Origin: a virus
IMG/VR virus record: IMGVR_UViG_3300029258_005088
Strand: one strand, 5' to 3'
Length of the DNA stretch: 64,000 nt
Shown here: piece by piece, positions 1 through 64,000 of the stretch
How the letters are laid out: each line of letters begins with the position of its first letter
Numbering within the stretch: position 1 is the first letter of the stretch
Position numbers and translations under genes: made by a program
Notes under the pieces: model-generated
The model's input: the letters and a program-made list of their open reading frames with translations, nothing else
Databases searched by the model: none
What the model was told of the DNA's origin: nothing

Positions 1-884
1 CCAGACTTTATCTCTACGTCGAAGTTCCTGTCCAGGCTGTAGGGGTTGGCGACGTAGAAGCCGTTGTTGAACGGGAGAATATGCATCATGAAATACTTCG
101 AGGATGACAGCAGAGACTGCCATGCGTTCTGTTGCCTCCATATATTGGCGAACTTCTCGCCTATGTTCCGAAGAAACATGGTGGGAACGAGATTCAACGC
201 CTTCAGCTGACAGCCTGGGTAGGCGTTTATCACCTCGTCGGCGATCACCGACAGATCGTTTCCGGTACCCGTATCCACACCCTGGCTCTCGGCATATAGA
301 CTGGTCGTTATCGATCTCAGAACCTCCGCAGGCCAGTTGTTTGCCTGTGGGTAGTCCTTGAGGAACCTGCTGACGAAGGTCTCTATGGCCAGTATGGAGC
401 TTGCGGCGGATCCGGAGTCCTGGCTACTGAATACGTTGACGTTCAACTTCTTCATCGCGAGCATTGGAAGAGACTCGTTGCCGTCGGAATATACGAAGGA
501 TGCGGATGGGGCCCCGGCGAGCTTGACGGCCTTCCCCTGTATGGATATGGACGCTCCCATGCGACGGGACCTCGGGGATGACTCGTCTGTGGTGGCTATG
601 GAAGATACGTAGCCATCTATAAGAAGCACCTCTTCACCGGCCAGTTCTATGTACAGCTGGGCCGCTTCGTTCTTTCCGATATCGGCCAGAGAATCCCATT
701 CGTTGATCTCCTCCAGAACGGGGGTTCCCGTAGCGGGAACGACCTGGGCAACGGGTATGGAGTCCATAGCGTAATTGACCACGAAGCTGGATACCGGAAG
801 CCGCTTGGTGCCTCCGTTGACGGAGGATACGTCAAGGAATCCTCCTTCCACTCTTCGCTGTTCTATGGTCGCTATGTCAGGCAC
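1..884 (-). CDS. Putative baseplate hub protein (partial, runs off the window start)
   Basis: Not in the ORF track. Translated by hand from GTG at 884 (GTGCCTGA overlaps the upstream stop): MPDIATIEQRRVEGGFLDVSSVNGGTKRLPVSSFVVNYAMDSIPVAQVVPATG..., open to the window edge. Position after tape measure and tube-like genes fits a gp27/gpD-like hub. Confidence 0.55.
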   Translation of the reverse strand, partial: MPDIATIEQRRVEGGFLDVSSVNGGTKRLPVSSFVVNYAMDSIPVAQVVPATGTPVLEEINEWDSLADIGKNEAAQLYIELAGEEVLLIDGYVSSIATTDESSPRSRRMGASISIQGKAVKLAGAPSASFVYSDGNESLPMLAMKKLNVNVFSSQDSGSAASSILAIETFVSRFLKDYPQANNWPAEVLRSITTSLYAESQGVDTGTGNDLSVIADEVINAYPGCQLKALNLVPTMFLRNIGEKFANIWRQQNAWQSLLSSSKYFMMHILPFNNGFYVANPYSLDRNFDVEIKS

Positions 885-1587
885 GGTTGAACAACTCCAC
901 TGCGGACATTACGTATGCCGCCAGGCGTTGATCCCATCTGGGATCCTCTTCCCAGATCCTGGCAAGGGACGGATCCGTCCATACGGGCCTCGTCTTGGAA
1001 ACGCGATCTCTCAGGAAATTCCAGTCCAAAGCCGCCGGCAACGTAGCTCGTATGGTGAATATGTAGAACAGGGATGCGAAATCGCTCCGCATGCGAATGG
1101 ACAGGCCGGGGACTATTCCTATCTTGGAAGACATCCCGTTGGTGACCGTGTAGTTGAACACGGTGTCTCTATAGGTCAGCGTTCCCGCGGACGAATCGAC
1201 GACGCACAGCAGATCCACGCGACCCTGACCTCTTTCCCTAAGAACGTCGTAGTCCACGACGATATCGACACTGAACGGGTCCGGTACGGTGGTCGGTATG
1301 ATATATTCTCCCGGGGCCCCGAACAACGGAAAGGCGGTCTCGTAGCTGTTGTCCGGATCGAAGGTTCTGGCTCTGTCCCCTTGCTCCGAGTTCCACAGGA
1401 ACTGGGTAAGATACTCCGCGTACACCGCTCTTAGATATTCGTCGCTGTAAGGTGTGAGAGCCTCGATCATGTCGCGGCCTTCGTCATTCTCGTATGCATA
1501 CGCGTTCTCCTGGACGAATCTGGAGAACTCGGAGTTTCCGTACGGAAGTCCCTTTGAAAGTATGGAATATATTCTGTTAGTTTTCAT
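877..1587 (-). CDS. Putative baseplate protein
   Basis: 236-aa ORF coupled to both neighbours in the baseplate block; function inferred from position only. Confidence 0.45.
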   Translation of the reverse strand: MKTNRIYSILSKGLPYGNSEFSRFVQENAYAYENDEGRDMIEALTPYSDEYLRAVYAEYLTQFLWNSEQGDRARTFDPDNSYETAFPLFGAPGEYIIPTTVPDPFSVDIVVDYDVLRERGQGRVDLLCVVDSSAGTLTYRDTVFNYTVTNGMSSKIGIVPGLSIRMRSDFASLFYIFTIRATLPAALDWNFLRDRVSKTRPVWTDPSLARIWEEDPRWDQRLAAYVMSAVELFNRA

Positions 1588-2195
1588 GCTAGTCCCTCTA
1601 TGGCGGAAAGACCCGAGCTCCTTACCGGATCAGCTCCCGTGGAATCTCCTTCCAGAGACGCGTATAAAAGCTCGGAAGGAAGGGGCTGAGGGGTTCCCTC
1701 TTCGCTGGCCGGGACGTTCGATCCCGGTATGTTCTTGGTATTGCCCGCTCCTACGAGATTCTGCAGGAGGGCCAGGTACTTCAGATAGAACTTGAACCCT
1801 TCGACGCCGTTCTGGTTATAGTCCTCTATCCGCATGTCCACCAGAAAGCCCTTCATCACGATTCCTGCGAAAGACATCTTCACGATGAGGCCCGTCTTGA
1901 TGTTGTACTCTCTGTAGAACTTCAGAAAGGGAGGATCCCCCTCTACGTCGTTGCCGTTGCAATCCGACAGGATATGGAGTCCCTGAAGATCCCACATGGA
2001 CAGGCGCTCGCTGAACGTATTGAGAAATATGTCGTCTCCCAGGCTGTACATGAGCTGGTAGTTGGGCTTGGATCCTCCGCTGATATTGGTGACGAACAGC
2101 CTGGGATCGTCAAACTCCTCTATGGTCAGTCTCGCCGGCTTGGTATCGGTTATTTCACCCAGCTTGGTCTTCTCGAATAAAATACTCTCTGGCAT
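1584..2195 (-). CDS. Tube-like baseplate / tube-initiator protein
   Basis: Start reassigned to ATG 2195, which overlaps the tape-measure stop (TGATG); 203 aa. Pattern FVTNISGGSKPNYQLMYSLGDDIFLNTFSERLSMWDLQG resembles tube-fold proteins; lies directly after the tape measure gene. Confidence 0.55.
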   Translation of the reverse strand: MPESILFEKTKLGEITDTKPARLTIEEFDDPRLFVTNISGGSKPNYQLMYSLGDDIFLNTFSERLSMWDLQGLHILSDCNGNDVEGDPPFLKFYREYNIKTGLIVKMSFAGIVMKGFLVDMRIEDYNQNGVEGFKFYLKYLALLQNLVGAGNTKNIPGSNVPASEEGTPQPLPSELLYASLEGDSTGADPVRSSGLSAIEGLA

Positions 2196-4831
2196 CAGTC
2201 GTCTCCTGTGGCGTCTTTGGTGGGCTTGGACACGCCTCCGCCGTTTTCGAACCATGCGGCGATCCGCTTAAGCAGCTCTATTATAACGCCCAAGCCGGTG
2301 GCCGTCGAACCAGGAGCCCCAATGCTCTCGTTGGCCGACGATTCCTCTTCCAAGGCTTTCTCGAAGCTCTTTCTGTCCATGGTGTCGGAGGCCTTCCATC
2401 CGCTCCACTCTCGCTTGAACTGCTCGAACGACTTCGGAGCTCCCGATCCTGACCGAAGGGATTCCTCGTATTCTTCTCCAAGCCTCTGCGCGGTGTTCTT
2501 GAACATCTCCTGGGCAGCCTTGTCCTTTCGAAGACCGCCGGACATGAACTTGACGTCATCTGCCGTTATCTGCTCCATGACGGTAAGGGACTCCGCGGCG
2601 CGTTGTATGTCTTCGTCCTCCATCTTCTTTCCGGATCGCTCCAAGGCCTTGTCTATGTCGAACACGTTCTTGGCCATGTCCCACTGGAAACCGCCTCCGG
2701 TAGCCTCTTCCGCATAGTCTATGAGATCCTGGGTCGTGGTCTCCGTGTCTTCGCCGCTCCGGAAATTCATTATTAGATCTCGGGCCGCCGCTATCTGCTC
2801 TTTCGTCGCCGCCTTCCCTCTGTAGGTCCTCTGGAACAAGGTCTTCATGGCCTCGTTGGCACCCATCTCCGCCATCTGTCTGTTGGCGCGTTCCCGGGCA
2901 GTGGCTTCCTTTCCCAGAGGATTGTCCACGAAGTACGATCTGAGATTCTCGGAGCCGCGTTCGAAGCCCTCGAACATCTCCAGAACCTCGGTACCATCCA
3001 CGTTCCTTCCCGGTCCGCCCAGAACGGATTGAACGAAGCCCTTGACGGTTGCGGGATCACTGCTTCCGGCCATCGTCTTTATGTATTCGTTCAGTCCGAC
3101 GATTCCCCCGGATACGTTGCGTCCCCCGAGAGTTTCCATGAAGCGCCTCCCGGTCTCCGTATCCTCCATTATCCTTCTGGTGGTCTCCGTTTCGTAAGTG
3201 GTCGCCAGGAATTGGTCCACTCCTCTGGCCCCTCCGGTGAATCCGGCTGCCTTCGCCTGCAGAGCGAATCTCCGCATTAGACTGCCCCGTAGGGCGTTGG
3301 CCTCGGCATTGGTTCCGAAAGCCTCCCGCATGGCGTCTTCCGTTACAGGACCACTGCGTAGCTGGTTCATGATGCCTTCCCGTCCCTCGACGTTGTTCAT
3401 CTCCAGTGCATTCTCTATCATGGCCAGTCTGTTGGCCTGCAGGGAAGCCATGTTGTGACGAGCCGCTACCCGCGTGCCGACTCCCATGGCTCTGGCTTTC
3501 TCCGCCTCTGCCGTGAAAGACGCATCCCTCACGTCGAATCCGCTTATCCCTTTGATTCCCGTGCTTCTGGCGATCTCGGAGGCATCCATGTTCATCAAGG
3601 CGTCCGGCTCCATATCGCGAAGATTACGCAACCACTCGTCGGCTGACTCCTTTCCGGCGGACTGTTCGATCAAGGCGTATGCACCGGATATGTCGCGTGA
3701 CATCCCGCTCTGCTGGGCTCCCGTGGTCTTCCTCACGACGTCGTTTCGGAACGCTACCTGGTTCACCAACGGCGACGATATGCCGGCCTGTCTCTGCGTT
3801 CCGAGGATCTGTGCGGAATAGGTGGCCGCGGCAGCCGCTCCCCACGGATCCAGACCTGCCTGCAGGGACACCTGTCGGCTCATGCCTCCCAGTGCGGCCA
3901 TCTGCTGAGGAGCGAATCCCGCCACGGCTCCCGCGGCGGACATGTTCTGAAGGAGGGACCTTCCCTGATCGTCGAAGGTAGACATGACGTCCACTCCCAT
4001 AAGAGCGTTGACCTGATCGAGTACGTCGGTTACAGAGCCCTTGAATATCTGCCTGAAAGCCTGTATGGATCTGGACGCTTCCTTGGTTGCCGCAAGCACG
4101 TCCCTCTGCATGATCTCGGTTTCCGACAGCTCGCTCCCGGGCGCTTCCTCCGCGGCATTCCTTTGTATCGCACCCAGCTGACCGGTCCTTCCCATCTCCG
4201 CGTACAATCTACCGACGTCGGCTCCGCGAAGTCCGTAGAAGTCCTGCGGCTTGGACAGGAAAGCCTCGGTCAGGCTGTCGGCCATGGTTCCCGCCCTCTC
4301 CTGTCTCGCGAGAGTCCTGTCGTCGAAGCCCATGGCGGCCGCTCCGAGATATCGGGAGCCTTCTTCCAGACCCGCCTGCAGACCACCCGGCTGAAGCTGG
4401 TTGAACATGAAGTTGGAAGCCATTCCGGTGAACGTGAACCTACCGGCCATGGCCCTGGCCTGTTCCTCGTTCTCGGCGCCGCCGAACGTCATAAGGTATT
4501 TCTCCGCCTGCTCTCTGCGAAGACGGGAAACGGTCTGGGCGGAGGACGCCATAGCCGTCTGGATGCCGAGATCCTGCTGCTGTGCCATCATCTCCGCGCC
4601 GGCATCCCGGGGACCGAACAACGCAGAGGATCCGTAAGGCATCGAGGCGCCGCCGAACATGTTGATGTTCGAGGACATGGTCTGACCGAAGGCTCTCTGG
4701 AAAGCGTCACCGAGGAAGTTGCCGAGACGCGGATCGCCGATGACCTCCAGGATCACCTGGCGTATCTTCGCTACGTCCGTGTCCTGAAGGCCCGAATTGG
4801 TGATAAAGCGGGTATCATTCGGTGGTTGCAT
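2195..4831 (-). CDS. Tape measure protein
   Basis: 878 aa, Ala/Gly/Met/Gln-rich and helical in character, directly downstream of the chaperone pair. Confidence 0.8.
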   Translation of the reverse strand: MQPPNDTRFITNSGLQDTDVAKIRQVILEVIGDPRLGNFLGDAFQRAFGQTMSSNINMFGGASMPYGSSALFGPRDAGAEMMAQQQDLGIQTAMASSAQTVSRLRREQAEKYLMTFGGAENEEQARAMAGRFTFTGMASNFMFNQLQPGGLQAGLEEGSRYLGAAAMGFDDRTLARQERAGTMADSLTEAFLSKPQDFYGLRGADVGRLYAEMGRTGQLGAIQRNAAEEAPGSELSETEIMQRDVLAATKEASRSIQAFRQIFKGSVTDVLDQVNALMGVDVMSTFDDQGRSLLQNMSAAGAVAGFAPQQMAALGGMSRQVSLQAGLDPWGAAAAATYSAQILGTQRQAGISSPLVNQVAFRNDVVRKTTGAQQSGMSRDISGAYALIEQSAGKESADEWLRNLRDMEPDALMNMDASEIARSTGIKGISGFDVRDASFTAEAEKARAMGVGTRVAARHNMASLQANRLAMIENALEMNNVEGREGIMNQLRSGPVTEDAMREAFGTNAEANALRGSLMRRFALQAKAAGFTGGARGVDQFLATTYETETTRRIMEDTETGRRFMETLGGRNVSGGIVGLNEYIKTMAGSSDPATVKGFVQSVLGGPGRNVDGTEVLEMFEGFERGSENLRSYFVDNPLGKEATARERANRQMAEMGANEAMKTLFQRTYRGKAATKEQIAAARDLIMNFRSGEDTETTTQDLIDYAEEATGGGFQWDMAKNVFDIDKALERSGKKMEDEDIQRAAESLTVMEQITADDVKFMSGGLRKDKAAQEMFKNTAQRLGEEYEESLRSGSGAPKSFEQFKREWSGWKASDTMDRKSFEKALEEESSANESIGAPGSTATGLGVIIELLKRIAAWFENGGGVSKPTKDATGDD

Positions 4832-5216
4832 TCTCTTGTTCCTTCCTCATGGCTTTCATCTTTCTATGAGCCTCTATCGTTCTATAGTAGAAATCCTCGA
4901 GATTCTTGTCATCGTCCATCATCTTCTGCTCTTCGGACCTCTTGTCCCGCCTCCACGGTATAATGGACGCGTACGCCTGGTCCAGAGCGTCCATGGACAT
5001 CTTCATTTTCTGCTCAGGCCTTATAGGGCCTCCGGCGATTACCTGGGCCCGTACCTTCGCCAACTCGGCTTCACGGCGCCTCTCAGCCTCCATGAGGATG
5101 AGGCCCTCGTTAACCAGGCTGACCGTGTCGTCTCTGCTGATCTCGGACGGATCCAGTGCTTTGTCGTAAATGGCGCTGAGGGTCAGCTGAGCCCAACGCC
5201 CTTGTAAAAAGTCTCG
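4815..5216 (-). CDS. Tail assembly chaperone, -1 frame extension (gpT-like)
   Basis: The ORF-track ORF 4815..5093 is open upstream to 5216 (FLQGRWAQLTLSAIYDKALDPSEISRDDTVSLVNEGLILMEAERRR...). It lies in the -1 frame relative to the upstream chaperone and opens at its TTTTTAC run. Confidence 0.7.
   Translation of the reverse strand, partial: RDFLQGRWAQLTLSAIYDKALDPSEISRDDTVSLVNEGLILMEAERRREAELAKVRAQVIAGGPIRPEQKMKMSMDALDQAYASIIPWRRDKRSEEQKMMDDDKNLEDFYYRTIEAHRKMKAMRKEQENATTE
5172..5210 (-). promoter_or_regulatory. Candidate -1 programmed ribosomal frameshift signal (slippery T TTT TAC plus downstream stem-loop)
   Basis: Minus strand ACT TTT TAC at 5212-5204, followed by GGCGTTG (5200-5194) that can pair with CAGCGCC (5178-5172). 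Confidence 0.6.
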
Positions 5217-5812
5217 TCAAGCCCCGCCATGGGCAGCATCTCGGTGAGACGAATGAACTCGAGCATCACCTTGATCATCAGAACCGGGACGTCTTCTCCC
5301 ATGCTTCCGTAACGCTCTTTCCATAACGCGGCAAGCTCTTCCTTGTCCGCTGTCTCCGGCGCGGTGAACTCTTCGTCTCCCCATCGACGGAGATAGAACA
5401 GGACCTTGATCCTGACCGCCTTCGAGGCATGCGTGATGAAATCGTCTTCGTCCACCGTCTTGAGCGCCTCTGACAATATCTCGGACTCGTCTCCCGTAAG
5501 CAACGAGTACTGAGCCGTCAACTCGCCGCCGAACAACGAATACGCCTTCTTGAACGTGCGTTTTCCGGTGAGGCATCTGAAGTACTCCCTGATCTCGGAC
5601 TCCTCCGGTTTGAGAGACTCTCTATCCTTCAGCTTGTGTCCGCATCTCGGGCACTCGACCAGTTCGAGCTTCTCTTCCTTGGCCTTCTCCGGCATTTCCT
5701 CCGGAATATCTTGTACTTCCTGCTCGAATTCCTCTACCTGAGAGATGGCTTTGAGAGCCGCTTCTCTTACTTCCTGCTGTTCCGGTGTCTCGTTCACGGA
5801 CTGGGTTTCCAT
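5183..5812 (-). CDS. Tail assembly chaperone (gpG-like)
   Basis: 209 aa, acidic and helical with a CPRC zinc-ribbon-like motif; upstream of the tape measure gene and carries a candidate frameshift site. Confidence 0.7.
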   Translation of the reverse strand: METQSVNETPEQQEVREAALKAISQVEEFEQEVQDIPEEMPEKAKEEKLELVECPRCGHKLKDRESLKPEESEIREYFRCLTGKRTFKKAYSLFGGELTAQYSLLTGDESEILSEALKTVDEDDFITHASKAVRIKVLFYLRRWGDEEFTAPETADKEELAALWKERYGSMGEDVPVLMIKVMLEFIRLTEMLPMAGLDETFYKGVGLS

Positions 5813-5827
5813 GGTTCCTCCAAGCGT

Positions 5828-8392
5828 TTATGACTTCGGTATGTTGGTTTTGTATTGGTTGAGGGCCTTCCTCTCAACCGTCGTACCGTCGGTGACCACG
5901 AGGGGTTTCCCCTCCGTGTGGGCCGTCTTGCCGGGGTACGGGTACGTACTACCTAATATAGCGTGGGCTACTTCTCTTTCTATCCACGTTCTGGATTGGT
6001 CCGGCAACATCTGTTGCCATCTCGGGGCCACGAGCTCGTAGTTCTTCGCTCGATACGCCTCGGTGTCCGAATCCGGGAACGCGAGTTCGGTGATCTTCTG
6101 GCCGCGCTGGGTGGCGGCTCCTTCGGCAACCATCCTGTCCAGCAGGGACTTTCCTACACCTGCCGCCGCACGGGCCAAGTCTCTGTAGCTGGATGACGGG
6201 ATCTGGTCGGTTACCAGGTCCACCCGCACGCGCTCCGCGTCATTGGTCAAGGGCTGTGCGTTGCAGGCGTCGTTCGCCACAACGCCTTTCTCCGTCTGAA
6301 GGGGACCCTTGGACAGGACCCCGGACTTGGACTGGATGAATCCCTCGACTTCGAACGTCGGATCCGCCGCCGGCAGAGTGTCCTTCCTGCTGACGTCCAC
6401 CCGTCTGGCGGTCAGCATCGGACGGAAAACGTTGCCCGTGGACTTGCTCACCACCATTCCCTCTGTCACCGCGGCCACTCTGCTTCTTGCAAGCAGCATC
6501 ATGCTGTCGGACTGAAGGTAAAGGCCCGTTGCCTGCTCCATCATGGTGAGGGCCACGGAGTTCCTGAATGACATGGAGGCGTTGTTTCCGCGCAGCCCCA
6601 GCGTTCCCGATCCGGCGTTCAAAAGTATGTCGCATCCGGAGGCGTTCTCGTCCATGCCTGCCGTACTCTGCTTGCCCTTGGCGTATGCCGATCCGTGCAG
6701 ATAGGAGCCCTGTATGGACGTTCCCGCGTATAAATTCTTGATGATGACTCCCGACCCGAACGGAAGCCCGTTCTTGAGAGCTTCCTCGTCTATCTCCGCA
6801 AGTCCCACGGGCTGAGATCTGTTCTCCAGAACGAGCGCTCCTCCCTCTGTGCCGCCGCTGGTCAGATGCATGTTGGTGGCGGCCTTCTGAACTATGGCTC
6901 CTTCGGTGCTGGATACCTCCACTCTCTTTCCGACTCGGGAAAGACGGTTGCCGGGGACCTGTTCAATCAGGTCTCGCCCAGGAATGACCTGAAGATCCCC
7001 GGCAGCCGCGATGGTGACTGTTCCTCTGTTCATGCGCAGTTCCGCTCCGTAGCCATCTCCCAATATGAGACCTCCGTCGTCGGCCATCAGGAATACGGAA
7101 CTGTTCTTGAACAACCTCACCTTTCTACCGGGATACACCTCGATGTCCTTGCTCACGACGTCTGCAAGTGTGTATTCCCGTTCCTGCTCCTCGAGCGTTC
7201 TCAACGCCGGAGGATTCTCGTCGAATACCTTCTTCTTCACGTCTTCCACGGACGGGAAATACCAGACGTCCCCGTCCCTGCGAAGTCCCTGGAAGAAGGT
7301 CTTCTCTTCTTCCACGGTATCGAAGGCATCGTGCAACAAGGGCCGTAGTGCCGACACCTCGTCGTCGCTCTGCAACTTGAGCTCTTCCTTCTTCAGCTCC
7401 ATATCCACTCTGCTATCCGGTATGAGTGGATCCGAAGGAGGCGCTCCTCTGAGTTCTCGTTTAAGCCATGGAGACACTATGCCGTAGGTCTTCTCGAACT
7501 TGATCTCCTTGGCCGATCGCACGCGCATTATCCCGTCCATGCGCTGCGTCCGGGAAAGCATCCCCGGATAAATATGATCTCCGAATTCGTACGTCGTCCT
7601 GGCGTCGGAGTCCGTACGGAACACGTCCCATAGACCTTCGACCCCTCCCTGGAACAGGGATCGTCTGAACAGGCCGGTCTGCGACTCGGATGCAGGAACT
7701 ACACTGGCGTCTTCTTCCGTGAACGGAGGCTTGCCACCAAGACCTTCGTCCAGCGTGAGCGCGAAGTTGCACACGTCGACCGGGGTAAGTCCTCTGTGTA
7801 TGAGCTCGCGGAACTGGCTGCCGTGATCTTCCGAGAAGTTGTGGCTGATGATCTCCGCCATCTTGTCCAGACCGTTGAAGGAGATGCCGCAATCCTGTGC
7901 GGCTCCTACCTTGGCCATGAACTCGGACAACAAAAAGCACCCGCCGAGTACCGTGGACTTGAACCAATCTCCCGGAAGAACGTCGAGGGGCCGGTTGGCC
8001 CCCCTGTTCTCGTTCATGAAGTTGGTCTCTTCCTGATTCTCGAGGATGCGTCTGTAGGCTTCGTTATTGAGCGCGTTGGCTTTGCTGTCCGGGACTATCT
8101 CCGTTTCCTTGAACTCGGTGCCTTCGTAAACCGGATAAGGGTTGAAGGCTCCTAAGAGTATGTTGGGAAAGGAGAGCCTGGAAGCCGTCTCGTCCGTTCG
8201 AACGATCTGGGCTACCAGGACCTGTGATCCCGGGACGTAACCACCGCCGCCTATGTGACCGCCTCTGCGTCCCGAACCGGTCTCCAGCGAGGTCGCGACA
8301 ATGGTTCCATTGTCGGTACTCACCGTGTACTGATTCTCAAACGGGGCTGCGACGATGATCACACCCGTGTGGAGTGTGACCTGGGCGTTCAT
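5828..8392 (-). CDS. Baseplate central spike (gp5/gpV/VgrG-like)
   Basis: 854 aa. N-terminal OB-fold-like pattern (GVIIVAAPFENQYTV...YVPGSQVLVAQI...ILLGAF) and later beta-rich repeat-like segments (SVFLMADDGGLILGDGYGAELRMNRGTVTIAAAGDLQV). Confidence 0.65.
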   Translation of the reverse strand: MNAQVTLHTGVIIVAAPFENQYTVSTDNGTIVATSLETGSGRRGGHIGGGGYVPGSQVLVAQIVRTDETASRLSFPNILLGAFNPYPVYEGTEFKETEIVPDSKANALNNEAYRRILENQEETNFMNENRGANRPLDVLPGDWFKSTVLGGCFLLSEFMAKVGAAQDCGISFNGLDKMAEIISHNFSEDHGSQFRELIHRGLTPVDVCNFALTLDEGLGGKPPFTEEDASVVPASESQTGLFRRSLFQGGVEGLWDVFRTDSDARTTYEFGDHIYPGMLSRTQRMDGIMRVRSAKEIKFEKTYGIVSPWLKRELRGAPPSDPLIPDSRVDMELKKEELKLQSDDEVSALRPLLHDAFDTVEEEKTFFQGLRRDGDVWYFPSVEDVKKKVFDENPPALRTLEEQEREYTLADVVSKDIEVYPGRKVRLFKNSSVFLMADDGGLILGDGYGAELRMNRGTVTIAAAGDLQVIPGRDLIEQVPGNRLSRVGKRVEVSSTEGAIVQKAATNMHLTSGGTEGGALVLENRSQPVGLAEIDEEALKNGLPFGSGVIIKNLYAGTSIQGSYLHGSAYAKGKQSTAGMDENASGCDILLNAGSGTLGLRGNNASMSFRNSVALTMMEQATGLYLQSDSMMLLARSRVAAVTEGMVVSKSTGNVFRPMLTARRVDVSRKDTLPAADPTFEVEGFIQSKSGVLSKGPLQTEKGVVANDACNAQPLTNDAERVRVDLVTDQIPSSSYRDLARAAAGVGKSLLDRMVAEGAATQRGQKITELAFPDSDTEAYRAKNYELVAPRWQQMLPDQSRTWIEREVAHAILGSTYPYPGKTAHTEGKPLVVTDGTTVERKALNQYKTNIPKS

Positions 8393-8402
8393 CTTACCTC
8401 GC

Positions 8403-8927
8403 TTAGACTAATCCGCTCTGAGGAATCTCGGAGTTCGGTCCCACCTTCAGACTGATGAACTGCATGTCGATGCCTGCGTTGACCACAGTCAGCGCACCAC
8501 CAGTCTGTCTGACGGAAATGCGCAGCGCATTGATGATGCAGCCCGAGCAGATGAAATAGATCTGCGCGAATCTGTTGGTGCATTCCGAATCACCTTTGCT
8601 ATAACGCATACCCGATGGGGATACCCTCAGGGTGTTGTTCTTGATCTCGCATGCTTTGGAATACCGCTCGAGGAAATCCTTGATGGCGGCATGCGGTCCA
8701 ATGATCAAACCAAGGGACAGCTGACCGTCGGCTTCACCGATAGCCAGGTATTTCTTGTTCTGATTCAAGGGAGAGAACTTCTGGCTCTGGCGCCGGTATG
8801 TGATATCGACGGACGTCACTACCAACTCGTCGCCGTCCTCGATCTCGATAACTGCACCATCCAGGGTCCAAGCCCCTCCGATACGAGCATCGATACCAAA
8901 TACGTCTGGTACATCGCTTGATGGCAT
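8403..8927 (-). CDS. Tail tube protein
   Basis: 174 aa directly after the sheath gene; tube-like pattern VVTSVDITYRRQSQKFSPLNQNKKYLAIGEADGQLSLGLIIGP. Confidence 0.8.
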   Translation of the reverse strand: MPSSDVPDVFGIDARIGGAWTLDGAVIEIEDGDELVVTSVDITYRRQSQKFSPLNQNKKYLAIGEADGQLSLGLIIGPHAAIKDFLERYSKACEIKNNTLRVSPSGMRYSKGDSECTNRFAQIYFICSGCIINALRISVRQTGGALTVVNAGIDMQFISLKVGPNSEIPQSGLV

Positions 8928-8940
8928 GTTGTTACTCCTT

Positions 8941-11688
8941 TTAGCTTATCGTGAAGATGATAGGCAGGTTGTTCAGGGGATCCGGCATGGACGGGTCAAC
9001 TTCTACGATGACGCGATCACGCTGTACGGGGTCTCGCTCGATACGAATGATCGTGGCATTGATCATCTGAGGACCTATCTTCTTGGAGTAGTTCCTGTTG
9101 ACGATGCTCTCGATGGTGTTCGTAACGCGGGTTCCGATCAGAGACATCATGTCGTCGCTGATGTTTCCTTGGCCGAACAAGTCGGCGGTGGCCGTCAGGA
9201 AGTCCCTGCTGATGTGGTCGATGTTCGAGGTCTTCGAAGCTTCGCGCTTGCTGAACTCGGCGTCATCCGTGACGGACGTCAACTGGTGACGGGTATAGAC
9301 CCTGCCGGTGTAGTCCTTGTTGACCACCCAGTTGCCACCGCCTGCGACGACGTTGAGCTGATCTCTGCTGAACTCCACCTGCGGATCTCCACCGATGCTC
9401 GAGAGATCGAGCTGGGACATCGGGGCATGAGGAGGAATTCCACCACGCTGGCCGGCAAGGGCCGCCGCGACGTACATCAGAGGGAGAGTCTCTCCGGTTC
9501 CGAGGTCGACGGGGTTGTCCTGCCATACCGATACGACGCGCCTGGTGTTGAAGCGTGCGGGATACTCGCTGAGGAGCTGCGCATACTCGTCCTTGGTCAT
9601 GTCGCGCCAGATCTCGACCTTTACCGCCACTGGAGTGGGGCTGCCGAGGTCTTCCACGGTGATGAGCTGGGTCTGGGTGTTGACGCGATCGACGGTGTAC
9701 TCGTCGTAGGTGACGTTACCGTCGGAGTCCGTAACGAAGTTGATACGGAGCTTGTCGCCCGGACGGACGTCGTTGGACTCGAGAAGAGTTCCGGCGCCGA
9801 AGTCGATCTGACGGTAGGTACCCACCGGGAACAGGCTTACGGTGGCTTCGAGATCGTCGCCGCCCTGAGTCTGATACACCGGAGTGACCCGTGATTCGTT
9901 GTTGGTTACCCAAGCGGTACGCCACTGGTTGTTGATCGGATTCGATCTCTCCCGGACGTGCGTCGAGAAGTTCTGCTTGATCTGCTCGTCTTCGGACAAC
10001 GGAACGAAGCCCCATACGAGATCGTTTTCAGTCAGCAGGTCGAGGGCATCGGTGTAATCCGATTCCGCTTCTCCGGCCGTGGCCAGGTAGAACGTTCCGA
10101 CGCCGCCGTCCACGCTTTCGGCCAGCGAGTGATACGCCGCTTTGCCGAGAGGGTTGAGAACGGAGTTCGGTCCGAGTTCCGACTGGCGCTCGGTATCGTT
10201 GGCGACGTAACCGATTCCCTGGGCGGCCTTGGCCGTGTCCAGTTCGCGGTAGTCCGCATACAGCGTGCCTCCGAATACCGACATCAGCTCCGGAGTGCCC
10301 AGGAGATCGGAGGTAACCGCGGCATTGCCGAGAACCTCGATGTAGTCCTGGTCCAGAGTGAGATAGTCTTCGGGGAACTCGACGGTGACCTTGACGAACA
10401 TGTCGAGGTCCATGTCGGTGAGCGCGGTATACGGGATGGAGTCGCGGAGGGTCAGCGTGTGAATCGCGCCTTCCGTCGGAGCTTCCACCGAGAACGTCCA
10501 GCTGCCGCCGGTATTGAACTGAGTTCCCTTGAAGAACGTCAGCTTCATATCCTTGCTGCCGATGGAGTAGTCGTTGGAGGTCGCAACCGTGAAGTCGGCC
10601 GACGGTATCGTGAGATAACCGGCGGTATCCGCTCCGTTGTTGGTACGGTAATAGATCCGTACGTCGCCCGCAGTGGCGCTCGCCGGGTCGAGGGTACCGC
10701 CCTGAACGACCGTGATGATGTACTTGGTGTTGACGCTGCCGGTATAGTTCGGATCGCCTGCGGCGGCCCATTCACCGGTATTGGTGACGTCGACTTCGGT
10801 GTAGTCCTGCTGGAGCTTGACGTCCCACTGGTCGAGAGCGTTGACGATCCCTGCGCCGGCATCGACGAGGTTGAGGATCGCACCGCGGTCGCCCAACGGA
10901 ATCGGATACTTGGCTCCGTCCCAGGCGACGTCCGTGCCCAGCGTGACCGTGGACGGCGTGTCGTTTCCTTGGGAAGTGATCCTGAGAACGGTACCGTCCA
11001 GAAGACCCGTGCCGGAGCTACCGACGGTGAGAACCTGAATGGTGTAGGTGTCCTGCGGATAGCCGTCGATCAGCCCGTTGTAGGCGGTGACGTCATATGC
11101 AGTGGTGTAACGGGTCGGAGGAGTGGTTACCTCGGAGGATCCCGCGACCAGAGAGGTCTGGGCAAAGCCCACTTCGCGGAAGGGATCTTCCACGGGAGCG
11201 GCCGAGCCTGCGACGACGTCCGCCACGAAACCGGTTACCTGAGTGAAATACTCTTCGGTCGTCGGTCCGCTGACCCATGCCAGGCGTACCCAGTCACCGA
11301 TCTGTACGTCGCGATCGCCGAATGCCGAAGCCGTCCTGTCGGCGGCTGCATTGGACTTGAACACGAGGGAGCTGACGATGGTATTTCCATTGTCTTCGGT
11401 CAGCTGTGCATTCGAGCTGCCTTCCAGATACCGCTGAAGGGTATCCTCGAGCATGATCTTGGCTGAAGCGAGGTCCACTTCACCGCCGGGAATGTGGTCG
11501 GGCCACACGAACTGCTCCGAAGAGGAGTCATAGTTGTAGTCGCCTACTGCGGCTTTTTCGTCTTCCTCGGTGTAGCGGTGCAGGGCATAGCAGGGGCCGA
11601 CCATGCATGGGAACAATGGGGCTGCTCCTTCAGCTTGAGCTGCTGCGAACTCCTGGAAGATCTGTCGACTGGGTTCTGTGTACGGCAT
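8941..11688 (-). CDS. Contractile tail sheath protein
   Basis: 915 aa. C-terminal sheath core (YVAAALAGQRGG...NIDHISRDF...RIERDPVQRDRVIVEVDPSMPDPLNNLPIIFTI) with large beta-rich insertions. Confidence 0.9.
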   Translation of the reverse strand: MPYTEPSRQIFQEFAAAQAEGAAPLFPCMVGPCYALHRYTEEDEKAAVGDYNYDSSSEQFVWPDHIPGGEVDLASAKIMLEDTLQRYLEGSSNAQLTEDNGNTIVSSLVFKSNAAADRTASAFGDRDVQIGDWVRLAWVSGPTTEEYFTQVTGFVADVVAGSAAPVEDPFREVGFAQTSLVAGSSEVTTPPTRYTTAYDVTAYNGLIDGYPQDTYTIQVLTVGSSGTGLLDGTVLRITSQGNDTPSTVTLGTDVAWDGAKYPIPLGDRGAILNLVDAGAGIVNALDQWDVKLQQDYTEVDVTNTGEWAAAGDPNYTGSVNTKYIITVVQGGTLDPASATAGDVRIYYRTNNGADTAGYLTIPSADFTVATSNDYSIGSKDMKLTFFKGTQFNTGGSWTFSVEAPTEGAIHTLTLRDSIPYTALTDMDLDMFVKVTVEFPEDYLTLDQDYIEVLGNAAVTSDLLGTPELMSVFGGTLYADYRELDTAKAAQGIGYVANDTERQSELGPNSVLNPLGKAAYHSLAESVDGGVGTFYLATAGEAESDYTDALDLLTENDLVWGFVPLSEDEQIKQNFSTHVRERSNPINNQWRTAWVTNNESRVTPVYQTQGGDDLEATVSLFPVGTYRQIDFGAGTLLESNDVRPGDKLRINFVTDSDGNVTYDEYTVDRVNTQTQLITVEDLGSPTPVAVKVEIWRDMTKDEYAQLLSEYPARFNTRRVVSVWQDNPVDLGTGETLPLMYVAAALAGQRGGIPPHAPMSQLDLSSIGGDPQVEFSRDQLNVVAGGGNWVVNKDYTGRVYTRHQLTSVTDDAEFSKREASKTSNIDHISRDFLTATADLFGQGNISDDMMSLIGTRVTNTIESIVNRNYSKKIGPQMINATIIRIERDPVQRDRVIVEVDPSMPDPLNNLPIIFTIS

Positions 11689-11703
11689 CGATCGTCTCCT
11701 TGT

Positions 11704-12489
11704 TTAATTTTCTTCGTATTCAAAGCCGATACGTTTTAGTATGGGTGCTTCCGGGATCACGCGCCAGCGGTATACGTACGCCCAGTCCAACCTCACTACC
11801 GTGTAGAAGGTCGTCGTGGCCTCGTCCGTCCTTTGCCTGATCTCGTCCACCGACTTCGCCTGGAAATGTCCCAGTTGAAAGTCCCTCTTTATGATCTGCT
11901 GGTAATGCAGAAACCTGAAATAGATCTCCTGGGCAAGAAGATCCGCCTCTCCGCCGCTTTTTCCACGGCAAATTATCGTATGGGCTCCCATGATATTGAC
12001 TTGCATCATGGTGCCTTCGTAAACGCCTTGTTTGTTCCTTCCTACCAAGGACCTGTCCAGCATCGATATCCTGTCGCTCTGGAACGGCTCGCGCTTCACC
12101 AGTAGCGAAGGGGTCTGTTGAACGGCCTCCTGAGACTGGCTCCAGCTCGGCTTTATCAGCATTCGAGATCCTTGTACATACTGAGAGGTGCCTTCCTCTC
12201 CGACTATCGTGCATCTGCTTTGATAGCCCTCTTCGCTGCTCTCCTCCGAACTCGAACCTTCCTCGTCCGATCCTCCGGAAGGAAGACATCCTTTGTCGCT
12301 CGGCGTCCATATGTAGTCCTTCAGCAACGGTTCCTCTATGTTGCGGGGATCCGAGAAATGATACTGCAACAGACGGAGGAACACACCGCTCAAGGAAAAA
12401 GGGCTCGGCCCCACGTACCAGAAGGAGCTGCATGGCTCCAGGGCTTCCTGTGGAATACACCATTCCGGTTCTGGAAACGTGTTCGTCAT
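11704..12489 (-). CDS. Tail terminator / neck protein
   Basis: 261 aa immediately upstream of the sheath; pattern TPSLLVKRE...GAHTIICRGKSGGEADLLAQEI fits tail-completion proteins. Confidence 0.6.
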   Translation of the reverse strand: MTNTFPEPEWCIPQEALEPCSSFWYVGPSPFSLSGVFLRLLQYHFSDPRNIEEPLLKDYIWTPSDKGCLPSGGSDEEGSSSEESSEEGYQSRCTIVGEEGTSQYVQGSRMLIKPSWSQSQEAVQQTPSLLVKREPFQSDRISMLDRSLVGRNKQGVYEGTMMQVNIMGAHTIICRGKSGGEADLLAQEIYFRFLHYQQIIKRDFQLGHFQAKSVDEIRQRTDEATTTFYTVVRLDWAYVYRWRVIPEAPILKRIGFEYEEN

Positions 12490-12493
12490 TCAT

Positions 12494-13558
12494 TTATGCC
12501 TTGTTGGCCGCGTAGATACCGGCCGCACCTCCGATTCCCGCCCCGGCGAGCGTAGACAGTATGTCTCGCTTGAGGCTTTCATTTCCGGTTGCACTACCAT
12601 ACACGTTCGATGCCGTTCCGCCTGCGGCGGCTCCGATAAGACCGCCGGCCGCGCCATAGGACTTGAGCTTTCTGTCCTTCTCCTGCTCCTGCAGGTGGGC
12701 TCTTTCCACGGCCTGCATCTCTCTTTGCTGATCCAATGAATTCCTCATCCAGTCTCTATGCTGCAGGCTGGATTGTATGCCGCTGGCCGCCGTGCCACCG
12801 AGGATGGCGAGAAGAGTGGCGACACCCAATGCGGTAGTCATCGCAATCCCTTCCTTTTCCATTTCCATGGCGGCGGATTTGAGCATCGGTATGGAAGCGC
12901 CTGCGGCACCGCCGACCAAGGCGAATATGACGTCGCGCTGCAGATTCGGCTTGCCCTTGAGCTTGCCGTAGAGAAGGGATCCCAATCCGCTGAGAGCGGC
13001 GCCGCCTGCGGCGTACATGCCCACTTCTCCGGGATCGACAGATCCTCCGGATGCTCCCGCACCGCTGTAATCGATGGTGTTCTCGTCATCGTCTCCCGGC
13101 ATGGCAAGCCAGGAAAGACCGGATCCGAGAGCAATAGTTCCGGCGCCTCCGCCTAGGACGTATCTGTTGAGAACGCGGTCCTTTACGGTCTTCGGTGGCT
13201 TGGTCGCGCCCTTTGCGTTTTGCTTCGTCTGGGTACTAGGCTTCGTGCCCGGAGGAGTGTAGTTGATCGTCTTCGTGCCTTTGGAAGAGGTACTGGCCTT
13301 GGAGGACTTTCTTCCCCCGGTGGATCTTCTGGAGCCCCTGGACGAGCTCGTACTTGCCTTGGACCTGGACCTAGCGCCGGAGGATCTGGCTCCACGACTG
13401 GCCTTGGCTCCACGACTCGCCGTCGCACCACGGCTGGCTTTCGGCGCTCTGGCGGATGCGTTGGTACGTCCTATCTTCGGAGCGCCCTTGGCCGTGAAGT
13501 AGGGACTGGTGTTTCCGGGACCTGCCTCTTTTTCCAAAATCTCTTGCCATTGTTCCAT
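12494..13558 (-). CDS. Basic low-complexity protein with glycine-zipper membrane helices (putative virion cargo)
   Basis: 354 aa. Leader MEQWQEILEKEAG, a K/R/S/A-rich region with ASRGA repeats, then several GGxAG hydrophobic helices. Confidence 0.6.
   Translation of the reverse strand: MEQWQEILEKEAGPGNTSPYFTAKGAPKIGRTNASARAPKASRGATASRGAKASRGARSSGARSRSKASTSSSRGSRRSTGGRKSSKASTSSKGTKTINYTPPGTKPSTQTKQNAKGATKPPKTVKDRVLNRYVLGGGAGTIALGSGLSWLAMPGDDDENTIDYSGAGASGGSVDPGEVGMYAAGGAALSGLGSLLYGKLKGKPNLQRDVIFALVGGAAGASIPMLKSAAMEMEKEGIAMTTALGVATLLAILGGTAASGIQSSLQHRDWMRNSLDQQREMQAVERAHLQEQEKDRKLKSYGAAGGLIGAAAGGTASNVYGSATGNESLKRDILSTLAGAGIGGAAGIYAANKA
13388..13441. repeat. Three imperfect 18-nt tandem repeats encoding K/T-ASRGA
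   Basis: ggctccacgactggcctt / ggctccacgactcgccgt / cgcaccacggctggcttt. Confidence 0.8.
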
Positions 13559-13583
13559 ATCGTAAATTCCTTCTGCTCTACAT

Positions 13584-13612
13584 AATGTACCAAGTCAAAC
13601 CGGTTTTACCAA
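13584..13612 (-). promoter_or_regulatory. Candidate sigma70-like promoter
   Basis: TTGGTA-N17-TACATT in an AT-rich gap upstream of 12494..13558. Confidence 0.35.
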
Positions 13613-14508
13613 ATCTCTTCCGAAGCAATTCCTCTTCTCCAGCCCTGATCGGACACGAAATTGGCGTCTTCCGGATCCGTAGGATCCAGTGGCTGCTCCA
13701 TCGGAATCGTGTATGCTATGTCGGAAGCGGGCAAAAGCCGCAGCTCCACCGGGAAGTATATCAGAGGGACGCTCCGCATCTCGGCCCCGGTAATCGCGCT
13801 CCTTATAACATAGCGCCTATTTGCCGATCCGTGAACCCATATATCATAAGAACCTAGCCATGGGTAAGCCACTGCCCTGGCATTTCTTATGCGGGTATCC
13901 TCGTATCCGAAGGGTGATTTGACGTCTCCGCCCTTGCGAACGCCGCTGAGATCCATGTAAAAGCCTATTGCATTGTAATACCCTTTCACGAAGCCCGTTC
14001 CGTAGCACACGCTACAGGTGGAAGCGGCTATGGGCTCCTCTAGATCCCAGTCGAAACACTGGTCGCACTTCTCTCCGTGCCTGCGCAACTTCAGGAGATA
14101 TCCGAAAGTTCCGGCATATTTCCGCATACGGAGGTATTCCTTGCGAAGAATCTCACGCGAAAGCCTGTAGTCTCTGGCCGACATCTCTCCATAGGTATGC
14201 GCCGGAGCCGATGCATATTCCTTTCCGGAGGTGTCCACGGCCACGACTCTGTACCAGACGTCGTTCTCCATGCCGCAGCGATACGGTTCCTCGTCCAGAT
14301 ACAGACATACGTTCCTCATCGGCGCGTCGGGATTCAGCCTGGTCCACTCTCCCTTCGTACGGGCCCAGTCGATATAGAAACCGTCCAGTGGAGCATCGAA
14401 CTCGAAGCGGGGATCCATCCACCATTGGATGATCTTGCCGTTCTCCGGGGTGATGTACACCTCTACCCTCTGGAAGGTGAATATCCTGGCTGGTTTGATA
14501 TCGTGCAT
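13606..14508 (-). CDS. Head closure / neck protein with Zn-finger insert
   Basis: 300 aa with CDQC...CSVCYGTGF motif; lies between the adaptor-like gene and the tail module. Confidence 0.6.
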   Translation of the reverse strand: MHDIKPARIFTFQRVEVYITPENGKIIQWWMDPRFEFDAPLDGFYIDWARTKGEWTRLNPDAPMRNVCLYLDEEPYRCGMENDVWYRVVAVDTSGKEYASAPAHTYGEMSARDYRLSREILRKEYLRMRKYAGTFGYLLKLRRHGEKCDQCFDWDLEEPIAASTCSVCYGTGFVKGYYNAIGFYMDLSGVRKGGDVKSPFGYEDTRIRNARAVAYPWLGSYDIWVHGSANRRYVIRSAITGAEMRSVPLIYFPVELRLLPASDIAYTIPMEQPLDPTDPEDANFVSDQGWRRGIASEEIW

Positions 14509-15459
14509 CTACCTGCCTCCGTATCCGCCGTAATTGTCGAAGCTTCTCAAGGAAGTCCTTCCGAAGGCATTGGACACGTTGATCGAGCGCTTCTTCTGAC
14601 GAACCCATTCCCTGTAGGATTCCAGATATCTGACGGATGCCTTGGAATAGAATGCGGCCTGATCCTTGTCGTCGATGTTCAGGCCGGCCGCGGAATACCG
14701 TAGGCGGTTCCTCTCGGTATGTGTAGCGGCCATGGACAGGAGTTCTCCCACCACGCCGTCGAACCAGTTGTATACGAACGGAAAGTTGCTCGTCGTCATA
14801 ACCGTACTCAACGGAGGCAGGGCTTCGTTCCAATAGTCGATCGGACGGCGAAGTGCCCAGGCTATCTCGGTATCGGTGAACTCCACTCGGTCGAGAAGGA
14901 AGTTGTCTTCCTTGCACTTGTCCCGTATGCCTAGACGCACCTCGGCGATCGTCAGAGTATGATACCTGCGATCGGTGTGCCAGAGATCTTCCTGGATCTC
15001 GACATAGCACCGGAGCTTGGCGATTATGGTGCAGGCATCGGTAGAAAGTGAATACGCGTATTCACTTTCTTCTCCGGACGAGGATTCGTCCTCGGCGGCG
15101 GATTCGTCGGAACTCTCCTCGGAGCTTTCCTCGGAGCTTTCCTCTTCGGGTAGGTCCTCTATGATGAACTCTCCGACGAACAAGCCCGGCTCTCGACTGT
15201 CGTTCTCGTCGAGGAGAACCTTCACGATGCCTTGCTGTGCATCGAGGATCTCCGCTACCTTGGCTATTTTGACGAGCTGAGCGTCGACGCCTTCCTTGGC
15301 TATGAGGCAGACGCGCCTGTCCGTCAGGTCGTAGTGCTGCCCGTGATCGTCTCGTAGCTGCACCTCCTGAGCGCTGCATGCGTTCTGGGCATACTTCAGA
15401 GTCGGCCACTCGTTCGGGCACGTCTCCCTGTCTTCTACGCAAATATCTGGAAAGGGCAT
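14509..15459 (-). CDS. Head-tail adaptor (BppU-like N-domain plus adaptor domain)
   Basis: 316 aa. N-terminal QEVQLRDDHGQHYDLT...GIVKVLL...GLFVGEFII and C-terminal FTDTEIAWALRRPIDYWNEALPP, separated by an acidic Ser-rich linker. Confidence 0.6.
   Translation of the reverse strand: MPFPDICVEDRETCPNEWPTLKYAQNACSAQEVQLRDDHGQHYDLTDRRVCLIAKEGVDAQLVKIAKVAEILDAQQGIVKVLLDENDSREPGLFVGEFIIEDLPEEESSEESSEESSDESAAEDESSSGEESEYAYSLSTDACTIIAKLRCYVEIQEDLWHTDRRYHTLTIAEVRLGIRDKCKEDNFLLDRVEFTDTEIAWALRRPIDYWNEALPPLSTVMTTSNFPFVYNWFDGVVGELLSMAATHTERNRLRYSAAGLNIDDKDQAAFYSKASVRYLESYREWVRQKKRSINVSNAFGRTSLRSFDNYGGYGGR
15043..15070. repeat. 28-bp perfect palindrome containing TGAATACGCGTATTCA (copy 1)
   Basis: AGAAAGTGAATACGCGTATTCACTTTCT, inside the adaptor CDS. 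Confidence 0.95.
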
Positions 15460-15460
15460 A

Positions 15461-16243
15461 TCATGCCTCCGTTTTCTGTAGGGATTTCTCCTGGATCATG
15501 TCTACGAGGGCCTTTGTCTCCGGGCGTTGTTCGAGCCTATCCCTCACGGATTCCCAGCGATCGCCGAGCTCCGTCTTGAGAACTTCCACGGACAACACGA
15601 TCTCTTCCAGAGCGACGTTGTTCATCTCGAGATCGCCCTTGGTCTGCAGGTGTCTACGTTCCATCCTCGTGTGCTTGTACAAGGAATATCCGGCGAACAC
15701 TATAATGGCCGCTCCACCGCATATACATACCGTGATGAACTGCTCGACGTACCACGCACCGAACATCCCTATGCATAGGATGACGCCCCCATATATCAGG
15801 AACTCGTCCCAGATCGAGGGTATGGCCGGGAACTTGAACTTGAGAGCGAACAACAGCAGCCCTATGAACATGCCCGCTCCTCCCACCAGGATCATTATCC
15901 GAAAGGCGTTGAACAGGTTGTTGAGTACCTTCTGCCTCCTCTGGTCCGCTGCTTCGTACTGCTCGAGATTGACTGTCTTGACCTTGACCTCCTTGTACGT
16001 CTCCCCTTCCCTGTCGTACAACACACGGGATACGACGAAGGCCGGTTCCACTCTGTCCTCGATGGGAACGGCGACTACAACCGGTTTGTACTGCGCGGTC
16101 TTCGTTATGCAGAGCGTGTACCAGTCTCTGCTGTAGGTCTGTTCGTAGTAGGTCTCCGAGGTGTAGTCGTTCTTCTTCCCACGCTTGCAGCCAACCATGC
16201 AGAGACAGATCAGCGAAATCGAAATCAACGTATATGGGCGCAT
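15461..16243 (-). CDS. Lipoprotein with three predicted TM helices (possible lysis protein)
   Basis: Start reassigned to ATG 16243 (260 aa). Signal MRPYTLISISLICLCMVG-C (lipobox), about 90-aa beta-rich part, three hydrophobic segments and a C-terminal coiled coil. Confidence 0.6.
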   Translation of the reverse strand: MRPYTLISISLICLCMVGCKRGKKNDYTSETYYEQTYSRDWYTLCITKTAQYKPVVVAVPIEDRVEPAFVVSRVLYDREGETYKEVKVKTVNLEQYEAADQRRQKVLNNLFNAFRIMILVGGAGMFIGLLLFALKFKFPAIPSIWDEFLIYGGVILCIGMFGAWYVEQFITVCICGGAAIIVFAGYSLYKHTRMERRHLQTKGDLEMNNVALEEIVLSVEVLKTELGDRWESVRDRLEQRPETKALVDMIQEKSLQKTEA

Positions 16244-16244
16244 A

Positions 16245-16625
16245 CTAATTCCCCTTGTTCTCGAACGGCTTCCGACCAAACCACCGTACCATGTGATATC
16301 TCCTGAGGCCGGATATCAGGGCTGCGTATCTAAGAGGGCGCCACCAGGCAACCGCCTTCTTTATTGCCATGTTCTGGTCCCGTAGCATGGCCTTGTCCGC
16401 GAACTTCCTGTCTTTCTCGGTGGTTCCGTATTCATACCTCATGTCATGGGCGTAATAGCACAGATTGCAGTCTATGCCCCAGATATCTCTGGGTATGAAC
16501 CGAGCTATCCAGTGCCCCTTCGGGCCGCAGTAATCTATCTCAGGATCGTACTTCTCCCAGTTGTCGGGGACCTCTTCGTAGGGCCATATGTAAGAATCTT
16601 TCATACTTAAATCTACCCTTGTCAC
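16245..16625 (-). CDS. PLA2-like / DUF1353-like small protein
   Basis: YCGP...CYYAHDMRYEYG...ADKAMLRD matches the YCGxG / HDxxY / AD signature. Alternative start at 16604. Confidence 0.55.
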   Translation of the reverse strand: MTRVDLSMKDSYIWPYEEVPDNWEKYDPEIDYCGPKGHWIARFIPRDIWGIDCNLCYYAHDMRYEYGTTEKDRKFADKAMLRDQNMAIKKAVAWWRPLRYAALISGLRRYHMVRWFGRKPFENKGN

Positions 16626-16638
16626 GGGGTTATTTCAA

Positions 16639-17250
16639 TTACTCGGAAGAAGGGACGACCCGATCGTCCACGATGGCGTCGATCTGCTCCTTCGTCGTGC
16701 AGCCGTTTACCTGTGCTTTTAGAGCTCGTCCTTCCTCCAGCATCACGGCCACCTGGCCGAAGCCTTTGTAATACATGTCCAGAAGGTGGGGACCGTCCTG
16801 TATGTAATAGGCTTCGTTGTGGACCGTCATTATCTTCATCGGAAAATCTATGGGGACACCGAACAGCTGACTATCCACCAGGTTGTTTCTTCTTGCATGC
16901 CAGGAGGATTGATCGTTGACGTCTAGATTGAATCTGTAATAAGGGCCTGGATCCGGCGGGACCGGATATAAGACACCTGCCGCTATGATGGCCCGCGTCT
17001 TCATGTCTATTTCGTAATTCTTCTCGTCCTTCAGTTTACGCAGGTCCCATATCGTTTCGTACGCAGATCCGTTCCATCTGTTCCACATAAGCGAATCACT
17101 GGCCCTGCACTGGATATTGTCCGGTGCGTCGTCCCTGCGAGTATCCACGGGAAGTCCGTACTCGTCGACGATATATTGAACGGTGAACTCCTGACTGCTG
17201 GCGGACCAGACATCACCGGTCGCCGATTCTATGTATGCGTATCTGCTCAT
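16639..17250 (-). CDS. DUF4376-like fibre assembly protein
   Basis: Start reassigned to ATG 17250, which overlaps the fibre stop. C-terminal LKDEKNYEIDMKTRAIIAAGV...LKAQVNGCTTKEQIDAIV is typical of fibre chaperones. Confidence 0.65.
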   Translation of the reverse strand: MSRYAYIESATGDVWSASSQEFTVQYIVDEYGLPVDTRRDDAPDNIQCRASDSLMWNRWNGSAYETIWDLRKLKDEKNYEIDMKTRAIIAAGVLYPVPPDPGPYYRFNLDVNDQSSWHARRNNLVDSQLFGVPIDFPMKIMTVHNEAYYIQDGPHLLDMYYKGFGQVAVMLEEGRALKAQVNGCTTKEQIDAIVDDRVVPSSE

Positions 17251-19424
17251 CAATTCCTCCAGAAGGTGCCGGCAAGGGACCATCCTACGATATAAACGTC
17301 GTTGTTATAGGTATCGTCGGCATTTCCGGACGTAGCGTCCCTGATAATGGACCATATGAAAGAATCTCCTGGAATGACGTTCGGAAGGTCGAATTCGTGA
17401 GAAGACTCGTATACCTTGTCCGACGTGCCTGCCACCGACACTATGTCGCTCTTAGGTCCGAGCTCTGTAACGGATCCGTTGAGTATGGTTTCCGCGCTTA
17501 CCTCCGCCATGTACATCTCTATCTCTACGTCTCCCGATGCCGTTGAGATGGGTGCGAACAATAACTGGAACGTTATTGGAAGCGCCGTGTTAAGTCCTTC
17601 CGGTATCCTGAACGTGCCTCCGCTACCGTCCTTTCTTGGATAGTCTCGCGCATTGTTCCTGACATCAAGATGGGTGTTGGTGTTCGCATTCACAGAGTAG
17701 TCTTTTGAAAGGAAACCCGTAATGTCCTCCAGGTTGGACAACGGAATACTGCGAACGGGCTGAGCATCTCCGTGATACTCGATATACCCTTTGCGCTCTA
17801 TCACGCAGGTATCGTCGAAATGCTCTATACGGCCTACGACAGGAGACGTCGTTATGGCTGCCGTTATCCTGTATCGTGCCCAGTACGCATTCTGTCCGTT
17901 CAAGGTTTTCTTAGCCCATCCGGGAGTGTCTCCGAAGTATATGTTCTGATCTCCCGTAAGGGTCAAAGCCTGTTGTCCGTACTGTAGCTTGCCTTGAGTC
18001 GTCATGATATTGAACGCAGACCAGGCAGAGCCATCCCAGTACTCTGATATGACGCCTCCCGTACCTGGGTTTAGAATGGTCGTGACTTCCTGCAGCAACA
18101 AGGAGGTAAATATATGGTCCGTCACTCCTGTGTACACGCAGTTTCCCGCTCCCGTTCCTGCAAACAGAGTTATGCTGGTATCCGGATCGTTGTTGTCGGA
18201 AGTCAGGTCGTTCCAAGTACCGGCCTCGCCGTTTGTGTTCGTGAAAACGAACTGCTCGTATACGGATGAATGCCCGGATCCGACCGACACCCTCGACCCT
18301 ATATAATGGCTTCCGAACGACGTATCTCCTATGAATCTATGGCCTTCTTCCCCCTTCTCGAAAGCGACTATCCCTATGAAAAACCCCGTGGCTCCTCCTA
18401 GTTCTATCTTCTCGAAATTGGCGGATCCTTTGTAGTAACCGGTGACTCCTGAATCCAGTACGGATATATCGTTCGTACAGCTCCTGATACCACAGGCGTT
18501 GCCCTGGAAGCTGGTCGTGGATCCATCTATCTGAAGGGCTAGTGTATTGGCGGTTCCGCTGTACGCCGAGGCAATACACAGGTCACAGCTCTCGATGTCC
18601 AAGCCGGTAGTACAGTAGGCCACGGGAACGGACGACAGCGTTATGTTACCGCCACCTACTACGTGTATTCCTCTGGTTATCGTACTTACGGGAGTTCCGC
18701 TGATGGTAACTGCCTGCAAGGTGGCGTCGACCCCGGTATCCATCTTTATTCCGGTGGACATCGTCGTTCCCGGCGAACGGCTTATGATGACGTCCTGAAG
18801 AATGATGTTCGAACTGGATCCTGCAAGGTGAAGGCCGGTCTCGCAGTCGGCGACTATGCATGACCGTATCAAGGACTGGAAGCCCGAGGACTTTATGCCT
18901 ATTCCTCCGGAACCCGAGCACCCCCTTACCTGGAACCCGTACAACTCTGAATAGGATCCGCACGTCACCAGAGTGTCCGTCGAAGTATTCGGATTTACCT
19001 GTACGGACCCCAGACCTCCCACGGCTACGAGATTGCAGAAATCAGGGACTGTGAATGCGTCCTCGTCGTAAGTGCCTGGATACACGAGTACGGTGGCGGG
19101 GTTAGTGGAGGAAGGTGCGGGACTTAGAGCGGCTGCCTGAGCGCAACCGGTCTTTATGCTGGTAGTGTCTCCTCCGGATACCGCAACTATTATACACCGT
19201 CCCGGAGAGAAGCCTCCTGACCCGGAGGCTATCTTCGTCCAGTCCGTAGTAGTCGCCCCGGTCTTCTTCCACTGATCACCGTTGGATTGGAATACGTAGG
19301 ATCCTACCGGGGCGTCGAAGCCCGTCGAAGAGGGATCATAGGTAGTAGCCCATAGACCTAGGAGATTATCACCCAGGGCTATTCCAAAGCGATACGAACT
19401 TGCCTGGTCTATGGGAGACGCCAT
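17250..19424 (-). CDS. Fibre / spike protein with right-handed beta-helix
   Basis: 724 aa. VLVYPGTYDED followed by pectin-lyase-like parallel beta-helix repeats (IRSCIVADCETGLHL, VAYCTTGLDI). Confidence 0.7.
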   Translation of the reverse strand: MASPIDQASSYRFGIALGDNLLGLWATTYDPSSTGFDAPVGSYVFQSNGDQWKKTGATTTDWTKIASGSGGFSPGRCIIVAVSGGDTTSIKTGCAQAAALSPAPSSTNPATVLVYPGTYDEDAFTVPDFCNLVAVGGLGSVQVNPNTSTDTLVTCGSYSELYGFQVRGCSGSGGIGIKSSGFQSLIRSCIVADCETGLHLAGSSSNIILQDVIISRSPGTTMSTGIKMDTGVDATLQAVTISGTPVSTITRGIHVVGGGNITLSSVPVAYCTTGLDIESCDLCIASAYSGTANTLALQIDGSTTSFQGNACGIRSCTNDISVLDSGVTGYYKGSANFEKIELGGATGFFIGIVAFEKGEEGHRFIGDTSFGSHYIGSRVSVGSGHSSVYEQFVFTNTNGEAGTWNDLTSDNNDPDTSITLFAGTGAGNCVYTGVTDHIFTSLLLQEVTTILNPGTGGVISEYWDGSAWSAFNIMTTQGKLQYGQQALTLTGDQNIYFGDTPGWAKKTLNGQNAYWARYRITAAITTSPVVGRIEHFDDTCVIERKGYIEYHGDAQPVRSIPLSNLEDITGFLSKDYSVNANTNTHLDVRNNARDYPRKDGSGGTFRIPEGLNTALPITFQLLFAPISTASGDVEIEMYMAEVSAETILNGSVTELGPKSDIVSVAGTSDKVYESSHEFDLPNVIPGDSFIWSIIRDATSGNADDTYNNDVYIVGWSLAGTFWRN

Positions 19425-19433
19425 CGTTTACCT

Positions 19434-20945
19434 CTATAGGGCGATCCAGCGTACCGATTTGACGTCAGCGCCACCTGCAGTATCGGAGTTCACCAGTAGA
19501 CGCATGTTTCCTGCGTTGATGTCGACGCTGATGTCGAGATCCAGAGGAGGGGTCGATCTCAGGAACGGCGACTCGTCGACGTCTATGACGGCCGTGCCGT
19601 CATGCATTGCCCGCACGGTAGCGGAGTAACGCTGGGTACTGTCCGTGACCCCTTCTCCGTAGACTACCCAGTGGACGACGTCTGCCTGTGTCAGCGGAAC
19701 GCTATCAAGGACTACGTCCGTCGCACCGACTCCGGTATCCGTCTTCTTGACGCCGCCTATCTCCACCGCAGTCTCCAGATCCTGTAGAGCCTGCTTGATC
19801 GTGCGGTTGTCCTGAATGATCTCACCGGTGAACGTACCGAGATCCTGAGCACCGAGGGACACTCCCGTGAGGGTGACCAGGTCGAGTACGTCTTTGTGGA
19901 GCTTGGAGATGGCTGTTTCGACGGTGTCCGAAGCAGCTGGATAAGCCGCCGCAACCGCCGCGGCATAGCCGCTGCTGAGATTGATGCCGGTGGCCAGCTG
20001 CCAGTCGACGTCGGCGATCTTGATCAGATCGGTACCGTCGTACCAGACGATGGCGGAGTTTTCCCCACCGCTGGGATCAGGTAGGTAGTACGTGGTGATG
20101 AAGGTATCGCCAGTGGCCAGAGGATCTACACCGGCCTGGCGTACCTTGAGCGTTCCGCCATCGTCGTAGACCTCGAAGATCTTGTCCGCACCGCTGGTGT
20201 TCTTGGACAGGAGATAGTCCCCATCCGAGAAGGCACCGATAGGGAGCTTGCCGTCGTCGTCATCCGAGAACGGAAGCAGCGTGGTCAGAGCCGTTCCGTC
20301 CGCCGCCGCGTTCAAGTCGGTATCCTCGGTAGTACCGATCGTCAGCGGGCGCCAGTTCTGGGACATCGCGATGGCATCGGCATTTGTCTTGACCTGCGCA
20401 TCGAGGGCGGAGAGATTGGCGTAAATCGAATTGGCCAGAGCGATGTAGTTCGTCGAAGTCATCTCCGAATCCGCTCCTATGGCGTCGTCGATTGCCGCCA
20501 GCATCGTCATAATGCTGTCCGTGGCCGGCGTGAGCTGGCCCTTCGTACGGGTTTCCGCCGTGAACGTGGCTCCGAGCTTCTGATCGATCTTGCCGATAGC
20601 GAGCTCGAGGTTGTCGTTATTCCCGATCCAGTTGACGGTGCCGCCTGTGGCGGCGTTGTAGTCCGGGGTCTCCGGCCCTGCTCCGCTCTTTCCTATGAAG
20701 GCTCTTATATAGCCTTCCTCGAGAGCGCTGCCACCTCCCGTGGAGAAATCCGTCCATGCCGTGGCCCCGTTAGTATTGATGTACAACGCGCCATTGGTCG
20801 TATCCGATACCAAGGAACCCCTGGCGGCCGTGACAACTCCGTTGGGATTCCCGTCATACAGGAAAATGTCGATTGTCGTGTCGGTTCCGTTCTTGTCCCA
20901 GATTTGGAACCCTTTCACTACTCTTGTCAGATCAGCTACGGCCAT
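19434..20945 (-). CDS. Virion fibre / decoration protein
   Basis: 503 aa, acidic and T/G/D-rich, with coiled segments (LSALDAQVKTNAD) and a C-terminal beta-sandwich-like region. Confidence 0.6.
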   Translation of the reverse strand: MAVADLTRVVKGFQIWDKNGTDTTIDIFLYDGNPNGVVTAARGSLVSDTTNGALYINTNGATAWTDFSTGGGSALEEGYIRAFIGKSGAGPETPDYNAATGGTVNWIGNNDNLELAIGKIDQKLGATFTAETRTKGQLTPATDSIMTMLAAIDDAIGADSEMTSTNYIALANSIYANLSALDAQVKTNADAIAMSQNWRPLTIGTTEDTDLNAAADGTALTTLLPFSDDDDGKLPIGAFSDGDYLLSKNTSGADKIFEVYDDGGTLKVRQAGVDPLATGDTFITTYYLPDPSGGENSAIVWYDGTDLIKIADVDWQLATGINLSSGYAAAVAAAYPAASDTVETAISKLHKDVLDLVTLTGVSLGAQDLGTFTGEIIQDNRTIKQALQDLETAVEIGGVKKTDTGVGATDVVLDSVPLTQADVVHWVVYGEGVTDSTQRYSATVRAMHDGTAVIDVDESPFLRSTPPLDLDISVDINAGNMRLLVNSDTAGGADVKSVRWIAL

Positions 20946-20955
20946 GTCAAACCTC

Positions 20956-21516
20956 CTACAAGTCTATGGCTTTACCTATTACAGTTACCGGAAACGGCTG
21001 GTTATTCGTGAACTGGAGAAGTAGGTCCGTACCTACTATGCTCGTGTCCGACGATACACGCATTCTGTCACCGACCTCCGCTGGCACACAGTGAGTGAAC
21101 GAGCCGGGCGAGCCCGATGTGTGCGTAGCCTGTATTTGCATGACCATTGCGTTATCTGTTAGGGCCTCGGATACGTGAAACATATACCAGGCTCCCAGTT
21201 TTGTTAAATCCAAAATGTCGACTATCTCGGTGTCACCGGAGGCGATGACCACCGGACCCACTATCCGTAGGCCCGGTGACGTACCGCCTGCTTCTATAAG
21301 ATACCAATCGGTACCGTTCCATACAACAAAATCTCCGGCATAGAGCGTACGGCCAGTGACAGGGTCAGTGACCGTTGCCTGAATGGCATAAAACCAGCCG
21401 TTCTGGGCCTCGCCGGGAGCGGGGAAGTCTCCGGGTGTGGAGACATCCCCCTTGTTGATCATGACGTTGAAAAGACCCAGGAGAGCTTCAGATAACTGAG
21501 GTCCTCCATGAGGCAT
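20956..21516 (-). CDS. Virion structural protein (fibre-associated)
   Basis: 186 aa with the GDFVVWNGTDWYLI motif common in fibre proteins. Confidence 0.55.
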   Translation of the reverse strand: MPHGGPQLSEALLGLFNVMINKGDVSTPGDFPAPGEAQNGWFYAIQATVTDPVTGRTLYAGDFVVWNGTDWYLIEAGGTSPGLRIVGPVVIASGDTEIVDILDLTKLGAWYMFHVSEALTDNAMVMQIQATHTSGSPGSFTHCVPAEVGDRMRVSSDTSIVGTDLLLQFTNNQPFPVTVIGKAIDL

Positions 21517-21519
21517 ATG

Positions 21520-21834
21520 TCATCGTCCTTCGTGCCAGTACGGTGTATTGTAAGTGGCTTCTTCGGTAACGGCCCTGATGTTACCCCAGTACATGTTCTC
21601 GTACTCGATCTCATGCCAGCCGCCCGGATAGACGACGATTCCCGTTCCAAGTACCGCCGGCTCCGTTGGATGGAGTCTGAGGAACAGGGGATCCGTGGCA
21701 TCCTGGGGCCACATGATGATCAAGTACCTACGGTTCTTGTACTCGGGAACCAGTATGATGGACCCATCAGTGGTGACCACCTGGCCCGGCGCATTCGTCG
21801 GACCTCCGTTATGTAATGAGGGATGAATAGGCAT
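21520..21834 (-). CDS. Small beta-rich virion protein
   Basis: 104 aa in the coupled structural block. Confidence 0.5.
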   Translation of the reverse strand: MPIHPSLHNGGPTNAPGQVVTTDGSIILVPEYKNRRYLIIMWPQDATDPLFLRLHPTEPAVLGTGIVVYPGGWHEIEYENMYWGNIRAVTEEATYNTPYWHEGR

Positions 21835-21852
21835 GGGCCTTACTCCTCGGGG

Positions 21853-22632
21853 TTACTTCTTTGCGGTTTTCCTCGGAGCCTTCCGTGAAGTGGTCTTCCG
21901 CTTGGCCGGAGCCTTCTTCGGAGCCTCTTCCTTCTTCTCCTCGGGCGGTTCGTCTGCAGAGGGGTCTGCCGGTGCTTCGGGCTCTGCCGGATCGGTTCCG
22001 TTCTCGTTGGCAGGAGCTTCGTCGGAAGCCTCGGGCTCTGCCGGTGCTTCGGGCTCTGCCGCGGCTTTCTGGGCCGCTTCGTCTTCGGCTTTCTTTCCTT
22101 CGCCCAGATCAGTCCCCTCCGGGAAGATCTCCAGGGTCTTCGGCTCTCCGTTCTCGTCGGTGGCTCCGGCCTTTTCCATGGCCTCGGCATCCGCCAAGGT
22201 CTCTTCATGTCCGGGAAGGGTCTTCATCGCGGGCTTGCTGCCTTCGATGGTTCCCTGCTGCCAACGCTCGTCCGGCTTTCCTGCAGCCCCTTCGACTGGC
22301 TTCTGATCGGTCAACTCGACCTTACCCTCGTCCATTCCCTCGGGAACGGGAGCGGGAGCGGGCTGGGTCTTTACGGGCTCCGAGGACTTCTCTGCCTTGG
22401 TCGGCTTTCTGCATGGTATGTTGGTTACCAGCTCGAGTTCGACCCTGTCGTTGAGGAAGTCGTACTCGCAACTGGATACGAAACGACGGTTCTGAACGGC
22501 GGTCGGGTACGCACCTTCCACGATGACTTCTTCGTCAGCCTGCAGGTACTGGCCTCTCGGCGCGATCCAGCGGAACAACATTCCTTGACCGCTGGTGTTC
22601 TTGATACGGGTTTTGAGCATTACTTGTTCCAT
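21853..22632 (-). CDS. Protein with acidic Pro/Ala/Glu repeats and a basic histone-like tail
   Basis: Start at 22632 (AAGGAG upstream) or 22620. EPEAPA repeats (exact 25-nt repeat at 21965-21989 and 22037-22061); ends KKAPAKRKTTSRKAPRKTAKK. Confidence 0.6.
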   Translation of the reverse strand: MEQVMLKTRIKNTSGQGMLFRWIAPRGQYLQADEEVIVEGAYPTAVQNRRFVSSCEYDFLNDRVELELVTNIPCRKPTKAEKSSEPVKTQPAPAPVPEGMDEGKVELTDQKPVEGAAGKPDERWQQGTIEGSKPAMKTLPGHEETLADAEAMEKAGATDENGEPKTLEIFPEGTDLGEGKKAEDEAAQKAAAEPEAPAEPEASDEAPANENGTDPAEPEAPADPSADEPPEEKKEEAPKKAPAKRKTTSRKAPRKTAKK

Positions 22633-22673
22633 GATGGACGGGCTCTCCTTGCTTCCAAGCTTTTGTTTCAATG

Positions 22674-22707
22674 AAAAAAGGGGACCGGGGCGGGTGCCCT
22701 GGCCCCC
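22674..22707 (-). terminator. Rho-independent terminator downstream of the capsid gene
   Basis: GGGGGCCAGGGC-ACCC-GCCCCGGTCCCC followed by TTTTTT. Confidence 0.8.
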
Positions 22708-22735
22708 TTGTGTACAGGGTATGTGACCCTACTCC

Positions 22736-23716
22736 TTACGGAGCGATGTCACTCCACTCAGTCACGGGGTTGATGAACTCCGCACGAGCTACGCCGCCCG
22801 AGTTTTTCAGCGTGGCGCCGATCATCTCGTAGCAGAACATCTCGAACAGGAAGTTCTCGTGTTTGGTGGAGCAGGTAACGTCTTCGAACGTGTAGAAGTC
22901 ACCCAACTGATCCGGAGCGGTGAAGTAGTAAATCACGTTTTCGGGAACCAGGTCCGTCTTGATCGTGATGAACCACCGCAGACCCATGATCTGGCGTTCG
23001 GCGAATCCGTTCTTGAACATTTCCTCGGCGAGATCACCACCAATTTCGATCCGGTCCAGAGCGACGATGTCCCAGATCGTGATGTTGTTGATCAAGCCAA
23101 CCGCGGCGTTCAGGTGCCGGTTGGTCGAAGGCAGGGCCTTCATACCGTGACTCAGGCTGTCGCGGGACATCGGTCCTACGGTACAGTTGCCCTGAGCGGC
23201 GACTTCGGCGACACGGGGGTTCGCAGCGGCCGAAGCCGTGTTCTGCGGACCTACCACGGTGTTGACGACGGCCATGTACTTCCGGTCTTCTTCGGCCAGG
23301 ATGTCTTTCAACATCAGGTCGTTGAAGATCTGACGGATGTCCATGTCATAGGTCAACAGGTTGGCAACATCGGCGATGAAGCGGTGGGACATGATGCGGT
23401 CAAACATCACGCGGTACCGCGGAGCGTCGATGTAGTGGTTCATCGGAACGTTCCCGAAGGGGACGCTGTAGGCCGGAGGCGTGTCCGGCTCAACGTCCTT
23501 GACGATCACGGGCTTGACCGTGTCGACCTGACGGTCGAGGTCTGCCGGGGTGACCGGGATCGGGGGTTGGATGCGACGGGTGAAACCATCTTCACGCGCC
23601 CTTAGACGCAGATAGTCGTTTACGCCGCTGGCGGCCTTTTGCATGACGTACGGATCGTGGGATTTGAGTCCGTTGATCACGTTCTCATTGCGGGAGCGAA
23701 CTTCGTGGTTCAACAT
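22736..23716 (-). CDS. Major capsid protein (HK97 / encapsulin-like fold)
   Basis: 326 aa with strong RBS (AAGGAG) and a downstream terminator; follows protease, scaffold and decoration genes. Pattern FTRRIQPP...RYRVMFDRIMSHRF...DMDIRQIFNDLMLKDILAEEDRKYM. Confidence 0.85.
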   Translation of the reverse strand: MLNHEVRSRNENVINGLKSHDPYVMQKAASGVNDYLRLRAREDGFTRRIQPPIPVTPADLDRQVDTVKPVIVKDVEPDTPPAYSVPFGNVPMNHYIDAPRYRVMFDRIMSHRFIADVANLLTYDMDIRQIFNDLMLKDILAEEDRKYMAVVNTVVGPQNTASAAANPRVAEVAAQGNCTVGPMSRDSLSHGMKALPSTNRHLNAAVGLINNITIWDIVALDRIEIGGDLAEEMFKNGFAERQIMGLRWFITIKTDLVPENVIYYFTAPDQLGDFYTFEDVTCSTKHENFLFEMFCYEMIGATLKNSGGVARAEFINPVTEWSDIAP

Positions 23717-23763
23717 TTTTATTTTCTCCTTGTGAAGTTCAGTTCTGGGTTACTCCGGCTACC

Positions 23764-24408
23764 TTACGGCGTTGCGGCACGAGCTGGCAGATAGACAGGC
23801 CAGAAGCGGATCACACGTTGGTCGTAGACCTCGGTGCTGATGCCCTGGGAGTCATCCACGTCCACCTTGGAAACGATACCGACGACCTGCTCTTCGAGAG
23901 CAAGTTCGCCACCGGCCTGGATGGTGCCGACGTCTACCCAACCAGCGGGGTAGGATCCTGCGGCTTCGCCACCAGTTACGGTGTAGGCGACCAGGGGATC
24001 GTTTTCGTTGTAGGTGGATGCCTGGTTGAACTCGGTGGTGACGAGTTCGAAACCGCCGGTGGCGACGTAGCAGCCGACGTGACGACGTTTCACGGTCGTG
24101 TTGTCGGGAGCCAGAGTCTGGCCAGCGATGTTGCCGGCGTCACGACGGTACAGAGGTCCGTCGCCTGCCTGCCAGTCTTCGCCGCCAGCGACGTCGAAGT
24201 CGTAGGAAGCGTTGATGGCCCACATCGGCATGGCGTGCAAGGATGCCATACCTGCTTGGAGCAGGCCGTCAGTCCCGAGGGACATCAGGGAACCGCGATG
24301 GTTGTTCTCACTCGAGTTGAGATACTCGGTGAACTGCAGGTCGTGCATGCCGTCGTAACCGCTGACAGGGTCCAACAGATGGTCATAGTTTTGTCCGGGT
24401 GTCAACAT
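23764..24408 (-). CDS. Capsid decoration / cement protein
   Basis: 214 aa, beta-rich, immediately upstream of the capsid gene. Confidence 0.6.
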   Translation of the reverse strand: MLTPGQNYDHLLDPVSGYDGMHDLQFTEYLNSSENNHRGSLMSLGTDGLLQAGMASLHAMPMWAINASYDFDVAGGEDWQAGDGPLYRRDAGNIAGQTLAPDNTTVKRRHVGCYVATGGFELVTTEFNQASTYNENDPLVAYTVTGGEAAGSYPAGWVDVGTIQAGGELALEEQVVGIVSKVDVDDSQGISTEVYDQRVIRFWPVYLPARAATP

Positions 24409-24449
24409 TGTTAGTTGTCTCCGTGTTGATGGTTATTGACTTCCTCTCT

Positions 24450-24890
24450 CTACGCCTGAGCGTTGAGATTGTCGAACGTCGCCTCGAACGATTTGTCCGA
24501 TGCCCGCTTCTCCGCAGTGGCGGTTGGCGCAGCACTTGTGGGCCTGTCGACTGGTTTTCCTAGACTTGGAACCGATTGAGGCGGAGCGATCCGCTGCGCT
24601 GCCAACTTATCGACGAAGTCCAGCAGAGCTGTGGCGGGATTCTCTTTCACCGAAGTGATAGCCTGTTCACGGCTCGATTCCTTGAGGAAGCCGGCCTGGA
24701 CGAGATGATCCACCACTTCCGTGATCCGATTATCTTCCACGACCCCTTCCGAAGCCTGTTTCTGGCTGCTTGCGGCAGCCTCTTTCAACTGAGCGTTCTC
24801 AGTGCGAAGTTCCGTAATGAGCTCATCGGTTTCCTTGATGTAGGAAGCCATTTTCTGAGACAGTTCCGGAGGTACTTGTTGATTCGACAT
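24450..24890 (-). CDS. Small scaffold / prohead protein
   Basis: 146 aa with a coiled coil (LITELRTENAQLKEAAA) and KxA motifs (QKMAS, QKQAS, EKRAS). Confidence 0.6.
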   Translation of the reverse strand: MSNQQVPPELSQKMASYIKETDELITELRTENAQLKEAAASSQKQASEGVVEDNRITEVVDHLVQAGFLKESSREQAITSVKENPATALLDFVDKLAAQRIAPPQSVPSLGKPVDRPTSAAPTATAEKRASDKSFEATFDNLNAQA

Positions 24891-24912
24891 TGTATGTCTC
24901 CTTCTTGGTCCG

Positions 24913-26154
24913 TTACCGGCTCAGGATCTCGCGAACCTTGCTGGTCCAGTCATCCGAAGCTTCCTTCTCGGCAGCTTCTTCAGCACCCTCTTCGGCCGCT
25001 TCTTCGACTTCGGGAGCTTCCGCTTCCATAGCCTCTTCAGCACCCATTTCAGCGCCCATCTCGCCACCTTCGCCGGTGATTTCGGTCAGGGCCTGTGCGA
25101 GCTCTTCCGGGGGTACGCCGGCTTCCTGCAACGCCTGGACGTCTTCCATGGCCTGCTGCAGTTCTTCCGGGGTGACGCCCGCTTCGTCAAGAGCGGCGGC
25201 CACTGCATCCAGAGGATCGCCCTCGGGCATTTCGCCCATGGCTTCTTCCGGTGCCGGACCTCCGTCCATCGGGACTTCGGGCATTCCTTCTTCCATCGGC
25301 ATTCCGCCTTCGGCCATTACTTCGTCGGGGACGACGGCCTCGGGGAATTCCATGGCGACTTTGTCCAGAAGACCTTCGACGCCACCGACCTTCTCCAAGA
25401 TATTGGGGTCGATATCGGCGTGACTGACTTCGAACTCGTCCTGAGCTCTCTTGATGAGGCCTGCACGATAGCCTTCGAAATATTCTTGAGCTGCGTATGC
25501 GGCAGTCTTGTCGATCTGCATCATGACCTGCTCTTCTACGGAAGCAGTCTTCTCGCCGCCTTCGGGAGAACCGTCGAGATCATTTGGAATACCTGCGGGA
25601 GGATTCACCATCTTGTCCTGACTGTTCTCGCCACCGGGCTGGGGCTTGACTGCGGAACCACCGGCTTCCCCTGCGGGAGCGGCGCCGTTACCGTTGTCGG
25701 AAGCTTCTTTCGAGACACCTGCCAAAATGGAAAGAATGGCGTTGGCCTTCTTGTCGATGCTTGCGACCTTCTGTTCCTGAGTGATCTCCTGGGAGACCTC
25801 TTTGGGGAACTGGGTAGTGGGCTCGTCGACCATCAGGGTTTCGGTCCCTTGGTCGTCGGTGGGTTTCTTTTCGTCCGCTTCCGAGTTCGGCTTGGCCGTT
25901 ACTGCGGGTTGCGGCAGACCTTCAGCCGCCAGCGTGGACTGCTCCTTGCCCAGATTGGTCTGAGCCGTGGAAGCTGCTTGGGGTTTGGCCTGCTCTTCGG
26001 GATTGGCAGCCTTGGTGTCCTTGAAGGACGTCGAGCTGTCGTCAGCGGCTGTCTTCATCGAGGCTTCCTTCTCCGCTTGGCTACGGATGGGGTCTAGGAA
26101 GGTGCTGATGAGCTGCATGCTGTCCTTGATGCTTGCCTGCTTTTCGTGAGACAT
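24913..26154 (-). CDS. Prohead scaffold / core protein
   Basis: 413 aa, acidic low-complexity, with at least eight KxA motifs (EKQAS, EKEAS, MKTAA, QKVAS, SKEAS, EKTAS, DKTAA, EKEAS); directly after the protease gene. Confidence 0.7.
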   Translation of the reverse strand: MSHEKQASIKDSMQLISTFLDPIRSQAEKEASMKTAADDSSTSFKDTKAANPEEQAKPQAASTAQTNLGKEQSTLAAEGLPQPAVTAKPNSEADEKKPTDDQGTETLMVDEPTTQFPKEVSQEITQEQKVASIDKKANAILSILAGVSKEASDNGNGAAPAGEAGGSAVKPQPGGENSQDKMVNPPAGIPNDLDGSPEGGEKTASVEEQVMMQIDKTAAYAAQEYFEGYRAGLIKRAQDEFEVSHADIDPNILEKVGGVEGLLDKVAMEFPEAVVPDEVMAEGGMPMEEGMPEVPMDGGPAPEEAMGEMPEGDPLDAVAAALDEAGVTPEELQQAMEDVQALQEAGVPPEELAQALTEITGEGGEMGAEMGAEEAMEAEAPEVEEAAEEGAEEAAEKEASDDWTSKVREILSR

Positions 26155-26174
26155 AGCGTTCTCCTGGTTAATTC

Positions 26175-27626
26175 TCAGGTTGTGACCTGGTTGTGAACGA
26201 TTACGCGATGTGCATACTTGTCCACCCCGAGGCCAGCCATGAACGCTACCTGATATTTGGCGTATTCTTTCGCCAGGTACCGAGACTCAGCTCTCTGTGT
26301 CGGTGCTACAAGCAGACTCGCCCTCTTGCTTAGACCAGGGCCGCCGTTGATCGAGATCTTGATGATCCTTTTCTTTACCGGCCCATCTGCGGTTGAAAAG
26401 CCGTCGACCAATTTGCCGACCGTCTCTTCCAACCCCGTCCAGTGTCGGGGAGATAGTGGAACGTACGAAGAATCTGAGAAAACGTCGTTGTCTCCACTGC
26501 CTGCTAACTCTGAAAATACTCTTTTTACGCAGCAAGGCAAGTCTTTTGCATTATTTATATCCGATTTAGGCATCTTCAATATCACGCTGCAGAAAGCCTT
26601 CGGAGGCAGAAGAACCTCCTGTTTCTGTAACGCGGCGAGGACGTCTCCGACCGGGTATTGCTTCAATTCTTCAAGGGTTTCGTCGTCGAGATGGTTGTCC
26701 TGGAATGCGTCAGCCAGATCTGATTCTCCCGGGCCCATGCCCTTTGCATGGATCTCCTTCTCGATCTCCGCCGCCTTGGCGAACGCCGCGGCATGTTTCT
26801 GCTCCAGCTTGTCTCCGATCTCTCCGATCATGGAGAGAGGAAGCCAGATGGCATTGGGATCCTCCGGTGCCGGCAGGACTCCATCGGAGGCTACCTTGGA
26901 CAGGGTATATGCCGCACGGAATGCAGGGACACGAACTTCGGAGATGTCGTGGAGGTGCGGCTGGTCGTTTATGGCGGCGGCCTGGTGGCCTTCCTTGGAC
27001 AGCGACATCTTCTGATACTTGAGGTGATCGCAGTAACCCTTCTTGGTCTTCGCCTGGTTTCCGCAGATCGTGCAGATATCGTACGGAACTCCGCAACCCA
27101 TGGACCAGGTAACGTGGTCTCCGTTGGCGAGCTTCTGCAGGGAAGGTCCCCAGAGATCGTTCGGGAGCTTGACCACGAGCTCGCCTCGATGCATCACGGG
27201 ATTGTACCATTCCGCATGGATGCTTCCAAGCTCCGGGCCGCCCTTCTTCGAGTTGTTGTGCTCGCGATAAACGGCGCCATACTTCATGAAGGTTCTGTGG
27301 AACTTCTCCAGACCTCCGTCCAGCTCTATGCGACAGGGCTTGCCCGTCATGTGGTGTTCCGGAACCTCGTACGAAGCGGTCTTCTCGTTGAACCAGTCGG
27401 CGTTGTTGTTGGCGCCGTAGTATTCGCCTGCCCCCATCGTGATGAGATGGACGAAGCTATGACCCGGCTCCGGTGTGACGTCGATGTGCATTACCTGGTC
27501 GGATCCCGCTACCTTCTGAAGGAACTGAGCCTGTCCGAAGTCGATTCCCTTGCTATGCACCTTGAGCAAATGCGCAGTGGGTATATCCCGGAACCAGGAC
27601 GATGGAATGAATCGCTTGTGTATCAT
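26175..27626 (-). CDS. Prohead maturation protease with Zn-finger insert
   Basis: 483 aa. YREH, TWSMGC (candidate catalytic Ser) and LHDISEVRVPAFRAA (cf. HK97-type L-x-EIS-x-V-x-x-PA), with a CTIC...YCDH insert. Confidence 0.75.
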   Translation of the reverse strand: MIHKRFIPSSWFRDIPTAHLLKVHSKGIDFGQAQFLQKVAGSDQVMHIDVTPEPGHSFVHLITMGAGEYYGANNNADWFNEKTASYEVPEHHMTGKPCRIELDGGLEKFHRTFMKYGAVYREHNNSKKGGPELGSIHAEWYNPVMHRGELVVKLPNDLWGPSLQKLANGDHVTWSMGCGVPYDICTICGNQAKTKKGYCDHLKYQKMSLSKEGHQAAAINDQPHLHDISEVRVPAFRAAYTLSKVASDGVLPAPEDPNAIWLPLSMIGEIGDKLEQKHAAAFAKAAEIEKEIHAKGMGPGESDLADAFQDNHLDDETLEELKQYPVGDVLAALQKQEVLLPPKAFCSVILKMPKSDINNAKDLPCCVKRVFSELAGSGDNDVFSDSSYVPLSPRHWTGLEETVGKLVDGFSTADGPVKKRIIKISINGGPGLSKRASLLVAPTQRAESRYLAKEYAKYQVAFMAGLGVDKYAHRVIVHNQVTT

Positions 27627-27635
27627 AACGGTCTC

Positions 27636-29225
27636 CTATAGATAACCGAGTGTCTGGAGCACGCCTTGCTGGGCGTTGTCGGCGTTGCCTACGTGATGTG
27701 CGGTAAGAGCATCTCGCACGGCATTCACCGGAACGGCGTTCTGACGGATGGCGTTCTGGAGGGTCTTCATGTCTCTGTCCACTCGCTTGTCCACCCTGTC
27801 CTCCTGCCTTTCCGCTCTGTCCCGTCGACGATCTCTGCGCTCGAGAGCCCTCTCGGCCTCGTTCGTGACGTTCGTGATTCCCTGTGTGAGAGCATCCGAC
27901 GCGGAGCCGACGTTCACGGCGAATGGCGCGACTTTCTGAGGCTTGTCCTTTTCCTTCTGAGCTTCGAGACGGAGCTTCTCCTCGAGGACTTTCTTCTCGG
28001 TGGCTTCATTGCCCTTGCGTAGCTTCTCGGATATCTCCAGCTCCTGCTTGATCTCGAATGGGTCCTTGATCCCGGAGCTCTGGAGGTTGCGGATCATGAG
28101 GTTCTTGAGAATGGAAGGCTTGTCGTATGCCTCCGGGACGCTCTGGACGGAATCGTTGTAAGCCTTCATCAGAGACTTCTGGTCGTAGTCCTTGAGGTCT
28201 GGATCGTAGAGAGCCAACAACATGAAGGTGCGCTTGGCATCGTAGGATTTCATGCGGTTGTAGAAGGCCGGATCCAGCTGCTCCTCTACCCGCTTAGACT
28301 TTTTTTTTGAGCCCATCATATCCTGCATCGCATCGGGACTCATGCCCATACCTGCCAGCATGTTGGCGATGGTATTGGCGGCCACCGATCCGACGAAGGG
28401 CTCCGCGGCTTTCTTCTCGAACATGTTGAGCTCCACCTCGGCGGACGCCATCTTCTCGGCGGCTTCGTAGAGGCTGGCGATGGATAGGTAAGGCTCCTTG
28501 GCACGGAAGACGATGTGGTTGGCCATCTTCTGGAGATTGTCCGGGACGTCCTTGCGGCTCTTGTGGGATAAAAGCGCGACCAGTCCGGGACCGGTCGTGG
28601 GATAGCCCGTGACGATGCGGCGTGCCATCTTTTCGAACTGGCGATCGGACATCCTCTGGGAGATGCCTACCACGGTGTTCAGGGACTGCTCGAAGGCGTA
28701 TTTATGCTCCTGGATCTTCATCCGTAGCTGCTCGCGCATGCCGTCACAGAATTGCTGATGCTCGATCTTGGCCTGTTTGGAAAGACGGTCTATGGTCTTT
28801 AGCTCGTCCTCGGTAGGCTCTCTCTTCGGATGGTAGTTCTCCATGGCGTCGGATTCCTCCGTTGCCGCCTTCTGCATGACCTTGTCCGAGAAATCGAAGT
28901 CTATGGCTTCGAAGCTGCCCTCTGGAAGAGCGAACTCGCTGGCCGTCTTCTGCGTGGGCTGGAAAATGTTCTGGATGACTACGGAAGGATCGACTATGTC
29001 GAAGGGCTGTGCCCTGTCTTCCTGCCCCGCGGTCTTGAAGACGTGTACCGACTTCGACTTGTTGAATGCTTCCGCCGCCCTCTTTATCATTTCCGGAGGC
29101 ATCTTGCGATCCGATGCTACCTTGGTCAAGGCTTCGTTGGGAGACATGCCGTCGTGCGTAAGCTGGATCGTATGCTCCACGTCCTTGATCAAGTCCTGTT
29201 GTTCGGGTATACTGAGCTGATCCAT
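27636..29225 (-). CDS. Putative prohead core protein
   Basis: 529 aa, helical, with many KxA motifs (TKVAS, FKTAG, QKTAS, EKMAS, EKKAA). Confidence 0.55.
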   Translation of the reverse strand: MDQLSIPEQQDLIKDVEHTIQLTHDGMSPNEALTKVASDRKMPPEMIKRAAEAFNKSKSVHVFKTAGQEDRAQPFDIVDPSVVIQNIFQPTQKTASEFALPEGSFEAIDFDFSDKVMQKAATEESDAMENYHPKREPTEDELKTIDRLSKQAKIEHQQFCDGMREQLRMKIQEHKYAFEQSLNTVVGISQRMSDRQFEKMARRIVTGYPTTGPGLVALLSHKSRKDVPDNLQKMANHIVFRAKEPYLSIASLYEAAEKMASAEVELNMFEKKAAEPFVGSVAANTIANMLAGMGMSPDAMQDMMGSKKKSKRVEEQLDPAFYNRMKSYDAKRTFMLLALYDPDLKDYDQKSLMKAYNDSVQSVPEAYDKPSILKNLMIRNLQSSGIKDPFEIKQELEISEKLRKGNEATEKKVLEEKLRLEAQKEKDKPQKVAPFAVNVGSASDALTQGITNVTNEAERALERRDRRRDRAERQEDRVDKRVDRDMKTLQNAIRQNAVPVNAVRDALTAHHVGNADNAQQGVLQTLGYL

Positions 29226-29242
29226 CTCACGTTCTCCACGTA

Positions 29243-30172
29243 TTAGTTATCAATGGCCTTGTTCATCATTTTCTCTTCCAGTGCGGTATCGGGCTGGAAC
29301 TTCGGATTGAGCGTAGGCTCCGAAATACCGCTTCTGCTGGCTATCTTCTTCTCGAGGTCCGGGTCCAGGAACGCTTCTTCAAGCGTGGTGAGGATCTGCT
29401 GTGCAGTTCCCACGGCCGATCCGGATCCATCGCCATCTCCCAGACTCTTCCTTGCCTGCTCCATGTTCCACAGCCTGTCGGCCTGATCGAAAAGGGCCAT
29501 GGCCGGTTGGCTGAAACTGGCTCGAAGACTCGCAGTCTGGTGATATTCATTATAATAGCGTCTTTTAGTGCTAATTTCTCGCATAAATTTGACATAATCA
29601 TCGCTTAAGTCGGCGCCGCCCCTGAATTTTATCAGATCGTTTATGGCGTCGAAACCTCTGACGTAGGCGAAAGCCTTCCACGTAAAGTCGCAATCCGTGA
29701 CGGTATGCGTCGTATGAAGAGCGGTCGCCAGAATGGTGCAGAATATGGCGGCGGCGTTGTCTTTGTAATGCTCTATGTCGAAGTAGACCTTGCGAAACAT
29801 CTCGATGGTTGCGGCACCGTACAACGGATTGAAGGTATTGGCTATGTCCTTGTCGGAGGCGTCCGTCATGAGCATGGCCTCTATGAGCCACTTGTATCCG
29901 CCGGTGGGCCTGGAGTCGTGGAACAGCATGAAGGCTTCGTGCATTACCGGGTACTTTATCTGAAGTCTGCCGTTGTAGTGAACCAGGTCTTCCCGGCTCT
30001 CGTAGAAACGACATGCCTCTAGAAGCCACTCGTCCTTGGCGGCCATGCTTCTTCGAATGACCTCCTCCGGCAAGATGCCTTCCACGAGGCAGCGAAGCGC
30101 GATGTTCCATCTCCAGCAGGGTGCTCGGAGATAGTTCGGCTTCGCCGTCTCTGACTTCAGGATGTTGCTCAT
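29243..30172 (-). CDS. Hypothetical protein (head module)
   Basis: 309-aa coupled ORF; no family recognised. Confidence 0.6.
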   Translation of the reverse strand: MSNILKSETAKPNYLRAPCWRWNIALRCLVEGILPEEVIRRSMAAKDEWLLEACRFYESREDLVHYNGRLQIKYPVMHEAFMLFHDSRPTGGYKWLIEAMLMTDASDKDIANTFNPLYGAATIEMFRKVYFDIEHYKDNAAAIFCTILATALHTTHTVTDCDFTWKAFAYVRGFDAINDLIKFRGGADLSDDYVKFMREISTKRRYYNEYHQTASLRASFSQPAMALFDQADRLWNMEQARKSLGDGDGSGSAVGTAQQILTTLEEAFLDPDLEKKIASRSGISEPTLNPKFQPDTALEEKMMNKAIDN

Positions 30173-32316
30173 ACGCCGATATCTTCCGACAACTGCCCGA
30201 ACAATGCCTCGGAGGCATCCGGACTGTACGCCGTCTTCTCCTTCAGGAACAGTACCAGGTCGCCCGTGCTCTTGAAGACGTCGCGGAGAGTGTCCTCGAG
30301 CTTGGCCATGTCTTCCTTTCCGTAGCGATCTTCGAACTCGTCGTTGTGCCAGTAGAACAGGAACATCATGCGTCCGATCTTGTCCATGCCGCGGATCATG
30401 TCCACGATGTAGTCCTTTCGGAGATCGGAGACGTCGGCTTTGTCGATCAGGCCCTGCAGGACACTGACGTCGAAGACTTCCTTGACGCCGGCTTCGGCCG
30501 CCTGCATCGCACGCTCGATGGCTTGGTTCGGCATCATGGATCCGTCGGAGCGGCGTGCGCCGTCCAGGGGACGTCCGCTCTTGGCCTCGAACTCCGTTCT
30601 TACCGCGGTATCTTCCTTGGCGGAAGGACCGCCCATGAACGGAACCGGGCTGTCGCCGTATGCCGCCGTATCATAGGGAGCGGCGTGCTTGATCAGGAAT
30701 CCCTTTCTGTGGCCCATGGCGTCCTCTGCCTCTTTCATCAGGCGCTGTGCCGTGGCCGCCTGGATGCCGTGACCCAGTACGAGATGCTGCAGAGCCGCCG
30801 TCTTCTCGACGAGGCCGGTGTTGTTTTCCTTGTAGAATACCTGTGCGGTACCACCATCGGCATAGATCTCGATATGGTCGACGCCCGCTGTCTTGTAGAT
30901 CTGCTGAGCCACGGTCTCGGAATTGCCCAGTAGGATGTCCGGACGGTCGTCGTCCGTGAAGATGCGGGTGCCTTCGGGGATAAATAGATAACCGTCGGTC
31001 GCTTTCAGCCGTGCGTCGGAATCCACGAACTCGACGGCTACCTTTGTCGGGTCAAGACCATCGCCCGACCTGCTCCGGGCATTGTCGCCGGCCGTATTCG
31101 CGATACGAACGTAGACAGCGCCGTCGGGGGACTTGCCTTTCGGCAGGATCTCGGTCTCGAGAACACGCGAGGGGCTTTGAACGAGCATCACGTTGGTTCC
31201 CGGTTCGAGTCCCATAAGGGCCTGCTTCGTGGCTTTGCGTCCGCCTTGGATCGCAGTGATGGCCTTCTCCGGGATGCTTGTAGCCGGCTTGGAGAAAATC
31301 GACGTGGAGTTCATCCGGAGATAGTTTCTTGGCTTGCCGATATCGATCATGGCGACGGTCCGGCCGTTGTTCTGTTGGAACCTACGGTCTTCCATACCGG
31401 GCTGGCTGAGGGACACCGGACACAGAATGATGTAGGGCTTGAAAGTGCCGTCCAACATGAGTACGTCGTAGATGCCCGGACAGGTGGGGTTCTGGATGGC
31501 GGAGGAGTTGACCTCTTCCTGGAAGACCTTCGAGAAGCTGTGACGGTCGTCCTTGACGTAGATGCCCTTGTTCATGAGAAGCTCTTTCTCGCGGTTGGTG
31601 AGATCACGGGCTTCCTTGGACATCGGATCGGTATAGAACTTGACCTTCTGGTCCAGCTCCGGCTTCTGATCCATGGTCATCTGGGCGGCTTGCTTGGCGA
31701 GACCCTCGACCTGATCCAGATCGTAGAAGCGGAACAGACACTGGGCGAAATCGGGATTGTTCAGGAAAGTGTTGAGGAACACTTGAGCGGCTTCCTTGCC
31801 GAGAAGCTTGATGTCCTCGGTGAGATCCACGGCACGATACCCATCCGGGGTCGCACGCTTGGCCATCTTCTGCCAGTCCTCCGTATCGACCAGGGAATTG
31901 GCGTCGAACGCGGCCTTGCCCATACTGGAGTAGGGCTGGTAGACTCTGGTGTTGCCGGGGGTGGCGAAGATGTCGTTCTTGTGACCTTCCTCTCCCTGCT
32001 GGAAACCGTGGCCGAGAGCCGAGAGTCCTTCCTGCTGCAGAGCGGCGATCCAGTTGTCCATGGAAGGTACGAAGAGATCCTGTTGCTTGATCCACAACAG
32101 ATCGAATCCCTTGATCTCCCCTTTAAGGAAGAATACCGGGATGTACAACCACACGCCGTTCATGACGAAAGCCGCCACGCCGACTGCCTGTGTATCATCC
32201 TCGTTCTTGTCGATTATCTGAAAACCGACTCGGTAATCCACCAACGACGGCAACCGTTCATTGATCTGCGCATCAACGAGCTGCCCAAACTTTTGTTCGA
32301 AAGTAATCTCAGCCAT
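30169..32316 (-). CDS. Putative internal head / core protein
   Basis: 715 aa with RBS GAGGA and KxA motifs (AKRAT, AKQAA, YKTAG, EKTAA, IKHAA, EKTAY). Confidence 0.6.
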   Translation of the reverse strand: MAEITFEQKFGQLVDAQINERLPSLVDYRVGFQIIDKNEDDTQAVGVAAFVMNGVWLYIPVFFLKGEIKGFDLLWIKQQDLFVPSMDNWIAALQQEGLSALGHGFQQGEEGHKNDIFATPGNTRVYQPYSSMGKAAFDANSLVDTEDWQKMAKRATPDGYRAVDLTEDIKLLGKEAAQVFLNTFLNNPDFAQCLFRFYDLDQVEGLAKQAAQMTMDQKPELDQKVKFYTDPMSKEARDLTNREKELLMNKGIYVKDDRHSFSKVFQEEVNSSAIQNPTCPGIYDVLMLDGTFKPYIILCPVSLSQPGMEDRRFQQNNGRTVAMIDIGKPRNYLRMNSTSIFSKPATSIPEKAITAIQGGRKATKQALMGLEPGTNVMLVQSPSRVLETEILPKGKSPDGAVYVRIANTAGDNARSRSGDGLDPTKVAVEFVDSDARLKATDGYLFIPEGTRIFTDDDRPDILLGNSETVAQQIYKTAGVDHIEIYADGGTAQVFYKENNTGLVEKTAALQHLVLGHGIQAATAQRLMKEAEDAMGHRKGFLIKHAAPYDTAAYGDSPVPFMGGPSAKEDTAVRTEFEAKSGRPLDGARRSDGSMMPNQAIERAMQAAEAGVKEVFDVSVLQGLIDKADVSDLRKDYIVDMIRGMDKIGRMMFLFYWHNDEFEDRYGKEDMAKLEDTLRDVFKSTGDLVLFLKEKTAYSPDASEALFGQLSEDIGV

Positions 32317-32343
32317 TTCGCTTCCTCTTCTCGCTTCTCGGCT

Positions 32344-32361
32344 ACTTTATACGATTTTCTG
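32344..32361 (-). promoter_or_regulatory. Candidate promoter motif CAGAAAATCGTATAAAGT
   Basis: In the gap before 30169..32316; shares CAGAAAnTCGTATwA with the element at 35655-35673. Confidence 0.35.
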
Positions 32362-32378
32362 CCTCAAACAACCTCGAC

Positions 32379-34211
32379 CTACAATCTCGATGGGTCCATT
32401 AGCTTCGGAATCATCGATGTCTGCTCGTGCTTGCTGCTGGAGCCATGCCGAACTGCCTCCAACATCGAGCGCTTGACACCGAACCCGGCCAGACGCACTT
32501 TCCAGTCCGGGTCCTCCGCAGGAATCCCCATCGCTCTTGTGACGTGAGGTTCGAATGCGGGCTCTCGTTTGTTTGCAACGATAGTCTCCACACCTTCATT
32601 AGCAAGAAACTTAGCCACCTTGGGAGTGATTTTCGTTCCTATGCTATAGTGTAAAACTGGTTTCTCGAGATACTGGCCGACGCCTCTCTTCGGATTCATC
32701 GAAGCCGATCCTTGACGGGGTTCGTAGTTTCTCTGGAGGGTTCCGTAAGGAACCACGTCCCCTATGACGTACCCCTGCAGGCCGTCGGGATCCGTTACCT
32801 TTACCCTGTCGAAGAAAGCCCTGGAAAGGACCTCGACGTTCCGTCTGTGGGTCGGTACGGAGTTCTTCTTGAGTAACTCGTAGAACTTGTTCTGGAAATA
32901 CATGCGTCCCTCGCCCAAGCCCTTGTACTTGGCTATCTCCGCTGGGTTTGGCGTGCCCGAGGTAAGTACGTCTCCGGCATCGACTTCCTGGCCGGGGCTT
33001 ACCTGTATCTTTCTGCCCTCCGGTACGTGAAGCTGCTGATCGTCGACGAACATGTAATGGCCGCCCTGCGGTGCTTTGACTATCTGGCGCACCTTCCCGG
33101 ACTTGGGAGCGAGTACGGCGGCGCCTCGGAACATCTTGGGCACCTGCACGAATTGATTGATCTCGTCGAATCCCTCGACGTTGTCGGAGTTGACGCCCAC
33201 GACTCCTCCGGTATGTTTGGCCGACAGAGCCATGCCCTGGGTCATCGGCTCCGATACCACGCGTCCCACCTCGATGCCTATCTGGGTGCCTATCGCCGGG
33301 AACGTTCCCTTCTCCCGCTTTCCAGAACATTTCTGGCAGACGCCTTCTTCCTGCTGGCACGTCAACAAGCTGCGTACAAGTGGCTTCTTCCCCCTCAGTT
33401 TCGGCAGGTGCCTCTTGTCGATAACCGTCCCCGCCGGTATGCCGTTCACGGTGCGGGAAAGGACGGCTCCGAGGATCTCGGGGTCGTCCCCGTCCACGAG
33501 TATTCCGACGTCATCGGCTCCACAGTCTTCTCCCATCACTCGGACGTGCTGGGACATGGCGGTTAGCTGCTTTCCCAGGAAGCCTGTCTTGGCGGTTGCG
33601 AACTGGACGTCGGCATATCCCTTTCTCGAGGCATAGGATCCGGCCCAGTATTCGGCGGGGGTGACGCCCTCTCCGTAACCATGCAGTCCGGGAATCGGAA
33701 CTGGACGACCCTTGTGGTCTGCGACCAGCATGTCGCCGAACATAAGCTGTATGACCTGCGTCGGGGATCCGCGAAAGCCCTGGGACAGTGCAAGCCCGTA
33801 GGCGTTGTCCCTGCCTTCGAGCTCTTTCATCAGCATGCTCTGGATGGTGGGCATCGCCTTCTTCATGGTGTCTACGATGCGCTTCTGCTTGGTATCCGCG
33901 GACATGCTGGGATTCTGTGCTATCTCCCGTATCCTGCCGCGCAGCTCCTTCCTATAGGCCTTGGTTCTCGGAGGCAGCTCTAGATCTTCCAGACGAAGGC
34001 TGGCGGGGCCCCCGTATTCGGTTCCGGCCACTCTGCTTACGTTGTTGAGGTTCTGCAGAACGTCGACGTACTTTTCGGGATGCTTGTCGGCGAGCTCCTG
34101 AAAGAACTGGGAACTGGACTTCATGTTGAATACTCGATCGCGATCCCGCATATCATCCGGGATCGCTCTCTCGACTAAAAGTCGTCCTATTGTCGTCGCG
34201 TTCTGTGGCAT
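32379..34211 (-). CDS. rpoC: DNA-directed RNA polymerase beta-prime, C-terminal half
   Basis: TTIGRLLV start, bridge helix ATAKTGFLGKQL, Zn site EDCG...RSLLTC...GVCQKC, trigger loop SEPMTQGMALSAKHTGG, and a switch region near the C-terminus. Confidence 0.93.
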   Translation of the reverse strand: MPQNATTIGRLLVERAIPDDMRDRDRVFNMKSSSQFFQELADKHPEKYVDVLQNLNNVSRVAGTEYGGPASLRLEDLELPPRTKAYRKELRGRIREIAQNPSMSADTKQKRIVDTMKKAMPTIQSMLMKELEGRDNAYGLALSQGFRGSPTQVIQLMFGDMLVADHKGRPVPIPGLHGYGEGVTPAEYWAGSYASRKGYADVQFATAKTGFLGKQLTAMSQHVRVMGEDCGADDVGILVDGDDPEILGAVLSRTVNGIPAGTVIDKRHLPKLRGKKPLVRSLLTCQQEEGVCQKCSGKREKGTFPAIGTQIGIEVGRVVSEPMTQGMALSAKHTGGVVGVNSDNVEGFDEINQFVQVPKMFRGAAVLAPKSGKVRQIVKAPQGGHYMFVDDQQLHVPEGRKIQVSPGQEVDAGDVLTSGTPNPAEIAKYKGLGEGRMYFQNKFYELLKKNSVPTHRRNVEVLSRAFFDRVKVTDPDGLQGYVIGDVVPYGTLQRNYEPRQGSASMNPKRGVGQYLEKPVLHYSIGTKITPKVAKFLANEGVETIVANKREPAFEPHVTRAMGIPAEDPDWKVRLAGFGVKRSMLEAVRHGSSSKHEQTSMIPKLMDPSRL

Positions 34212-34212
34212 G

Positions 34213-34791
34213 TCAGTTCTTGCTGAATATTGACGCTAGGGAGCGGTAGGTCGAATCAAGAGGACTCATGAACGGGTTCAGGCTCACACGTCCCTCGAGC
34301 TCGTCCGCGGCTACGGCACTCCTCTCCGCCAGGTCCAGGAACACCTTCTTGTTACGCTCGTGCTTGGCGTGATTGGCGAGGTACCTGTAGCCCTGCTCTC
34401 TGGCTCTATAGGTCTTCGCCGTCTGGTACTCGGCGGCCACCGGCCGTATCGATCTCCTCGCCAACCTGTTTGCTACGTTGCCTCCTCGGGCCGGGATGTC
34501 TCCGTACATGCCCTTCGGAAGCAGCTTGTCGGTTGCCAGGATCTCCTGCTTGGAGGGATCTCCCGTGGGTTTGTGCGTCTCGAGGTAACGAAGATGACCC
34601 TCGGGAGTGGAGATGTCTCCGGGCTCTCCCTTCAAGTACTGCCCCGTCAACAGTCCGGCACCGGCTCCGAGGCCACCGCCTATGAGCATGTTCTTGGCGG
34701 TATGGTCTTTCTTGTCCAGGATGCGTCTGGCGACAAGAACTCCGATAGCCGCCCCGATGGGGGTCGTAACTAGACGAGGGTCGATATTCAT
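34213..34791 (-). CDS. Glycine-zipper membrane-helix protein
   Basis: 192 aa; PIGAAIGVLVA and LIGGGLGAGAGLL helices. Confidence 0.6.
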   Translation of the reverse strand: MNIDPRLVTTPIGAAIGVLVARRILDKKDHTAKNMLIGGGLGAGAGLLTGQYLKGEPGDISTPEGHLRYLETHKPTGDPSKQEILATDKLLPKGMYGDIPARGGNVANRLARRSIRPVAAEYQTAKTYRAREQGYRYLANHAKHERNKKVFLDLAERSAVAADELEGRVSLNPFMSPLDSTYRSLASIFSKN

Positions 34792-34795
34792 GGCA

Positions 34796-35611
34796 CTACC
34801 TCAATTCGTTCATCTGGGAAAGGATGTGGGCCAGTTGATCCTTGTTGTCGGAAGCCATCTTCTCCGGCCCCATTTCCATGGGAACGGTTCCCATATCCAT
34901 CATCTCCGGGGGAGGCATTCCGCCACCTTCTCCGCCAGGTGCTTCGCCCATTGCCGCCATTACCTCCGGAGGAAGTGCGGGCATCCCGCCCTCGGCAGGC
35001 ATACCCATGTCCAGGGGAGGCATTCCAGCCTCTTCCATTGGAAGTTCTTCGGCACCCATTCCGGGAATTTCTCCGGCAGGCTTCAGGTTGAAATGGGACA
35101 TGAGCTGACCGACCATGGTCGAAAGCTCGTCCACCTGCTCGGCGAGTTCTCTGTTGGTGACGCGCCCGGAAGGCTTCTCGTCTTCATCTTCCTGGGCTCC
35201 TCCGATCTGCTGGAACAACGCCATGAGATCGTCTGAGTTCAGCATGATAGGCATGCCTCCTCCCATGGGATCCTCGGCACCTGCTTCGGGAGGCATCCCT
35301 CCAGCCATGGGATCGCCCTGAGGAGGAAGACCACCGACCATGGAAGGATCCATAGGAGGAGCGCCTCCGGCCATTGCGGGATCGGGCATTCCGGGAACGG
35401 GAGGCATTCCGCCGGCCATGGCCATCGGATCCATAGGAGCGCCTCCTCCCATCGGCATGGGAGGTGCAGGCGGAGCCTGTCCACCGGCCGCCATCATTGT
35501 GGGATCCATCATCGTGGGATCCATTCCGGGCTGTCCCGGCATCGGCCCCGGAGGGGCGTACGCCTGCTTGCCCATGAGAACTGTGTTCAGCAAATTCTTG
35601 TCTAAAGGCAT
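34796..35611 (-). CDS. Pro/Met/Gly-rich low-complexity protein
   Basis: 271 aa with RBS AAGGAG, MDP/GGMPP repeats around a short helical core, and KxA motifs near both ends (GKQAY, EKMAS). Confidence 0.65.
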   Translation of the reverse strand: MPLDKNLLNTVLMGKQAYAPPGPMPGQPGMDPTMMDPTMMAAGGQAPPAPPMPMGGGAPMDPMAMAGGMPPVPGMPDPAMAGGAPPMDPSMVGGLPPQGDPMAGGMPPEAGAEDPMGGGMPIMLNSDDLMALFQQIGGAQEDEDEKPSGRVTNRELAEQVDELSTMVGQLMSHFNLKPAGEIPGMGAEELPMEEAGMPPLDMGMPAEGGMPALPPEVMAAMGEAPGGEGGGMPPPEMMDMGTVPMEMGPEKMASDNKDQLAHILSQMNELR

Positions 35612-35654
35612 CGGTGTTACTCCTTATGTTGAAAACCGGCATGCATCTCAAGAG

Positions 35655-35686
35655 ATTATAATACGAGTTTCTGGTTAGTTTTACAA
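35655..35686 (-). promoter_or_regulatory. Candidate promoter
   Basis: TTGTAA-N17-TATTAT(AAT) in an AT-rich intergenic gap. Confidence 0.55.
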
Positions 35687-35692
35687 GTTAAT

Positions 35693-35926
35693 TCATGGTA
35701 AGCCCGCGTTCTTGTGCATGTACCCGTCCATGTAGCCTTGATCGAATACGGATGCTTTCTTCGACATCTTCTTGGACTTCTTCTTTTTCTTTTTGTCCTT
35801 GGGATTCATCTTGCGCTTGTTGGCGGTGGCATAGAACACGCGCTTGCCTTCTTCCTCGCCGTAACGCTCCTGCATCTCTTTCATGACCTTGTCGCCACTG
35901 CCTTTGTAATATTCCTTGACCGGCAT
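35693..35926 (-). CDS. Small basic protein ending in the GYMDGYMHKNA motif
   Basis: 77 aa; start overlaps the upstream stop; RBS GGAG. Confidence 0.65.
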   Translation of the reverse strand: MPVKEYYKGSGDKVMKEMQERYGEEEGKRVFYATANKRKMNPKDKKKKKKSKKMSKKASVFDQGYMDGYMHKNAGLP

Positions 35927-37173
35927 TACACAACTCCCTCTCTAAGTTTGTTATCTTTATTTGCAATGGTCATTCCACTGGATAATGCCTTAAGCACCAG
36001 TTTAAACGCATTTCTATCTGTCAGGTACAGATACCTCATAGCGTCCGTCTTGGAGTGCTTCTTTCTAAGAGAATCATACTTATCCAGTGCCTTTCCGACC
36101 GCTGCGTATTCTTTCTTGTCAAAAGGTGACGGGATGCCCATGGATTTTGCTCTCTCATTGGACCTATGGAAAAGCCTTGCTCTACTCTGAGTCTTCCCTG
36201 GTTTTTCAGATTCCTGTAACCAAATCTTAGACGGACCTCCTAGACGGCTGAAATTTTCCGATCTGGTCATATTAGCGAAGTCTCCAACGAACTTCTTCCA
36301 GTTATCGTCTCCTTCCACCTTGGAGGCTATGTACTGTTTGTATTTATCTACCATATTGCCCCATTCCTCATTCAAAGAAGAGTCTGGGTATAGTGACTGT
36401 TTCACAGGACTGTCATTAGTTATTAAGGCAGTGTTCTTCTTAGGATCGGCCCAATAATTCATTATGCTCCTAAGTTCTTGATACGGCTGTGCCTTGTTCT
36501 TCATATCACTCTCTAACCAAGCCCTCTCTTTATCCGACGGCTCGGTCTTCCATGTCCGTCCATGGAATCGGGCGGCCCTTCTATAGTCTTCGTCTCCTAC
36601 CGGAAGCCCTTTCGCAAGATCGAACGCTGGATACTTGACGTCTGGTCCATCTATATCCGGATTGTGTCCTACAGTATAGGCAGGTGCGCGGCTAACATAC
36701 TTTGGAGGCCTTGTGTCTATCCAATGTCCGGTTCTTCCCTTCCAATTCAGATGACCAAAGTCTTTCATTGCTTTCAGCAGTGCCGGATGACAACCTCCTC
36801 CAAGGTTGCAGGCGTCAATATTCAAAGCATAGTCACCCTTCGAGGGCACTGCCCTGCTGACGTGATTCATGATTGTTGAATTTACTAAGTCCTTGTTGTC
36901 TACAGAGTAGGACGACCTTCCGCCACCATGCCCGTGTATACCTACCGTGGGAAGGCCTTTTACCGACCTAAATTGAGATGGGTCATCCTTAAGTCTAGCG
37001 TCGAATGCGTTATCCGGTCTACTGGGAGAATATGCCGTCGTGTATTTCTCGTTAATAGGGGTTGGTCTCCTTATATTATACTTCCAGGCGCTTTTGGCTT
37101 TTGACTGGTTATCTCCGGCTCTCTTGTTCATATAGCCGTCCTGGTAGCCTGTTCTATAGGACTTATCGGTCAT
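35926..37173 (-). CDS. Leader-tagged protein with a clan-CD (caspase / C80-like) cysteine protease domain
   Basis: Leader SYRTGYQDGYMNKRA; strand-His VGIHGHG and strand-Cys LNIDAC dyad pattern. Confidence 0.55.
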   Translation of the reverse strand: MTDKSYRTGYQDGYMNKRAGDNQSKAKSAWKYNIRRPTPINEKYTTAYSPSRPDNAFDARLKDDPSQFRSVKGLPTVGIHGHGGGRSSYSVDNKDLVNSTIMNHVSRAVPSKGDYALNIDACNLGGGCHPALLKAMKDFGHLNWKGRTGHWIDTRPPKYVSRAPAYTVGHNPDIDGPDVKYPAFDLAKGLPVGDEDYRRAARFHGRTWKTEPSDKERAWLESDMKNKAQPYQELRSIMNYWADPKKNTALITNDSPVKQSLYPDSSLNEEWGNMVDKYKQYIASKVEGDDNWKKFVGDFANMTRSENFSRLGGPSKIWLQESEKPGKTQSRARLFHRSNERAKSMGIPSPFDKKEYAAVGKALDKYDSLRKKHSKTDAMRYLYLTDRNAFKLVLKALSSGMTIANKDNKLREGVV

Positions 37174-39222
37174 TCACAGCACTCCCTTGGTCGCTCTCTG
37201 CAGAGATATTCGTTTTCCGCTCTCGAAGAGGGGCTTGACCTTGTCCAGCCTGGTCCCTGTCTGGCGGGCATACTGGCTGTTTCTGAAAGATTGTCTGAGG
37301 CGCTCGGCGTTTTCCGCCGTGGGATTGACCATGAGAGCGTTCACGGCGTTATGGCCCTGTTGGAACTCCTTGAGATTGTCTCCCAGTGCATAGGCATGGA
37401 TCTTGAGCCAGTTCTGCATCATGGGGTTGAGTTTGCGCCAGTTCGGGTTCCAGGCATCGAGCTGTGTCGGGACGATTTTCTCGAGGTGGTGCTTGGTCGC
37501 CGCCCAATCCTCTTTGGTCTTGATGGTGCCTTTGCCGCTGCGGAGCTGTTTGAATCTGTTGTTCCCCCAGATCTTGGAAAGCTTGGAGGTGTTGGCCGGA
37601 CTCATGTAATGCCCGGTACCGATCGTGGGATAAGGCTCCTTGACGCCTTCGGCATTGGTGACGTGCTTGGCGGTAGGGCTGAAACCCTCGGCCTTGCTGA
37701 GCCACGGGTGTATGGCTTCATGGGCCTTGTCTCCGGCAGTCTTGGACGCCATTCTCGTAGAAGGATCTTTATTTACGAGCCCCAGGAAATCTTCTGCCAT
37801 ATCCCATAATAAGGCTTCCCATTCTTTACCCTTCCCTTCCCTCTCCATTATGCTGCGCAATGCCCGTAGATCAAAAGAATCATCAACCATAGGCTTCAGT
37901 TCACGTTTTATCTTTCTGTCCGGAGACGTCGCCCACTGGAGAAATGCAAAGGCTTTCTTCTTATCGCTGACGTCTACTCCCATGTGACTTGCGAGTGCCT
38001 TGAGATTACCTAATCTTGCTTCTCTTTCTATCTGCCGCATGGTGTAGGGAGCGGTGTGTCTCTTACTTCGAGCCTCTATGAACTTTCCTTTTTCATCCGT
38101 ATCCTGCACCATCTCGCTCATCTTATCGTGAGCCCACGTGTCCGCACTAAGGTGTCTCTTGTTTCTAGCCGCATTCTCCCTTACGACATCTTGTGCCGTT
38201 CCCTTTCCTTCGCCCTTAAGCGGGTACCATTTTCTGGCATGCTGAAGTACGTGTCGATACTCATGAGGAAGGAGTCGAGCCGTATGAGGCCTTATCCAAA
38301 TATCTGGGATGCGTTTACCAGGAGAGTATATGAACCCTCCTCCGCTTTTGTCGGGAGCGTCCTCATTTCTAAGAATCTTGTACGGAAAAGGCCTGTCCAA
38401 TGCCTTGTCATCCAGCCTCATGGCAAACCTATTCTTATACCCTTCTTTCTTCCTATACTCTCTGGCCTGCTCAAGGGACTTCTTGAAGGCTTCTGGACTA
38501 GGATACGTACTGCTTATTACTCTCCTAGGCGTATCCACTCCTGAGACAATAGGCTTTACGACAGGGACGGCTTTCTTAGAAATTTCTTTACTAGCATCTG
38601 CAGGTACCTCTCCCTTGTCTCCGGCAGTCTTCGCTATGATCTTGCCGTCCTTCAGCTCGTAAGGAGCCCATACCTGGCCTTCTACATAGTTGCCCGTCAG
38701 CCTGGGCAGCATGTCGAGCTTGCCTGCTTTCCTAAGCTCCACCAAGGTCATCAGCGTCTTGACCTCCTCACTGAGATTGCTCTTGTTGTGTCGCTCTCTA
38801 CGGAGATAATCGAAGGAGTCGCCGGGCGAAAACGTGGAAGCCTGCAGAAGCTCTTCGTCTATAGGATATACCTGGGTCGACTTGATATCGTGACCCCATG
38901 CCTTCTTCTGCTTGTCGGTACGGAAATACAAAGGATGCTTCAACTGTACCTTGTCGCCGAGTTTCTTGACGGCCTCCTCTCGTAGCGCCTTTTCAAGTCG
39001 AACACGGTCCTGCTTGTACCGATCGGTGTTCTTGTCTGGGGTATGCTCTTTATACCACTGCAGAACCTGCTCCTGCTCCTCTGGAGGCATATCGAGGAAA
39101 TTTCCGGGAAGCTTGCCTCCACGACCATAGTGATATCCCTCGACCTTGGCAGTCTTGTCCATATACCCGTCGAGATATCCCGAGGATCCAGACAACAGAA
39201 CTGCTGTGGTTACCGACATCAT
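37174..39222 (-). CDS. Three-domain polyprotein: ART-like / zincin metallopeptidase / T4-type lysozyme
   Basis: Domains separated by KTA motifs at aa 23-25, 198-200 and 494-496. YHY...FSPGDS...YVEGQVW; HEYRH...EREARLG; AEGF...PTIGTGH. Confidence 0.7.
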   Translation of the reverse strand: MMSVTTAVLLSGSSGYLDGYMDKTAKVEGYHYGRGGKLPGNFLDMPPEEQEQVLQWYKEHTPDKNTDRYKQDRVRLEKALREEAVKKLGDKVQLKHPLYFRTDKQKKAWGHDIKSTQVYPIDEELLQASTFSPGDSFDYLRRERHNKSNLSEEVKTLMTLVELRKAGKLDMLPRLTGNYVEGQVWAPYELKDGKIIAKTAGDKGEVPADASKEISKKAVPVVKPIVSGVDTPRRVISSTYPSPEAFKKSLEQAREYRKKEGYKNRFAMRLDDKALDRPFPYKILRNEDAPDKSGGGFIYSPGKRIPDIWIRPHTARLLPHEYRHVLQHARKWYPLKGEGKGTAQDVVRENAARNKRHLSADTWAHDKMSEMVQDTDEKGKFIEARSKRHTAPYTMRQIEREARLGNLKALASHMGVDVSDKKKAFAFLQWATSPDRKIKRELKPMVDDSFDLRALRSIMEREGKGKEWEALLWDMAEDFLGLVNKDPSTRMASKTAGDKAHEAIHPWLSKAEGFSPTAKHVTNAEGVKEPYPTIGTGHYMSPANTSKLSKIWGNNRFKQLRSGKGTIKTKEDWAATKHHLEKIVPTQLDAWNPNWRKLNPMMQNWLKIHAYALGDNLKEFQQGHNAVNALMVNPTAENAERLRQSFRNSQYARQTGTRLDKVKPLFESGKRISLQRATKGVL

Positions 39223-39230
39223 ACCTTCCC
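39148..39230. repeat. 83-bp direct repeat, copy 1 (RBS + start + leader)
   Basis: 6 mismatches against 40206-40288. Confidence 0.95.
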
Positions 39231-40280
39231 TTTGTGTTTGCCGGGCTGCTGGTCCCTAGCCATAAGACTGCCCTCATCGATGAGGTCCTGCATCAGCTCA
39301 CGTTCCTCTGGCGCCAGGGCCTTGAGAGCCTTCTCTGCGTCCATGGTCTCACGCAGCTTGTCGTACTTCTTGATGAGTGGGTAGATCTTCTTGTAGTACT
39401 CGTCGTAGAACTTGAGGTAGCCGGCGTCATCTTCCTTGGCCTTGGACCTGCCGTACTCGTTGTCGCTGTATCCGTAGTTCCGCGCACGCTGGGCCTTGAG
39501 AAATTCGGCTGTGCGTGCAACCTGCGAAGCATTGAACTGCCCGGTACGCGTCTTTGCCTTGGCCGCATCCGTCTGGCGCTTTATGGAACTCTGTAGGTGG
39601 TCTGCTTTCGGAGCGTAGGGCATCATGCCCATGCTTATGAAGGTGCCTTCCCCACCCCGCATATTCTCTCGTCTGGTTTCTTCATGCTTCCTATCCGCAC
39701 CCTCGAAGGTGTTCGGATACTTGCGCAGTGCCGCACGCATCTTGGCATCGTTGAGCCTCCGATTAGCACTTCTGATGGCGGCCTCGGTTTCATACCTTTT
39801 GCCTGCTATTCCAGTGTGTATCGTCTTGGGGAACGTCTTGGGGTCCGGCAGTGCCGCACGCTCGGCTTCCAGCATCTTCAATCTCCTGGCATCGATCCGC
39901 CTCCCATGCGCACCTTGCTCCCTATTGGTCCACTCTATCATCTTTCGGAGACGTGCCTGATCTGCAGGGTTCTTCGCAGCCTTGAGCTGCTTCTCGTAGT
40001 CCTGGCGTATCTTATCGTAGCCCTGGTAATCCTTCTCCATGCCCTGCAACTGTTGATGAGTAACATTCTTTGGCTTTTCCGCCTTGATTGGCTTCGTCTT
40101 GGATGTAGTTGTCTGCGGAACCTTGATCTTACCGTAGTTCTTGGAGACTCCGCCTTCGACGGGCAGTGCTGCATGCTTGTTCAGCTCGCTCACGAATCTC
40201 ACGCCGGCAGTCTTGTCCATGTACCCGTCGAGATATCCCGAGGATCCAGACGACAAAAATGCTGTGGTCACCGACATCAT
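39219..40280 (-). CDS. Leader-tagged basic hypothetical protein
   Basis: Start reassigned to ATG 40280 (ATGA overlap; 353 aa). Leader MMSVTTAFLSSGSSGYLDGYMDKTA, then a second leader-like segment RFVSELNKHA. Confidence 0.65.
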   Translation of the reverse strand: MMSVTTAFLSSGSSGYLDGYMDKTAGVRFVSELNKHAALPVEGGVSKNYGKIKVPQTTTSKTKPIKAEKPKNVTHQQLQGMEKDYQGYDKIRQDYEKQLKAAKNPADQARLRKMIEWTNREQGAHGRRIDARRLKMLEAERAALPDPKTFPKTIHTGIAGKRYETEAAIRSANRRLNDAKMRAALRKYPNTFEGADRKHEETRRENMRGGEGTFISMGMMPYAPKADHLQSSIKRQTDAAKAKTRTGQFNASQVARTAEFLKAQRARNYGYSDNEYGRSKAKEDDAGYLKFYDEYYKKIYPLIKKYDKLRETMDAEKALKALAPEERELMQDLIDEGSLMARDQQPGKHKGKV

Positions 40281-40288
40281 GCCTTCCC
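40206..40288. repeat. 83-bp direct repeat, copy 2
   Basis: Matches 39148-39230 at 77 of 83 positions. Confidence 0.95.
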
Positions 40289-41887
40289 CATAAACTCCAG
40301 TGTTTTCTGAACCAGCCAAGACCGTCCGGAGGCTTCCTTCTTCATAGACGAGCCTTCTTCTTCGGGAGCTCCGTCCATTTCCTCGACCTCTTCCTCGCCT
40401 TCTTCGCGGAAGTCCTCATCGGTTGGATCCAGCTCCTCGAGCAGAGCTTCCAACTCCCCGACGTGTACCTTCTCCTCGTCGGCTATATCCTGAAGAATCT
40501 GTGCGGCACGCCTGTTCTCGGTGCTGTCGGCCACTGTTTCGTAGTGCTTGATCGCCTTCTGCTCTTCTATGATGGCGTCTCGAACGGCACGAGTCAGTTC
40601 ACGACGACCCAGCCTGGGAAGCTCCTTGACGTTCTCCATGCTACTCGCAGTCTTGGCTATATGTCTCGTCTCGAAAAGCACCTTGATCAGTGCCGCCCGT
40701 TTCTCCTGGCTTATCATAGGTGCCTCCAATTCTGAATACGCGTATTCACTTTTGCCTTCCTTACCTTCCATCTTCTCGAGGTCTGTGTAATAATCAGGCA
40801 TTTCTGTAAGATGATCCAACGCGATTTCTTCTGCAAGCTTCTGGTCTCTTGTATGTTCCTTTTCGACCTTCTTCCCCTTCTTGAGCTCTTCTTTGTCGAC
40901 ATCCTTCGGAGTTACGTTTTCTTTGTCGGCAAGGCCCGTAGTATCGGATCCGACTTTCTGCAGGGGCTTCAACACTTTCGAGGTATCCCCACGGGCGACC
41001 CACTTCTTGAACTGGTCCATGGTAAGTGCGGTGATGGAGCCGAGACCGTCCCAGCCTTTCTCGTAGTTGTCTAGATATCCCTTGCGGGCATCCTTCTCGT
41101 TGGTGAAGCCCAGCATGCACTTGTGCTCGTCGAAGCCTTTGCCTCCTTTGTTCGTCTGGTTGACGACGAACACCATCTCAGAGTCTACGTCCGGTCCGAT
41201 GAAGACGTCTACGTGATCGCCGTCGGCGTCGGACTTAGTCCGCTTGATGTAGCCGTAGTGATGCTTCATCAGGGTCTTCCATTCCGTACCGTCCGGGGAT
41301 TTGCCTTTACGATACTGGCCCTTTAGATTCTCGATGGTGATGTCCATACCATGCAGGCGGGTATGACCCTTGCGATAATTACCTGCTTCGGCCTGTTCCT
41401 TGGACTTCGGCTGAACCGGCGTGCCCTTGATCTTTAGGGAAGCTTCTTTTTCACCCGGCTCCTGCGAAGGGGCTCCATATATCTCGGCCAGTTGTAGCTT
41501 TCTCACCTCCTCGTTACTTAGATAGTTGCCCTCGTCATCGATGGGATGATATAAGTCCTCTCCGCTATTCAACTGCTCGGTCTCGAACTCGGTCAGATAA
41601 CCACGCCTCATTTCCCACAATTTCTTTTCTAGGTACTTACCCAGTGCGTCCTCTTCTTCCGTACCTCCTGTGCCATAAGACGAAGGTATCGCCGCATTTA
41701 TTTTTGTATACAGCCTCAGTCTTTGTCCTGGAGTGAGTTCTTCCCAGTGTGCTTCTTCCAGCTCATTCTGGGCTATTCCTGGTACTGTCTGTGTGGCTCC
41801 TTCGTCTACCACAGCGTCTCGGGCCTCCTTCTGCTGCTTCGCCTCCTTCCACGAAAGGATCATATTCGTAAAATCTGTTCTAGTCAT
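40277..41887 (-). CDS. Polyprotein: unknown domain / InPase / DUF5661-like / ferritin-like
   Basis: Start reassigned to ATG 41887 (536 aa). GNYRKGH...IEN...YGYI...DGDHVDVFIGP...FDEHKCMLGF; VEKEH...IALDHLTEMPDYY; EEQKAIKHYE...EEKVHVGEL. Confidence 0.75.
   Translation of the reverse strand: MTRTDFTNMILSWKEAKQQKEARDAVVDEGATQTVPGIAQNELEEAHWEELTPGQRLRLYTKINAAIPSSYGTGGTEEEDALGKYLEKKLWEMRRGYLTEFETEQLNSGEDLYHPIDDEGNYLSNEEVRKLQLAEIYGAPSQEPGEKEASLKIKGTPVQPKSKEQAEAGNYRKGHTRLHGMDITIENLKGQYRKGKSPDGTEWKTLMKHHYGYIKRTKSDADGDHVDVFIGPDVDSEMVFVVNQTNKGGKGFDEHKCMLGFTNEKDARKGYLDNYEKGWDGLGSITALTMDQFKKWVARGDTSKVLKPLQKVGSDTTGLADKENVTPKDVDKEELKKGKKVEKEHTRDQKLAEEIALDHLTEMPDYYTDLEKMEGKEGKSEYAYSELEAPMISQEKRAALIKVLFETRHIAKTASSMENVKELPRLGRRELTRAVRDAIIEEQKAIKHYETVADSTENRRAAQILQDIADEEKVHVGELEALLEELDPTDEDFREEGEEEVEEMDGAPEEEGSSMKKEASGRSWLVQKTLEFMGKA
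40733..40748. repeat. TGAATACGCGTATTCA palindrome (copy 2)
   Basis: Exact 16-bp palindrome in an inter-domain linker (encodes EYAYS). Confidence 0.95.
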
Positions 41888-44800
41888 TCGTATTCCTCTC
41901 TGACCTATGCGTGTAACCGTCCATATACCCGTGCGAGGCGTATTTCTGTCCACTAGGAAGTGATCGGTTGTCCACTACCAAAGGAAGCTCCTCTGAAAGC
42001 ATGTCAATGAACTTAATCTTCTTATCCGGAGTCAGTGTGTCGTAGTATTCAAGGAACTGCCTGGCACCGTGCTTATAAGGACGGTCTCCTTCGAAGAACT
42101 CCGTCAGTGCCTTTTTCGCCTCTGCCTTATTCCTGGCTCTACCTCCCTTGTTGTACCACCACGCTTTGATATCTCCTAGCCGTACCTCTCTCTCCTTATC
42201 GTCGATGAGGAAATATGCTACGTCGGACTGGCGGTCACTCCATTTGCTATCTACTATGAGTTTTCCATCGGCGTCTTTAACCCGCTCTTTCGTCTTGGGG
42301 TCCGTTTTAAATACGGTCCTTGTCGGGGTCATGTCAGGTTCGAACTCTTTCATATAGGCCATACTTCTCTTGAGTATATCCGGATGCCTTGCGTGTCCTA
42401 GGTTTTTGTTCAAACCAACCGTCTGATAAAAGCGAGGGTATTGTTTGTCCCCTACCTCGGGTATCTGGAAATTATGCCTGCTCTCGTGGATTATGGAATG
42501 ACCTAGGTCGGACACGTCTTTCTTTCCTCTAGCTCCTACGGTCATAGTAGGATGAACGCTCTCTACAGGACCGCTTTTCAAACCGCCCCCCTCCGGATAC
42601 ACGAAATCACTTTTGGTTCCTGCATTATGCTGGGCTCCGTACCACATCTTAGGGTCGAACTTCATCGGAATATACCTTTGAGGAAATCTAGTGGGCATGT
42701 CGATGCGCTCGACCCGCATGTTCGGAACCATGCCCGTGGCCTTCTGGTAGGCCAAGGCATCCTGAACGGACTTGTCTAGATTGCTGGGCTCTCCTGGCTT
42801 GTACACGCCTTGGTGATACCATCCACCGTACTGGTGGTGAAGAGGGAAGTACGTATCTACCTTTCCCTTGTTTTTACCCTTGTCCTCGCCCTTCCAGCCC
42901 CATTCGGCCATCTCCCAGGCTTTTTTATTTCTCTCGGCCCTTGCATTGAACTCCTTCTGCTTGGCTGCCTGAGCCGCCATCATCTGCTTCTTGATGGCCT
43001 CTATCTGCTTCTGATACGCACCTATCCTGTCTTGGTATCCCTTACCCATGTATTTCATCTGGTACTTATCCGTGGCAGGTGCCTTGGTGTCTACGTCAAC
43101 GGTCTTGACGGGAGGAGTTAATACAGGGTTGTTCACGGCCTTCTTGGCAGGTGTCTTGGAAGCTTGTTCGGCAATCGAAGGAACAGCGGGAGCCGCTCCG
43201 GAACTAGCCTCCTTCTGCTGTTTCTTCTTCTGACGTTCTTGCCATTCCTCGTACTTCTTCGGATTGTCCTTGAAGTACTGCAGCATATCGCCGCATGCAA
43301 CTTTCTGGACCTTGCCCGGAGGTCTTATCATCAGAGGGTACGGTCTATTGCGTTCCTCGTCCATAGGCATGATCCCGGACTTCTCGTCACCGGGAAGGAA
43401 CCCGTGCTTCCTGTAAAGGGATATCAGAGCTGCCAGACGGGCTTCGTATTCCTCGTCGTCGAAGTTCTCGTGCTCCTGCAGGTTCTCGTCCAGCTCGAAC
43501 GGCCCGGCTCTGAGAGCCAGGGTCTTCTTCTTGTTGTCTTTGACGATCTGTTTCAAAAGCTTGTCGGCAAAGCCCTTTCCTCGAAAATGAGGATCCGTGT
43601 GGATGTCTCCGACCACGCTGTAGTCGCCGTTGTCCTTCACGGTTGCATAGGATGCATCCACTCCCTTGTCGGTTACGAAATACTCCTTGACCGGTCCGTC
43701 CCCGTGAGTGGATACCTTGGCCTTCTTCTGCATGTCGCCACAGGCCACTTTCTCGTTGTCTATGAGATCCCAGGCGTCGTCCTTGGACATACCTTTCTCC
43801 TGAAGATCCCACGCTCTACGTATCCTGTCCTTTGCAGCGGAAGTCTTCACAGAGATGTCTACGTCCGGACTCGCCGCTGTAGCCGTATGCTCTCCCTCGT
43901 CTCTCTCCTTGAACCGAAACTCTTCGGATTCCGACAACTTCCTAAGTAGACGTACCAGACGAGCCCGCTTCTTGGGATCGTCCTCGAAGATGTGATAGTC
44001 CCAGTCCCTTCCTTCCGGATGAGGTCTTCCGTAAAAATCAGCTCTTCCCCTAGAGCCCGTCAGTTCTGCCTTACGGATCAGACGCTTCTTGAGGTCTGCC
44101 TTCTTCTGCATATTACCCGTATTCTTGTAGACCTTCTTCGCTATGTCATCCCAGATCTCTCTGCAGTGCTGGTCCTTGATGCACGTGATCTGCAGCTCCA
44201 TGCCCAGATGCTCTCTGCACCACTTCTTGATGGCGCGTCGGGCCACGCCGTCGTTGTCTCCGGCCACTCGAGCGGTGAATATCTTGATCTTCTTGCCCCG
44301 GCCGATATAACGCTTCACGCGGTCGACCATCTTCTGGATGGGCGCTCCGATGACGTCCGGACCCTTCCAGCCGTCGTATTTGGCCAGAGTACCGTCGAGA
44401 TCCACGCCGATCCACTCCTCGTCGGAAGCCTCCTTGTCCATCCCCAGAGGATCTCCGTAGTCCATCGTAAGCTCGGTATCTTCCGGAATGTCCCGCAATG
44501 CCTTGAAATAGCAACCATCGGGAGCGGGGTCGAATACGACGTTTGGATCCGATGCGTGGTTGGTGTAGCGTGCTCCGATCGTGCGATGCAGCTCCCTGTC
44601 CAGTGCGAGTGCGAACGACTCTCCCCGTTTTACGGGCTTGGTGACGAACGCGCCTTTTCCCTCTATGTCGGAATCCCTTATCTCTATGGGATCCTCGTCT
44701 GGCTGGGGAATGAGGTCGTCTGCATACTCCGAGTTTTGCCTATGCTCTTCCGCACTCGTTCCGCTCTCCTGCAGGTAGGTCTCGAAATCTGAACCCGTCT

Positions 44801-45026
44801 TCTGGAACAGAGGCGTTGCGACCTCTCTAGGAAGATGGAAGCGGAAACCGCTGGGACGATGGGTGACTCCGACGACGTCCCTCTCCCTGGAATCGATCTC
44901 GAAATCGCCGGGGTTCTTTCGTATGAGATCCGTTGCCAGCCTATGCTTCTCGGTATAGTTCCGTCTGTCCGACTCCTTCTTCAAAAGGAGAAGCGACTGT
45001 ATAAGCTGTCCTCGTCTTTGGTTCAT
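41880..45026 (-). CDS. Polyvalent polyprotein: small N-domain / SET / HAD / nucleotidyltransferase / GNAT / zincin
   Basis: GKGAF...RYTNHASDPN...ELTMDYG; IGVDLDGTLA...IFTAR...WDD; TGSRG...DWDY; DPHFRGKGFA...LYRKHGF; HESRH...EREVRLG. KxA-like motifs lie at each boundary. Confidence 0.8.
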   Translation of the reverse strand: MNQRRGQLIQSLLLLKKESDRRNYTEKHRLATDLIRKNPGDFEIDSRERDVVGVTHRPSGFRFHLPREVATPLFQKTGSDFETYLQESGTSAEEHRQNSEYADDLIPQPDEDPIEIRDSDIEGKGAFVTKPVKRGESFALALDRELHRTIGARYTNHASDPNVVFDPAPDGCYFKALRDIPEDTELTMDYGDPLGMDKEASDEEWIGVDLDGTLAKYDGWKGPDVIGAPIQKMVDRVKRYIGRGKKIKIFTARVAGDNDGVARRAIKKWCREHLGMELQITCIKDQHCREIWDDIAKKVYKNTGNMQKKADLKKRLIRKAELTGSRGRADFYGRPHPEGRDWDYHIFEDDPKKRARLVRLLRKLSESEEFRFKERDEGEHTATAASPDVDISVKTSAAKDRIRRAWDLQEKGMSKDDAWDLIDNEKVACGDMQKKAKVSTHGDGPVKEYFVTDKGVDASYATVKDNGDYSVVGDIHTDPHFRGKGFADKLLKQIVKDNKKKTLALRAGPFELDENLQEHENFDDEEYEARLAALISLYRKHGFLPGDEKSGIMPMDEERNRPYPLMIRPPGKVQKVACGDMLQYFKDNPKKYEEWQERQKKKQQKEASSGAAPAVPSIAEQASKTPAKKAVNNPVLTPPVKTVDVDTKAPATDKYQMKYMGKGYQDRIGAYQKQIEAIKKQMMAAQAAKQKEFNARAERNKKAWEMAEWGWKGEDKGKNKGKVDTYFPLHHQYGGWYHQGVYKPGEPSNLDKSVQDALAYQKATGMVPNMRVERIDMPTRFPQRYIPMKFDPKMWYGAQHNAGTKSDFVYPEGGGLKSGPVESVHPTMTVGARGKKDVSDLGHSIIHESRHNFQIPEVGDKQYPRFYQTVGLNKNLGHARHPDILKRSMAYMKEFEPDMTPTRTVFKTDPKTKERVKDADGKLIVDSKWSDRQSDVAYFLIDDKEREVRLGDIKAWWYNKGGRARNKAEAKKALTEFFEGDRPYKHGARQFLEYYDTLTPDKKIKFIDMLSEELPLVVDNRSLPSGQKYASHGYMDGYTHRSERNTND

Positions 45027-45730
45027 TTCTTCGCACGTTCCGCCATCTTGGCAAGAGCCTCTTTCTTCTTTTTCTCCTCGTCCGCCTCTCCGGAGGCGAG
45101 TGCGAGTTCCTTTTTCTGCAGCTCGAGTTCCTTCTTCTGCAGAGCTTCCATGGCCTTGAGCCTGTTCTGGATCTTCTTCCGTTCGATGACGGTCATTATC
45201 GTGAGAACGAGGGGAAGGCCTATGGCAACTCCTCCCGCTGCGTAGGCATATGGCTTGATCTGGTTCCAGGTGTCCTGTCCCGCCGATGTTATGCCTCTGT
45301 TGATCTGTCCCTGGATATCCAAGTCGGAGTTTGTCTTATCGACTATCTCCTGAACTTTATCCCGGGCGCGGTTGAGACTGGCGTCCACTAGCTCTCGAGA
45401 ACGCCTATCAGCCAAGTCATAGCTCTTGTTTGTCTGCTCTCTCACTCTTTCCGCAGCGGCGTCGATTATGTCTTCATACTCCCTTTTATACAGTCTTCCT
45501 GTCTCTTCAGCCGTGCGGGCAAGCTCGTCTCGCCACTCTCGTCCCTGGTCTCGCCTGGTACGGCCCACTAGACCTTCCACGCCTTTGGAGACTGCCCAGC
45601 CAGGACCTTCCGTGACAACGGTCTTCGCCACGTTCCATGGCGAGAACTTCTCCTTGAGACTTTCATACAAGCGATCACCGAACCCGGATTCCTTGTGCAT
45701 GTAGCCAGCTATGTATGCTTCGTTGTTCAT
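45023..45730 (-). CDS. Leader-tagged coiled-coil protein with one TM helix
   Basis: MNNEAYIAGYMHKES leader; AYAAGGVAIGLPLVLTIMTVI helix. Confidence 0.65.
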   Translation of the reverse strand: MNNEAYIAGYMHKESGFGDRLYESLKEKFSPWNVAKTVVTEGPGWAVSKGVEGLVGRTRRDQGREWRDELARTAEETGRLYKREYEDIIDAAAERVREQTNKSYDLADRRSRELVDASLNRARDKVQEIVDKTNSDLDIQGQINRGITSAGQDTWNQIKPYAYAAGGVAIGLPLVLTIMTVIERKKIQNRLKAMEALQKKELELQKKELALASGEADEEKKKKEALAKMAERAKK

Positions 45731-45739
45731 ATTGATCCT

Positions 45740-46795
45740 CTACTGTGATTGGTACTCTTTGTCTATCTCCTCGTACCACTTCTCCTTGCTGCGCTCGTCC
45801 TGCCTGCCCTGGGCACGCTGGCTCATGTAGGTCAGTATGGCGGCAGGGATCGAGAGAGAAGCCGCGCCTATGCCGGCACCCACCACCGGCGCGTTCTTGG
45901 AATCGGGCATCGCGAGATCGCCTATCGCACCACCCGCTATCGATCCGGGTATTGCCGCCAGTACGGCGACGAGCGCGGCCCTTGCGGTTGGCGACATCTT
46001 GGATATGACCTCCGGCTCTCCGAGAACCTCCAGCGGCATGGAAGGATCGTCGGTAAGCGCCTTGTCGGCTCTCTTCTTGACGTCCTCCACGCGGGGCCCG
46101 ACGAACTTGTTGCCAATGGTGCCGACCACGGTCTGCGGACCTTTCTTCTTGGCATATTTGACGAGATAACCGTCCATATATCCTACGTTCATGATAGATC
46201 CTTCCTTTATGTTGAACAGCTCCGCGGGCAGTCTCATGCGCTTTCCGGGATCGACGCCTGGATGGTCCATCCGTCTTCCGTTGATTCCCGAACGGGAGGC
46301 CAGGCTCTGCGTGAAAGTGTTGGAGTTCTTGCCCCAGCCCAGAAGATTCTTTATTATTCCGGGATACCGAACGGGATCGTTCTTCGTGTTCCCTCTATAG
46401 GCTCTGCCTCTGGCCATGACCTCGTCGATCTTGTCGTCGAGAATATCCTCCTGAACCTCGGTACGGAACACGGTGGCATCCTCTCCCGGATCGTCGTTTA
46501 CGTACCGACGCACGCGCTCGAGATCCTTTGGATGGTTCCTGTGGTACTTCATCACGGCCCTGCCGAATATGTTCTTGATGATGCCGGCATCCGCGTAACC
46601 ACCGACGACCATTCCCTTGACCCCGTTTCCAAGATCCTGGAGCTTGCCCTTGAATCGCTCGACGTCACGAGGTACGAGAACCATGAACTGATGCCTGAAG
46701 TTACCCGGAGCCGGAACCTTTCGGGAACCGATGTATATGCCCGGAGCAAGCCTCTTTCCTCTGAACTCGTTTCCTGTTTGTCTTACGCCTGGCAT
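45740..46795 (-). CDS. Permuted papain-like domain fused to a leader-tagged membrane module
   Basis: RHQFMV...YP...NSNTF in the N-half. Internal AAGGAAGG RBS and MNVGYMDGYLVKYA at 46192, followed by two hydrophobic helices. Confidence 0.55.
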   Translation of the reverse strand: MPGVRQTGNEFRGKRLAPGIYIGSRKVPAPGNFRHQFMVLVPRDVERFKGKLQDLGNGVKGMVVGGYADAGIIKNIFGRAVMKYHRNHPKDLERVRRYVNDDPGEDATVFRTEVQEDILDDKIDEVMARGRAYRGNTKNDPVRYPGIIKNLLGWGKNSNTFTQSLASRSGINGRRMDHPGVDPGKRMRLPAELFNIKEGSIMNVGYMDGYLVKYAKKKGPQTVVGTIGNKFVGPRVEDVKKRADKALTDDPSMPLEVLGEPEVISKMSPTARAALVAVLAAIPGSIAGGAIGDLAMPDSKNAPVVGAGIGAASLSIPAAILTYMSQRAQGRQDERSKEKWYEEIDKEYQSQ

Positions 46796-46798
46796 GCT

Positions 46799-49700
46799 CT
46801 AATCCTCGACTACTCTTATGGGGTCGTCTATCGTTATCTCGCCTCTGCTGAACGCCATCATGGCCTCCTGCATCGACTTGAATATCCTGGTCTGCCCTTT
46901 CTTCGGCGGCTTCGTCGCGAAGTACAGGCCCTGAAGATACTCGTTCGACGGGGTATAAGCGGGCTTGCCGAATCTGGACGAGATCAGATTCTTCTCTGGC
47001 ATCATCAGCTCATTCGCCTGGTCCACTGCCTTCTGTGATACCGGTACAGTAAAACTAGCAGTATCGCCATCGAAATCCATAGCGAACGGACCAACTATGG
47101 TAGGACTTACCTGAATGGTCTTGCCCTTTGTGAGGACCGGCGTGAACGCCATGTTCGAGTACTTGTGCAGCGTAGGCGCTCTGTTGACCAATACAGGACG
47201 CTTCTTGATGACGGATTGCAAGGCTTTGTACGCCGGAGGGCTCTTGGCTTCCACGGCCTTTGCAGCCTGTGTCGCCGGATATCCCTTGCCTACCATCTCC
47301 CTTACCACGAAATCGCCGTATAGATTCCATGCCAGCTTCTCGGGCATGCCTATCTGGTTAAGCTTCAAGGAGGGGTTTGGAGCTACGACGCCCAGACCGG
47401 ACACGTCTATGTTGGTTCCTATGACGCGGCGCTGAACGAAGCCGAACTTGGGAGATCCCTTGCCGAAGATCTGCTTGAGCATACCGCCTACGTTCTTCTG
47501 CTGGAGCTGTTCCTGGTCCGGATCGGTCATGCCCACCAGAGTGTTGTAGGACTTCCACACGTTTCCCCATGCCTCGGACCGGATGTCCTTGGGCATGCCG
47601 TCGGTATCCTTGTAGTCCTGTATGTTCTCCAGAAGGGTCTTGTAGAGATAGTTCGGATCGGCAACCATCGTCATGTCGCTCTGTCTGGATATCGGGCGGA
47701 ACCTCGGAGGCAGTACGGGGACGCGGGTCATCAGGAAGTCTTCCGGCTTGACGTCGTGTTTCTCCATGGCGTCGATATACCGGAACAACTTCACGGCGTC
47801 GTCTCTCTTGGACTTGGCTCCGTGCTTGATCTGCTCCAGAGTGCGCTGCTTCAACGAAGGCATGTTCACCCTGCTCAGCATGTAGGACAACGCCTCGGAT
47901 CCACTCCTGCCCTCCACCTCGGTGTTTCCGGCGACCATGTCGTCGAATTCCTTCTGCTTCATGCCGAGTATGCGTCGGAGGGGTTCGGACATGATGGGGT
48001 TCGGCATCGGAGCCGGGAGCTTGATGTAAGACCACTTGTCTCCGTTGCCCATGCTCCCCGTGGCCTCTGGATCGAACAGGCCGCCGGGTATGGGTCGGAG
48101 GTTCTTGGCGTCGTAGGTCGACGGGTTCTTGATCTCACGGGCACCGGTCAGTGCCTCCGCCTGATTGTTGGTCATGGCGAATACGCTGTCCTTGTCCTTG
48201 TCCTCGTGCAGGTTGATGCCGGCCGCTCGTATAAGGCTCTTGAACTTCTGATAGACCAATGGAGTATCGGGCTGCGTCGGAGTCTCGCCCAGCTTGAGCT
48301 GTCTCCAGAAATTGCTGTTCTTCTGTCCCTTGATGATCTTGAGATCCTTGAGAACCTGGTCGGCGCCATGGGCCTGCAGAGCCTGTATCTCCATATCTCC
48401 GAGATGCTTGGCTCCTTCCTTTCCGCCGCGTGCCGGTTGATCCTCCGCGGTATACCTGGAAGTGCCTCTGGACTTGCCCTTTCCTTCCGCGGTATGCTGG
48501 AGCTTGTAGACGTAGGTCATGCCGGTCAGAATGCCCGGTATGGTCTTGCCCGTCTTCGGATCGTACAGATCTTCGTTGGCCTTGACGTTGTTCTTGTACG
48601 CCTCTCGGGCGGCGAACTTCTTCATGTCCTCGTCCAGGAACCCCGGCAGCACGTACGGCTTTCCGGTCTTTTCCGCTACCTTGCCCAGAACCACTTCCGA
48701 TTTCTGCGCTGGGTTGGTACGGCTGTGGATGCCGAGTGGCGAGAATATGACGTCGATCGGCCGTCCCTTGGAATCCCTAGGCATGTCTTCGTCCCTGATT
48801 ACCTCGGCGACCACGCCTTTGTTGCCGAAGCGCCCGGAAAGCTTGTCGCCCTCTTCCATGGGGACGTTGGCCCTGACGTTGATGTTGTAGCCTTTCTTGC
48901 TGGGCTCGGCATCGGTGACCACGGCCGGGAACTCGTGCTTCCATACGACGCTGTCGTCCGTACGGGTCTTGCGTCCCATCGACTGGGGCGTGGGCTCTCG
49001 CTCTTTCACGGCCAATACCATGGGATCGCCGTAGTTCACCACGGTACCGGTCTTCACGACCCCGTCGTCTCCTATGGTGCCGAGCTGGGACTTGCTGAAT
49101 CTGGATGGGTACAGGGCCTGGAACTTGGCTTTGTCCGTGAACACGTCTTTGTCCTTCTCGAACTTTGTCGTGTACATGTGCTCTGACGTCAGCTTTTCCT
49201 TTGCGGCGGACTGGGATATGACGACGGCGTCCTCGAACACCTTTCCGTCGTAGTTCAGATAGGCCACGCGAAGGTTCGTTCCCAGTGCGGATACGCCATC
49301 CGGATCCGTATAGTTCGAAGTCGCAAGTACTGCGCCTTTTCCCACCTTCTGGCCAGCCTTTACCTTGGGAGTGTTCCTGATGAAGGTCTTGCGGGCATAC
49401 GGGTGGTTGTCGTAAAGGTCTATGGTCTCTTCCGTTCCGTCGTCGTAGGACATCTTGAGGTGATCCTTGTAGACCGCCTTGACGACGCCCGGTTTGGAAG
49501 CTTTCACCGCGCCCATGTAAACGCCCATGCGCTCCTCCTCGGAACCTCCCTTGGGATTGGAAGTCCTTACGAGAGGGGCCTGACGACCAACCAGAGGAAG
49601 TGCCTGTCTGGCGAACTTGTTCCCCATCAGCAGGCGCATGCCTTTGACGCCCGACTTCAACGGAACCAGGTTGGCGGTATCCGAGAACATCTCGTCGCCG

Positions 49701-51205
49701 TCGGGAAGCAGGTAGTCCAGGTCTTTCTTGTGGACGTACTTCATGTCGCGTCCCTTGGACAGAGTCGGTACGTACGAGTCTCCGGGCTCCGACGATCCGG
49801 GCATGCCTATGTTGGCTTCCGTGGCGTCTCTCACGCCCACCCATTCCTTCTTGCCGGTCTTCGCATTGATGAGCTGGGTGTAAAGCTGCCTGTCGGGACC
49901 GCGTCTGACGTTTCTGGCCAGGCGCATGTCGAGACCTATGCGGAGCGACTCCGGGGCCACCACGGGATCGATGTAGCCGAGGTACGACGGTTGTACGTTT
50001 CTGGACTCCTTCGGCGCGGAGTCTATGCTGGGAAGGGCACCCTCTCCGAGGCGGCTGACTCGAACGTTCTGGTCGTAGATGTCGGAGGGATTGATCTCTT
50101 CGATTGCCTGAGCCACTCCCGTGGCAGTGAACAGATGGCTGACGTGCGCGTCCAGAAGGGAAGGCGGTATCTTCTTCATGTCCTGACCGCGGCCGGTAAG
50201 CTTCCACAGAACCTTGCGCAGGGCGCCGCCCTGATCGTTCTTGATCTTCTCCGCCAGGAAATCGGAGACGTCGTATATGTCCTGGTACGCAAGGCTGTCG
50301 CGGCTATCTGTATCGGCTTTGCCTTTGCCAACGTTCAGTATCTTGGTCGTAGCCGCCATGATGGCTTCCGGAGTGGCGTTCATGTACTCGGTTCCCAGCG
50401 TCCGCCGAGTTACCCTGGGACTGAGCTCGGTCCTCGAGAACTCGCCTATGACGTTGGCCTGGAATTCCGGATCGTAATCGGTCTCGGAAGCCTGCTTGTC
50501 CATGTTCTTGAACCCGACTGCCTTGATGAGTTCCTCTCTGGCCTCGTCCCTCTGGGGACGGAACTGCTTCAGGAAATTGACTGCGTAGGGGCTGTTCTGC
50601 AGAGCTTTGTTCTTCTCCGCGAGCTCCTTGCCCCACGTCTTCTCTATGCGTTCGTGAGGAATGCCCATGGCTCTGAGCACGGGGTACATCGGAACCTTGC
50701 GTCCCTTGTAGCGCATGAAGAAATGCCCGCTGCCCGGTTCCATGTATACTCTGAAGCTCGATCCGGTACGGGGTTTGGCATTGAACTGGGCCTCGATGTT
50801 TCCGTCGTCGGTAACCCTGGTGTATACACCGGGCACGAGACGAAACTGCTTCGCTATGGTGTATTCGACGCCCTTGCGGATGTAGGTCCCTCTGTCCGTA
50901 AGGTGAGGGACGTTCATCAGGCGCTTCTGGTTCGTCCTTCCTACTACGGTGCCCGTGGCGTTGTCCACGAGCTCGTAATTACCGACGAGCTTGTCCGATA
51001 GGGATTGTCCGGCCAGTATGGCCTTCTTCTGATCCTTGAGGGAGAAGCTGTCCTTGCCGGAGAACTTTGGATTTACCACGCGCAGAGTGAACTGCTCGTT
51101 AACTGCCGGGGGCGACTCCTGAACCGCTTTCAGGACTTTGTCCCGGAGGTCCTGGCGAACCCTGGGATAGTCCGTATAATCGAGAAGTTGTTGTTCGTTC
51201 ATCAC
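46799..51205 (-). CDS. rpoB: DNA-directed RNA polymerase beta fused to the N-terminal half of beta-prime
   Basis: Beta motifs: YLGYIDPVVAPES, LLMGNKFARQA, GDKLSGRFGNKGVV, YKLQH...GDMEIQAL. Then beta-prime motifs: GGLFD, PVLPPRFRP, NRAPTLH and the catalytic loop AMDFDGD (47063-47083). Confidence 0.95.
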   Translation of the reverse strand: MMNEQQLLDYTDYPRVRQDLRDKVLKAVQESPPAVNEQFTLRVVNPKFSGKDSFSLKDQKKAILAGQSLSDKLVGNYELVDNATGTVVGRTNQKRLMNVPHLTDRGTYIRKGVEYTIAKQFRLVPGVYTRVTDDGNIEAQFNAKPRTGSSFRVYMEPGSGHFFMRYKGRKVPMYPVLRAMGIPHERIEKTWGKELAEKNKALQNSPYAVNFLKQFRPQRDEAREELIKAVGFKNMDKQASETDYDPEFQANVIGEFSRTELSPRVTRRTLGTEYMNATPEAIMAATTKILNVGKGKADTDSRDSLAYQDIYDVSDFLAEKIKNDQGGALRKVLWKLTGRGQDMKKIPPSLLDAHVSHLFTATGVAQAIEEINPSDIYDQNVRVSRLGEGALPSIDSAPKESRNVQPSYLGYIDPVVAPESLRIGLDMRLARNVRRGPDRQLYTQLINAKTGKKEWVGVRDATEANIGMPGSSEPGDSYVPTLSKGRDMKYVHKKDLDYLLPDGDEMFSDTANLVPLKSGVKGMRLLMGNKFARQALPLVGRQAPLVRTSNPKGGSEEERMGVYMGAVKASKPGVVKAVYKDHLKMSYDDGTEETIDLYDNHPYARKTFIRNTPKVKAGQKVGKGAVLATSNYTDPDGVSALGTNLRVAYLNYDGKVFEDAVVISQSAAKEKLTSEHMYTTKFEKDKDVFTDKAKFQALYPSRFSKSQLGTIGDDGVVKTGTVVNYGDPMVLAVKEREPTPQSMGRKTRTDDSVVWKHEFPAVVTDAEPSKKGYNINVRANVPMEEGDKLSGRFGNKGVVAEVIRDEDMPRDSKGRPIDVIFSPLGIHSRTNPAQKSEVVLGKVAEKTGKPYVLPGFLDEDMKKFAAREAYKNNVKANEDLYDPKTGKTIPGILTGMTYVYKLQHTAEGKGKSRGTSRYTAEDQPARGGKEGAKHLGDMEIQALQAHGADQVLKDLKIIKGQKNSNFWRQLKLGETPTQPDTPLVYQKFKSLIRAAGINLHEDKDKDSVFAMTNNQAEALTGAREIKNPSTYDAKNLRPIPGGLFDPEATGSMGNGDKWSYIKLPAPMPNPIMSEPLRRILGMKQKEFDDMVAGNTEVEGRSGSEALSYMLSRVNMPSLKQRTLEQIKHGAKSKRDDAVKLFRYIDAMEKHDVKPEDFLMTRVPVLPPRFRPISRQSDMTMVADPNYLYKTLLENIQDYKDTDGMPKDIRSEAWGNVWKSYNTLVGMTDPDQEQLQQKNVGGMLKQIFGKGSPKFGFVQRRVIGTNIDVSGLGVVAPNPSLKLNQIGMPEKLAWNLYGDFVVREMVGKGYPATQAAKAVEAKSPPAYKALQSVIKKRPVLVNRAPTLHKYSNMAFTPVLTKGKTIQVSPTIVGPFAMDFDGDTASFTVPVSQKAVDQANELMMPEKNLISSRFGKPAYTPSNEYLQGLYFATKPPKKGQTRIFKSMQEAMMAFSRGEITIDDPIRVVED

Positions 51206-51208
51206 TCA

Positions 51209-52318
51209 TCACGTTGTTAGCAGGTGTGCGTAAGGATCATCCTTGTCCACTGCGGGTTTCTTTCCCATGTCTTCGGCCAGCGACTGAGTCGGCTGCTTCG
51301 GAGTTACCACAGGCGGTTTGGGCAACGGCTTCGGCGCGGGGGCCGCTTGCACCTGCTCCGTCGAGATGTCTCTGGTCTTCGGAGGCGTAGGCATCTGGGA
51401 AACGTCCATAAGCACTGGCGCTTCCTTGGACTTGGCTCGTTCCTTCGCGATCTCCTTGAGCTGCTTGACGCGGCGTCTGTTCGGATCCTTCAGGTCGCCG
51501 TAGGTCTTTGCGGCTTTGTAGGTCAGCGCGAACGACGCAACCGCCCAGAGCCACCACAGGGTCTCGACGCCCTTGAACAGGCGGCCGGGATCCGTCAGAG
51601 TTTCCCACAGGCTAGGCTCTCCTGTCGGGGAGCTGCTGACGGAAGGAGTTCCTCTATACGGATTGGCTCCGATATTCGTGGGAGACAGTCGCTCGTTAGC
51701 CTCTTTTTGATTGGTATTCTTCTTCTGGAGCTCTTCGTATAGTAGCTTGTCGATATCGTCCTCTGCCTTGCCTACACGATCCGCGAGCTCCTGAGCACGC
51801 CTTTTGTCCTCTACGTAGTCTGCGAGCTTCCATCCAGCGGTGCCTCCGATTACGGCAGCCGCCGCGGCAAGAGCCAGATGGGCTGGATCCTGAGATCCCC
51901 ACAGCGTCTTCTTGACGAGGTTCTTGGCGGGCTTGGCCGCAGTGAACATACCGGAGGTAGCGGCCTTCTGCTGAAGCTCTCGGATCAATTCCGCATTGGA
52001 TACGCCCGGAGCGGCGTCTTCCTTCTCCTTCTCAGGATCCTCGTCGGGGTCCGCGCTAAGGGTCGGATATTTTGCGGCCGCATAGCTCTTGAGTTTGTCC
52101 TGGGTCTTCTCCGAGTCCAGCTGAGTCTTGTAGTGCATGAGCTTTCTCAAGACAACGGCCAGTCCGCCGTAGCCCAGAGCCAGTCCGCCTGCATGATGCA
52201 ATGCCCTGGACATGGGCGATGCATTCGGAGGCGTCAGGATGTCGTCGTACTCAAAAGGGTTGAACAAGGTATTCAACGTTCTCTTGAAATACTCAGCTTC
52301 CGCCGTCTTCTTCATCAT
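51209..52318 (-). CDS. KxA-containing membrane-helix protein
   Basis: Start reassigned to ATG 52318 (MMKKTAE; 369 aa). Three hydrophobic segments; KxA motifs separate the modules (QKAAT, QKEAN). Confidence 0.6.
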   Translation of the reverse strand: MMKKTAEAEYFKRTLNTLFNPFEYDDILTPPNASPMSRALHHAGGLALGYGGLAVVLRKLMHYKTQLDSEKTQDKLKSYAAAKYPTLSADPDEDPEKEKEDAAPGVSNAELIRELQQKAATSGMFTAAKPAKNLVKKTLWGSQDPAHLALAAAAAVIGGTAGWKLADYVEDKRRAQELADRVGKAEDDIDKLLYEELQKKNTNQKEANERLSPTNIGANPYRGTPSVSSSPTGEPSLWETLTDPGRLFKGVETLWWLWAVASFALTYKAAKTYGDLKDPNRRRVKQLKEIAKERAKSKEAPVLMDVSQMPTPPKTRDISTEQVQAAPAPKPLPKPPVVTPKQPTQSLAEDMGKKPAVDKDDPYAHLLTT

Positions 52319-52955
52319 CTGCGAAGGGTGCCCCGAGTTCGGGGAGGAGGTCTCCGAAGGCTGAGATCGCCTCGTCGAAGGTCCCGTATCTGGATGGTAT
52401 GTCATCGTTCGACTCCACTTGGTTGGAATCCTTGTTCTCGTTCAAATCGTCTGCAGCCACTTTTGCGAGGTCCGCGGGCTGCTGTATCGGAGGATCGTCC
52501 TCGCGTAGCTTCTTCGGGGGAACTGGCTTGGGGAGCCTTCCTCCGCTGGCCTTCGCCTGCTCCCGCACGTTCCTGAGAGCCGTCGAAGGAGGTCCGTAAT
52601 AAGGCTCCATCCAACGAATGAGGATGCGCCAGCTCTTGATGTCGTCGTCGTAGACCTTTTCCTCGTAGGACACGATGGCCTGCTGTCTGCATATCTTCTC
52701 GCATAGCGCCCGGTACTGCTTCATGTCCTCTTCTTCGGCCAGGTTCCATTGAGCGACACAGGCATTGTTCCTGAGCTGAGGCCGTAGATGTTCGGGATCG
52801 TCCTCTTTGTAATCGAGCACGGGACCTATGTACGGGAGCTGTACCCCGTCGTCGGTCTCGTAGAAATGCTCTCCGGCGGCATCCGTTACCAGCGTGCCGT
52901 ATCTCTGAAGAGGATTTCTTCTGCTGTGAGGGTTAGATATGAAGCGTTCGTGCAC
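52293..52955 (-). CDS. Hypothetical protein
   Basis: Start reassigned to GTG 52955 with AAGGA upstream (220 aa); globular N-half and acidic tail. Confidence 0.55.
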   Translation of the reverse strand: MHERFISNPHSRRNPLQRYGTLVTDAAGEHFYETDDGVQLPYIGPVLDYKEDDPEHLRPQLRNNACVAQWNLAEEEDMKQYRALCEKICRQQAIVSYEEKVYDDDIKSWRILIRWMEPYYGPPSTALRNVREQAKASGGRLPKPVPPKKLREDDPPIQQPADLAKVAADDLNENKDSNQVESNDDIPSRYGTFDEAISAFGDLLPELGAPFADDEEDGGS

Positions 52956-53277
52956 TTGGGTTTTCCTTTTCGGCCAAAGCCTGCTGTCCTTCGATCTCTT
53001 CCTGTTTCCTGCGGCGCTCGAGTTCCGCGATGAACTCTTCGAGCTCGGCCGCCTCGAGGGCCTTCTGGACGGCTTCTTCATCCATCGGAGACGGACTCGT
53101 GATCTTCGAGTGAGTCAGGCCGGCACCCGCTCCGAGAAGGATGGGAGCGACCAGAAAGTAAGGAGCCAGGCTCTCTGCGACTTCCTTGCCCGTCCTTACC
53201 GTTTCGGCACCCCCTCTGAGGAGAGATGGGTATGCTTCCTTGTGCATGTATCCGTCTAGATATGCCTGTTTGTTCAT
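52933..53277 (-). CDS. Leader-tagged small TM protein
   Basis: MNKQAYLDGYMHKEA leader; YFLVAPILLGAGAGL helix. Confidence 0.7.
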   Translation of the reverse strand: MNKQAYLDGYMHKEAYPSLLRGGAETVRTGKEVAESLAPYFLVAPILLGAGAGLTHSKITSPSPMDEEAVQKALEAAELEEFIAELERRRKQEEIEGQQALAEKENPSARTLHI

Positions 53278-54083
53278 CGTCCGATCTCCGAAAAAATTCC
53301 AGTGTTTATGATGCCGCCTGCGAGAGCGCCCACTCGGCTGAGTCTCTTGGTAACGGGACTTGGAAGCGCGAGCATCGTACTGGCGGCCCGCCCGAAGACG
53401 TAACCCGTGGCGGCGCCTACTCCAAGGCGTACGGCGGATCGCATGAGAGCCTTTCCGCTGGTGAGACCGCTGCTCGAGTTCTCCGCACCTTCTATTATTA
53501 TATCCGTTATTTCCTTTTGTGGTAGCGTAAGGAAAGGATCTTCGTTGATGAGATCCAGAGATTTGGATATGGGAACTCGAGACTGCTCGAAAGTCGACGG
53601 GATACCATCACTGTAGGACGCCGTCTTCTTGAACGATCTGCCGCTGGAGTATCGACGGGTAGGCGTGTACTGCACGCTCTCCTGGCGTTCCTTTATCCGC
53701 TTCTTGAGGTCTTCCTGGATCTCGGGCCGTTCCCAGTACTTGCGGCCTTCCACGAAACTGTCTTTGAGACCCTCGGCTCCATGTCGTACGTCGAGGTGCT
53801 TCTGGAGGCCATAGGTCGTTCCCGCGATTCCGCCCATACCCGCCATGAGCTTCTGCGCGAGCTCCAGCGTATCGGATGCGTTGTATTCCCGGAGGATGTC
53901 GGCTTTCTCCTGCTCGGTCTTGCCCATCATCATCATGTCTATGAGACGGGGGACGACGAGGCCGGCGCCCATATAGCCCGTGATGGCTCCCGCAGTGCCT
54001 AGAGCCGGAGCCTCTATCCAGGGCTTGGAGCCTATGGTGTTGCCGTAGGCCTTGGTGATCTTCTGTATGGCTTCTTTGTTCAT
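53274..54083 (-). CDS. Glycine-zipper membrane-helix protein
   Basis: 269 aa; two pairs of Gly-rich hydrophobic helices split by FKKTAS. Confidence 0.65.
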   Translation of the reverse strand: MNKEAIQKITKAYGNTIGSKPWIEAPALGTAGAITGYMGAGLVVPRLIDMMMMGKTEQEKADILREYNASDTLELAQKLMAGMGGIAGTTYGLQKHLDVRHGAEGLKDSFVEGRKYWERPEIQEDLKKRIKERQESVQYTPTRRYSSGRSFKKTASYSDGIPSTFEQSRVPISKSLDLINEDPFLTLPQKEITDIIIEGAENSSSGLTSGKALMRSAVRLGVGAATGYVFGRAASTMLALPSPVTKRLSRVGALAGGIINTGIFSEIGR

Positions 54084-54808
54084 CTGTTACCTACCATGTT
54101 CAACCGCATCGGCTTTTGCTGGGCCTGAAGTTGGTTTATCTGCGCCTGGAGCTTGGCTATCTCCGACTGTGACGCGCCCTGGTTCTTTCGTCTGAAAAGC
54201 GTGGCCAGCAGGAATACGAGAGCCCCTCCCCCGAGAAGCCACGGACCGTACTTGGTGACGTACCCGCCTATCTTCTTGTTCATCTCCGCCTTGATCTTCG
54301 GTATGGCCTCTTTCTGTATGATCTCGCGGGCCTTGGGACTGATGGAGTAATACTTCTTCGCCGTCGTGTAATCGCCTCTGGCAGCCTCTTCGCGTATCTT
54401 CTGCTCCACGCCTGCCTGCATGGTGTCGTACACCGACTGAGGCAGTCTCTTGGTGAGCTCGTCCATGGGCTCGGGCTTGTACGGATCCAGAAGCCATCCG
54501 TAGTCTTTGTTGTTCTTCAACGCCCACTTGGTCATCGTCCTGTCGAAGTACCCTTGATGCGGACTGACCCAGTTGGGATCCGGACCCTGACGGACTACCG
54601 GAGCCATTTCCTTGACCTTGTCGATTCCCCGGGAAGCCACGTCCATGGCTTTGTCCGCCCAGGACTGCTTGGCGGCGTTCCACTTGTCGATGTACTTTCC
54701 GAGATCTACCTCCGGAACGTCTCCCTCGGGAGGCTTCGGAGGCGTCGGAGCCGCAGGACCTGCCGCGCTCTTGCAGATATACCCTTGTATGAAAGCTGTC
54801 GTATTCAT
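54080..54808 (-). CDS. Leader-tagged protein with a C-terminal TM helix
   Basis: MNTTAFIQGYICKSA leader; PWLLGGGALVFLLATLF helix. Confidence 0.65.
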   Translation of the reverse strand: MNTTAFIQGYICKSAAGPAAPTPPKPPEGDVPEVDLGKYIDKWNAAKQSWADKAMDVASRGIDKVKEMAPVVRQGPDPNWVSPHQGYFDRTMTKWALKNNKDYGWLLDPYKPEPMDELTKRLPQSVYDTMQAGVEQKIREEAARGDYTTAKKYYSISPKAREIIQKEAIPKIKAEMNKKIGGYVTKYGPWLLGGGALVFLLATLFRRKNQGASQSEIAKLQAQINQLQAQQKPMRLNMVGNR

Positions 54809-57174
54809 CCTACCATGTTGTTCGGTGCTGGCATTGGAGTCGGGGACGCCATCGCCGGACCCGCCGCAGTGGGCTGCTGCAACGTAGCCGTTGGTTGTTG
54901 CGGGCTCTGATTCACGGCTGGGTTCTGTGCCGATGCCATCTGCTGAGCCTGTCCGACCTGTTCGTTCTGCATGTCCATGCGCTTGTTGTTCATGTCGATG
55001 CCTGCCTGTTGCCCGCTGAGATTCATCTCGGCTTGCTTCTTCTTGACGTCTGCATCTGCCTTGGACTGCTCTAGAGCGGCCTGCGCCTTCATCTCGGTGA
55101 CCTTGGCCTGATGCCTAAAAACTTCGGAGGGATCCGGTCCGGATTGTTGCTGAGGCTGTTCCGGAATCATGGCTCCGGGATCCTGTGGAAGGGCCGCATG
55201 CTTGTCGGTCAGGCACTCCCACCACATCGGAGTCTCGTTTCCGGAAAACTCTTTGAACATGTTGTTACTTTTCCTCGGAGCTTTCGGTGAAAATAGAGGG
55301 CTCGTTCGTGGCGAGGGAGTGGGAGTAGGATCTGGCTTGGAAAACTCCTGCCATTTCCTGTTCTCTTCCGGGGTCGACACAAGGCTGCGTGCCACGGCGT
55401 TTCCTTGTAGCGTGGCCCTATCCTGCAATGCCTTCGGAGCGGCGCCTGGATGGGCGGTTACCACGGGAGGTACCCCACCTGCCTTGGTCCTGGCCGCTGT
55501 TCGTTTTCTGAGCTTGTCGAGAACGCCTTGCGTGGTGTAGGGCTCGGAGGCATGCTTATCGGTCAAGCACTCCCACCACATCGGAGTATCGTCGCCGGCA
55601 AATTCTTTCCACTCATCGTTGTTGTCGGGTATAAGCTCTCTAACCATGGCCTCGCCTTCCTTTCTTGCTTTGTCCTGCACAGCCTTTGGAGCGGCTCCCT
55701 TATTCTTGGTCACCTTGGGAGGTTCGTATGTCCCCATACGACCATGCATCATGGCGTTTACACTGCCTGGTTGTTCCCTCTGTATCTTGTCCCGCATAAG
55801 TCTCTTTTTCGTCTGATCCGCGAGGAGAGCCTCCACACCGGGAAACGGCTTTCTGTCTTTCCACAGCTTTCTCAAACCAAGCTTGCGTGCGAGATTTCTC
55901 AACTCTTTCTCGTCTCGGTACTTCGGATGCCAGCCGGCGTATCTCTTGGAGAACGGCACTCTGGACTCATTGGGGTCATTACCGCTTGGAGTCTCGAACC
56001 ACCCCTCGTAAAACTTGTTCATCTCGTACGGATCCTGTCCGTAATAATACCGTCTGGCCCTCTCCATGGTGTCTCTGTATTCGTCGGACAACGCCACTAG
56101 ATCTTCCCATGAATTGGTGTTCCTGGCGGCTGTTTCGAAATCTGGAAGCTTACCTACCTTGGACTCTCCGAACAAGGAGAATCCCTCTCCGGTGAACGGC
56201 AGCCAGTTACGCTTGTCCCTGGAGTATTCGTATCCGGGAACGCCTCTTTCCGCATGCTCCACCGTATCGTTCAGGCGATTTTGTAGGAGCCTGAGCTTCT
56301 TGTCTACGGACTTGGTATTTCCCTTGCTTTTCCTGATCTTGGCCCTCTCAAGTTCCAATTCGGCCTTTCTCTTGACCAGGGCGGCTATGTCTTTCGTATA
56401 GGCGCCTTTGAGAGACGTGTTCATGTCGATTTCGTCCATGTCCTTACCAAAACCCGCCTTGGCGTTTTCAACCGTCTTGTCCACCCAGTTCTTCTCGGCT
56501 TCTCTGCGTGCCTTTCGAAGATATCCTCCGGCTTGTCTCTCCTCACCCTTTCTGTTGGTCGCGCTCGCGATCCGCTTCATCTCCGATACGGAGTTCATGT
56601 TGCCGATCTTCTGAGCTTCGGTCTCATTGGCGGAATTGTCGATATCCAAGACGTTTTGATAGTACATCTTCTTCTGCATGTCTATCCCTTTCGCCTCGCC
56701 TGCCGCCTTCGTGTTCTGGATGAACTCCTTGAACTTGCCCTTGGACCTGGCCTCGAACAGTGCTTCGTACGCCTTTGGGAGACCGATATCGAATACGTCC
56801 ATGACGAATGCCGCCAAACCACCGAGGAACGTTCCCATCAACGCTCCCTGAGCGCCACCCATGAGACCTCCGATCCCCGCTCCGAGAAGAGCGCCTGCAC
56901 CGCCGCTGAACCATTTTCTCTTGGTTTCGTCGGTCAGCATGCCGAGAAGCCAGTCCTTGTTGAGATCCGCGGCCGCCATGTCGAAATATTCCTGACGAAG
57001 CTGTGTGTACTGCTTCTTGAGCTCCGGGTGGTTCTGGGCGTAGACTCTGTACTCGTCGCCGACGAAGCCGGGAGATGCCGGAATGAACGCTCTCTGAAAC
57101 GCGTTTAGCTTCCCTGGAGCGGCAGTCTTGAAAAGGTATCCGTCTTCGTATGCTGTAAACCGTGATGCGTCCAT
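54805..57174 (-). CDS. Large leader-tagged protein with a TM hairpin, internal repeats and a Gln/Pro-rich tail
   Basis: MDASRFTAYEDGYLFKTA leader; GGAGALLGAGIGGLMGG hairpin; duplicated TPMWWECLTDKHA. Confidence 0.65.
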   Translation of the reverse strand: MDASRFTAYEDGYLFKTAAPGKLNAFQRAFIPASPGFVGDEYRVYAQNHPELKKQYTQLRQEYFDMAAADLNKDWLLGMLTDETKRKWFSGGAGALLGAGIGGLMGGAQGALMGTFLGGLAAFVMDVFDIGLPKAYEALFEARSKGKFKEFIQNTKAAGEAKGIDMQKKMYYQNVLDIDNSANETEAQKIGNMNSVSEMKRIASATNRKGEERQAGGYLRKARREAEKNWVDKTVENAKAGFGKDMDEIDMNTSLKGAYTKDIAALVKRKAELELERAKIRKSKGNTKSVDKKLRLLQNRLNDTVEHAERGVPGYEYSRDKRNWLPFTGEGFSLFGESKVGKLPDFETAARNTNSWEDLVALSDEYRDTMERARRYYYGQDPYEMNKFYEGWFETPSGNDPNESRVPFSKRYAGWHPKYRDEKELRNLARKLGLRKLWKDRKPFPGVEALLADQTKKRLMRDKIQREQPGSVNAMMHGRMGTYEPPKVTKNKGAAPKAVQDKARKEGEAMVRELIPDNNDEWKEFAGDDTPMWWECLTDKHASEPYTTQGVLDKLRKRTAARTKAGGVPPVVTAHPGAAPKALQDRATLQGNAVARSLVSTPEENRKWQEFSKPDPTPTPSPRTSPLFSPKAPRKSNNMFKEFSGNETPMWWECLTDKHAALPQDPGAMIPEQPQQQSGPDPSEVFRHQAKVTEMKAQAALEQSKADADVKKKQAEMNLSGQQAGIDMNNKRMDMQNEQVGQAQQMASAQNPAVNQSPQQPTATLQQPTAAGPAMASPTPMPAPNNMVG
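55196..55608. repeat. Internal direct repeat (55196-55254 and 55550-55608) encoding KEFxGxxTPMWWECLTDKHA
   Basis: Shared gcactcccaccacatcggagt core with similar flanks. Confidence 0.85.
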
Positions 57175-57183
57175 GGCTTTCTC

Positions 57184-59061
57184 CTATGCGGCTGGTAGTT
57201 GTCCCTGTCGGGCCATCTGCACGCCCTGGGTCTTCGCTTGCTGTTCAATCTGTGTAAGACGAGACTTTACCTGGGCATGGAGGGCCTCGTTCTGATTCTT
57301 TATGCTGACCAGCTGTCTTCTCCTGGTCAGCGGATCGGCGGTGACGAGCTGTTGCGCTATCTGATCCGCCTGTATCATAAGATCGTCGATGGTACCGCCC
57401 ATGGCTCCTCCTCCCACGGCCATGGGACCTCCCATAGGCATGCCGCCCGGAGGAGGTGCTGCGCCTACCGGAGCGCCGCCGGGCGTGGACGCATCTCCCT
57501 GCTGGGCCTGCATCTCCTGGTTCATGAGCATCTGCTCCCCAGGACCCGGAACGTTGGCCGCTTCCATGTTGGCCATGCGCTCGTTCATGCGCTTCTCGCG
57601 CTCCATCTGTTCCTCGAGCTTCTGCTCCTGCTCGTCGTCGTACTTCTTGCGTTCCTGTTCGGCGTTCATGCCGATCGGACGATACGCGGTGTCGTCGGAG
57701 ATCTTTCCGGCGGCGGCGAGTTCGAGCTTGATCTGGCGTACTTCCGGATCCTCGTACATCGAGACTTCCTTCAGCTTGGCATCGACGTCCTGCCAGTTCA
57801 GCAGATCACCCTGCTTGTTGACGAGCCAGGTAGCCCACTTGTTGAGCTGATTGGCGAACGTCTGCCAGGTGCGTTCGAACATCTTGAAGCCGATTACGGG
57901 ACCGGCCTTGGTGTTGAACTTGTCGAGGGAGGCTTTGTAGAATTCGGGCGGGATCCCCATGCTGTGAAGCAGGCGCAGCTCGAAGTGCTCGAGCACTTCC
58001 ACCGGGACGATGTCCTTGGCTTCGCCGCCCAGTACCTGGTACTCCAAGGGATTGGGCAGGAAGTTCCAGTCAGTGGGATTGGCACGATGGCGTCGAATCA
58101 TTCCCATGACCTGGCCAACGAATTGGCCCATGTTCAAGTTCATCATCGGATCGCCGGTACCCGTTGCCTGAGCAGGCGTCAGGACGCGGAACGGCATCAA
58201 GTACTCGACCAGGATGGTCTCCACGTACTTGTCCAGGAGCGTGACGAGAAGAGCGGTTTCGAAATCCGCCATGAACGGAGGAAGTCCCCAACCCTTGAGG
58301 TTCGGGAGACAACACGCCACGACGGGGAAAGCCATGTGGTAGAGCTCGTCCGGTGCGAACTCGAACTGCTTGTTCTGCTGAACCGCCGAGATGATTTCCC
58401 AGGGAGTGTCCTCGAGATAGAGTAGGTCGTTACCCATCACGCCGTCCCGCAAGGCATCGTACTGACTGAGATCGATGCTGTAGATGGTTCTCTGGCTGAG
58501 AGGGTGCTGCTTGATCATCATGAACTGCGGAGGCCAGCGAGTGATCTTCGGCTTCATGACTTCTTTCGGCAGGGGAATGTCCATGTGCTGCATCTGGCCG
58601 TTCCAGGCGCAAAGAGGACAGCTTCCGTTGAACACTCCCTGTTCAAGTCTAAAATGCCCGAGCCAATGCTTCAACGGCGCACGAAATCCGCAGCTACGGC
58701 ACACTAACTGGCGCTGGAACGGGCGATGCATGGAGGTAAAAGAGTTGCCGAAGGACATGTACTCGTCACCGACCGTGGCGAGATCCTCCAGCACGTCGAA
58801 ATTCTTGTTGATGGCGTCGATGTATTTCTTGCGATCGGAGAACTGCAGATCGTCCCCCTCGATATCCAGCTCCGTCATGAAGTATCTGACTGCCGTGGAG
58901 ATGGACTGAGAATACATCCCATGGTGCATCCAGAGCTCTTCCGCCCAGGCGAAGCATTCACGGATCGTACGTGGATAGACCCTCCTCGTAAGCTTTGAGA
59001 AGGGAGACGCCACTTCGCGATCCCAACGGACAAATGCATCTTGTATGCCTGATGCGGACAT
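57184..59061 (-). CDS. Portal protein
   Basis: 625 aa at the start of the head module. Portal-like pattern WGLPP...YLMPFRVL...LLHSMGIP...AAAGKISDDT, with a zinc-ribbon insert (CRSC...CPLC). Confidence 0.75.
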   Translation of the reverse strand: MSASGIQDAFVRWDREVASPFSKLTRRVYPRTIRECFAWAEELWMHHGMYSQSISTAVRYFMTELDIEGDDLQFSDRKKYIDAINKNFDVLEDLATVGDEYMSFGNSFTSMHRPFQRQLVCRSCGFRAPLKHWLGHFRLEQGVFNGSCPLCAWNGQMQHMDIPLPKEVMKPKITRWPPQFMMIKQHPLSQRTIYSIDLSQYDALRDGVMGNDLLYLEDTPWEIISAVQQNKQFEFAPDELYHMAFPVVACCLPNLKGWGLPPFMADFETALLVTLLDKYVETILVEYLMPFRVLTPAQATGTGDPMMNLNMGQFVGQVMGMIRRHRANPTDWNFLPNPLEYQVLGGEAKDIVPVEVLEHFELRLLHSMGIPPEFYKASLDKFNTKAGPVIGFKMFERTWQTFANQLNKWATWLVNKQGDLLNWQDVDAKLKEVSMYEDPEVRQIKLELAAAGKISDDTAYRPIGMNAEQERKKYDDEQEQKLEEQMEREKRMNERMANMEAANVPGPGEQMLMNQEMQAQQGDASTPGGAPVGAAPPPGGMPMGGPMAVGGGAMGGTIDDLMIQADQIAQQLVTADPLTRRRQLVSIKNQNEALHAQVKSRLTQIEQQAKTQGVQMARQGQLPAA

Positions 59062-59065
59062 AGGC

Positions 59066-60058
59066 TTAGCTCCTTACCATTACTTGGACACCGGTCTTGT
59101 AGAACGGAAGTTCGAATTCGACGCCAACAAAATATACGTCATACTCCTCTTTGTTACAACTCAGTTTGAAAGTCTCCTGCGAAGACGGGGGAGTGAATAT
59201 GTTGGAATCCTCTTCATAAATCAATATAACGAAATCATCGGTTATGTGCACGTATTTGTACATGCCGCGGGAAGTCCCGAACGATCCAGACAGTTTGACG
59301 CGTGTCGGCGGTACGTCGGAGGGGTCGTATCCGAGATCGTCGTCCGTATCCGCCGGCTCCGGTATGGATGGCCTAGCGGCTTCCTTTTCCTTGAACTGTT
59401 CCCACATCTGCATCATCTGACCGAACTGCTGCATATCCATGGCGCTGGGTCCTTGTGTCTGTGGAGGCGCCGCCTGTTGTACCGGAGACTGTGCGGCTTG
59501 CTGCGGGCTGTTCATCTGTTCCAGGATGTCTCCCAACTCGGCTTCCGCCTGAGCCTGTGCCTCGACGGCCGCTCTGGCCTGTTCCTTGTACTTCATGGCC
59601 TGTTCCTGTACGGCGAGATCCGCCGCTTCCTTCTCCTCTGCTGTACCTTCTCCGAGAAGATCGGGAAACGGGATCGCATCGTCTGCGAAGGCACTGGCCG
59701 GTGCCGAAGGCCTTTCGGTGGGTGGGGGTGGTGGTGCCATGGGCTGGGCTCCTCTTTTTTTCTTTACTGCGTCTCCAAGCCAGGTAGGTGTGAAGGGAAC
59801 TTCCTGAAGGCGTCCGTCGATAAGCTTCGTCTCGGTACCCATCACGATCTTGCCGAACGGGTTTCCGGATCCCTTGATTCCTCCGTTGGGAGAGGGTACC
59901 GGAACTAGCGTTCCTATGACGTCTCCCTGGTGATGGTTGAATCGATATGCCGCCGGGTCCTCGGCATCCATTATGGCGACCGCTTTGTGGGTGTCGTGCT
60001 TCAACATGCCGTTAGGCAGTTCGTTGGGAGCCGTCGTGAAGATCTGTTCACTGCTCAT
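59066..60058 (-). CDS. Hypothetical protein
   Basis: 330 aa; two globular ends joined by a Pro/Gln/Ala-rich linker. Confidence 0.6.
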   Translation of the reverse strand: MSSEQIFTTAPNELPNGMLKHDTHKAVAIMDAEDPAAYRFNHHQGDVIGTLVPVPSPNGGIKGSGNPFGKIVMGTETKLIDGRLQEVPFTPTWLGDAVKKKRGAQPMAPPPPPTERPSAPASAFADDAIPFPDLLGEGTAEEKEAADLAVQEQAMKYKEQARAAVEAQAQAEAELGDILEQMNSPQQAAQSPVQQAAPPQTQGPSAMDMQQFGQMMQMWEQFKEKEAARPSIPEPADTDDDLGYDPSDVPPTRVKLSGSFGTSRGMYKYVHITDDFVILIYEEDSNIFTPPSSQETFKLSCNKEEYDVYFVGVEFELPFYKTGVQVMVRS

Positions 60059-60389
60059 CGGGTTCCTCCAAGCTGGTAGTCTGTGCTGCTACCTTCTGTT
60101 TCAACGCGGCGACCTCTTGCTCCTTTTCCGACAAGCCCTGCTGGAGTTCTTCCTCGGTGTACGCCTTGGGCGGGGGTACGGGCTTGAGGTAAGCGGCCAT
60201 TGCGAGTGCCTTGTCCTTGTAGAGATGCTGCAAGATGGCGGCCAGTACTGGGCGGGTGACTGGCTGCATGCTTTCGAGATTGCCTTCGCCGTCGAACAGA
60301 TAATGATACCTTCCGACGATTACCGACGCTCCGTCCGGACGCTTGTAGCAGATCGGATCTCCGGTCCACATGATTTTTGTTTCGGACAT
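60048..60389 (-). CDS. Small hypothetical protein
   Basis: ATG 60389 (ORF track uses TTG 60395); C-terminal coiled coil. Confidence 0.55.
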   Translation of the reverse strand: MSETKIMWTGDPICYKRPDGASVIVGRYHYLFDGEGNLESMQPVTRPVLAAILQHLYKDKALAMAAYLKPVPPPKAYTEEELQQGLSEKEQEVAALKQKVAAQTTSLEEPDEQ

Positions 60390-60397
60390 AATCAAAT

Positions 60398-60417
60398 ACT
60401 GAATACGCGTATTCAGT
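60398..60417. repeat. 20-bp perfect palindrome containing TGAATACGCGTATTCA (copy 3)
   Basis: ACTGAATACGCGTATTCAGT, overlapping the stop codon of the desulfurase-like gene. Confidence 0.95.
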
Positions 60418-61537
60418 TTCCTAAGTTATGACTCCGGAACATCTCGACCGCGGCTTTCACCTTCAGGTAAGCTTCCTCGATGTCCTTCGTCGTGTTGTGT
60501 ACTGACAGGCTGAATCTGAGATTCCTGAAGGGTTCCTCGCCCAGCGCAGTCGTCAAGGGGGTCTGCATCGTGGTCATCGATACCGTGGCACAAGATTCCG
60601 ACACCCGAAGCCCTTGCTTGGCCAATACCATGCAGAGCATCCTGCTGTCTACGTCTCGTATACGATAGTTTGACGTGTTGCAGACCAGAGCCTTGTCTTC
60701 GAAATTAAGGCTTATTCCATCAATATTCAAGAGCATCTCATCCAACCGTGCCCTCATATCCGACAATTGCTCGAAGTCCATGTCTATTCTCTGCGTGCTC
60801 CTGCCGAGAGCGATTCCCATGGCCACGATGCCGACTTCGTTCAGGGAGCCTCCTCGTATGCCGCTCTGAGACCAGGTTCCGGGCATCAACGAATCCAGAC
60901 GACTTGGATCGCGTATCCACAGAGCGCCCGCTCCGGGCAGCGCACCGATCTTGGCTCCCGATATTCCCACGGCATCTACGTGCTCGGGGATGTCGTCCAG
61001 GCGCATGCGTGTACATGCCTGAGAGGCGTCGACGTACACGAACACGTCCTTGTCGATCATCTTTACGAGACGGGCCAACGCTCCCACCGGAGATATGATC
61101 CCGTACTCCCCGTTGACCAAGGTGAGATGCACGGCGGCTATCTCGGAGTCTGCCATCAGCAGTTGTCTAAGATCCTCCGCATGGACGTACGCATGATCGT
61201 CCAGTCCGAGGACCTCGACGTCGGGCTGCATGAGCATACACATCGGATCCAGAACGCTGGCGACTATCTTGCGCCTCTCCGCGTACCTGACACCCGCTGA
61301 TATCAGGAATGCGTTCTCCGTACCTCCGGACGTGAACACGATTTCTCCGTCCGAGCCAAGCACCGTACGAACGACGTCTCTGACGTTCTCCACGGCCTTG
61401 CAACAATCCCCTCCGGCCGCCATGGTCTCCGCTGCCTTGCGGCGGACTATGGGAAGAGGGGGCATTATCGAGTTGTTGTCCATCCAGATCTCTCCGCGAT
61501 GACAACCTCCGGAACAACTGTTTCCCTTACAAGCCAC
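60413..61537 (-). CDS. Cysteine desulfurase-like class V PLP enzyme (IscS/NifS family)
   Basis: WMDNNS, IVFTSGGTE, VDASQA, ISGAKIG (PLP lysine), RGGSLN, LRFSLS. The catalytic loop is divergent (VSESCA). Confidence 0.8.
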   Translation of the reverse strand: MACKGNSCSGGCHRGEIWMDNNSIMPPLPIVRRKAAETMAAGGDCCKAVENVRDVVRTVLGSDGEIVFTSGGTENAFLISAGVRYAERRKIVASVLDPMCMLMQPDVEVLGLDDHAYVHAEDLRQLLMADSEIAAVHLTLVNGEYGIISPVGALARLVKMIDKDVFVYVDASQACTRMRLDDIPEHVDAVGISGAKIGALPGAGALWIRDPSRLDSLMPGTWSQSGIRGGSLNEVGIVAMGIALGRSTQRIDMDFEQLSDMRARLDEMLLNIDGISLNFEDKALVCNTSNYRIRDVDSRMLCMVLAKQGLRVSESCATVSMTTMQTPLTTALGEEPFRNLRFSLSVHNTTKDIEEAYLKVKAAVEMFRSHNLGN

Positions 61538-61546
61538 TGGGAATAC

Positions 61547-63088
61547 CTATTTTGGGAGTTCCACCAGCTCGATCGGCATCTTCTCGAACTTGTTCCACGA
61601 TCCTCGCCAGACACCATCACGACCCAGCTCCAGAGCGCATACCGGATCGTCCAGAGTGGAGCCTATCTTGAGAAGGACCTTCTTGTCCTCGACGAATATT
61701 CCCCAGACCTTTTCCAATCCGGCGTTGCCGTCTCCGATCTGGTTGTTGGCGCGGAACTCGAGTACGCGCTTGTCGTAGCCGACTCGTATGTAGATGAACC
61801 GCTTGTTCTCCAGGGAGTGGTTGTAAGTCGTCGTGCTTCCAGGAGCCACGGGGACGGGCATCGAGGTGGTCGCTCCCTTGGCGGCGCCTACCGGGGTGAG
61901 AACGACGGGCATCTGCTCGAAATCGATCCATTTCCCTTTCAGGACTCCGCCATCCGGACTCTCGTAGTCGGCGTGGAACGTCGGCCTGCTGCCTCCCATA
62001 ACGGACAACCGCACGGGATCCTCCTCTATGCACCAGTGCGTCTCCATGGAGTCGCGGCCTCTGCCGATCTGCCCGTCCGGCAGGAACTCCAGCTCTCGCT
62101 TGTTCGGATCGCCGACGCGCTCGTACATGAACGTACCCTGCTGGACGATCTTCTTGAACATCTCCTTGCCGGCATCGGTCTTCGGAGCCTCGAGCTTGAC
62201 GACCGCATTCCACTTGGACCGTAGGTCCCTGACGTAGGTGAAGCACTCGTCCTCTCGCTCGAACCCACGGATCTTGGCGTTGCCCTCGAACTTGAACTTG
62301 TCCATGTTCCTGTGCTGGAATATCCGGCGGCCGTTGAAGTCGTGCTGACACATCGTGGCCCTGAGCCCGTGTATGGGCTTGGAAGGCATGGAGTAGGGCG
62401 TATTCAGCATGTGCCAAGCCATGTGGAACGTATCCTTGTCTCCGTGTATGTACTTGTAGTAGAACTCACTGTGTTCGTTGAGATGCATAGTCAGATTGAT
62501 CTCTCTCCAGCACTCTTCCTTGTCGATGATGATCTGCCCGGACTCGAACTCCGGCTCGTCTCTGTAGTCCAGACGACAGATCTCCCAGATCTTGCGATCG
62601 GCCTTGAGCCTGCCGTAGTCAGGCCAGAAGATGGACTTGGTTGCTTGGTACTGCGGAGTATCGAACAAGACCTCGGGATTGATCAGAGGTACGTTGTCGG
62701 CATCCAGGAAGATCACTTCCTTGAACCTGGAGTGGATGATGCTGTAGGGGTTGAGCTCCCATCCCCCGAGCTTCCTCACCGGATACTTCTTGTTTACCTC
62801 GTAGGCATCTATGCAGGTAACGCCCAGTGGCTCGACGAGGTTCCGCATGGTATCGTCCATCTCCCGAGGACCGAGGTGCCAGAACTCTATGGGCAGTTCG
62901 CATCCGTTCTTCCGTAGCATATGAACACATACCCAGGCAGGTATGAAATACTTGGGGCCCCCAGCGCATATCACCACGCCCCTGCCTTCGTATCTCTCCG
63001 CGGGATACTCCGGGATGTTTTCGATGTAGGTGTCCTGTAGCTTGTGGTATTGCTCCAGTTCCCCTTGCTGATAGGCTCTCTCCGCCAT
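61547..63088 (-). CDS. GT71-like (Mnn-type) alpha-mannosyltransferase with a duplicated C-terminal domain
   Basis: GRGVVICAGG, LPIEFW, FKEVIFLDADN, FESGQIIIDK, HGDKDTF. Start 63088 (ORF track uses 63151). Confidence 0.8.
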   Translation of the reverse strand: MAERAYQQGELEQYHKLQDTYIENIPEYPAERYEGRGVVICAGGPKYFIPAWVCVHMLRKNGCELPIEFWHLGPREMDDTMRNLVEPLGVTCIDAYEVNKKYPVRKLGGWELNPYSIIHSRFKEVIFLDADNVPLINPEVLFDTPQYQATKSIFWPDYGRLKADRKIWEICRLDYRDEPEFESGQIIIDKEECWREINLTMHLNEHSEFYYKYIHGDKDTFHMAWHMLNTPYSMPSKPIHGLRATMCQHDFNGRRIFQHRNMDKFKFEGNAKIRGFEREDECFTYVRDLRSKWNAVVKLEAPKTDAGKEMFKKIVQQGTFMYERVGDPNKRELEFLPDGQIGRGRDSMETHWCIEEDPVRLSVMGGSRPTFHADYESPDGGVLKGKWIDFEQMPVVLTPVGAAKGATTSMPVPVAPGSTTTYNHSLENKRFIYIRVGYDKRVLEFRANNQIGDGNAGLEKVWGIFVEDKKVLLKIGSTLDDPVCALELGRDGVWRGSWNKFEKMPIELVELPK

Positions 63089-63113
63089 TTTCCGACCTCT
63101 TAGTATATGGTTG

Positions 63114-63752
63114 TTACTTGTTTCTGGTATAAATGTTGTCGGTCTCGCCACGGAAATACTCCACGTAACCGTTGTCCGCCATCCACTGCTCTATCGAGCT
63201 CGTGAACGGATTCTCGTATCCGAATTTTCCTCGCATCTCCAGTCCTATGACCTTTGGTCTGGACACCATTCCAAGGAGGACTCCCCACTCGCCGCCTTCC
63301 GTATCTACGGCAAGCACCTCTATGCCTCCGTCATCGAACTCGGACAAGGGAGCGATCTCTACGCGTATGTCGTCCATCTCCTCTTTGCGGCCGGCGGCCT
63401 CCCTTGCATGGTATGGGCTGCGGACTCCCTGCAGAAACGCCGAAGACCCCGCATTGGGGCAGTTTCTCCGGGCAACGGGGACCTGTAGAATGGCTTGGCC
63501 GTACTCCTCTCCTATGGCTACCTCGTTTATCTCTACGTTCTTGGCCTCTCGAAATGCCGCACGGAGCTTCGACACGCACTCGGGATTCGGCTCGAACAGC
63601 TGAACTCTGCACTTGTCGTCGAACAGGAACGGCAGCACCTGAAGATGCCCTGGATTGAACGTTCCGACTTCGGCTACGTGAGAGGGACGACCAAGTATCT
63701 CCATTGCCGCATAGGCCAAGTCCCTGTCTTCCGTGAAATTGATGTCTATCAT
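63114..63752 (-). CDS. FkbM-family SAM-dependent methyltransferase
   Basis: Start reassigned to ATG 63752 (GAGGAAGG RBS, ATGA overlap). VAEVGTF, VQLFEPNP, INEVAIG, VLAVDTEGGEW. Confidence 0.8.
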   Translation of the reverse strand: MIDINFTEDRDLAYAAMEILGRPSHVAEVGTFNPGHLQVLPFLFDDKCRVQLFEPNPECVSKLRAAFREAKNVEINEVAIGEEYGQAILQVPVARRNCPNAGSSAFLQGVRSPYHAREAAGRKEEMDDIRVEIAPLSEFDDGGIEVLAVDTEGGEWGVLLGMVSRPKVIGLEMRGKFGYENPFTSSIEQWMADNGYVEYFRGETDNIYTRNK

Positions 63753-64000
63753 TTGTCCTTCCTCAAGAAGAATGTCTCGTAATCTCTTTTCTTCCAGCCG
63801 GGATCCCAACAGAACTGAGGATCTCCGAAGCTCGCACACGTCCAGTATGAACCGCTGGACGTACCTGCGGAAACACCGCCTACGTGCTGCACCAAGCAGC
63901 CATTGGAAGCATACCTGGTCCACTCCTTGTCGCTCCACTCCGCATAAAGAAGATCGGCCGGCAGACGCTTCTCGTTCTCCTCTAGATACTGCAGGAGACC
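63749..64000 (-). CDS. Partial CDS, probable glycosyltransferase C-terminus
   Basis: Hand translation GLLQYLEENEKR...GCLVQHVGGVS...FLRKDK*; LVQHxG is common at glycosyltransferase C-termini. Confidence 0.45.
   Translation of the reverse strand, partial: GLLQYLEENEKRLPADLLYAEWSDKEWTRYASNGCLVQHVGGVSAGTSSGSYWTCASFGDPQFCWDPGWKKRDYETFFLRKDK

Follow-up and report, generated by a model that had tools for sequence, protein, structure and literature searches.

Described short repeats in phage and bacterial genomes

REP and BIME elements are palindromes of 20-40 nt that lie after stop codons and between convergent genes, where they stabilise mRNA 3' ends or terminate transcription weakly and also bind proteins. 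REPs are species-specific, extragenic and RAYT-linked, and they occur in tens to hundreds of copies. The parS, NBS and N15 centromere sites are dispersed near-perfect palindromes of 14-16 bp, some of them inside genes. Operators of the LacI/Cra, ArsR/SmtB and Rex types and the N15 telomere sites are presumably further look-alikes of the element described here, and we take the spacing to be a misfit in all of them. In Cluster A mycobacteriophages, a repressor bound at the stoperators stops the elongating polymerase; these sites are asymmetric, 13-14 bp long, recognised by a monomeric two-domain repressor and present in 20-30 or more copies in about 50 kb (PMC9283540, PMC6550527). The ESAS of Cluster K mycobacteriophages have 17-bp arms and 4-13-bp spacers, lie beside a separate 13-bp start-associated sequence and are found only in the non-structural half of the genome, with none reported inside genes or in host genomes (PMC3203893). 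The PeSL of T4-type phages, an early promoter plus a terminator stem-loop, is abundant in hyperplastic regions (PMC2839356, PMC4122927).

Dispersed repeats of fixed sequence are among the few handles on the expression of some 200 co-directional genes in very large phages. We analysed a window of 64,000 nucleotides, part of a 201-kb jumbo-phage contig on which every gene lies on the minus strand, and describe a palindromic element that is small, exact, positionally conserved and shared with bacterial genomes, and therefore directly testable. In contrast to REPs, it has only four copies in a Lentisphaeria MAG, lies inside genes at two of its phage positions and has arms that are identical across phyla. 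The RAYT gene and the high copy number that go with REPs were not found (four copies and no match to the Y1 transposase family PF01797 in this incomplete MAG), and the extragenic placement expected of REPs is seen in the Lentisphaeria copies and in four of the six phage copies, the other two being intragenic. The element differs from parS, NBS and N15 sites in that its half-site spacing varies, it is tied to gene boundaries, and the annotated tiles of the phage genome hold no ParB-family gene. Like the stoperators, it is a short fixed sequence repeated many times along a phage genome in one orientation, in short gaps or over stop or start codons; unlike them, it has the form of an inverted repeat, numbers about 9 copies over 201 kb and is also found in bacterial genomes. 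It resembles the ESAS, whose inverted repeats are imperfect, have a short spacer of variable length, lie just upstream of some gene starts and are kept at orthologous genes of related phages (PMC3203893), but it also lies inside genes and in bacterial genomes. With PeSL it has in common that regulatory motifs recur at gene boundaries which are also breakpoints of module shuffling (PMC2839356, PMC4122927); unlike PeSL, it has no visible promoter and its positions are stable.

Copies of the palindrome and their setting

The 16-bp palindrome TGAATACGCGTATTCA stands exactly at 15049-15064 (c1), 40733-40748 (c2) and 60400-60415 (c3) of the window, which contains no copy with one or two mismatches. 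The claim of the sequence-only reading that three exact copies lie 20-26 kb apart is borne out by these positions and by a shuffle test, in which 0 of 100 shuffles held three copies (0.01 expected per shuffle). With the three copies set aside, other short palindromes were near chance level (11 vs. 6.6 expected). The perfect extensions reported for two copies, to 28 bp (15043-15070) and 20 bp (60398-60417), were verified, and the reported agreement of the minus-strand flanks holds, with the consensus AAAS...SWWT. We also saw both the EYAYS reading of two copies and the overlap of the third with a stop codon, as that reading had described. The features concerned are as follows.

14509-15459, minus strand: open reading frame that carries c1, in which an acidic linker joins an N-terminal domain to a conserved C-terminal domain
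15043-15070 (core 15049-15064), minus strand: c1, a perfect 28-bp palindrome read in frame as S-EYAYS-L
40277-41953, minus strand: gene of a polyvalent protein, InPase, DUF5661, c2 and rubrerythrin-like domain in that order (536 aa, 40277-41887, in public collections)
40715-40732, minus strand: GGAGG and, 15 nt past c2, an in-frame ATG (GGAG and ATG kept in the relatives L007 and L008)
40733-40748, minus strand: c2, the 16-bp core, encoding EYAYS in frame in the linker from the DUF5661 to the rubrerythrin-like domain
60048-60389, minus strand: gene of 113 aa that starts 10 nt past c3
60398-60417 (core 60400-60415), minus strand: c3, a perfect 20-bp palindrome, intergenic
60413-61483, minus strand: class-V aminotransferase gene, the last of a glycosyl- and methyl-transferase block, with its stop inside c3

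The sequence-only reading had called for further copies to be sought outside the window, and these were found: exact 16-mers at window-equivalent positions -20377 and 83199 and a 14-nt variant (v) at 89014. The 121 kb tiled from the 201-kb contig thus hold five exact copies and one 14-nt variant, dispersed at spacings of 6-35 kb. The tiled 121 kb contain no degenerate copies (one to three mismatches), and a covariance model run over 224 kb returned no further, diverged members. The motif of the element is AAAS-TGAATA-N2-4-TATTCA, and conservation was not detected past about 24 nt. In every copy the AAAS flank lies upstream on the coding strand, which gives the element one orientation relative to transcription. 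An assembly artefact, named beforehand as an outcome that would overturn the observation, is excluded because independent assemblies (ENA, JGI and Logan) contain the same sequence; two of these assemblies are identical over 21.5 kb.

Intergenic sequence makes up only about 1-2% of the window, and four of the six copies are non-coding, the other two being intragenic. Three copies lie 0-8 nt past a stop codon and 10-24 nt ahead of the next ATG, and one copy is flanked by two intrinsic terminators at the head of a ribozyme operon. The two copies in inter-domain linkers are read in frame as EYAYS, in both cases with an S ahead of it. One of these, c1, is at the end of an acidic Ser/Glu linker in a conserved 316-aa structural-type protein with about 1000 relatives among uncultured phage proteins. 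The other, c2, is followed by GGAGG-ATG and a leader-like peptide (M..EKRAAL.KVL.ET.H..K.A) that resembles the GY..K.A leaders of neighbouring genes; judged from these sequence features, this GGAGG-ATG is probably an internal or former gene start. At c3, the element opens with the TGA stop codon of the aminotransferase gene as its first three bases, and 10 nt past the element comes the start codon ATG (60389-60387) of the 113-aa gene, which has no Shine-Dalgarno sequence ahead of it in any of the four orthologous junctions. The slot occupied by the element, from stop codon to ribosome site, is the slot of the self-cleaving ribozyme-like repeats in the neighbouring operon, and copy c4 has the same 12-nt ribosome-site leader as these repeats.

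We found no promoter-like sequence beside the phage copies. An intrinsic terminator was rejected: only one of the six pairs of the core stem is G-C and no copy passes a terminator scan. The true terminators of this phage are canonical and GC-rich, so the AU-rich element is not its ordinary terminator. A promoter was likewise rejected, as inspection by eye found no sigma-70-like or ECF-like arrangement that fits the element at sensible spacings. Rfam gave no gathering-level match in the window or in the sequences L135 and L136, with only sub-threshold noise near the variant copy. Searches of the neighbour genes with PHROGs and Pfam, which gave almost no matches, revealed no HTH, ParB, nuclease or recombinase gene adjoining any copy. 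The only DNA-binding gene seen is sigma-factor-like and lies immediately to the left of the window. The RNA polymerase of the phage shares only about 29% identity with those of Salmonella phage Arash and Vibrio phages, and GenBank phages include no close relative and no occurrence of the 30-mer.

Conservation in relatives and occurrence in bacterial genomes

Scanning of related phages (61-81% protein identity) showed that the element is kept at the same three places. Its arms are constant across these relatives, whereas its centre is free in both sequence and length, giving an element of 16 or 14 nt. At c1, a peptide island (EYAYS, EHAYS, EYTYS or EHVCS) is kept in six relatives of 62-81% identity, in which the surrounding Ser/Glu linker is hypervariable; these orthologs were compared as proteins. 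At c2, L007 differs by one synonymous change (CGCG to CGCA), and in L008 and L009 the first T of the element is G and the element lies after InPase and before DUF5661. The check on synonymous sites proposed for the EYAYS codons showed at c2 that, apart from that one change in L007, the synonymous positions are kept. At c3, the junction carries TGAATACATGTGTTCA in L138 and the 14-bp TGAATACGTATTCA in L137 and L139/L140; these two relatives with the 14-bp version have a centre of 2 nt. A same-sample relative, probably the same genome, has a 16-type site at c2.

The suggestion that the nucleic acid, rather than the peptide, is under selection stands. The element is intergenic in four of the six copies, out of frame at c3, kept at orthologous places and, at c1, a conserved island in a hypervariable linker, which argues for selection on DNA or RNA. 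The element is therefore a real signal under nucleic-acid-level selection, positionally conserved and associated with boundaries. It also shows a nucleic-acid signal lodging in protein linkers where a genome has almost no non-coding space. Outside these relatives, a scan of IMG/VR with the 16-mer gave four unrelated single matches, which is chance level, and a scan of JGI metagenomes gave more than 120 single matches, with no phage-related locus among the matches listed. A search of IMG/VR by protein yielded one distant locus only, L005 (48% RNA polymerase identity, GC 42%), which is without the motif.

The same motif was found in MAGs of unrelated bacteria. In 4.8 Mb of the Lentisphaeria MAG, four identical perfect 30-bp palindromes contain it, with flank identity to phage copies of up to 24/24 and 28/30. 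Three of the four lie between convergent genes, and the copies fold to stems of 13-15 bp. Their flanks are mosaic, the left and right flanks being shared in differing combinations. Two Acidobacteriota MAGs have the motif in clusters of three. In one of them, a long intergenic region contains the three copies at intervals of exactly 113 bp, a tandem-repeat test of this array was negative, and one copy has its centre changed from CGCG to GGCC, a symmetric change that preserves the dyad. In the other, a Thermoanaerobaculia MAG, the arms of the three copies are constant and their centres differ. The shared motif points to a host of the PVC superphylum (Lentisphaeria) for this uncultured jumbo-phage lineage.

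Readings of the element

We tentatively favour a protein-binding punctuation site at module boundaries, either a DNA roadblock or an operator. As we read the sequence patterns, a protein would recognise the cis-acting element of about 24 nt sequence-specifically, and the phage would use it to punctuate its long, one-directional gene train where gene blocks and protein modules meet. The double-stranded site may be occupied by a dimeric DNA-binding protein, probably host-type or shared with the host because the same site occurs in bacterial genomes. Once bound, this protein could gate the passage of RNA polymerase, or local initiation, into the next block, by roadblock or operator in the manner of the mycobacteriophage stoperators. 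Where intergenic space is lacking, the site would go into a tolerant linker and be read through as EYAYS. The arms do not covary among paralogues, which suggests that the sequence, and not merely a structure, is read. Predicted RNA hairpins are weak (-4 to -7 kcal/mol for most copies, with z-scores that are insignificant for most), and the symmetric CGCG to GGCC change preserves the dyad at positions where a hairpin loop has no use for symmetry, which we count for reading as duplex. Several observations speak against a dimer on duplex DNA. The half-site spacing varies, the phage genome itself having the 14-nt variant. A stem-loop with a loop of 4 nt would accommodate such variation, which is not expected of a rigid dimer on duplex. 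G.U exceeds A.C by 11 to 1 on the sense strand; flank pairs lengthen the stem with different letters in different copies; and three of the four Lentisphaeria copies have a terminator- or REP-like setting, not a promoter setting. No candidate binding protein for the element was found. It is unlikely, though worth stating, that the phage studs its genome with perfect copies of a site used by a host protein of Lentisphaeria type at convergent gene ends, recruited as a protein-dependent boundary or terminator for 200-kb one-way transcription or soaking up that protein as a decoy once the genome replicates. If true, this would be an undescribed cross-phylum boundary signal common to bacteria and their jumbo phages, and it would offer a sequence-based host assignment for an uncultured phage.

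A stem-loop in RNA or single-stranded DNA, somewhat less probable than the duplex site, is a close and serious competitor. It would have a stem of 5-6 bp, longer in some copies, and a 4-nt loop, and would act as REP-like intercistronic punctuation read by a host-type RNA-binding protein or nuclease, for 3'-end protection upstream, as a processing mark or in translation modulation. The 4-nt loop is always possible even though the centre varies (4 or 2 nt), and one U.G wobble occurs in the L138 ortholog of c3 and another in variant v. The G.U bias just given fits such a structure, as do the lower stems of c1, c3 and L008, which are built from different letters, and the pairing of a conserved GUAUU flank with the AAAAC flank. 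So does the setting: the slot is that of the neighbouring ribozyme-like repeats, whose 12-nt leader c4 carries, three phage copies are no more than 8 nt from a stop codon, and the Lentisphaeria copies form hairpins of 13-15 bp between convergent genes. However, most hairpins are no stabler than shuffled sequence, and the core lacks covariation while the arm sequence is the same across phyla and in contexts without homology, an uncommon pattern for RNA structures. The would-be loop contains the symmetric CGCG to GGCC change, and the variants at pair 5/12 (U.G, an inferred C.A and an inferred C-G) show no clear pairing preference. Two copies are translated, so ribosomes would melt the stem-loop there, and the Y1/RAYT transposase search of the Lentisphaeria MAG was negative.

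A site for genome organisation, segregation or packaging (parS-, NBS- or matS-like, or an N15-like dispersed centromere), to which the sequence-only reading had pointed, now seems improbable. Here a protein on dispersed palindromes would condense, position or partition the 201-kb genome, and the boundary placement would only mark where a genome of about 98% coding sequence can accept a fixed word of 16-24 bp. Such sites would look like the palindromes seen here, which are exact, 16 bp long, spaced 6-35 kb apart, stable in position across relatives and, within genes, confined to linkers. Sites of this kind also need no relation to promoters. Against this, neither PF02195 (ParB_N) nor a recombinase appears among the Pfam matches of genes called in five genome tiles (window-equivalent -28,451 to 11,587 and 30,277 to 92,727, with 11,588-30,276 spot-checked only). 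The element is unrelated in sequence to the parS consensus TGTTNCACGTGAAACA, which it matches at only 6 of 16 positions. The Lentisphaeria MAG likewise has no detected ParB_N, and its canonical parS sites, allowing up to two mismatches, are not above control level. The half-site spacing, with 16-bp and 14-bp versions both at functional-looking sites, departs from the fixed dyad geometry expected of parS. The one-sided AAAS flank, always upstream on the coding strand, and the tight stop-to-start placement suggest instead a role in expression. We give equally little credence to a recombination or mobility site, that is, the boundary of a short mobile or recombinogenic cassette (PeSL-like) or a miniature inverted repeat, which would promote shuffling of genes and of protein modules and pass between the genomes of phage and host. 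In L008, the domain junction of the polyvalent protein that carries the element with its leader peptide is not the one used in the window, the four Lentisphaeria copies have mosaic flanks, and the element is common to phage and to bacteria of different phyla. However, the positions at c1, in the gene of c2 and at c3 are stable over deep divergence, nothing is conserved past about 24 nt, target-site duplications are absent, and the surroundings of the copies showed no transposase, integrase or RAYT gene. Coincidence, or selection of EYAYS as a peptide (for example as a protease site) with the DNA identity as a by-product, is highly improbable. EYAYS is indeed encoded by two copies, and orthologs keep the peptide island, but the non-coding copies contradict this reading, c3 is in another frame, synonymous positions are kept, and the same DNA stands in bacterial intergenic regions.

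Dispersed copies of the palindrome and their placement

The 16-mer TGAATACGCGTATTCA was located exactly at window positions 15049, 40733 and 60400, as the sequence-only reading had claimed, and no copy with one or two mismatches was found in the window. Dinucleotide-preserving shuffles contained a mean of 0.01 copies, and none of 100 shuffles reached three. The perfect palindromic extensions to 28 bp and 20 bp were real as well; other short palindromes in the window were near chance (11 found vs. 6.6 expected, the three copies excluded). That reading had also proposed a scan beyond the window, which we ran on 121 kb (record positions 3,559-124,737) tiled by walking along the contig. Two further exact copies, at window-equivalent positions -20377 and 83199, brought the number to five, and a single 14-nt variant (TGAATGCGTATTCA on the coding strand) was present at 89014. 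The tiled 121 kb held no copies with one to three mismatches, and its only other repeat family was the ribozyme-like repeat of one operon. A covariance model made from all instances recovered no further member in 224 kb of phage and relatives.

Settings of copies, read on the coding strand (minus within the window)
15049 (c1): end of an acidic linker that joins two domains; reads S-EYAYS; no start nearby
40733 (c2): in frame within a linker of the polyvalent protein; reads S-EYAYS; then GGAGG and an in-frame ATG
60400 (c3): begins with the TGA stop of the aminotransferase gene
89014 (variant): head of the ribozyme operon, with a canonical intrinsic terminator on either side

The reading frames and the overlap with the TGA stop agreed with the earlier description. 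All copies were immediately preceded by RAAAS on the coding strand. The three intergenic copies were situated 0-8 nt past the upstream stop codon and 10-24 nt ahead of the next ATG, and were followed by genes for a 1326-aa LamG protein, a 113-aa product and a 140-aa product. Since only 1-2% of the window is intergenic, this association with boundaries is far from random, and part of it may merely reflect where a fixed word is tolerated. The peptide after the ATG at c2 resembles the N-terminal leaders of neighbouring genes, and the c2 site is probably a present or former gene start.

Some additional features were observed in the flanking tile L135. The 12-mer AACCAAGGAGAT ahead of the start codon after a further copy outside the window (c4) is also the ribosome-site leader found at the end of the ribozyme-like repeats in the neighbouring operon (L135:9530-9553; L135:4120-4142, 4655-4679). 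The head of the ribozyme operon (L135:3625-3849, 226-nt intergenic) contains the variant palindrome together with two intrinsic terminators and one more hairpin, which is GC-rich; an Rfam search of this region gave sub-threshold noise only. The motif AGCTAYNNCTTGAAAAY occurs downstream of the terminator at the operon head and of the terminator after the operon (L135:8234-8260).

Conservation in related phages and occurrence in bacteria

The c2 site differed by one synonymous change in the relative L007 (about 80% protein identity; TGAATACGCATATTCA). L008/L009 (about 69%) carried GGAATACGCGTATTCA, and here too GTATTGGAG...ATG came next. The L008 element lies, together with its leader, past InPase and ahead of DUF5661, a different domain junction from that in the window. 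The polyvalent protein itself is rearranged between relatives (window 40277-41953 vs. L008:10001-12487): the L008 protein is longer at its N-terminus by about 300 aa, and it has an additional domain between the element and DUF5661 that is present too in the protein P0004, as well as a second leader-like GYMHKKA ahead of the rubrerythrin domain. At the c3 junction, L138 (81%) had TGAATACATGTGTTCA, and L137 (75%) and L139/L140 (61%) had the 14-bp palindrome TGAATACGTATTCA; in all relatives GTATT came next and ATG about 10 nt on. Aminotransferase identity placed L139 as the outgroup, with L137 branching next, and therefore one 2-nt indel accounts for the 14/16 difference. Both forms have been long retained at this site. 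Conservation at c1 was judged from protein sequences alone: six orthologs (62-81% identity) kept the island in a hypervariable Ser/Glu linker, as S/T-EYAYS three times and once each as EHAYS, EYTYS and EHVCS, and the island was absent from more distant orthologs. Conservation at c1, c2 and c3 together shows that selection has acted on the nucleic acid over a long time and independently at three sites, in support of the earlier claim that selection acts on the DNA; an explanation at the level of the peptide is contradicted.

The element was also found in bacteria. In a scan with AAAS plus the core, in which each prokaryotic species was represented by a single genome, 10 loci were found, vs. about 2 expected by chance. 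Four of the ten belong to the Lentisphaeria MAG CB21_323.87, each a perfect 30-bp palindrome (TGAAAAGTGAATACGCGTATTCACTTTTCA), on three contigs with ordinary bacterial genes (GH42-like hydrolase, enolase-superfamily enzyme, LacI-family regulator, Big_9 protein). Flanks included, this sequence matched the phage at 24/24 positions for c1, 28/30 for c2 and the copy at -20377, and 27/29 for the copy at 83199; no proteins or other DNA common to the phage and the three contigs were found. At three of the four copies the neighbouring genes are convergent, and these copies fold into stems of 13-15 bp; the wider flanks of the four are mosaic. No other genome among 15 of the same order or in a 401-genome sample of the phylum had more than one copy. 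A separate 42-bp near-perfect palindrome (GGAGAGAAAGAAGAAAGG...CCTTTCTTCTTTCTCTCC) is located 50 nt upstream of one bacterial copy (L158:7355-7396; MAG contig C51 17355-17396). The Lentisphaeria link would fit a PVC-superphylum host for the phage, as a lead and not a proof.

In the Acidobacteriota MAG JBKPTH010000039.1 (L143:1719-1960), three copies exactly 113 bp apart occupy an intergenic region of about 700 bp adjoining an HMG-CoA reductase gene, with the centre of the third symmetrically changed to GGCC; the units between them were not detectable as tandem repeats. In a Thermoanaerobaculia MAG, a stretch of no more than 280 bp contains three copies, whose arms are constant and whose centres are CCAT, CGGC and CGCG. 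When phage and bacterial copies were aligned, only AAAS-TGAATA-N4-TATTCA was common.

Candidate readings: duplex DNA or RNA stem-loop

We interpret the element as a short inverted repeat, read sequence-specifically and used by the phage at module boundaries. No variation was seen in its arms (GAA...TTC plus neighbours). The centre can be 4 or 2 nt long and is likewise free in sequence: CGCG, CGCA and CATG were read from DNA, and CACG and CGTG were inferred from the EYTYS and EHVCS peptides. We tentatively favour a protein on duplex DNA, which would act as an operator or roadblock in a stoperator-like manner. This reading is preferred because the arms keep their sequence in paralogues, in relatives and between phyla and show no covariation, because the symmetric change falls in the would-be loop, because the bacterial copies cluster with helical-repeat-like spacing, and because a roadblock works equally from intragenic and intergenic sites. 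It is also preferred because most hairpins are weak: the energies of most copies were -4 to -7 kcal/mol, no better than shuffles, and strong hairpins were confined to c1 (-17.1) and the variant (-10.4).

A close rival, slightly less probable, is a stem-loop read on RNA as a REP-like punctuation mark. The tolerated 14/16-nt centre, the wobble pairs, the flank covariation, the convergent-gene setting in the Lentisphaeria MAG and the stop codons close by all speak for it, as does the slot shared with the adjoining ribozyme-like repeats, whose ribosome-site leader c4 carries. Modelled as a stem, the copies pair in 85% of cells, seven of them have C-G and one has G-C as the pair adjoining the core, and on the sense strand G.U cells outnumber A.C cells 11 to 1, pairing counts that rest on few independent events and purine-rich left flanks. 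Apart from one A.A mismatch, pairing also joins the AAAAC flank to the conserved GUAUU flank. At the opposed core positions 5 and 12 the variants, namely U.G (L138) and two inferred ones, C.A (EHAYS) and C-G (EHVCS; candidate DNA TGAACACGTGTGTTCA), speak clearly neither for nor against pairing. A genome-organisation or parS-like role is improbable, and we give as little weight to a role in recombination or mobility; RAYT, ParB_N and canonical parS were not found in the Lentisphaeria MAG.

The nearest described systems are the stoperators and ESAS repeats of mycobacteriophages, the PeSL cassettes of T4-type phages and the REP elements of bacteria. The element is a member of none and belongs among the dispersed regulatory repeats of phage genomes. 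It is unusual in being lodged in frame within protein linkers, in keeping its position over deep divergence, and in being common, in identical form, to phage and bacterial genomes. Its mechanism is directly testable, and the host link is useful.

The surrounding phage genome

The window covers record positions 32,011-96,010 of a metagenomic contig of 201,176 bp, recorded as k141_1722295 of ERZ27256770 in ENA and as Ga0310068_1000036 in JGI. This genome was present in ENA, JGI and Logan assemblies, two of which were identical across 21.5 kb; the sequencing runs containing the phage were sediment and seawater metagenomes, with no RNA runs among them. The window carries about 55 tightly packed genes, every one on the minus strand; their products include an RNA polymerase subunit in which beta and beta'-N are fused, a beta'-C subunit that stands separate, and polyvalent proteins (SET, GNAT, InPase, DUF5661, rubrerythrin). 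The closest cultured relatives, Salmonella phage Arash and Vibrio phages, are very distant (about 29% polymerase identity). Just left of the window is a sigma-factor-like gene of 235 aa (Sigma70_r3, r4-type HTH; PHROG 351; L132:12317-13024, window-equivalent about -1436 to -729), the only DNA-binding gene found in the annotated tiles.

Across the tiled genome from window-equivalent -28451 to 92727, which includes the whole window, GCGCGC was absent (0 vs. about 57 expected from base composition), CGCG stood at 45% of expectation, and GGATCC was 3.5-fold over-represented (122 vs. 35). Such a bias points to avoidance of restriction or to a target of DNA modification. Downstream of the gene at 22736-23716 is a gap of 64 nt, filled by a strong canonical intrinsic terminator (22672-22735; -22.8 kcal/mol, T6) directly past which the next gene begins. 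This terminator is probably an attenuator controlling how much of an abundant structural protein is made relative to downstream products. The fused RNA polymerase gene of the SRR26786785 relative (L008:759-7265) encodes 2168 aa, vs. 1467 aa in the window phage; it has a faint LAGLIDADG match and probably contains an intein or the insertion of a homing endonuclease.

Follow-up and report, generated by a model that had tools for sequence, protein, structure and literature searches.

All characterised proteases of the fold considered here recognise short sites in a P3-x-P1 layout, with a free residue in the middle (PMC12991175, PMC10052503, PMC4498786). The T4 enzyme gp21 (PDB 5jbl; MEROPS S77) follows an I/L-x-E rule (PMC12991175) and the giant-phage enzyme of SPN3US an A-x-E rule (PMC10052503), both as stated in an earlier note on the DNA described below. 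The heads of phiKZ and SPN3US, both large phages, hold many cargo or ejection proteins, among them subunits of the virion RNA polymerase. Many head proteins of these phages undergo processing at such a short motif, and the protease (gp175 and gp245, respectively), which cuts after Glu (A/S/G-x-E), also cuts itself (PMC10052503). Herpesvirus assemblin (pUL26 / UL80a, MEROPS S21; R- and M-sites) is cut at YLQA|T and VQA|S, that is, with Ala at P1 and Ser/Thr at P1′ (PMC4498786).

Here we analyse a window of 64,000 nucleotides, the whole stretch of DNA available, from an uncultured phage of ~200 kb (Table 1). The earlier note had put forward K-x-A as the candidate cleavage motif of this phage's prohead protease, and all the motif strings that it quoted are present at their places on the minus strand. 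Motif enrichment, the predicted fold of the protease and the position-conserved sites all lend support to that candidate. We consider it likely that the 483-aa ORF encodes a serine prohead protease which would cut head and cargo proteins at hydrophobic-x-Lys-x-Ala, most probably after the Ala. The motif has the i/i+2 spacing and the free middle residue of the described sites, and a Lys-x-Ala cutting rule was not found described for any phage in the searchable literature. The claim that it represents a different specificity stands with respect to the known phage proteases, but assemblin, which shares the fold class, likewise has Ala at P1 and Ser at P1′.

Table 1. Coordinates of the features discussed, by position in the window.
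Feature	Position	Strand	Basis
HK97-fold major capsid protein, 326 aa	22736..23716	-	Foldseek, profile match
QKAAS, aa 26-30, sole K-x-A of the capsid protein	23627-23641	-	sequence
214-aa protein between scaffold genes and capsid gene, predicted non-substrate	23764..24408	-	no K-x-A, 2 Lys
Head-module protein, 146 aa, 5 K-x-A-[SA] sites	24450..24890	-	5 vs 0.37 expected
Acidic low-complexity protein, 413 aa, probable scaffold, between protease and capsid genes	24913..26154	-	position and composition
Prohead protease precursor, 483 aa	26175..27626	-	AF2 model, structural and profile matches
SKRAS, aa 433-437, proposed second processing site before conserved C-terminal helix	26316..26330	-	disorder, conservation
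SKVAS, aa 243-247, proposed release site between catalytic and C-terminal domains	26886..26900	-	conservation, disorder
CxxC-x10-C-x-H insert (CTIC...CDH, aa 185-201), putative zinc knuckle	27024..27074	-	follows Ser strand directly
WSMG, aa 174-177, proposed nucleophile Ser175	27096..27107	-	invariance
His123 (YREHNNS), proposed catalytic His	27258..27260	-	invariance, order and spacing
QKVAG, aa 37-41, conserved K-x-A site near N-terminus	27504..27518	-	conservation
Head-module protein, 529 aa, 13 K-x-A sites	27636..29225	-	13 vs 4.7 expected, p<0.001
Head-module protein, 715 aa, Arash gp218 homologue, 14 K-x-A sites	30169..32316	-	14 vs 4.3 expected
Upstream block with leader-bearing ORFs, predicted protease-processed capsid cargo	35926..57174	-	shared leader
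Leader ORF starts	57174, 54808, 53277, 45730, 40319, 39222, 37173	-	leader motif
Internal leader copy	in 45740-46795	-	leader motif

The protease: fold, active site and relatives

In the AF2 model (mean pLDDT 81.6), the protease begins with an N-terminal catalytic domain (aa 1-~236); a disordered linker joins it to a helical C-terminal domain (aa ~264-430), beyond which come a second linker and, last, a conserved C-terminal helix. When compared by VIA-align, its best match is T4 gp21 (5jbl; Z 10.8, rmsd 3.1, 147 aa over model residues 1-233, or 147/165 residues aligned), followed at a much weaker level of likeness by the herpesvirus proteases of varicella-zoster virus (VZV, Z 5.6) and HCMV (Z 4.0), and the top three Foldseek matches are gp21 as well. 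Furthermore, 15 of 32 family members match phrog_18299, 'head maturation protease', and hhalign against gp19 of phage G gives a probability of 99% (E=3e-18). Judging by the model, the ORF is a real prohead protease that shares its fold with T4 gp21, as the earlier note had taken it to be, and both the Ser of WSMG and the Cys cluster are invariant. PHROG and Pfam searches brought up no further protease in the head module.

Ser175, invariant in 32 homologues, is proposed as the nucleophile. It lies 52 residues beyond the invariant H123, compared with 55 in T4 gp21 (H85...S140), and the context of His123 resembles the 'ELNHPP' of gp21. This mapping was drawn from order and spacing because the pairwise sequence alignment with gp21 is not significant, and the place of His123 in the active site is given as probable, since H60 and H110 are invariant as well. 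The cysteine insert, already pointed out in the earlier note, is present, its zinc role being putative: there is no variation at C185, C188 or C199, most homologues have H at position 201 and a few D or C, and the insert is kept in Arash gp222, Vibrio D69 and phage G gp19.

Like the gene of gp21, that of the window protease adjoins scaffold and capsid genes. Nevertheless, sequence similarity between the two enzymes is not detectable, gp21 has 212 aa and lacks a counterpart of the large helical C-terminal domain, and it contains no Cys at all, whereas the window protease carries a Cys3-His/Asp insert. A Lys-x-Ala motif in place of Leu/Ile-x-Glu implies that the S1 pocket must take a small residue rather than Glu, and S3 a basic rather than a hydrophobic one. 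Assemblin, in turn, resembles the window protease in the fusion of the protease domain to a C-terminal assembly domain and in the position of the proposed site SKVA|S, which is R-site-like in that its linker directly follows the catalytic domain. Of a Ser-His-His triad, Ser175 and probably His123 are proposed for the window protease. The differences concern P3 (Lys here, Val/Leu/Ile in assemblin), the scaffold (a separate gene here, a nested in-frame product there), and the number of sites per substrate, many in the window proteins and two in the assemblin system. No sequence relationship to phiKZ gp175 or SPN3US gp245 was detected, and the capsid protein of the window is a small HK97-type one of 326 aa, not of the ~750-aa phiKZ type.

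True homologues do exist in phage G (Bacillus/Lysinibacillus; gp19), Arash (Salmonella; gp222) and Vibrio D69 (VPHD69_0270), with tblastn E=4e-24 to 2e-25 in addition to the hhalign match of gp19. All three retain SMGC...CxxC...C and, beyond the catalytic domain, the same K-V-A site, and their neighbouring head proteins are K-x-A-enriched, as in the window; identity is, however, 27-33% and extends over the catalytic domain only, and gp19, with 300 aa, is devoid of the long C-terminal domain. No cleavage maps for the three enzymes were found in the readable literature.

Three K-x-A sites of the protease deserve attention. Within QKVAG, K38 is invariant and A40 at least 90% conserved in 32 homologues, and a variable stretch follows; the 37 residues before it are well conserved and part of the fold in the model. 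This site may be cut. At SKVAS, K244 and A246 are invariant in the same homologues and L242 and V245 fully or almost so, the counterparts being EKVAS in phage G gp19, EKVAN in Arash and QKVAS in Vibrio D69. Most close homologues retain the K-x-A of SKRAS, which is looser (R-K-V/A) in the distant clade. The only two segments of the model with pLDDT<50 (237-262 and 433-440) hold precisely SKVAS and SKRAS, so that the earlier remark on motifs at domain boundaries is borne out for the protease, the one protein tested. On the other hand, K165-L-A167, in the catalytic core, resembles the 'DKLAAN' preceding the catalytic Ser of gp21 and looks structural, unlike a cut site; this likeness indicates that the copies of K-x-A are not all cut sites.

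Candidate substrates and their proposed processing

The top Foldseek matches of the capsid protein are all HK97-fold capsid proteins, and its profile matches phage G gp27 (PDB 6wkk, E=1.5e-6), although the phage G protein, unlike that of the window, has neither a K-x-A nor the N-terminal extension. Among 119 homologues the Lys of the site is found in 114 and the Ala in 116, the site being present in ~96%, P1′ is variable (Q/A/S/K/T/E/G), and the N-terminal 29 residues are well conserved. Moreover, the register is fixed: in the window protein and eight related capsid proteins, K-x-A precedes an invariant REDGF by exactly 14 residues.

The probable scaffold, so called from its position and composition, contains 12 K-x-A (3.7 expected) and six K-x-A-S (0.2 expected), among them EKQAS (aa 4-8) and EKEAS (aa 396-400), the latter 14 residues from the C-terminus. 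Across five to eight relatives, its sites near the N-terminus, in the middle and near the C-terminus can be aligned while the flanks cannot, and in the 146-aa protein a D-K-L-A near aa 95 is kept in 6/7 relatives. Judged by such alignments, the K-x-A sites are position-conserved across distant relatives. Neither the 529-aa nor the 715-aa protein matches a PHROG or Pfam family; none of the 14 sites of the latter has Ser next, and its homologue Arash gp218 has been found in virions (PMC10585845). The 214-aa protein is predicted not to be a substrate, given its lack of K-x-A and its only two Lys.

Upstream, a leader of the form [GA]-Y-x-x-G-Y-hydrophobic-x-K-x-A/S opens seven ORFs, with one further internal copy, and an identical leader type occurs in three relatives (L003, L004, L009). 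The proteins that bear these leaders are unrelated; each leader stops exactly at K-x-A, and the sequences diverge right after the Ala, which favours cleavage behind Ala, as in assemblin (A|S) and in contrast to the after-Glu rule of T4 and of phiKZ-type phages. The capsid-targeting sequences of T4 are address and cut site at once, and the leaders appear to obey the same logic. The motifs of both phages are numerous in scaffold and core proteins, occur once near the capsid N-terminus, and lie at the leader ends of unrelated, presumably packaged proteins.

From these patterns we infer that the motif is cut, at which bond, and which proteins are packaged. The recognition signal would be hydrophobic(P5)-x-Lys(P3)-x-Ala(P1); Ser/Ala/Gly and acidic residues usually come next, and the scissile bond most likely lies after Ala. 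Within the procapsid, the protease would act on itself, at SKVA|S to liberate its catalytic domain and at SKRA|S to trim the C-terminal anchor. It would chop the scaffold and the 146-, 529- and 715-aa core proteins into small pieces, the scaffold being released from the shell at the site ~14 residues from its C-terminus; the capsid protein would lose ~29 N-terminal residues, and GYxDGY-hydrophobic-x-K-x-A leaders would be removed from the cargo proteins encoded upstream.

It is rather unlikely that K-x-A is instead an uncut binding or addressing motif, which would dock scaffold, core and cargo onto, for instance, the inner shell, the portal or the C-terminal domain of the protease. The motif does end a shared N-terminal leader resembling a targeting tag, and the capsid N-terminus and the first 37 protease residues are conserved on either side of their sites. 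In addition, virion proteomics of Arash, which gives coverage figures without peptide termini, reports 100% coverage of the scaffold-like gp223 (PMC10585845). This does not suggest complete scaffold removal, but with 116 proteins detected (PMC10585845) the preparation was probably not clean. A docking motif would not be expected in 12-13 copies per protein, nor in the protease's own disordered interdomain linkers, and a P3-x-P1 layout with small P1 and P1′ matches the sites of same-fold proteases; addressing and cutting are, besides, compatible, as in T4.

We also regard as improbable that the motif is a cleavage signal with another scissile bond, for example after Lys, or one read by a host enzyme or another phage protease. 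HK97 gp5 is cleaved after a Lys, and Lys is the most strictly conserved residue of the motif. Against this, the conservation of the cargo leaders continues beyond Lys to Ala, and Ala and the next Ser/Ala/Gly match Lys in specificity: the head module shows no excess of K-x-S or K-x-G, whereas K-x-A-S reaches z=13.8. The motif travels with the protease family across Salmonella, Vibrio and Lysinibacillus/Bacillus, hosts so different that a host enzyme is argued against, and PHROG and Pfam searches showed no other protease in the head module.

Distribution of the motif in the head module and in relatives

In an unbiased a-x-b scan of the eight head-module ORFs, K-x-A ranks first among the 400 i/i+2 residue pairs, with 54 occurrences against 20.6 expected (P=7e-10, Bonferroni 3e-7). 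The earlier note had warned of chance K-x-A in tail proteins and called for a head versus tail comparison: the 17 downstream virion ORFs have 33 against 26.4 expected, which is not significant, and the upstream ORFs are not enriched either (72 vs 67.3), so that the head excess goes far beyond chance and is strong and specific. Shuffles preserving the composition of each protein give p<=0.002 for K-x-A-[SAG] in the 146-aa protein, the probable scaffold, the protease, and the 529- and 715-aa proteins, and a comparable enrichment is absent from the ORFs of 877-22671. An N-terminal K-x-A is found in 16/28 head-plus-upstream ORFs versus 3/18 downstream ones (Fisher p=0.007). At the codon level, both Lys, all four Ala and both Ser families are in use at the sites, a freedom that points to selection at the protein level rather than for a DNA word.

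The pattern is repeated elsewhere. Among nine related, independent head modules (25-45% protein identity), K-x-A is the top-ranked pair in eight and third in the ninth, and the pattern of the window is also seen in Arash and Vibrio D69, both of them cultured phages.

That the protease cuts after Glu (A/S/G-x-E or L/I-x-E), K-x-A marking, for example, a lysine modification or cross-link site, seems very improbable. In its favour, Glu is the residue after which gp21, the best match in structure, cleaves; S-x-E, L-x-E or T-x-E appears in the top three pairs of three relatives, and [SAG]-x-E is in mild excess in the head module (77 vs 57.7, z=3.1). However, 12 of these 77 matches are the acidic P2′/P3′ of K-x-A sites, and the acidic scaffold accounts for 28; the number without the K-x-A flanks is an unremarkable 65 against 57.7. 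No x-E pair is significant after correction in the 400-pair scan of the head module, where I/L-x-E and A-x-E are not the dominant signal, and the conserved K-x-A of the capsid N-terminus (119 homologues) and of the two protease linkers (32 homologues) is accompanied by no conserved x-x-E.

Finally, a by-product of composition or helical periodicity without specific function, as the Ala-, Lys- and Glu-rich and largely helical or low-complexity nature of the enriched proteins could suggest, is effectively refuted by the 400-pair scan, the controls and the head modules of the relatives, since the excess persists at p<0.001 in composition-keeping shuffles, the reversed motif A-x-K is depleted (7 vs 18.3), S-A-x-K, R-x-A, K-A, K-x-x-A and E-x-A are not enriched in the head module, and the non-repetitive capsid protein, like the protease, has conserved single sites.

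Lys-x-Ala bias of the head module

The window is a single long minus-strand virion gene block without a nucleotide match among deposited phages, and the only cultured relatives recovered by protein search are Salmonella phage Arash and Vibrio phages D69, D181 and D148. None of the eight ORFs of its head module matches a Pfam family, and PHROG offers only two hints among them, "head maturation protease" for the protease (E=3e-4) and "major head protein" for the capsid protein (E=2e-3). The labels "scaffold" and "core" are probable ones, given from position and composition.

Features of the window considered in this analysis
Feature	Coordinates	Strand	Remarks
Head module	22736-32316	-	eight consecutive ORFs
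Capsid protein	22736-23716	-	326 aa
214-aa protein	23764-24408	-	between scaffold genes and capsid gene
Head-module ORF	24450-24890		
Probable scaffold	24913-26154	-	413 aa
Protease	26175-27626	-	483 aa
L-Q-K-L-A segment	27126-27140	-	protease aa 163-167
529-aa protein	27636-29225	-	head module
715-aa protein	30169-32316	-	head module
RNA polymerase beta'-like gene	32379-34211	-	just upstream of head module
Leader-bearing ORFs	35926-57174		seven ORFs within this span
Region of lower G+C	36001-44000		G+C 0.51-0.52
ORF with extended N-terminus, first	37174-39222	-	adjacent to the second
ORF with extended N-terminus, second	39219-40319	-	
Short ORFs	40320-41880	mixed	
RNA polymerase beta'/beta-like gene	46799-51205	-	

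The earlier note had pointed to Lys-x-Ala (K-x-A) as the candidate cleavage motif of the prohead protease, and all the motif strings that it quoted lie at the positions it gave. The comparison of head with tail proteins speaks for this proposal, since the motif is enriched in the head module and not in the 17 downstream virion ORFs. All 400 i/i+2 residue pairs were scored, as a guard against cherry-picking, and K-x-A ranked first in the head module, with 54 occurrences against 20.6 expected (P=7e-10, corrected 3e-7), while no other pair survived correction there. The corresponding counts are 33 vs 26.4 expected in the downstream virion ORFs and 72 vs 67.3 in 20 upstream ORFs. In the head module the z score is 7.8 for K-x-A, 13.8 for K-x-A-S and 12.3 for hydrophobic-x-K-x-A. 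Furthermore, per-protein shuffles found K-x-A-[S/A/G] enriched at p<=0.002 in ORF 24450-24890, the probable scaffold, the protease and the 529-aa and 715-aa proteins; no ORF of 877-22671 shows such enrichment. Over 53 sites the consensus runs from L/M/V/F at P5 and Q/E/S/D at P4 to K, x and A; it is followed at P1' by Ser (16), Ala (11) or N/T/G/E (3-4 each), with acidic residues next.

The bias extends to the relatives. A 400-pair scan of nine further head modules, from three IMG/VR contigs, four long metagenome contigs, Arash and Vibrio D69, put K-x-A first in all but one and third in that one; protease gp19 of phage G and the neighbouring gp21 of that phage are likewise enriched.

Cutting after Glu, the rule of the T4 prohead protease (I/L-x-E; PMC12991175) and of SPN3US (A-x-E; PMC10052503), finds some footing in the head module, where [SAG]-x-E is mildly enriched (z=3.1). 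Of its 77 matches, 12 belong to the acidic stretch behind K-x-A sites and 28 fall in the acidic scaffold, and this rule was set aside once the former were removed and the latter allowed for. T4-type [LI]-x-E sites number 37 vs 28.3 expected (z=1.8) in the head module, which does not follow the gp21 substrate rule; [VLI]-x-A is not enriched there either, P3 being Lys. With K-x-A dominant and the x-x-E rules not, the motif statistics are consistent with the claim of the earlier note that a Lys-x-Ala rule would be a different specificity; it would be unlike that of every mapped phage protease. Amino acid composition or helical periodicity could also yield a recurrent spacing, and is ruled out by the controls: in six head ORFs (those of 24450-32316 and the capsid gene) the reversed A-x-K is depleted, 7 observed vs 18.3 expected (z=-3.0), and K-A, K-x-x-A, R-x-A, K-x-S, K-x-G and E-x-A stand at expectation. 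The K-x-A signal is therefore directional and residue-specific. A DNA-level explanation is excluded because the codons at the sites vary, drawing on both codons for Lys, all four for Ala and both codon families of Ser in ordinary proportions, which places the selection at the level of the peptide, not of a DNA word.

The 214-aa protein contrasts sharply with its neighbours, having two Lys (0.9%) and no K-x-A. Its homologues occupy the same place in three relatives' genome stretches (L004, L008 and L009), and it may be a decoration or shell protein that the protease spares.

Fold and family of the protease

The assignment of the ORF as a prohead protease, also made in the earlier note, gains support from the gp21-like beta-barrel fold found in its catalytic-domain model. 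In the AlphaFold model (mean pLDDT 81.6), a beta-rich domain at the N-terminus is followed by a C-terminal half that is helical. In a structural search with VIA-align, T4 gp21 (5jbl_A) came first (Z 10.8, rmsd 3.1 A, 147 aa over model residues 1-233) and the varicella-zoster virus protease second (Z 5.6), with unrelated folds at 4.7 or below; Foldseek independently placed gp21 chains at ranks 1, 2 and 4 (probability 0.92-0.97).

The searches recovered 196 homologues, nearly all metagenomic, and the protein is itself recorded on a 201,176-bp contig. Thirty-two homologues, 32-76% identical to the protein of the window, were aligned. At E<=1 no Pfam family was matched by more than one of these 32, and a peptidase family by none; a PDB profile search with the protease did not recover gp21, no PDB chain being similar in sequence, and hhalign against gp21 gave a probability of 0.2%, the sequence alignment not being significant. 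Since the fold is common with gp21 and sequence-level similarity to gp21, Pfam or PDB chains is absent, the protease constitutes a separate family with the gp21/assemblin fold, outside the gp21 family proper (MEROPS S77 / Pfam Peptidase_S77).

For the same reason the catalytic residues are not mappable by alignment. H60, H110, H123, S175 (within W/F-S-M-G), C185, C188 and C199 are invariant among the 32 homologues, and position 201 is His in most. His123 and Ser175 are likely counterparts of gp21 His85 and Ser140, the two pairs being 52 and 55 residues apart, respectively. The cysteine-rich insert that the earlier note had described is indeed present as CxxC-x10-C-x-H, directly after the Ser strand, and is kept as far as phage G gp19, whereas T4 gp21 lacks it and has no cysteine at all.

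Four homologues (P0005, P0029, P0064 and P0111) are 653-844 aa long. Three of them carry LAGLIDADG_3 (PF14528), the query being matched over only ~62% of its length, which points to an intein or a homing endonuclease inserted into the protease gene in some relatives.

Sites in the protease, capsid protein and scaffold

Only two segments of the protease model fall below pLDDT 50, residues 237-262 and 433-440, and they hold SKVAS (243-247) and SKRAS (433-437), respectively. The idea that the motif falls on domain boundaries, checked on the protease, is borne out there, the two sites lying in its two disordered linkers. Among the 32 homologues K244 and A246 never vary and L242 and V245 hardly do, and the site after the catalytic domain reads EKVAN in Arash, QKVAS in Vibrio D69 and EKVAS in phage G gp19. 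K38 is also invariant and A40 nearly so; nevertheless, the residues ahead of the first K-x-A site of the protease form part of the modelled fold, which counts against cutting there. As modelled, the whole would resemble herpesvirus pUL26: a catalytic domain, an R-site-like linker site and an assembly domain, then a further site ahead of a conserved helix at the C-terminus.

One further occurrence, the L-Q-K-L-A segment, precedes the catalytic Ser strand, with K165 and A167 nearly invariant. As K165-L-A167 resembles the G-D-K-L-A-A ("DKLAAN" helix) at the same position of T4 gp21, ahead of the catalytic Ser, its role is probably that of a structural helix rather than of a cleavage site.

The capsid protein is of the HK97 fold: the top Foldseek matches of its modest model (pLDDT 59) are all HK97-fold phage capsid proteins, its profile finds phage G gp27 (6wkk, E=1.5e-6), and its Arash homologue, gp226, is abundant in virions. 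Its single K-x-A is kept in ~96% of 119 homologues and, in the window and eight relatives with identities down to 25%, always lies 14 residues before an invariant R-E-D/T-G-F. P1' of this site is variable, a weak point of the cleavage proposal. The phage G capsid protein starts ~22 residues later, without K-x-A, so that the shell of at least one relative does without the N-terminal extension.

The probable scaffold is acidic, of low complexity and mostly unalignable among eight relatives. K-x-A is nonetheless kept near its N-terminus in all eight, twice in the middle in five and ~14 residues from the C-terminus in seven. The last of these resembles the herpesvirus M-site, which frees the scaffold from the shell. 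On the other hand, the scaffold-like gp223 of Arash was covered to 100%, which is hard to square with full degradation, although the preparation yielded as many as 116 proteins.

Cargo leaders and a candidate cleavage rule

Seven ORFs open with a leader of the form [G/A]-Y-x-x-G-Y-hydrophobic-x-K-x-A/S (MNKQAYLDGYMHKEA), one further copy being internal, and the leader also occurs in relatives L003, L004 and L009. Similarity among the leader-bearing proteins ends immediately past the Ala. Moreover, the 45 N-terminal residues contain K-x-A in 16 of the 28 ORFs of the head module and upstream, but in 3 of the 18 that lie downstream (Fisher p=0.007). In T4, the gp21 motif closes a capsid-targeting sequence that is cut off once packaging is done. 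The leaders share this arrangement, a short common N-terminal stretch on otherwise unrelated proteins that ends in the protease motif, and by analogy packaging and removal are predicted for them.

Two neighbouring ORFs have almost the same extended N-terminus (MMSVTTA.L.SGSSGYLDGYMDKTA) and then diverge. In the second it begins only at residue 14, so the true start of that ORF may be an internal Met.

We propose that the protease would recognise hydrophobic-x-Lys-x-Ala and cut after the Ala. The position of the cut is suggested by three elements: the characterised enzymes of this fold all read P3-x-P1, specificity is as high for the Ala and the next small residue as for the Lys, and leader conservation stops at the Ala. 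Herpesvirus proteases cut at YLQA↓T and VQA↓S (PMC4498786), and the Ala-Ser of the motif matches the assemblin (S21) rule, 16/53 sites having Ser and 11/53 Ala at P1'. Since P1 and P1' are those of the assemblin rule, a K-x-A specificity would, by this likeness, not be unprecedented for the fold, Lys replacing the hydrophobic P3.

The Arash proteomics paper and its supplements hold coverage percentages and a gene table and no peptide termini, and no cleavage sites are mapped in the multi-omics paper on phage G. The literature searched for a Lys-x-Ala or KxA phage protease motif held nothing relevant. To our knowledge, the only prohead-protease rules mapped in the accessible literature are after-Glu ones, of T4 and phiKZ type, so that a prohead protease with Lys-x-Ala cleavage and a targeting code would, judging from its motifs, be new among the phage rules found.

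We put forward tentatively, as a possible reading about which doubt prevails, that a very large and almost wholly uncultured family of gp21-fold proteases, spanning phages of ~160-210 kb up to the 499-kb phage G, cleaves by the rule K-x-A↓S and would have kept a herpesvirus assemblin-like cut between Ala and Ser. Together with the GYxDGY-hydrophobic-x-K-x-A leader it would make a complete "address, load and cut" code, by which the full set of injected cargo, here including multi-enzyme proteins and possibly RNA polymerase subunits, could be read from the genome. Prohead proteases decide which head proteins stay, leave or become activated; if hundreds of large phages known only from uncultured sources share it with three cultured groups, such a rule would make capsid cargo and mature protein ends predictable from sequence alone, link phage and herpesvirus proteases by specificity besides fold, and provide a new orthogonal pair of protease and tag for loading foreign proteins into capsids. 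In addition, CBASS sensors were recently reported to be activated by prohead-protease cleavage of a loop bearing the phage's motif (PMC12991175), so a different motif would imply a different visibility to sensors of this type.

Two RNA polymerase beta'/beta-like genes sit within the virion gene block. In Arash, RNA polymerase subunits rank among the most abundant proteins of virion preparations (PMC10585845), which suggests that the polymerase is packaged as it is in phiKZ-like phages, though the type of capsid protein differs. G+C is lower in the region listed in the table than elsewhere in the window (0.55-0.58), and the segment 40320-41880 within it has short ORFs only. In relative L009, a PAPS-reductase-like gene and a CysN/CysC-like one (GTP_EFTU plus APS_kinase) follow directly after the capsid gene (L009:15401-18167).

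Follow-up and report, generated by a model that had tools for sequence, protein, structure and literature searches.

A two-chain, bacterial-type RNA polymerase with a fused beta and re-split beta-prime encoded among the head genes of a large phage family

The analysis of a window of 64,000 nucleotides from a 201-kb contig of an uncultured phage revealed two genes that together encode a multisubunit RNA polymerase in an unusual partition, with beta and the N-terminal part of beta-prime in one chain and the C-terminal part of beta-prime in another. It is likely that these two genes constitute the catalytic core of the only RNA polymerase of the phage, a stripped-down bacterial-type enzyme with two barrels in two chains, which would be packaged, sigma-using and tethered. 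Judged from the sequences, the fused-and-split layout marks a large phage family. We found no description of this layout in published papers, and on the literature searched it is apparently undescribed.

The fusion gene (P0001, 1468 aa) is located at 46799..51205 on the minus strand, as are all window features given below. Pfam and phmmer searches against the PDB demonstrated that its product contains all of beta, a 7-residue linker and beta-prime from residue ~14 to ~554 (E. coli numbering), including both double-psi barrels, the clamp helices and the Mg-binding loop. The Pfam domains follow the order Rpb2_2, Rpb2_3, Rpb2_6 (E 4e-46) and Rpb2_7, then Rpb1_1, Rpb1_2 (E 7e-21) and Rpb1_3, in agreement with the preliminary description of this DNA, in which a fusion chain and a separate beta-prime(C) had been proposed from the two reading frames. 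In the PDB search P0001 matched beta of T. thermophilus (4.6e-61) and residues 166-562 of Clostridium thermocellum beta-prime (8i23_D, 8.7e-52). Identity to bacterial chains is about 27-30%, and the fusion homologue in the complete phage genome G001 is 58% identical to P0001. An alignment with six bacterial beta/beta-prime pairs and a comparison of the family profile with E. coli placed the linker, EDKDKDS, at residues 1001-1007 (48185..48205), where the junction had been expected (near 48200); the beta part stops at residue 1000 (GINLH), and beta-prime resumes at ~14 after the linker. Structure prediction, proposed earlier as a check, gave models of both chains that match the bacterial beta and beta-prime folds, with pLDDT mostly 70-90 in the junction region. 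The lysine motif of the beta barrel, GDK..R.GNKG, is present as GDKLSGRFGNKG (residues 786-797). The variant catalytic loop AMDFDGD (cellular NADFDGD) was found at residues 1375-1381 (47063..47083), as first described. Its residues D1377, D1379, G1380 and D1381 are invariant in an alignment of 22 homologues, while the two residues preceding DFDGD differ among members of the phage family.

Compared with six bacteria, the 31-residue N-terminal zinc ribbon of beta-prime (E. coli 66-96) is deleted and GSMGNGDK stands in its place (scar TGSMGNGDKW, 48032..48061). P0001 contains no cysteine, and hence none of the four that would form an N-terminal zinc ribbon. The N-terminal zinc-binding domain of beta-prime had been reported as missing; this is correct for the ribbon, but the rest of the beta-prime N-terminus is present. 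The deletion is common to every aligned family member, single-chain forms included. Relative to six bacterial beta chains, the tip of the beta flap (residues 735-751, 48953..49003) lacks 11 residues, the LLRAIFGE helix motif was not found in it in that alignment, and the AlphaFold model of P0001 has no helix there, all of which bears out the short flap noted at the outset. In the cultured relatives Arash and D69 the tip is only 3 residues shorter than the bacterial one. In bacteria the flap tip docks sigma region 4, and the clamp helices are the main docking site of sigma region 2 in the holoenzyme. The clamp helices are retained in P0001 (47693..47809), aligned within the match to E. coli beta-prime 160-550 (265 bits).

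The beta-prime(C) gene (P0002, 610 aa, 32379..34211) was identified by Pfam Rpb1_5, phmmer and AlphaFold/Foldseek. It encodes the bridge helix, the second zinc site, the trigger loop and the C-terminal domain, and has no SI3 insert; the helix spans residues 193-220, the trigger segment 311-356, and the second zinc site retains its four cysteines (230, 285, 292 and 295). P0002 matched residues 579-1083 of C. thermocellum beta-prime (8i23_D, 6.7e-44) and aligned to E. coli beta-prime 571-947 and 1151-1287. Its AlphaFold model has a pLDDT of 79.8, and the Foldseek alignment to bacterial beta-prime covers ~650 columns. P0001 ends at E. coli beta-prime ~554, 94 residues past the start of the AMDFDGD motif and in line with the family criterion of a chain end some 90-100 residues beyond DFDGD, and P0002 starts at about 569-571; its first residues are TTIGR, so the TTxGR segment does open the 610-aa chain as reported. 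The same C-terminal end as in P0001 was observed in the family alignments and in 9 contigs filed under MAGs. In cyanobacteria and plastids (rpoC1/rpoC2) the break in beta-prime likewise falls between the catalytic barrel and the bridge helix. The cyanobacterial beta is a chain of its own, and the enzyme has alpha, omega and the zinc ribbon. Against the cyanobacterial gamma chain (624-625 residues) P0001 aligns only up to ~552, and P0002 residue 70 aligns with cyanobacterial beta-prime residue 55. This places the phage break upstream of the gamma/beta-prime break by some tens of residues, near it and not identical to it, as had been suggested; since P0001 ends short of the gamma end, a cyanobacterial-type break was rejected.

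Both polymerase genes are located in a block of genes on one strand that includes head genes. The portal protein gene (57184..59061; tblastn to Arash portal gp204, E 3e-50) lies upstream and the major capsid protein gene (22736..23716; tblastn to Arash MCP gp226, E 7e-25, with a weak match of its product to a PHROG major head protein) lies downstream, giving the order portal, fusion, beta-prime(C), capsid that is also seen in Arash; the window is collinear with G001. Directly after beta-prime(C) follows a gene for a 715-aa protein of no known family (30169..32316), with no Pfam, PHROG or Atlas lead, which is a conserved companion: in 53 of 80 IMG/VR loci the gene that follows beta-prime(C) immediately is a homologue. 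In 62 of 80 loci beta-prime(C) is downstream of the fusion gene on the same strand, at a median gap of 966 nt. The gap of 12,588 nt in the window, the largest seen, confirms the reported 12.6-kb separation, but this is no feature of the design, since it results from a local insertion of ~10 kb of cargo (35612..45739), delimited by comparison with G001 and by GC content. The collinear G001 has no counterpart of any ORF called in this block, whose GC content is 0.50-0.53 vs 0.55-0.58 in the flanks. It encodes two polyvalent-type proteins, one with InPase, DUF5661 and Rubrerythrin and the other with SET and GNAT. The block would be a lineage-specific insertion of cargo of the injected-effector type, which is not part of the polymerase design.

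The layout is not restricted to this contig. A family search with a cut-off of E<=1e-10 yielded 822 proteins, and the 120 best of those listed were all strong full-length matches, and more than 150 representatives after clustering at 50% identity scored above 530 bits; 511 IMG/VR contigs encode a relative. The family consists of tailed phages of roughly 160-230 kb, with Salmonella phage Arash and Vibrio phage D69 as cultured members. Single-chain phage forms (about 2000-2100 aa) branch at its base. In quick tree searches with only about five bacterial lineages and no archaeal outgroup, the phage clade was split from the sampled bacteria with 100% SH-aLRT by a long branch. Nesting within a bacterial rpoBC clade with the same split, a relationship raised in the preliminary description, was not seen among the sampled bacterial phyla, and the only bacterial genomes found were ones with ordinary, separate rpoB and rpoC.

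The closest described system is that of Arash (OQ632216; PMC10585845), whose Gp206 (1525 aa) and Gp216 (606 aa), with the sigma Gp10, have the same two-chain partition; Vibrio phages D69, D148 and D181 are also among the closest. Arash shares the gene order, a region-3-bearing sigma of the same size and a single polymerase set. It differs in its nearly full-length flap tip, in a SNF2 helicase gene beside beta-prime(C), in a second sigma-like gene and in the spacing of the polymerase genes, which have 4.8 kb and genes of the other strand between them. In the Arash paper the chains are labelled "beta" and "beta-prime", without mention of the fusion (PMC10585845), and the D69 genes are annotated as hypothetical. 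Enzymes of the phiKZ/AR9 type resemble the one described here in having two barrels, no alpha or omega, one set in virions and a beta-prime split after the catalytic barrel (PMC7598289). However, they are far more divergent from cellular enzymes, their beta is in two or three pieces and never fused to beta-prime, they occur as two paralogous sets and they have no sigma homologue (PMC7598289, PMC7824862). With beta whole and fused, one set per genome and a sigma present, the window enzyme was not assigned to that type. The mReC phages (Weinheimer & Aylward 2020) and the Kleczkowskaviridae, e.g. Rhizobium phage RHph_Y65, are tailed and have bacterial-like beta and beta-prime outside the cellular clades. 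In mReC phages the two subunits, of about 1000-1400 aa (beta) and about 900-1015 aa (beta-prime), are encoded by separate genes that are mostly next to each other (Weinheimer & Aylward 2020, Supplementary Data 2), whereas such separate genes are absent here. The beta-prime of Y65 still has NADFDGD and the cysteines of the zinc ribbon, and in the tree it falls outside the family, on the bacterial side of the main split; membership in these groups was likewise rejected. The cellular fusions of Helicobacter and Wolbachia are also head-to-tail, with the beta C-terminus leading into the beta-prime N-terminus. There beta-prime is left whole, and alpha and omega are still used. The window form differs from these fusions, and from the single-chain phage relatives, in that beta-prime is split again.

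Could the two genes be host or contaminating bacterial rpoBC DNA, or the product of an assembly or frameshift artefact? The best matches among solved structures are all bacterial polymerases, and related contigs carry the names of many MAGs, bacterial as well as archaeal. These names span unrelated phyla, as expected for mis-binned phages, the contig itself carries portal, capsid and baseplate genes, and the long, fully supported branch parts the clade from bacteria. Because the same chain with the same reading frame and end recurs in hundreds of independent contigs at 34-83% identity, the fusion is not an artefact, and we consider this explanation ruled out. The preliminary description had also hinted at initiation independent of sigma70, which would make the enzyme similar to those of phiKZ/AR9 with their unrelated promoter-recognition subunits. 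The argument was the loss of the zinc-binding domain and the shortness of the flap, and indeed no sigma family was found within the 64-kb window. However, a sigma-70-family gene of 235 aa lies on the same strand only 0.73 kb past the left edge of the window (L186:12317-13024), with 36.9 bits on Sigma70_r3 and a C-terminal HTH at 24 bits. ORFs with Sigma70_r3 were present in 5/5 complete relatives, and Gp10 of Arash (35.7 bits on Sigma70_r3) was detected in virions. Together with the retained clamp helices, these data do not sustain the idea, and initiation without any sigma-70-type factor is very improbable. The absence of alpha and omega, on the other hand, held: neither family was found among the scanned ORFs of the window (~50), and alpha (PF01193) and omega (PF01192) were each detected in 0/5 complete relatives (controls 14/14). 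A single PF00562 gene in Arash and in 5/5 complete relatives indicates one polymerase set per genome.

The remaining alternative is that of an enzyme that is not part of the virion. Expressed late from its operon position, it would act on middle and late genes and would not be injected, while the host polymerase reads the early genes. The location of the gene within a late-looking structural operon is compatible with this. Arash is the only member in which both chains are known from purified virions, by mass spectrometry. In these virions, Gp206, which is 29.6% identical to P0001 over 99% coverage, gave 3516 spectra, the most of all proteins and above the major capsid protein; Gp216 gave 1210 and the sigma Gp10 467, with Gp206 and Gp216 among the five most-detected virion proteins (PMC10585845). 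Ribonucleotide reductases as well as RNA ligases turned up in the same preparation, and abundant proteins without a structural role may thus have been carried over with the particles to some extent, a caveat raised by the authors themselves (PMC10585845). The rank of Gp206, however, speaks against such an origin, as does the position of the polymerase gene between the portal and capsid genes across the family. A further argument comes from the motif DKQAS, which was found inside beta as initially noted, in a variable loop at residues 236-240 (50486..50500), and is a candidate head-protease or head-targeting motif. Each of the 11 closest aligned homologues has K-x-A/G/E-S/A in this loop, between flanks that vary, and the motif class is enriched in head-module proteins (15 against 2.9 here and 8 against 2.0 in the independent genome G001), so that a head-module-specific motif sits on a conserved polymerase loop in two independent genomes. 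We therefore regard a non-virion enzyme as unlikely, although with one set per genome the polymerase has to be active past the first minutes of infection in either case. The early suggestion of packaging gains support from the Arash proteomics, and the virus particle probably carries the polymerase together with the sigma factor of the phage, considering those data, the head-module position and the head-specific K-x-A/G-S motif.

In the packaged reading, the polymerase would be made late along with the head proteins, loaded into the capsid and delivered with the DNA, and early phage genes could consequently be transcribed without the host polymerase. Promoters may be recognized by the compact sigma of the phage (regions 2 and 3 and a region-4-like HTH), which is predicted to dock on the retained clamp helices. 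The shortened flap tip in the window's subclade counts against this docking proposal. In assembly, the covalent beta/beta-prime tether may partly take the place of the alpha dimer. A bolder version, which we offer tentatively and consider rather doubtful, is that the beta/beta-prime(N) chain is targeted to the capsid and cut by the head protease at residue 240, in the DKQAS of the conserved K-x-A/G-S loop. In that case the injected enzyme would be three-piece, sigma-dependent and free of alpha, omega and the zinc ribbon, with the tether replacing the alpha dimer as the assembly platform. If true, no smaller RNA polymerase that uses sigma would be known, and the enzyme would represent a distinct and so far undescribed way of bringing a multisubunit polymerase through the tail of a phage.

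Knowledge of multisubunit RNA polymerases in phages comes mainly from the phiKZ/AR9 group, whose enzymes are highly divergent, consist of four or five pieces and use no sigma. The fused-and-split family would represent a second, much more bacterial-like solution with two chains, no alpha, omega or zinc ribbon and its own sigma, encoded among the head genes of hundreds of environmental phages. Such an enzyme would provide structural and biochemical studies with a naturally minimal polymerase that depends on sigma and would test whether a covalent beta/beta-prime tether stands in for the alpha scaffold. Since Arash and D69 are cultured, these predictions are directly testable. The family would also account for how these large phages could begin infection independent of the host enzyme.

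The two polymerase genes of the window, like nearly all of its genes, lie on the minus strand. The longer gene (46799-51205) encodes a fusion chain of 1468 residues, in which the Pfam domains Rpb2_2, Rpb2_3, Rpb2_6 and Rpb2_7 are followed by Rpb1_1, Rpb1_2 and Rpb1_3, and the shorter gene (32379-34211) encodes a chain of 610 residues with Rpb1_5. All strong matches of both chains among solved structures were bacterial polymerases: the fusion chain matched beta of T. thermophilus (4.6e-61), while its terminal part and the short chain matched residues 166-562 and 579-1083, respectively, of beta-prime from Clostridium thermocellum (8i23_D). The anatomy of the chains was determined by comparing a 22-homologue profile with E. 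coli RpoB and RpoC and by alignment with six bacterial beta/beta-prime pairs. Beta is whole up to its final residues, the last of which is residue 1000 of the fusion chain, and is followed by a seven-residue linker. The beta-prime part starts at about residue 14, has the PIPGGLFDP segment and keeps the clamp helices, the lid/rudder region and the catalytic barrel. The fusion chain ends at a position equivalent to residue ∼554 of E. coli beta-prime and the short chain begins at ∼569-571 (TTIGR). The latter contains the bridge helix, a second zinc site with four cysteines, a trigger loop that lacks the SI3 insert, and a C-terminal domain, and its model could be aligned to bacterial beta-prime over essentially its whole length (∼650 columns, Foldseek). 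The domain order and the alignment with the E. coli subunits thus bear out the preliminary description of an RNA polymerase re-partitioned into a chain of beta and beta-prime N and a separate beta-prime C.

The preliminary description had also reported a missing N-terminal zinc-binding domain of beta-prime, a very short flap and a variant catalytic loop, and these features were found. The 31 residues of the zinc ribbon are replaced by GSMGNGDK, and there is not a single cysteine in the fusion chain. The flap tip falls 11 residues short of its bacterial counterparts and is devoid of the LLRAIFGE helix, and the predicted model of the chain has no helix at this place. This shortening is limited to the window's subclade, with the homologues from Arash and D69 only 3 residues shorter. 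In the loop AMDFDGD the invariant aspartates are kept and the two residues preceding them differ across the family.

The window locus genuinely belongs to a large phage-encoded variant of the bacterial-type RNA polymerase. The fusion protein of the window is present on a 201,176-bp ENA metagenome contig, and 822 proteins were retrieved at E ≤ 1e-10 by a word-indexed search. The top-ranking 120 of these 822 were all strong matches (E ≤ 1e-163) covering the junction as well as beta-prime N, and nearly all of the 120 combined Pfam domains of beta with those of beta-prime. When the junction half of the chain was used in an exhaustive search, more than 150 representatives (50% identity) scored above 530 bits, and most of them shared the same C-terminal end. 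Relatives are encoded on 511 IMG/VR contigs, several of which are complete (165-226 kb), and among cultured phages the family is represented by Salmonella phage Arash and Vibrio phages D69, D148 and D181. The Arash protein was 29.6% identical to the fusion chain of the window across 99% of its length; megablast of 22 kb of the window against deposited phages gave no match, and no exact 40-mer of the window was recovered from IMG/VR. Inteins and homing-endonuclease domains interrupt many members of the family, and the two genes of the window are intein-free. The beta-prime C ORF of G001, a complete genome of a related phage (G001:101836-104103), encodes 778 aa and carries an insert at the point that corresponds to residue 200. 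So far the variant is apparently undescribed. No fusion of beta with beta-prime N alongside a separate beta-prime C is described in the jumbo-phage reviews, in the work of Weinheimer and Aylward on the mReC phages, which are tailed phages with bacterial-like beta and beta-prime, or in the Arash paper, where the chains are annotated plainly as beta and beta-prime (PMC10585845); literature searches on the fused-and-split layout found nothing relevant.

In the mReC phages the beta and beta-prime genes are separate, and identity with the mReC clade was ruled out by the subunit lengths and the tree. In a quick maximum-likelihood tree of beta and beta-prime N (31 rows, 1454 columns, no outgroup and a small taxon sample) all phage forms fell into one clade with 100% SH-aLRT, at a branch of ∼1.9 changes per site from the sampled bacteria, namely CPR bacteria, Staphylococcus, a Clostridia MAG, a myxobacterium and E. 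coli. A bacterial origin of the fused form, or a bacterial clade with the same split, was rejected: the matches in CPR bacteria were ordinary rpoB and rpoC. When prokaryote genomes were scanned, all instances of the fused form that were detected lay on phage-like contigs, which carry the names of many unrelated phyla. Among the sampled taxa, the family is therefore not nested in a bacterial rpoBC clade. The beta-prime of Rhizobium phage RHph_Y65, which retains the zinc ribbon and NADFDGD in contrast to the window protein, was placed on the bacterial side of the beta-prime N tree. On four MAG-filed contigs (L098, L104, L112 and L119) a single ORF of ∼2000-2100 aa comprises beta and the whole of beta-prime. 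In the quick tree these single-chain forms were basal within the phage clade, which suggests that the fusion came earlier and that beta-prime was re-split later. A 9.9-kb contig filed under Bacteroidetes (L138) encodes a separate beta of 1202 aa and a beta-prime N of 637 aa that ends ∼105 residues past DFDGD; it was placed with the bacteria, on a long branch, and possibly represents another split variant.

In 62 IMG/VR loci, where beta-prime C was located downstream on the same strand, the median gap was 966 nt and the widest 7415 nt, and no conserved intervening gene was detected by BLAST. From 0.9 to 63 kb the window runs collinear with G001 (polymerase 58% identical), with the exception of 35.6-45.7 kb, where no called ORF had a match in G001. 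Since the gaps in relatives are short and this 10-kb block (35612-45739, minus strand) is missing from G001 and has a lower GC content, the distance of 12.6 kb between the polymerase genes of the window is a local cargo insertion. Two proteins encoded within the block, one of 558 aa with InPase, DUF5661 and rubrerythrin domains (40277-41953) and a SET/GNAT multi-enzyme protein of 1048 aa (41880-45026), are reminiscent of the polyvalent proteins injected by phages along with their DNA. Directly after beta-prime C lies a gene for a 715-aa protein (30169-32316, minus strand); in 53 of 80 related loci a homologue likewise comes immediately after beta-prime C. The protein belongs to no known family, with no lead from Pfam, PHROGs or Atlas, and may be polymerase-associated or head-internal. 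PHROGs and Pfam were near-empty for the neighbours in the head module.

Arash and each of five complete relatives contain exactly one beta-type gene. Neither the alpha dimerisation domain nor omega was detected in any of the five relatives, and each was found in all 14 control genomes. We hypothesize that the beta/beta-prime tether could stand in for alpha. An ORF with sigma-70 region 3 (238-267 aa, ATG-start calls) was present in all five relatives; a weak Sigma70_r2 match in G001 (16.5 bits) was dismissed as not the true sigma. No sigma was detected within the window by Pfam (∼50 ORFs) or by tblastn with the sigmas of Arash and the relatives, because the gene sits 0.73 kb past the left edge. 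This position was foretold by synteny and confirmed in the flank fetched from the same contig, where a sigma-70-family gene of 235 aa (L186:12317-13024; record 30574-31281) lies on the same strand. Its product scores 36.9 bits for Sigma70_r3, against a cut-off of 25.3, and has at its C-terminus an HTH with weak region-4 signals. The gene is embedded among baseplate genes, its neighbours being a 537-aa gene that crosses the left edge of the window (window 1-884) and then a Baseplate_J-like gene. Gp10, the sigma of Arash, is equal in size to this 235-aa product and likewise matches region 3. The sigma70-independent initiation proposed in the preliminary description is thus not supported, and the distant cultured relative together with the genomic context argues well for a polymerase that uses sigma.

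The portal gene (57184-59061, minus strand) lies on one side of the polymerase genes and the capsid gene (22736-23716, minus strand) on the other, the same order as in Arash. Genes for a class-V aminotransferase, a putative mannosyltransferase and an FkbM-type methyltransferase (60413-63938) adjoin the portal region and may form a module that modifies virion proteins or DNA with sugars. In the proteins of the window, the motif [DQ]K.[AG][SDC] occurred 15 times, compared with 2.9 ± 1.7 in shuffles, at sites that include the N-terminus of the capsid protein, scaffold-like proteins, beta (once) and six positions between the domains of a polyvalent protein. As the motif had been defined on the window, its enrichment was tested in the independent genome G001, in which the head module was the only one enriched (8 versus 2.0; tail block, 2 versus 0.84; remaining genome, 2 versus 3.1). 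The enrichment was ∼4-5-fold in the head modules of both the window (21.8-57.2 kb) and G001 (90-124 kb), and neither the tail nor the replication genes of the two genomes showed it. At one shared variable loop of beta, K-x-A/G/E-S/A was observed in the 11 closest aligned homologues, with unconserved flanks. As a further lead on packaging, the motif is a candidate head-protease cleavage or head-targeting signal, and proteolytic processing of the polymerase chain can be hypothesized. Residues 223-339 of beta-prime C from the window are similar (31% over 123 aa, E 8e-5) to Arash gp7 (L003:7425-8105), a 226-aa 'structural protein' that, judged by this match, may be a stand-alone copy of this part of beta-prime within the virion module. 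Among all proteins of purified Arash virions, the highest spectral count was that of Gp206, the homologue of the fusion chain, and Gp216 (the beta-prime C homologue), Gp10 and a neighbouring helicase were also detected; the authors cautioned that abundant enzymes might co-purify with virions (PMC10585845). The virion data from this distant relative and the genomic context provide good grounds to infer that the polymerase is packaged in the virion.
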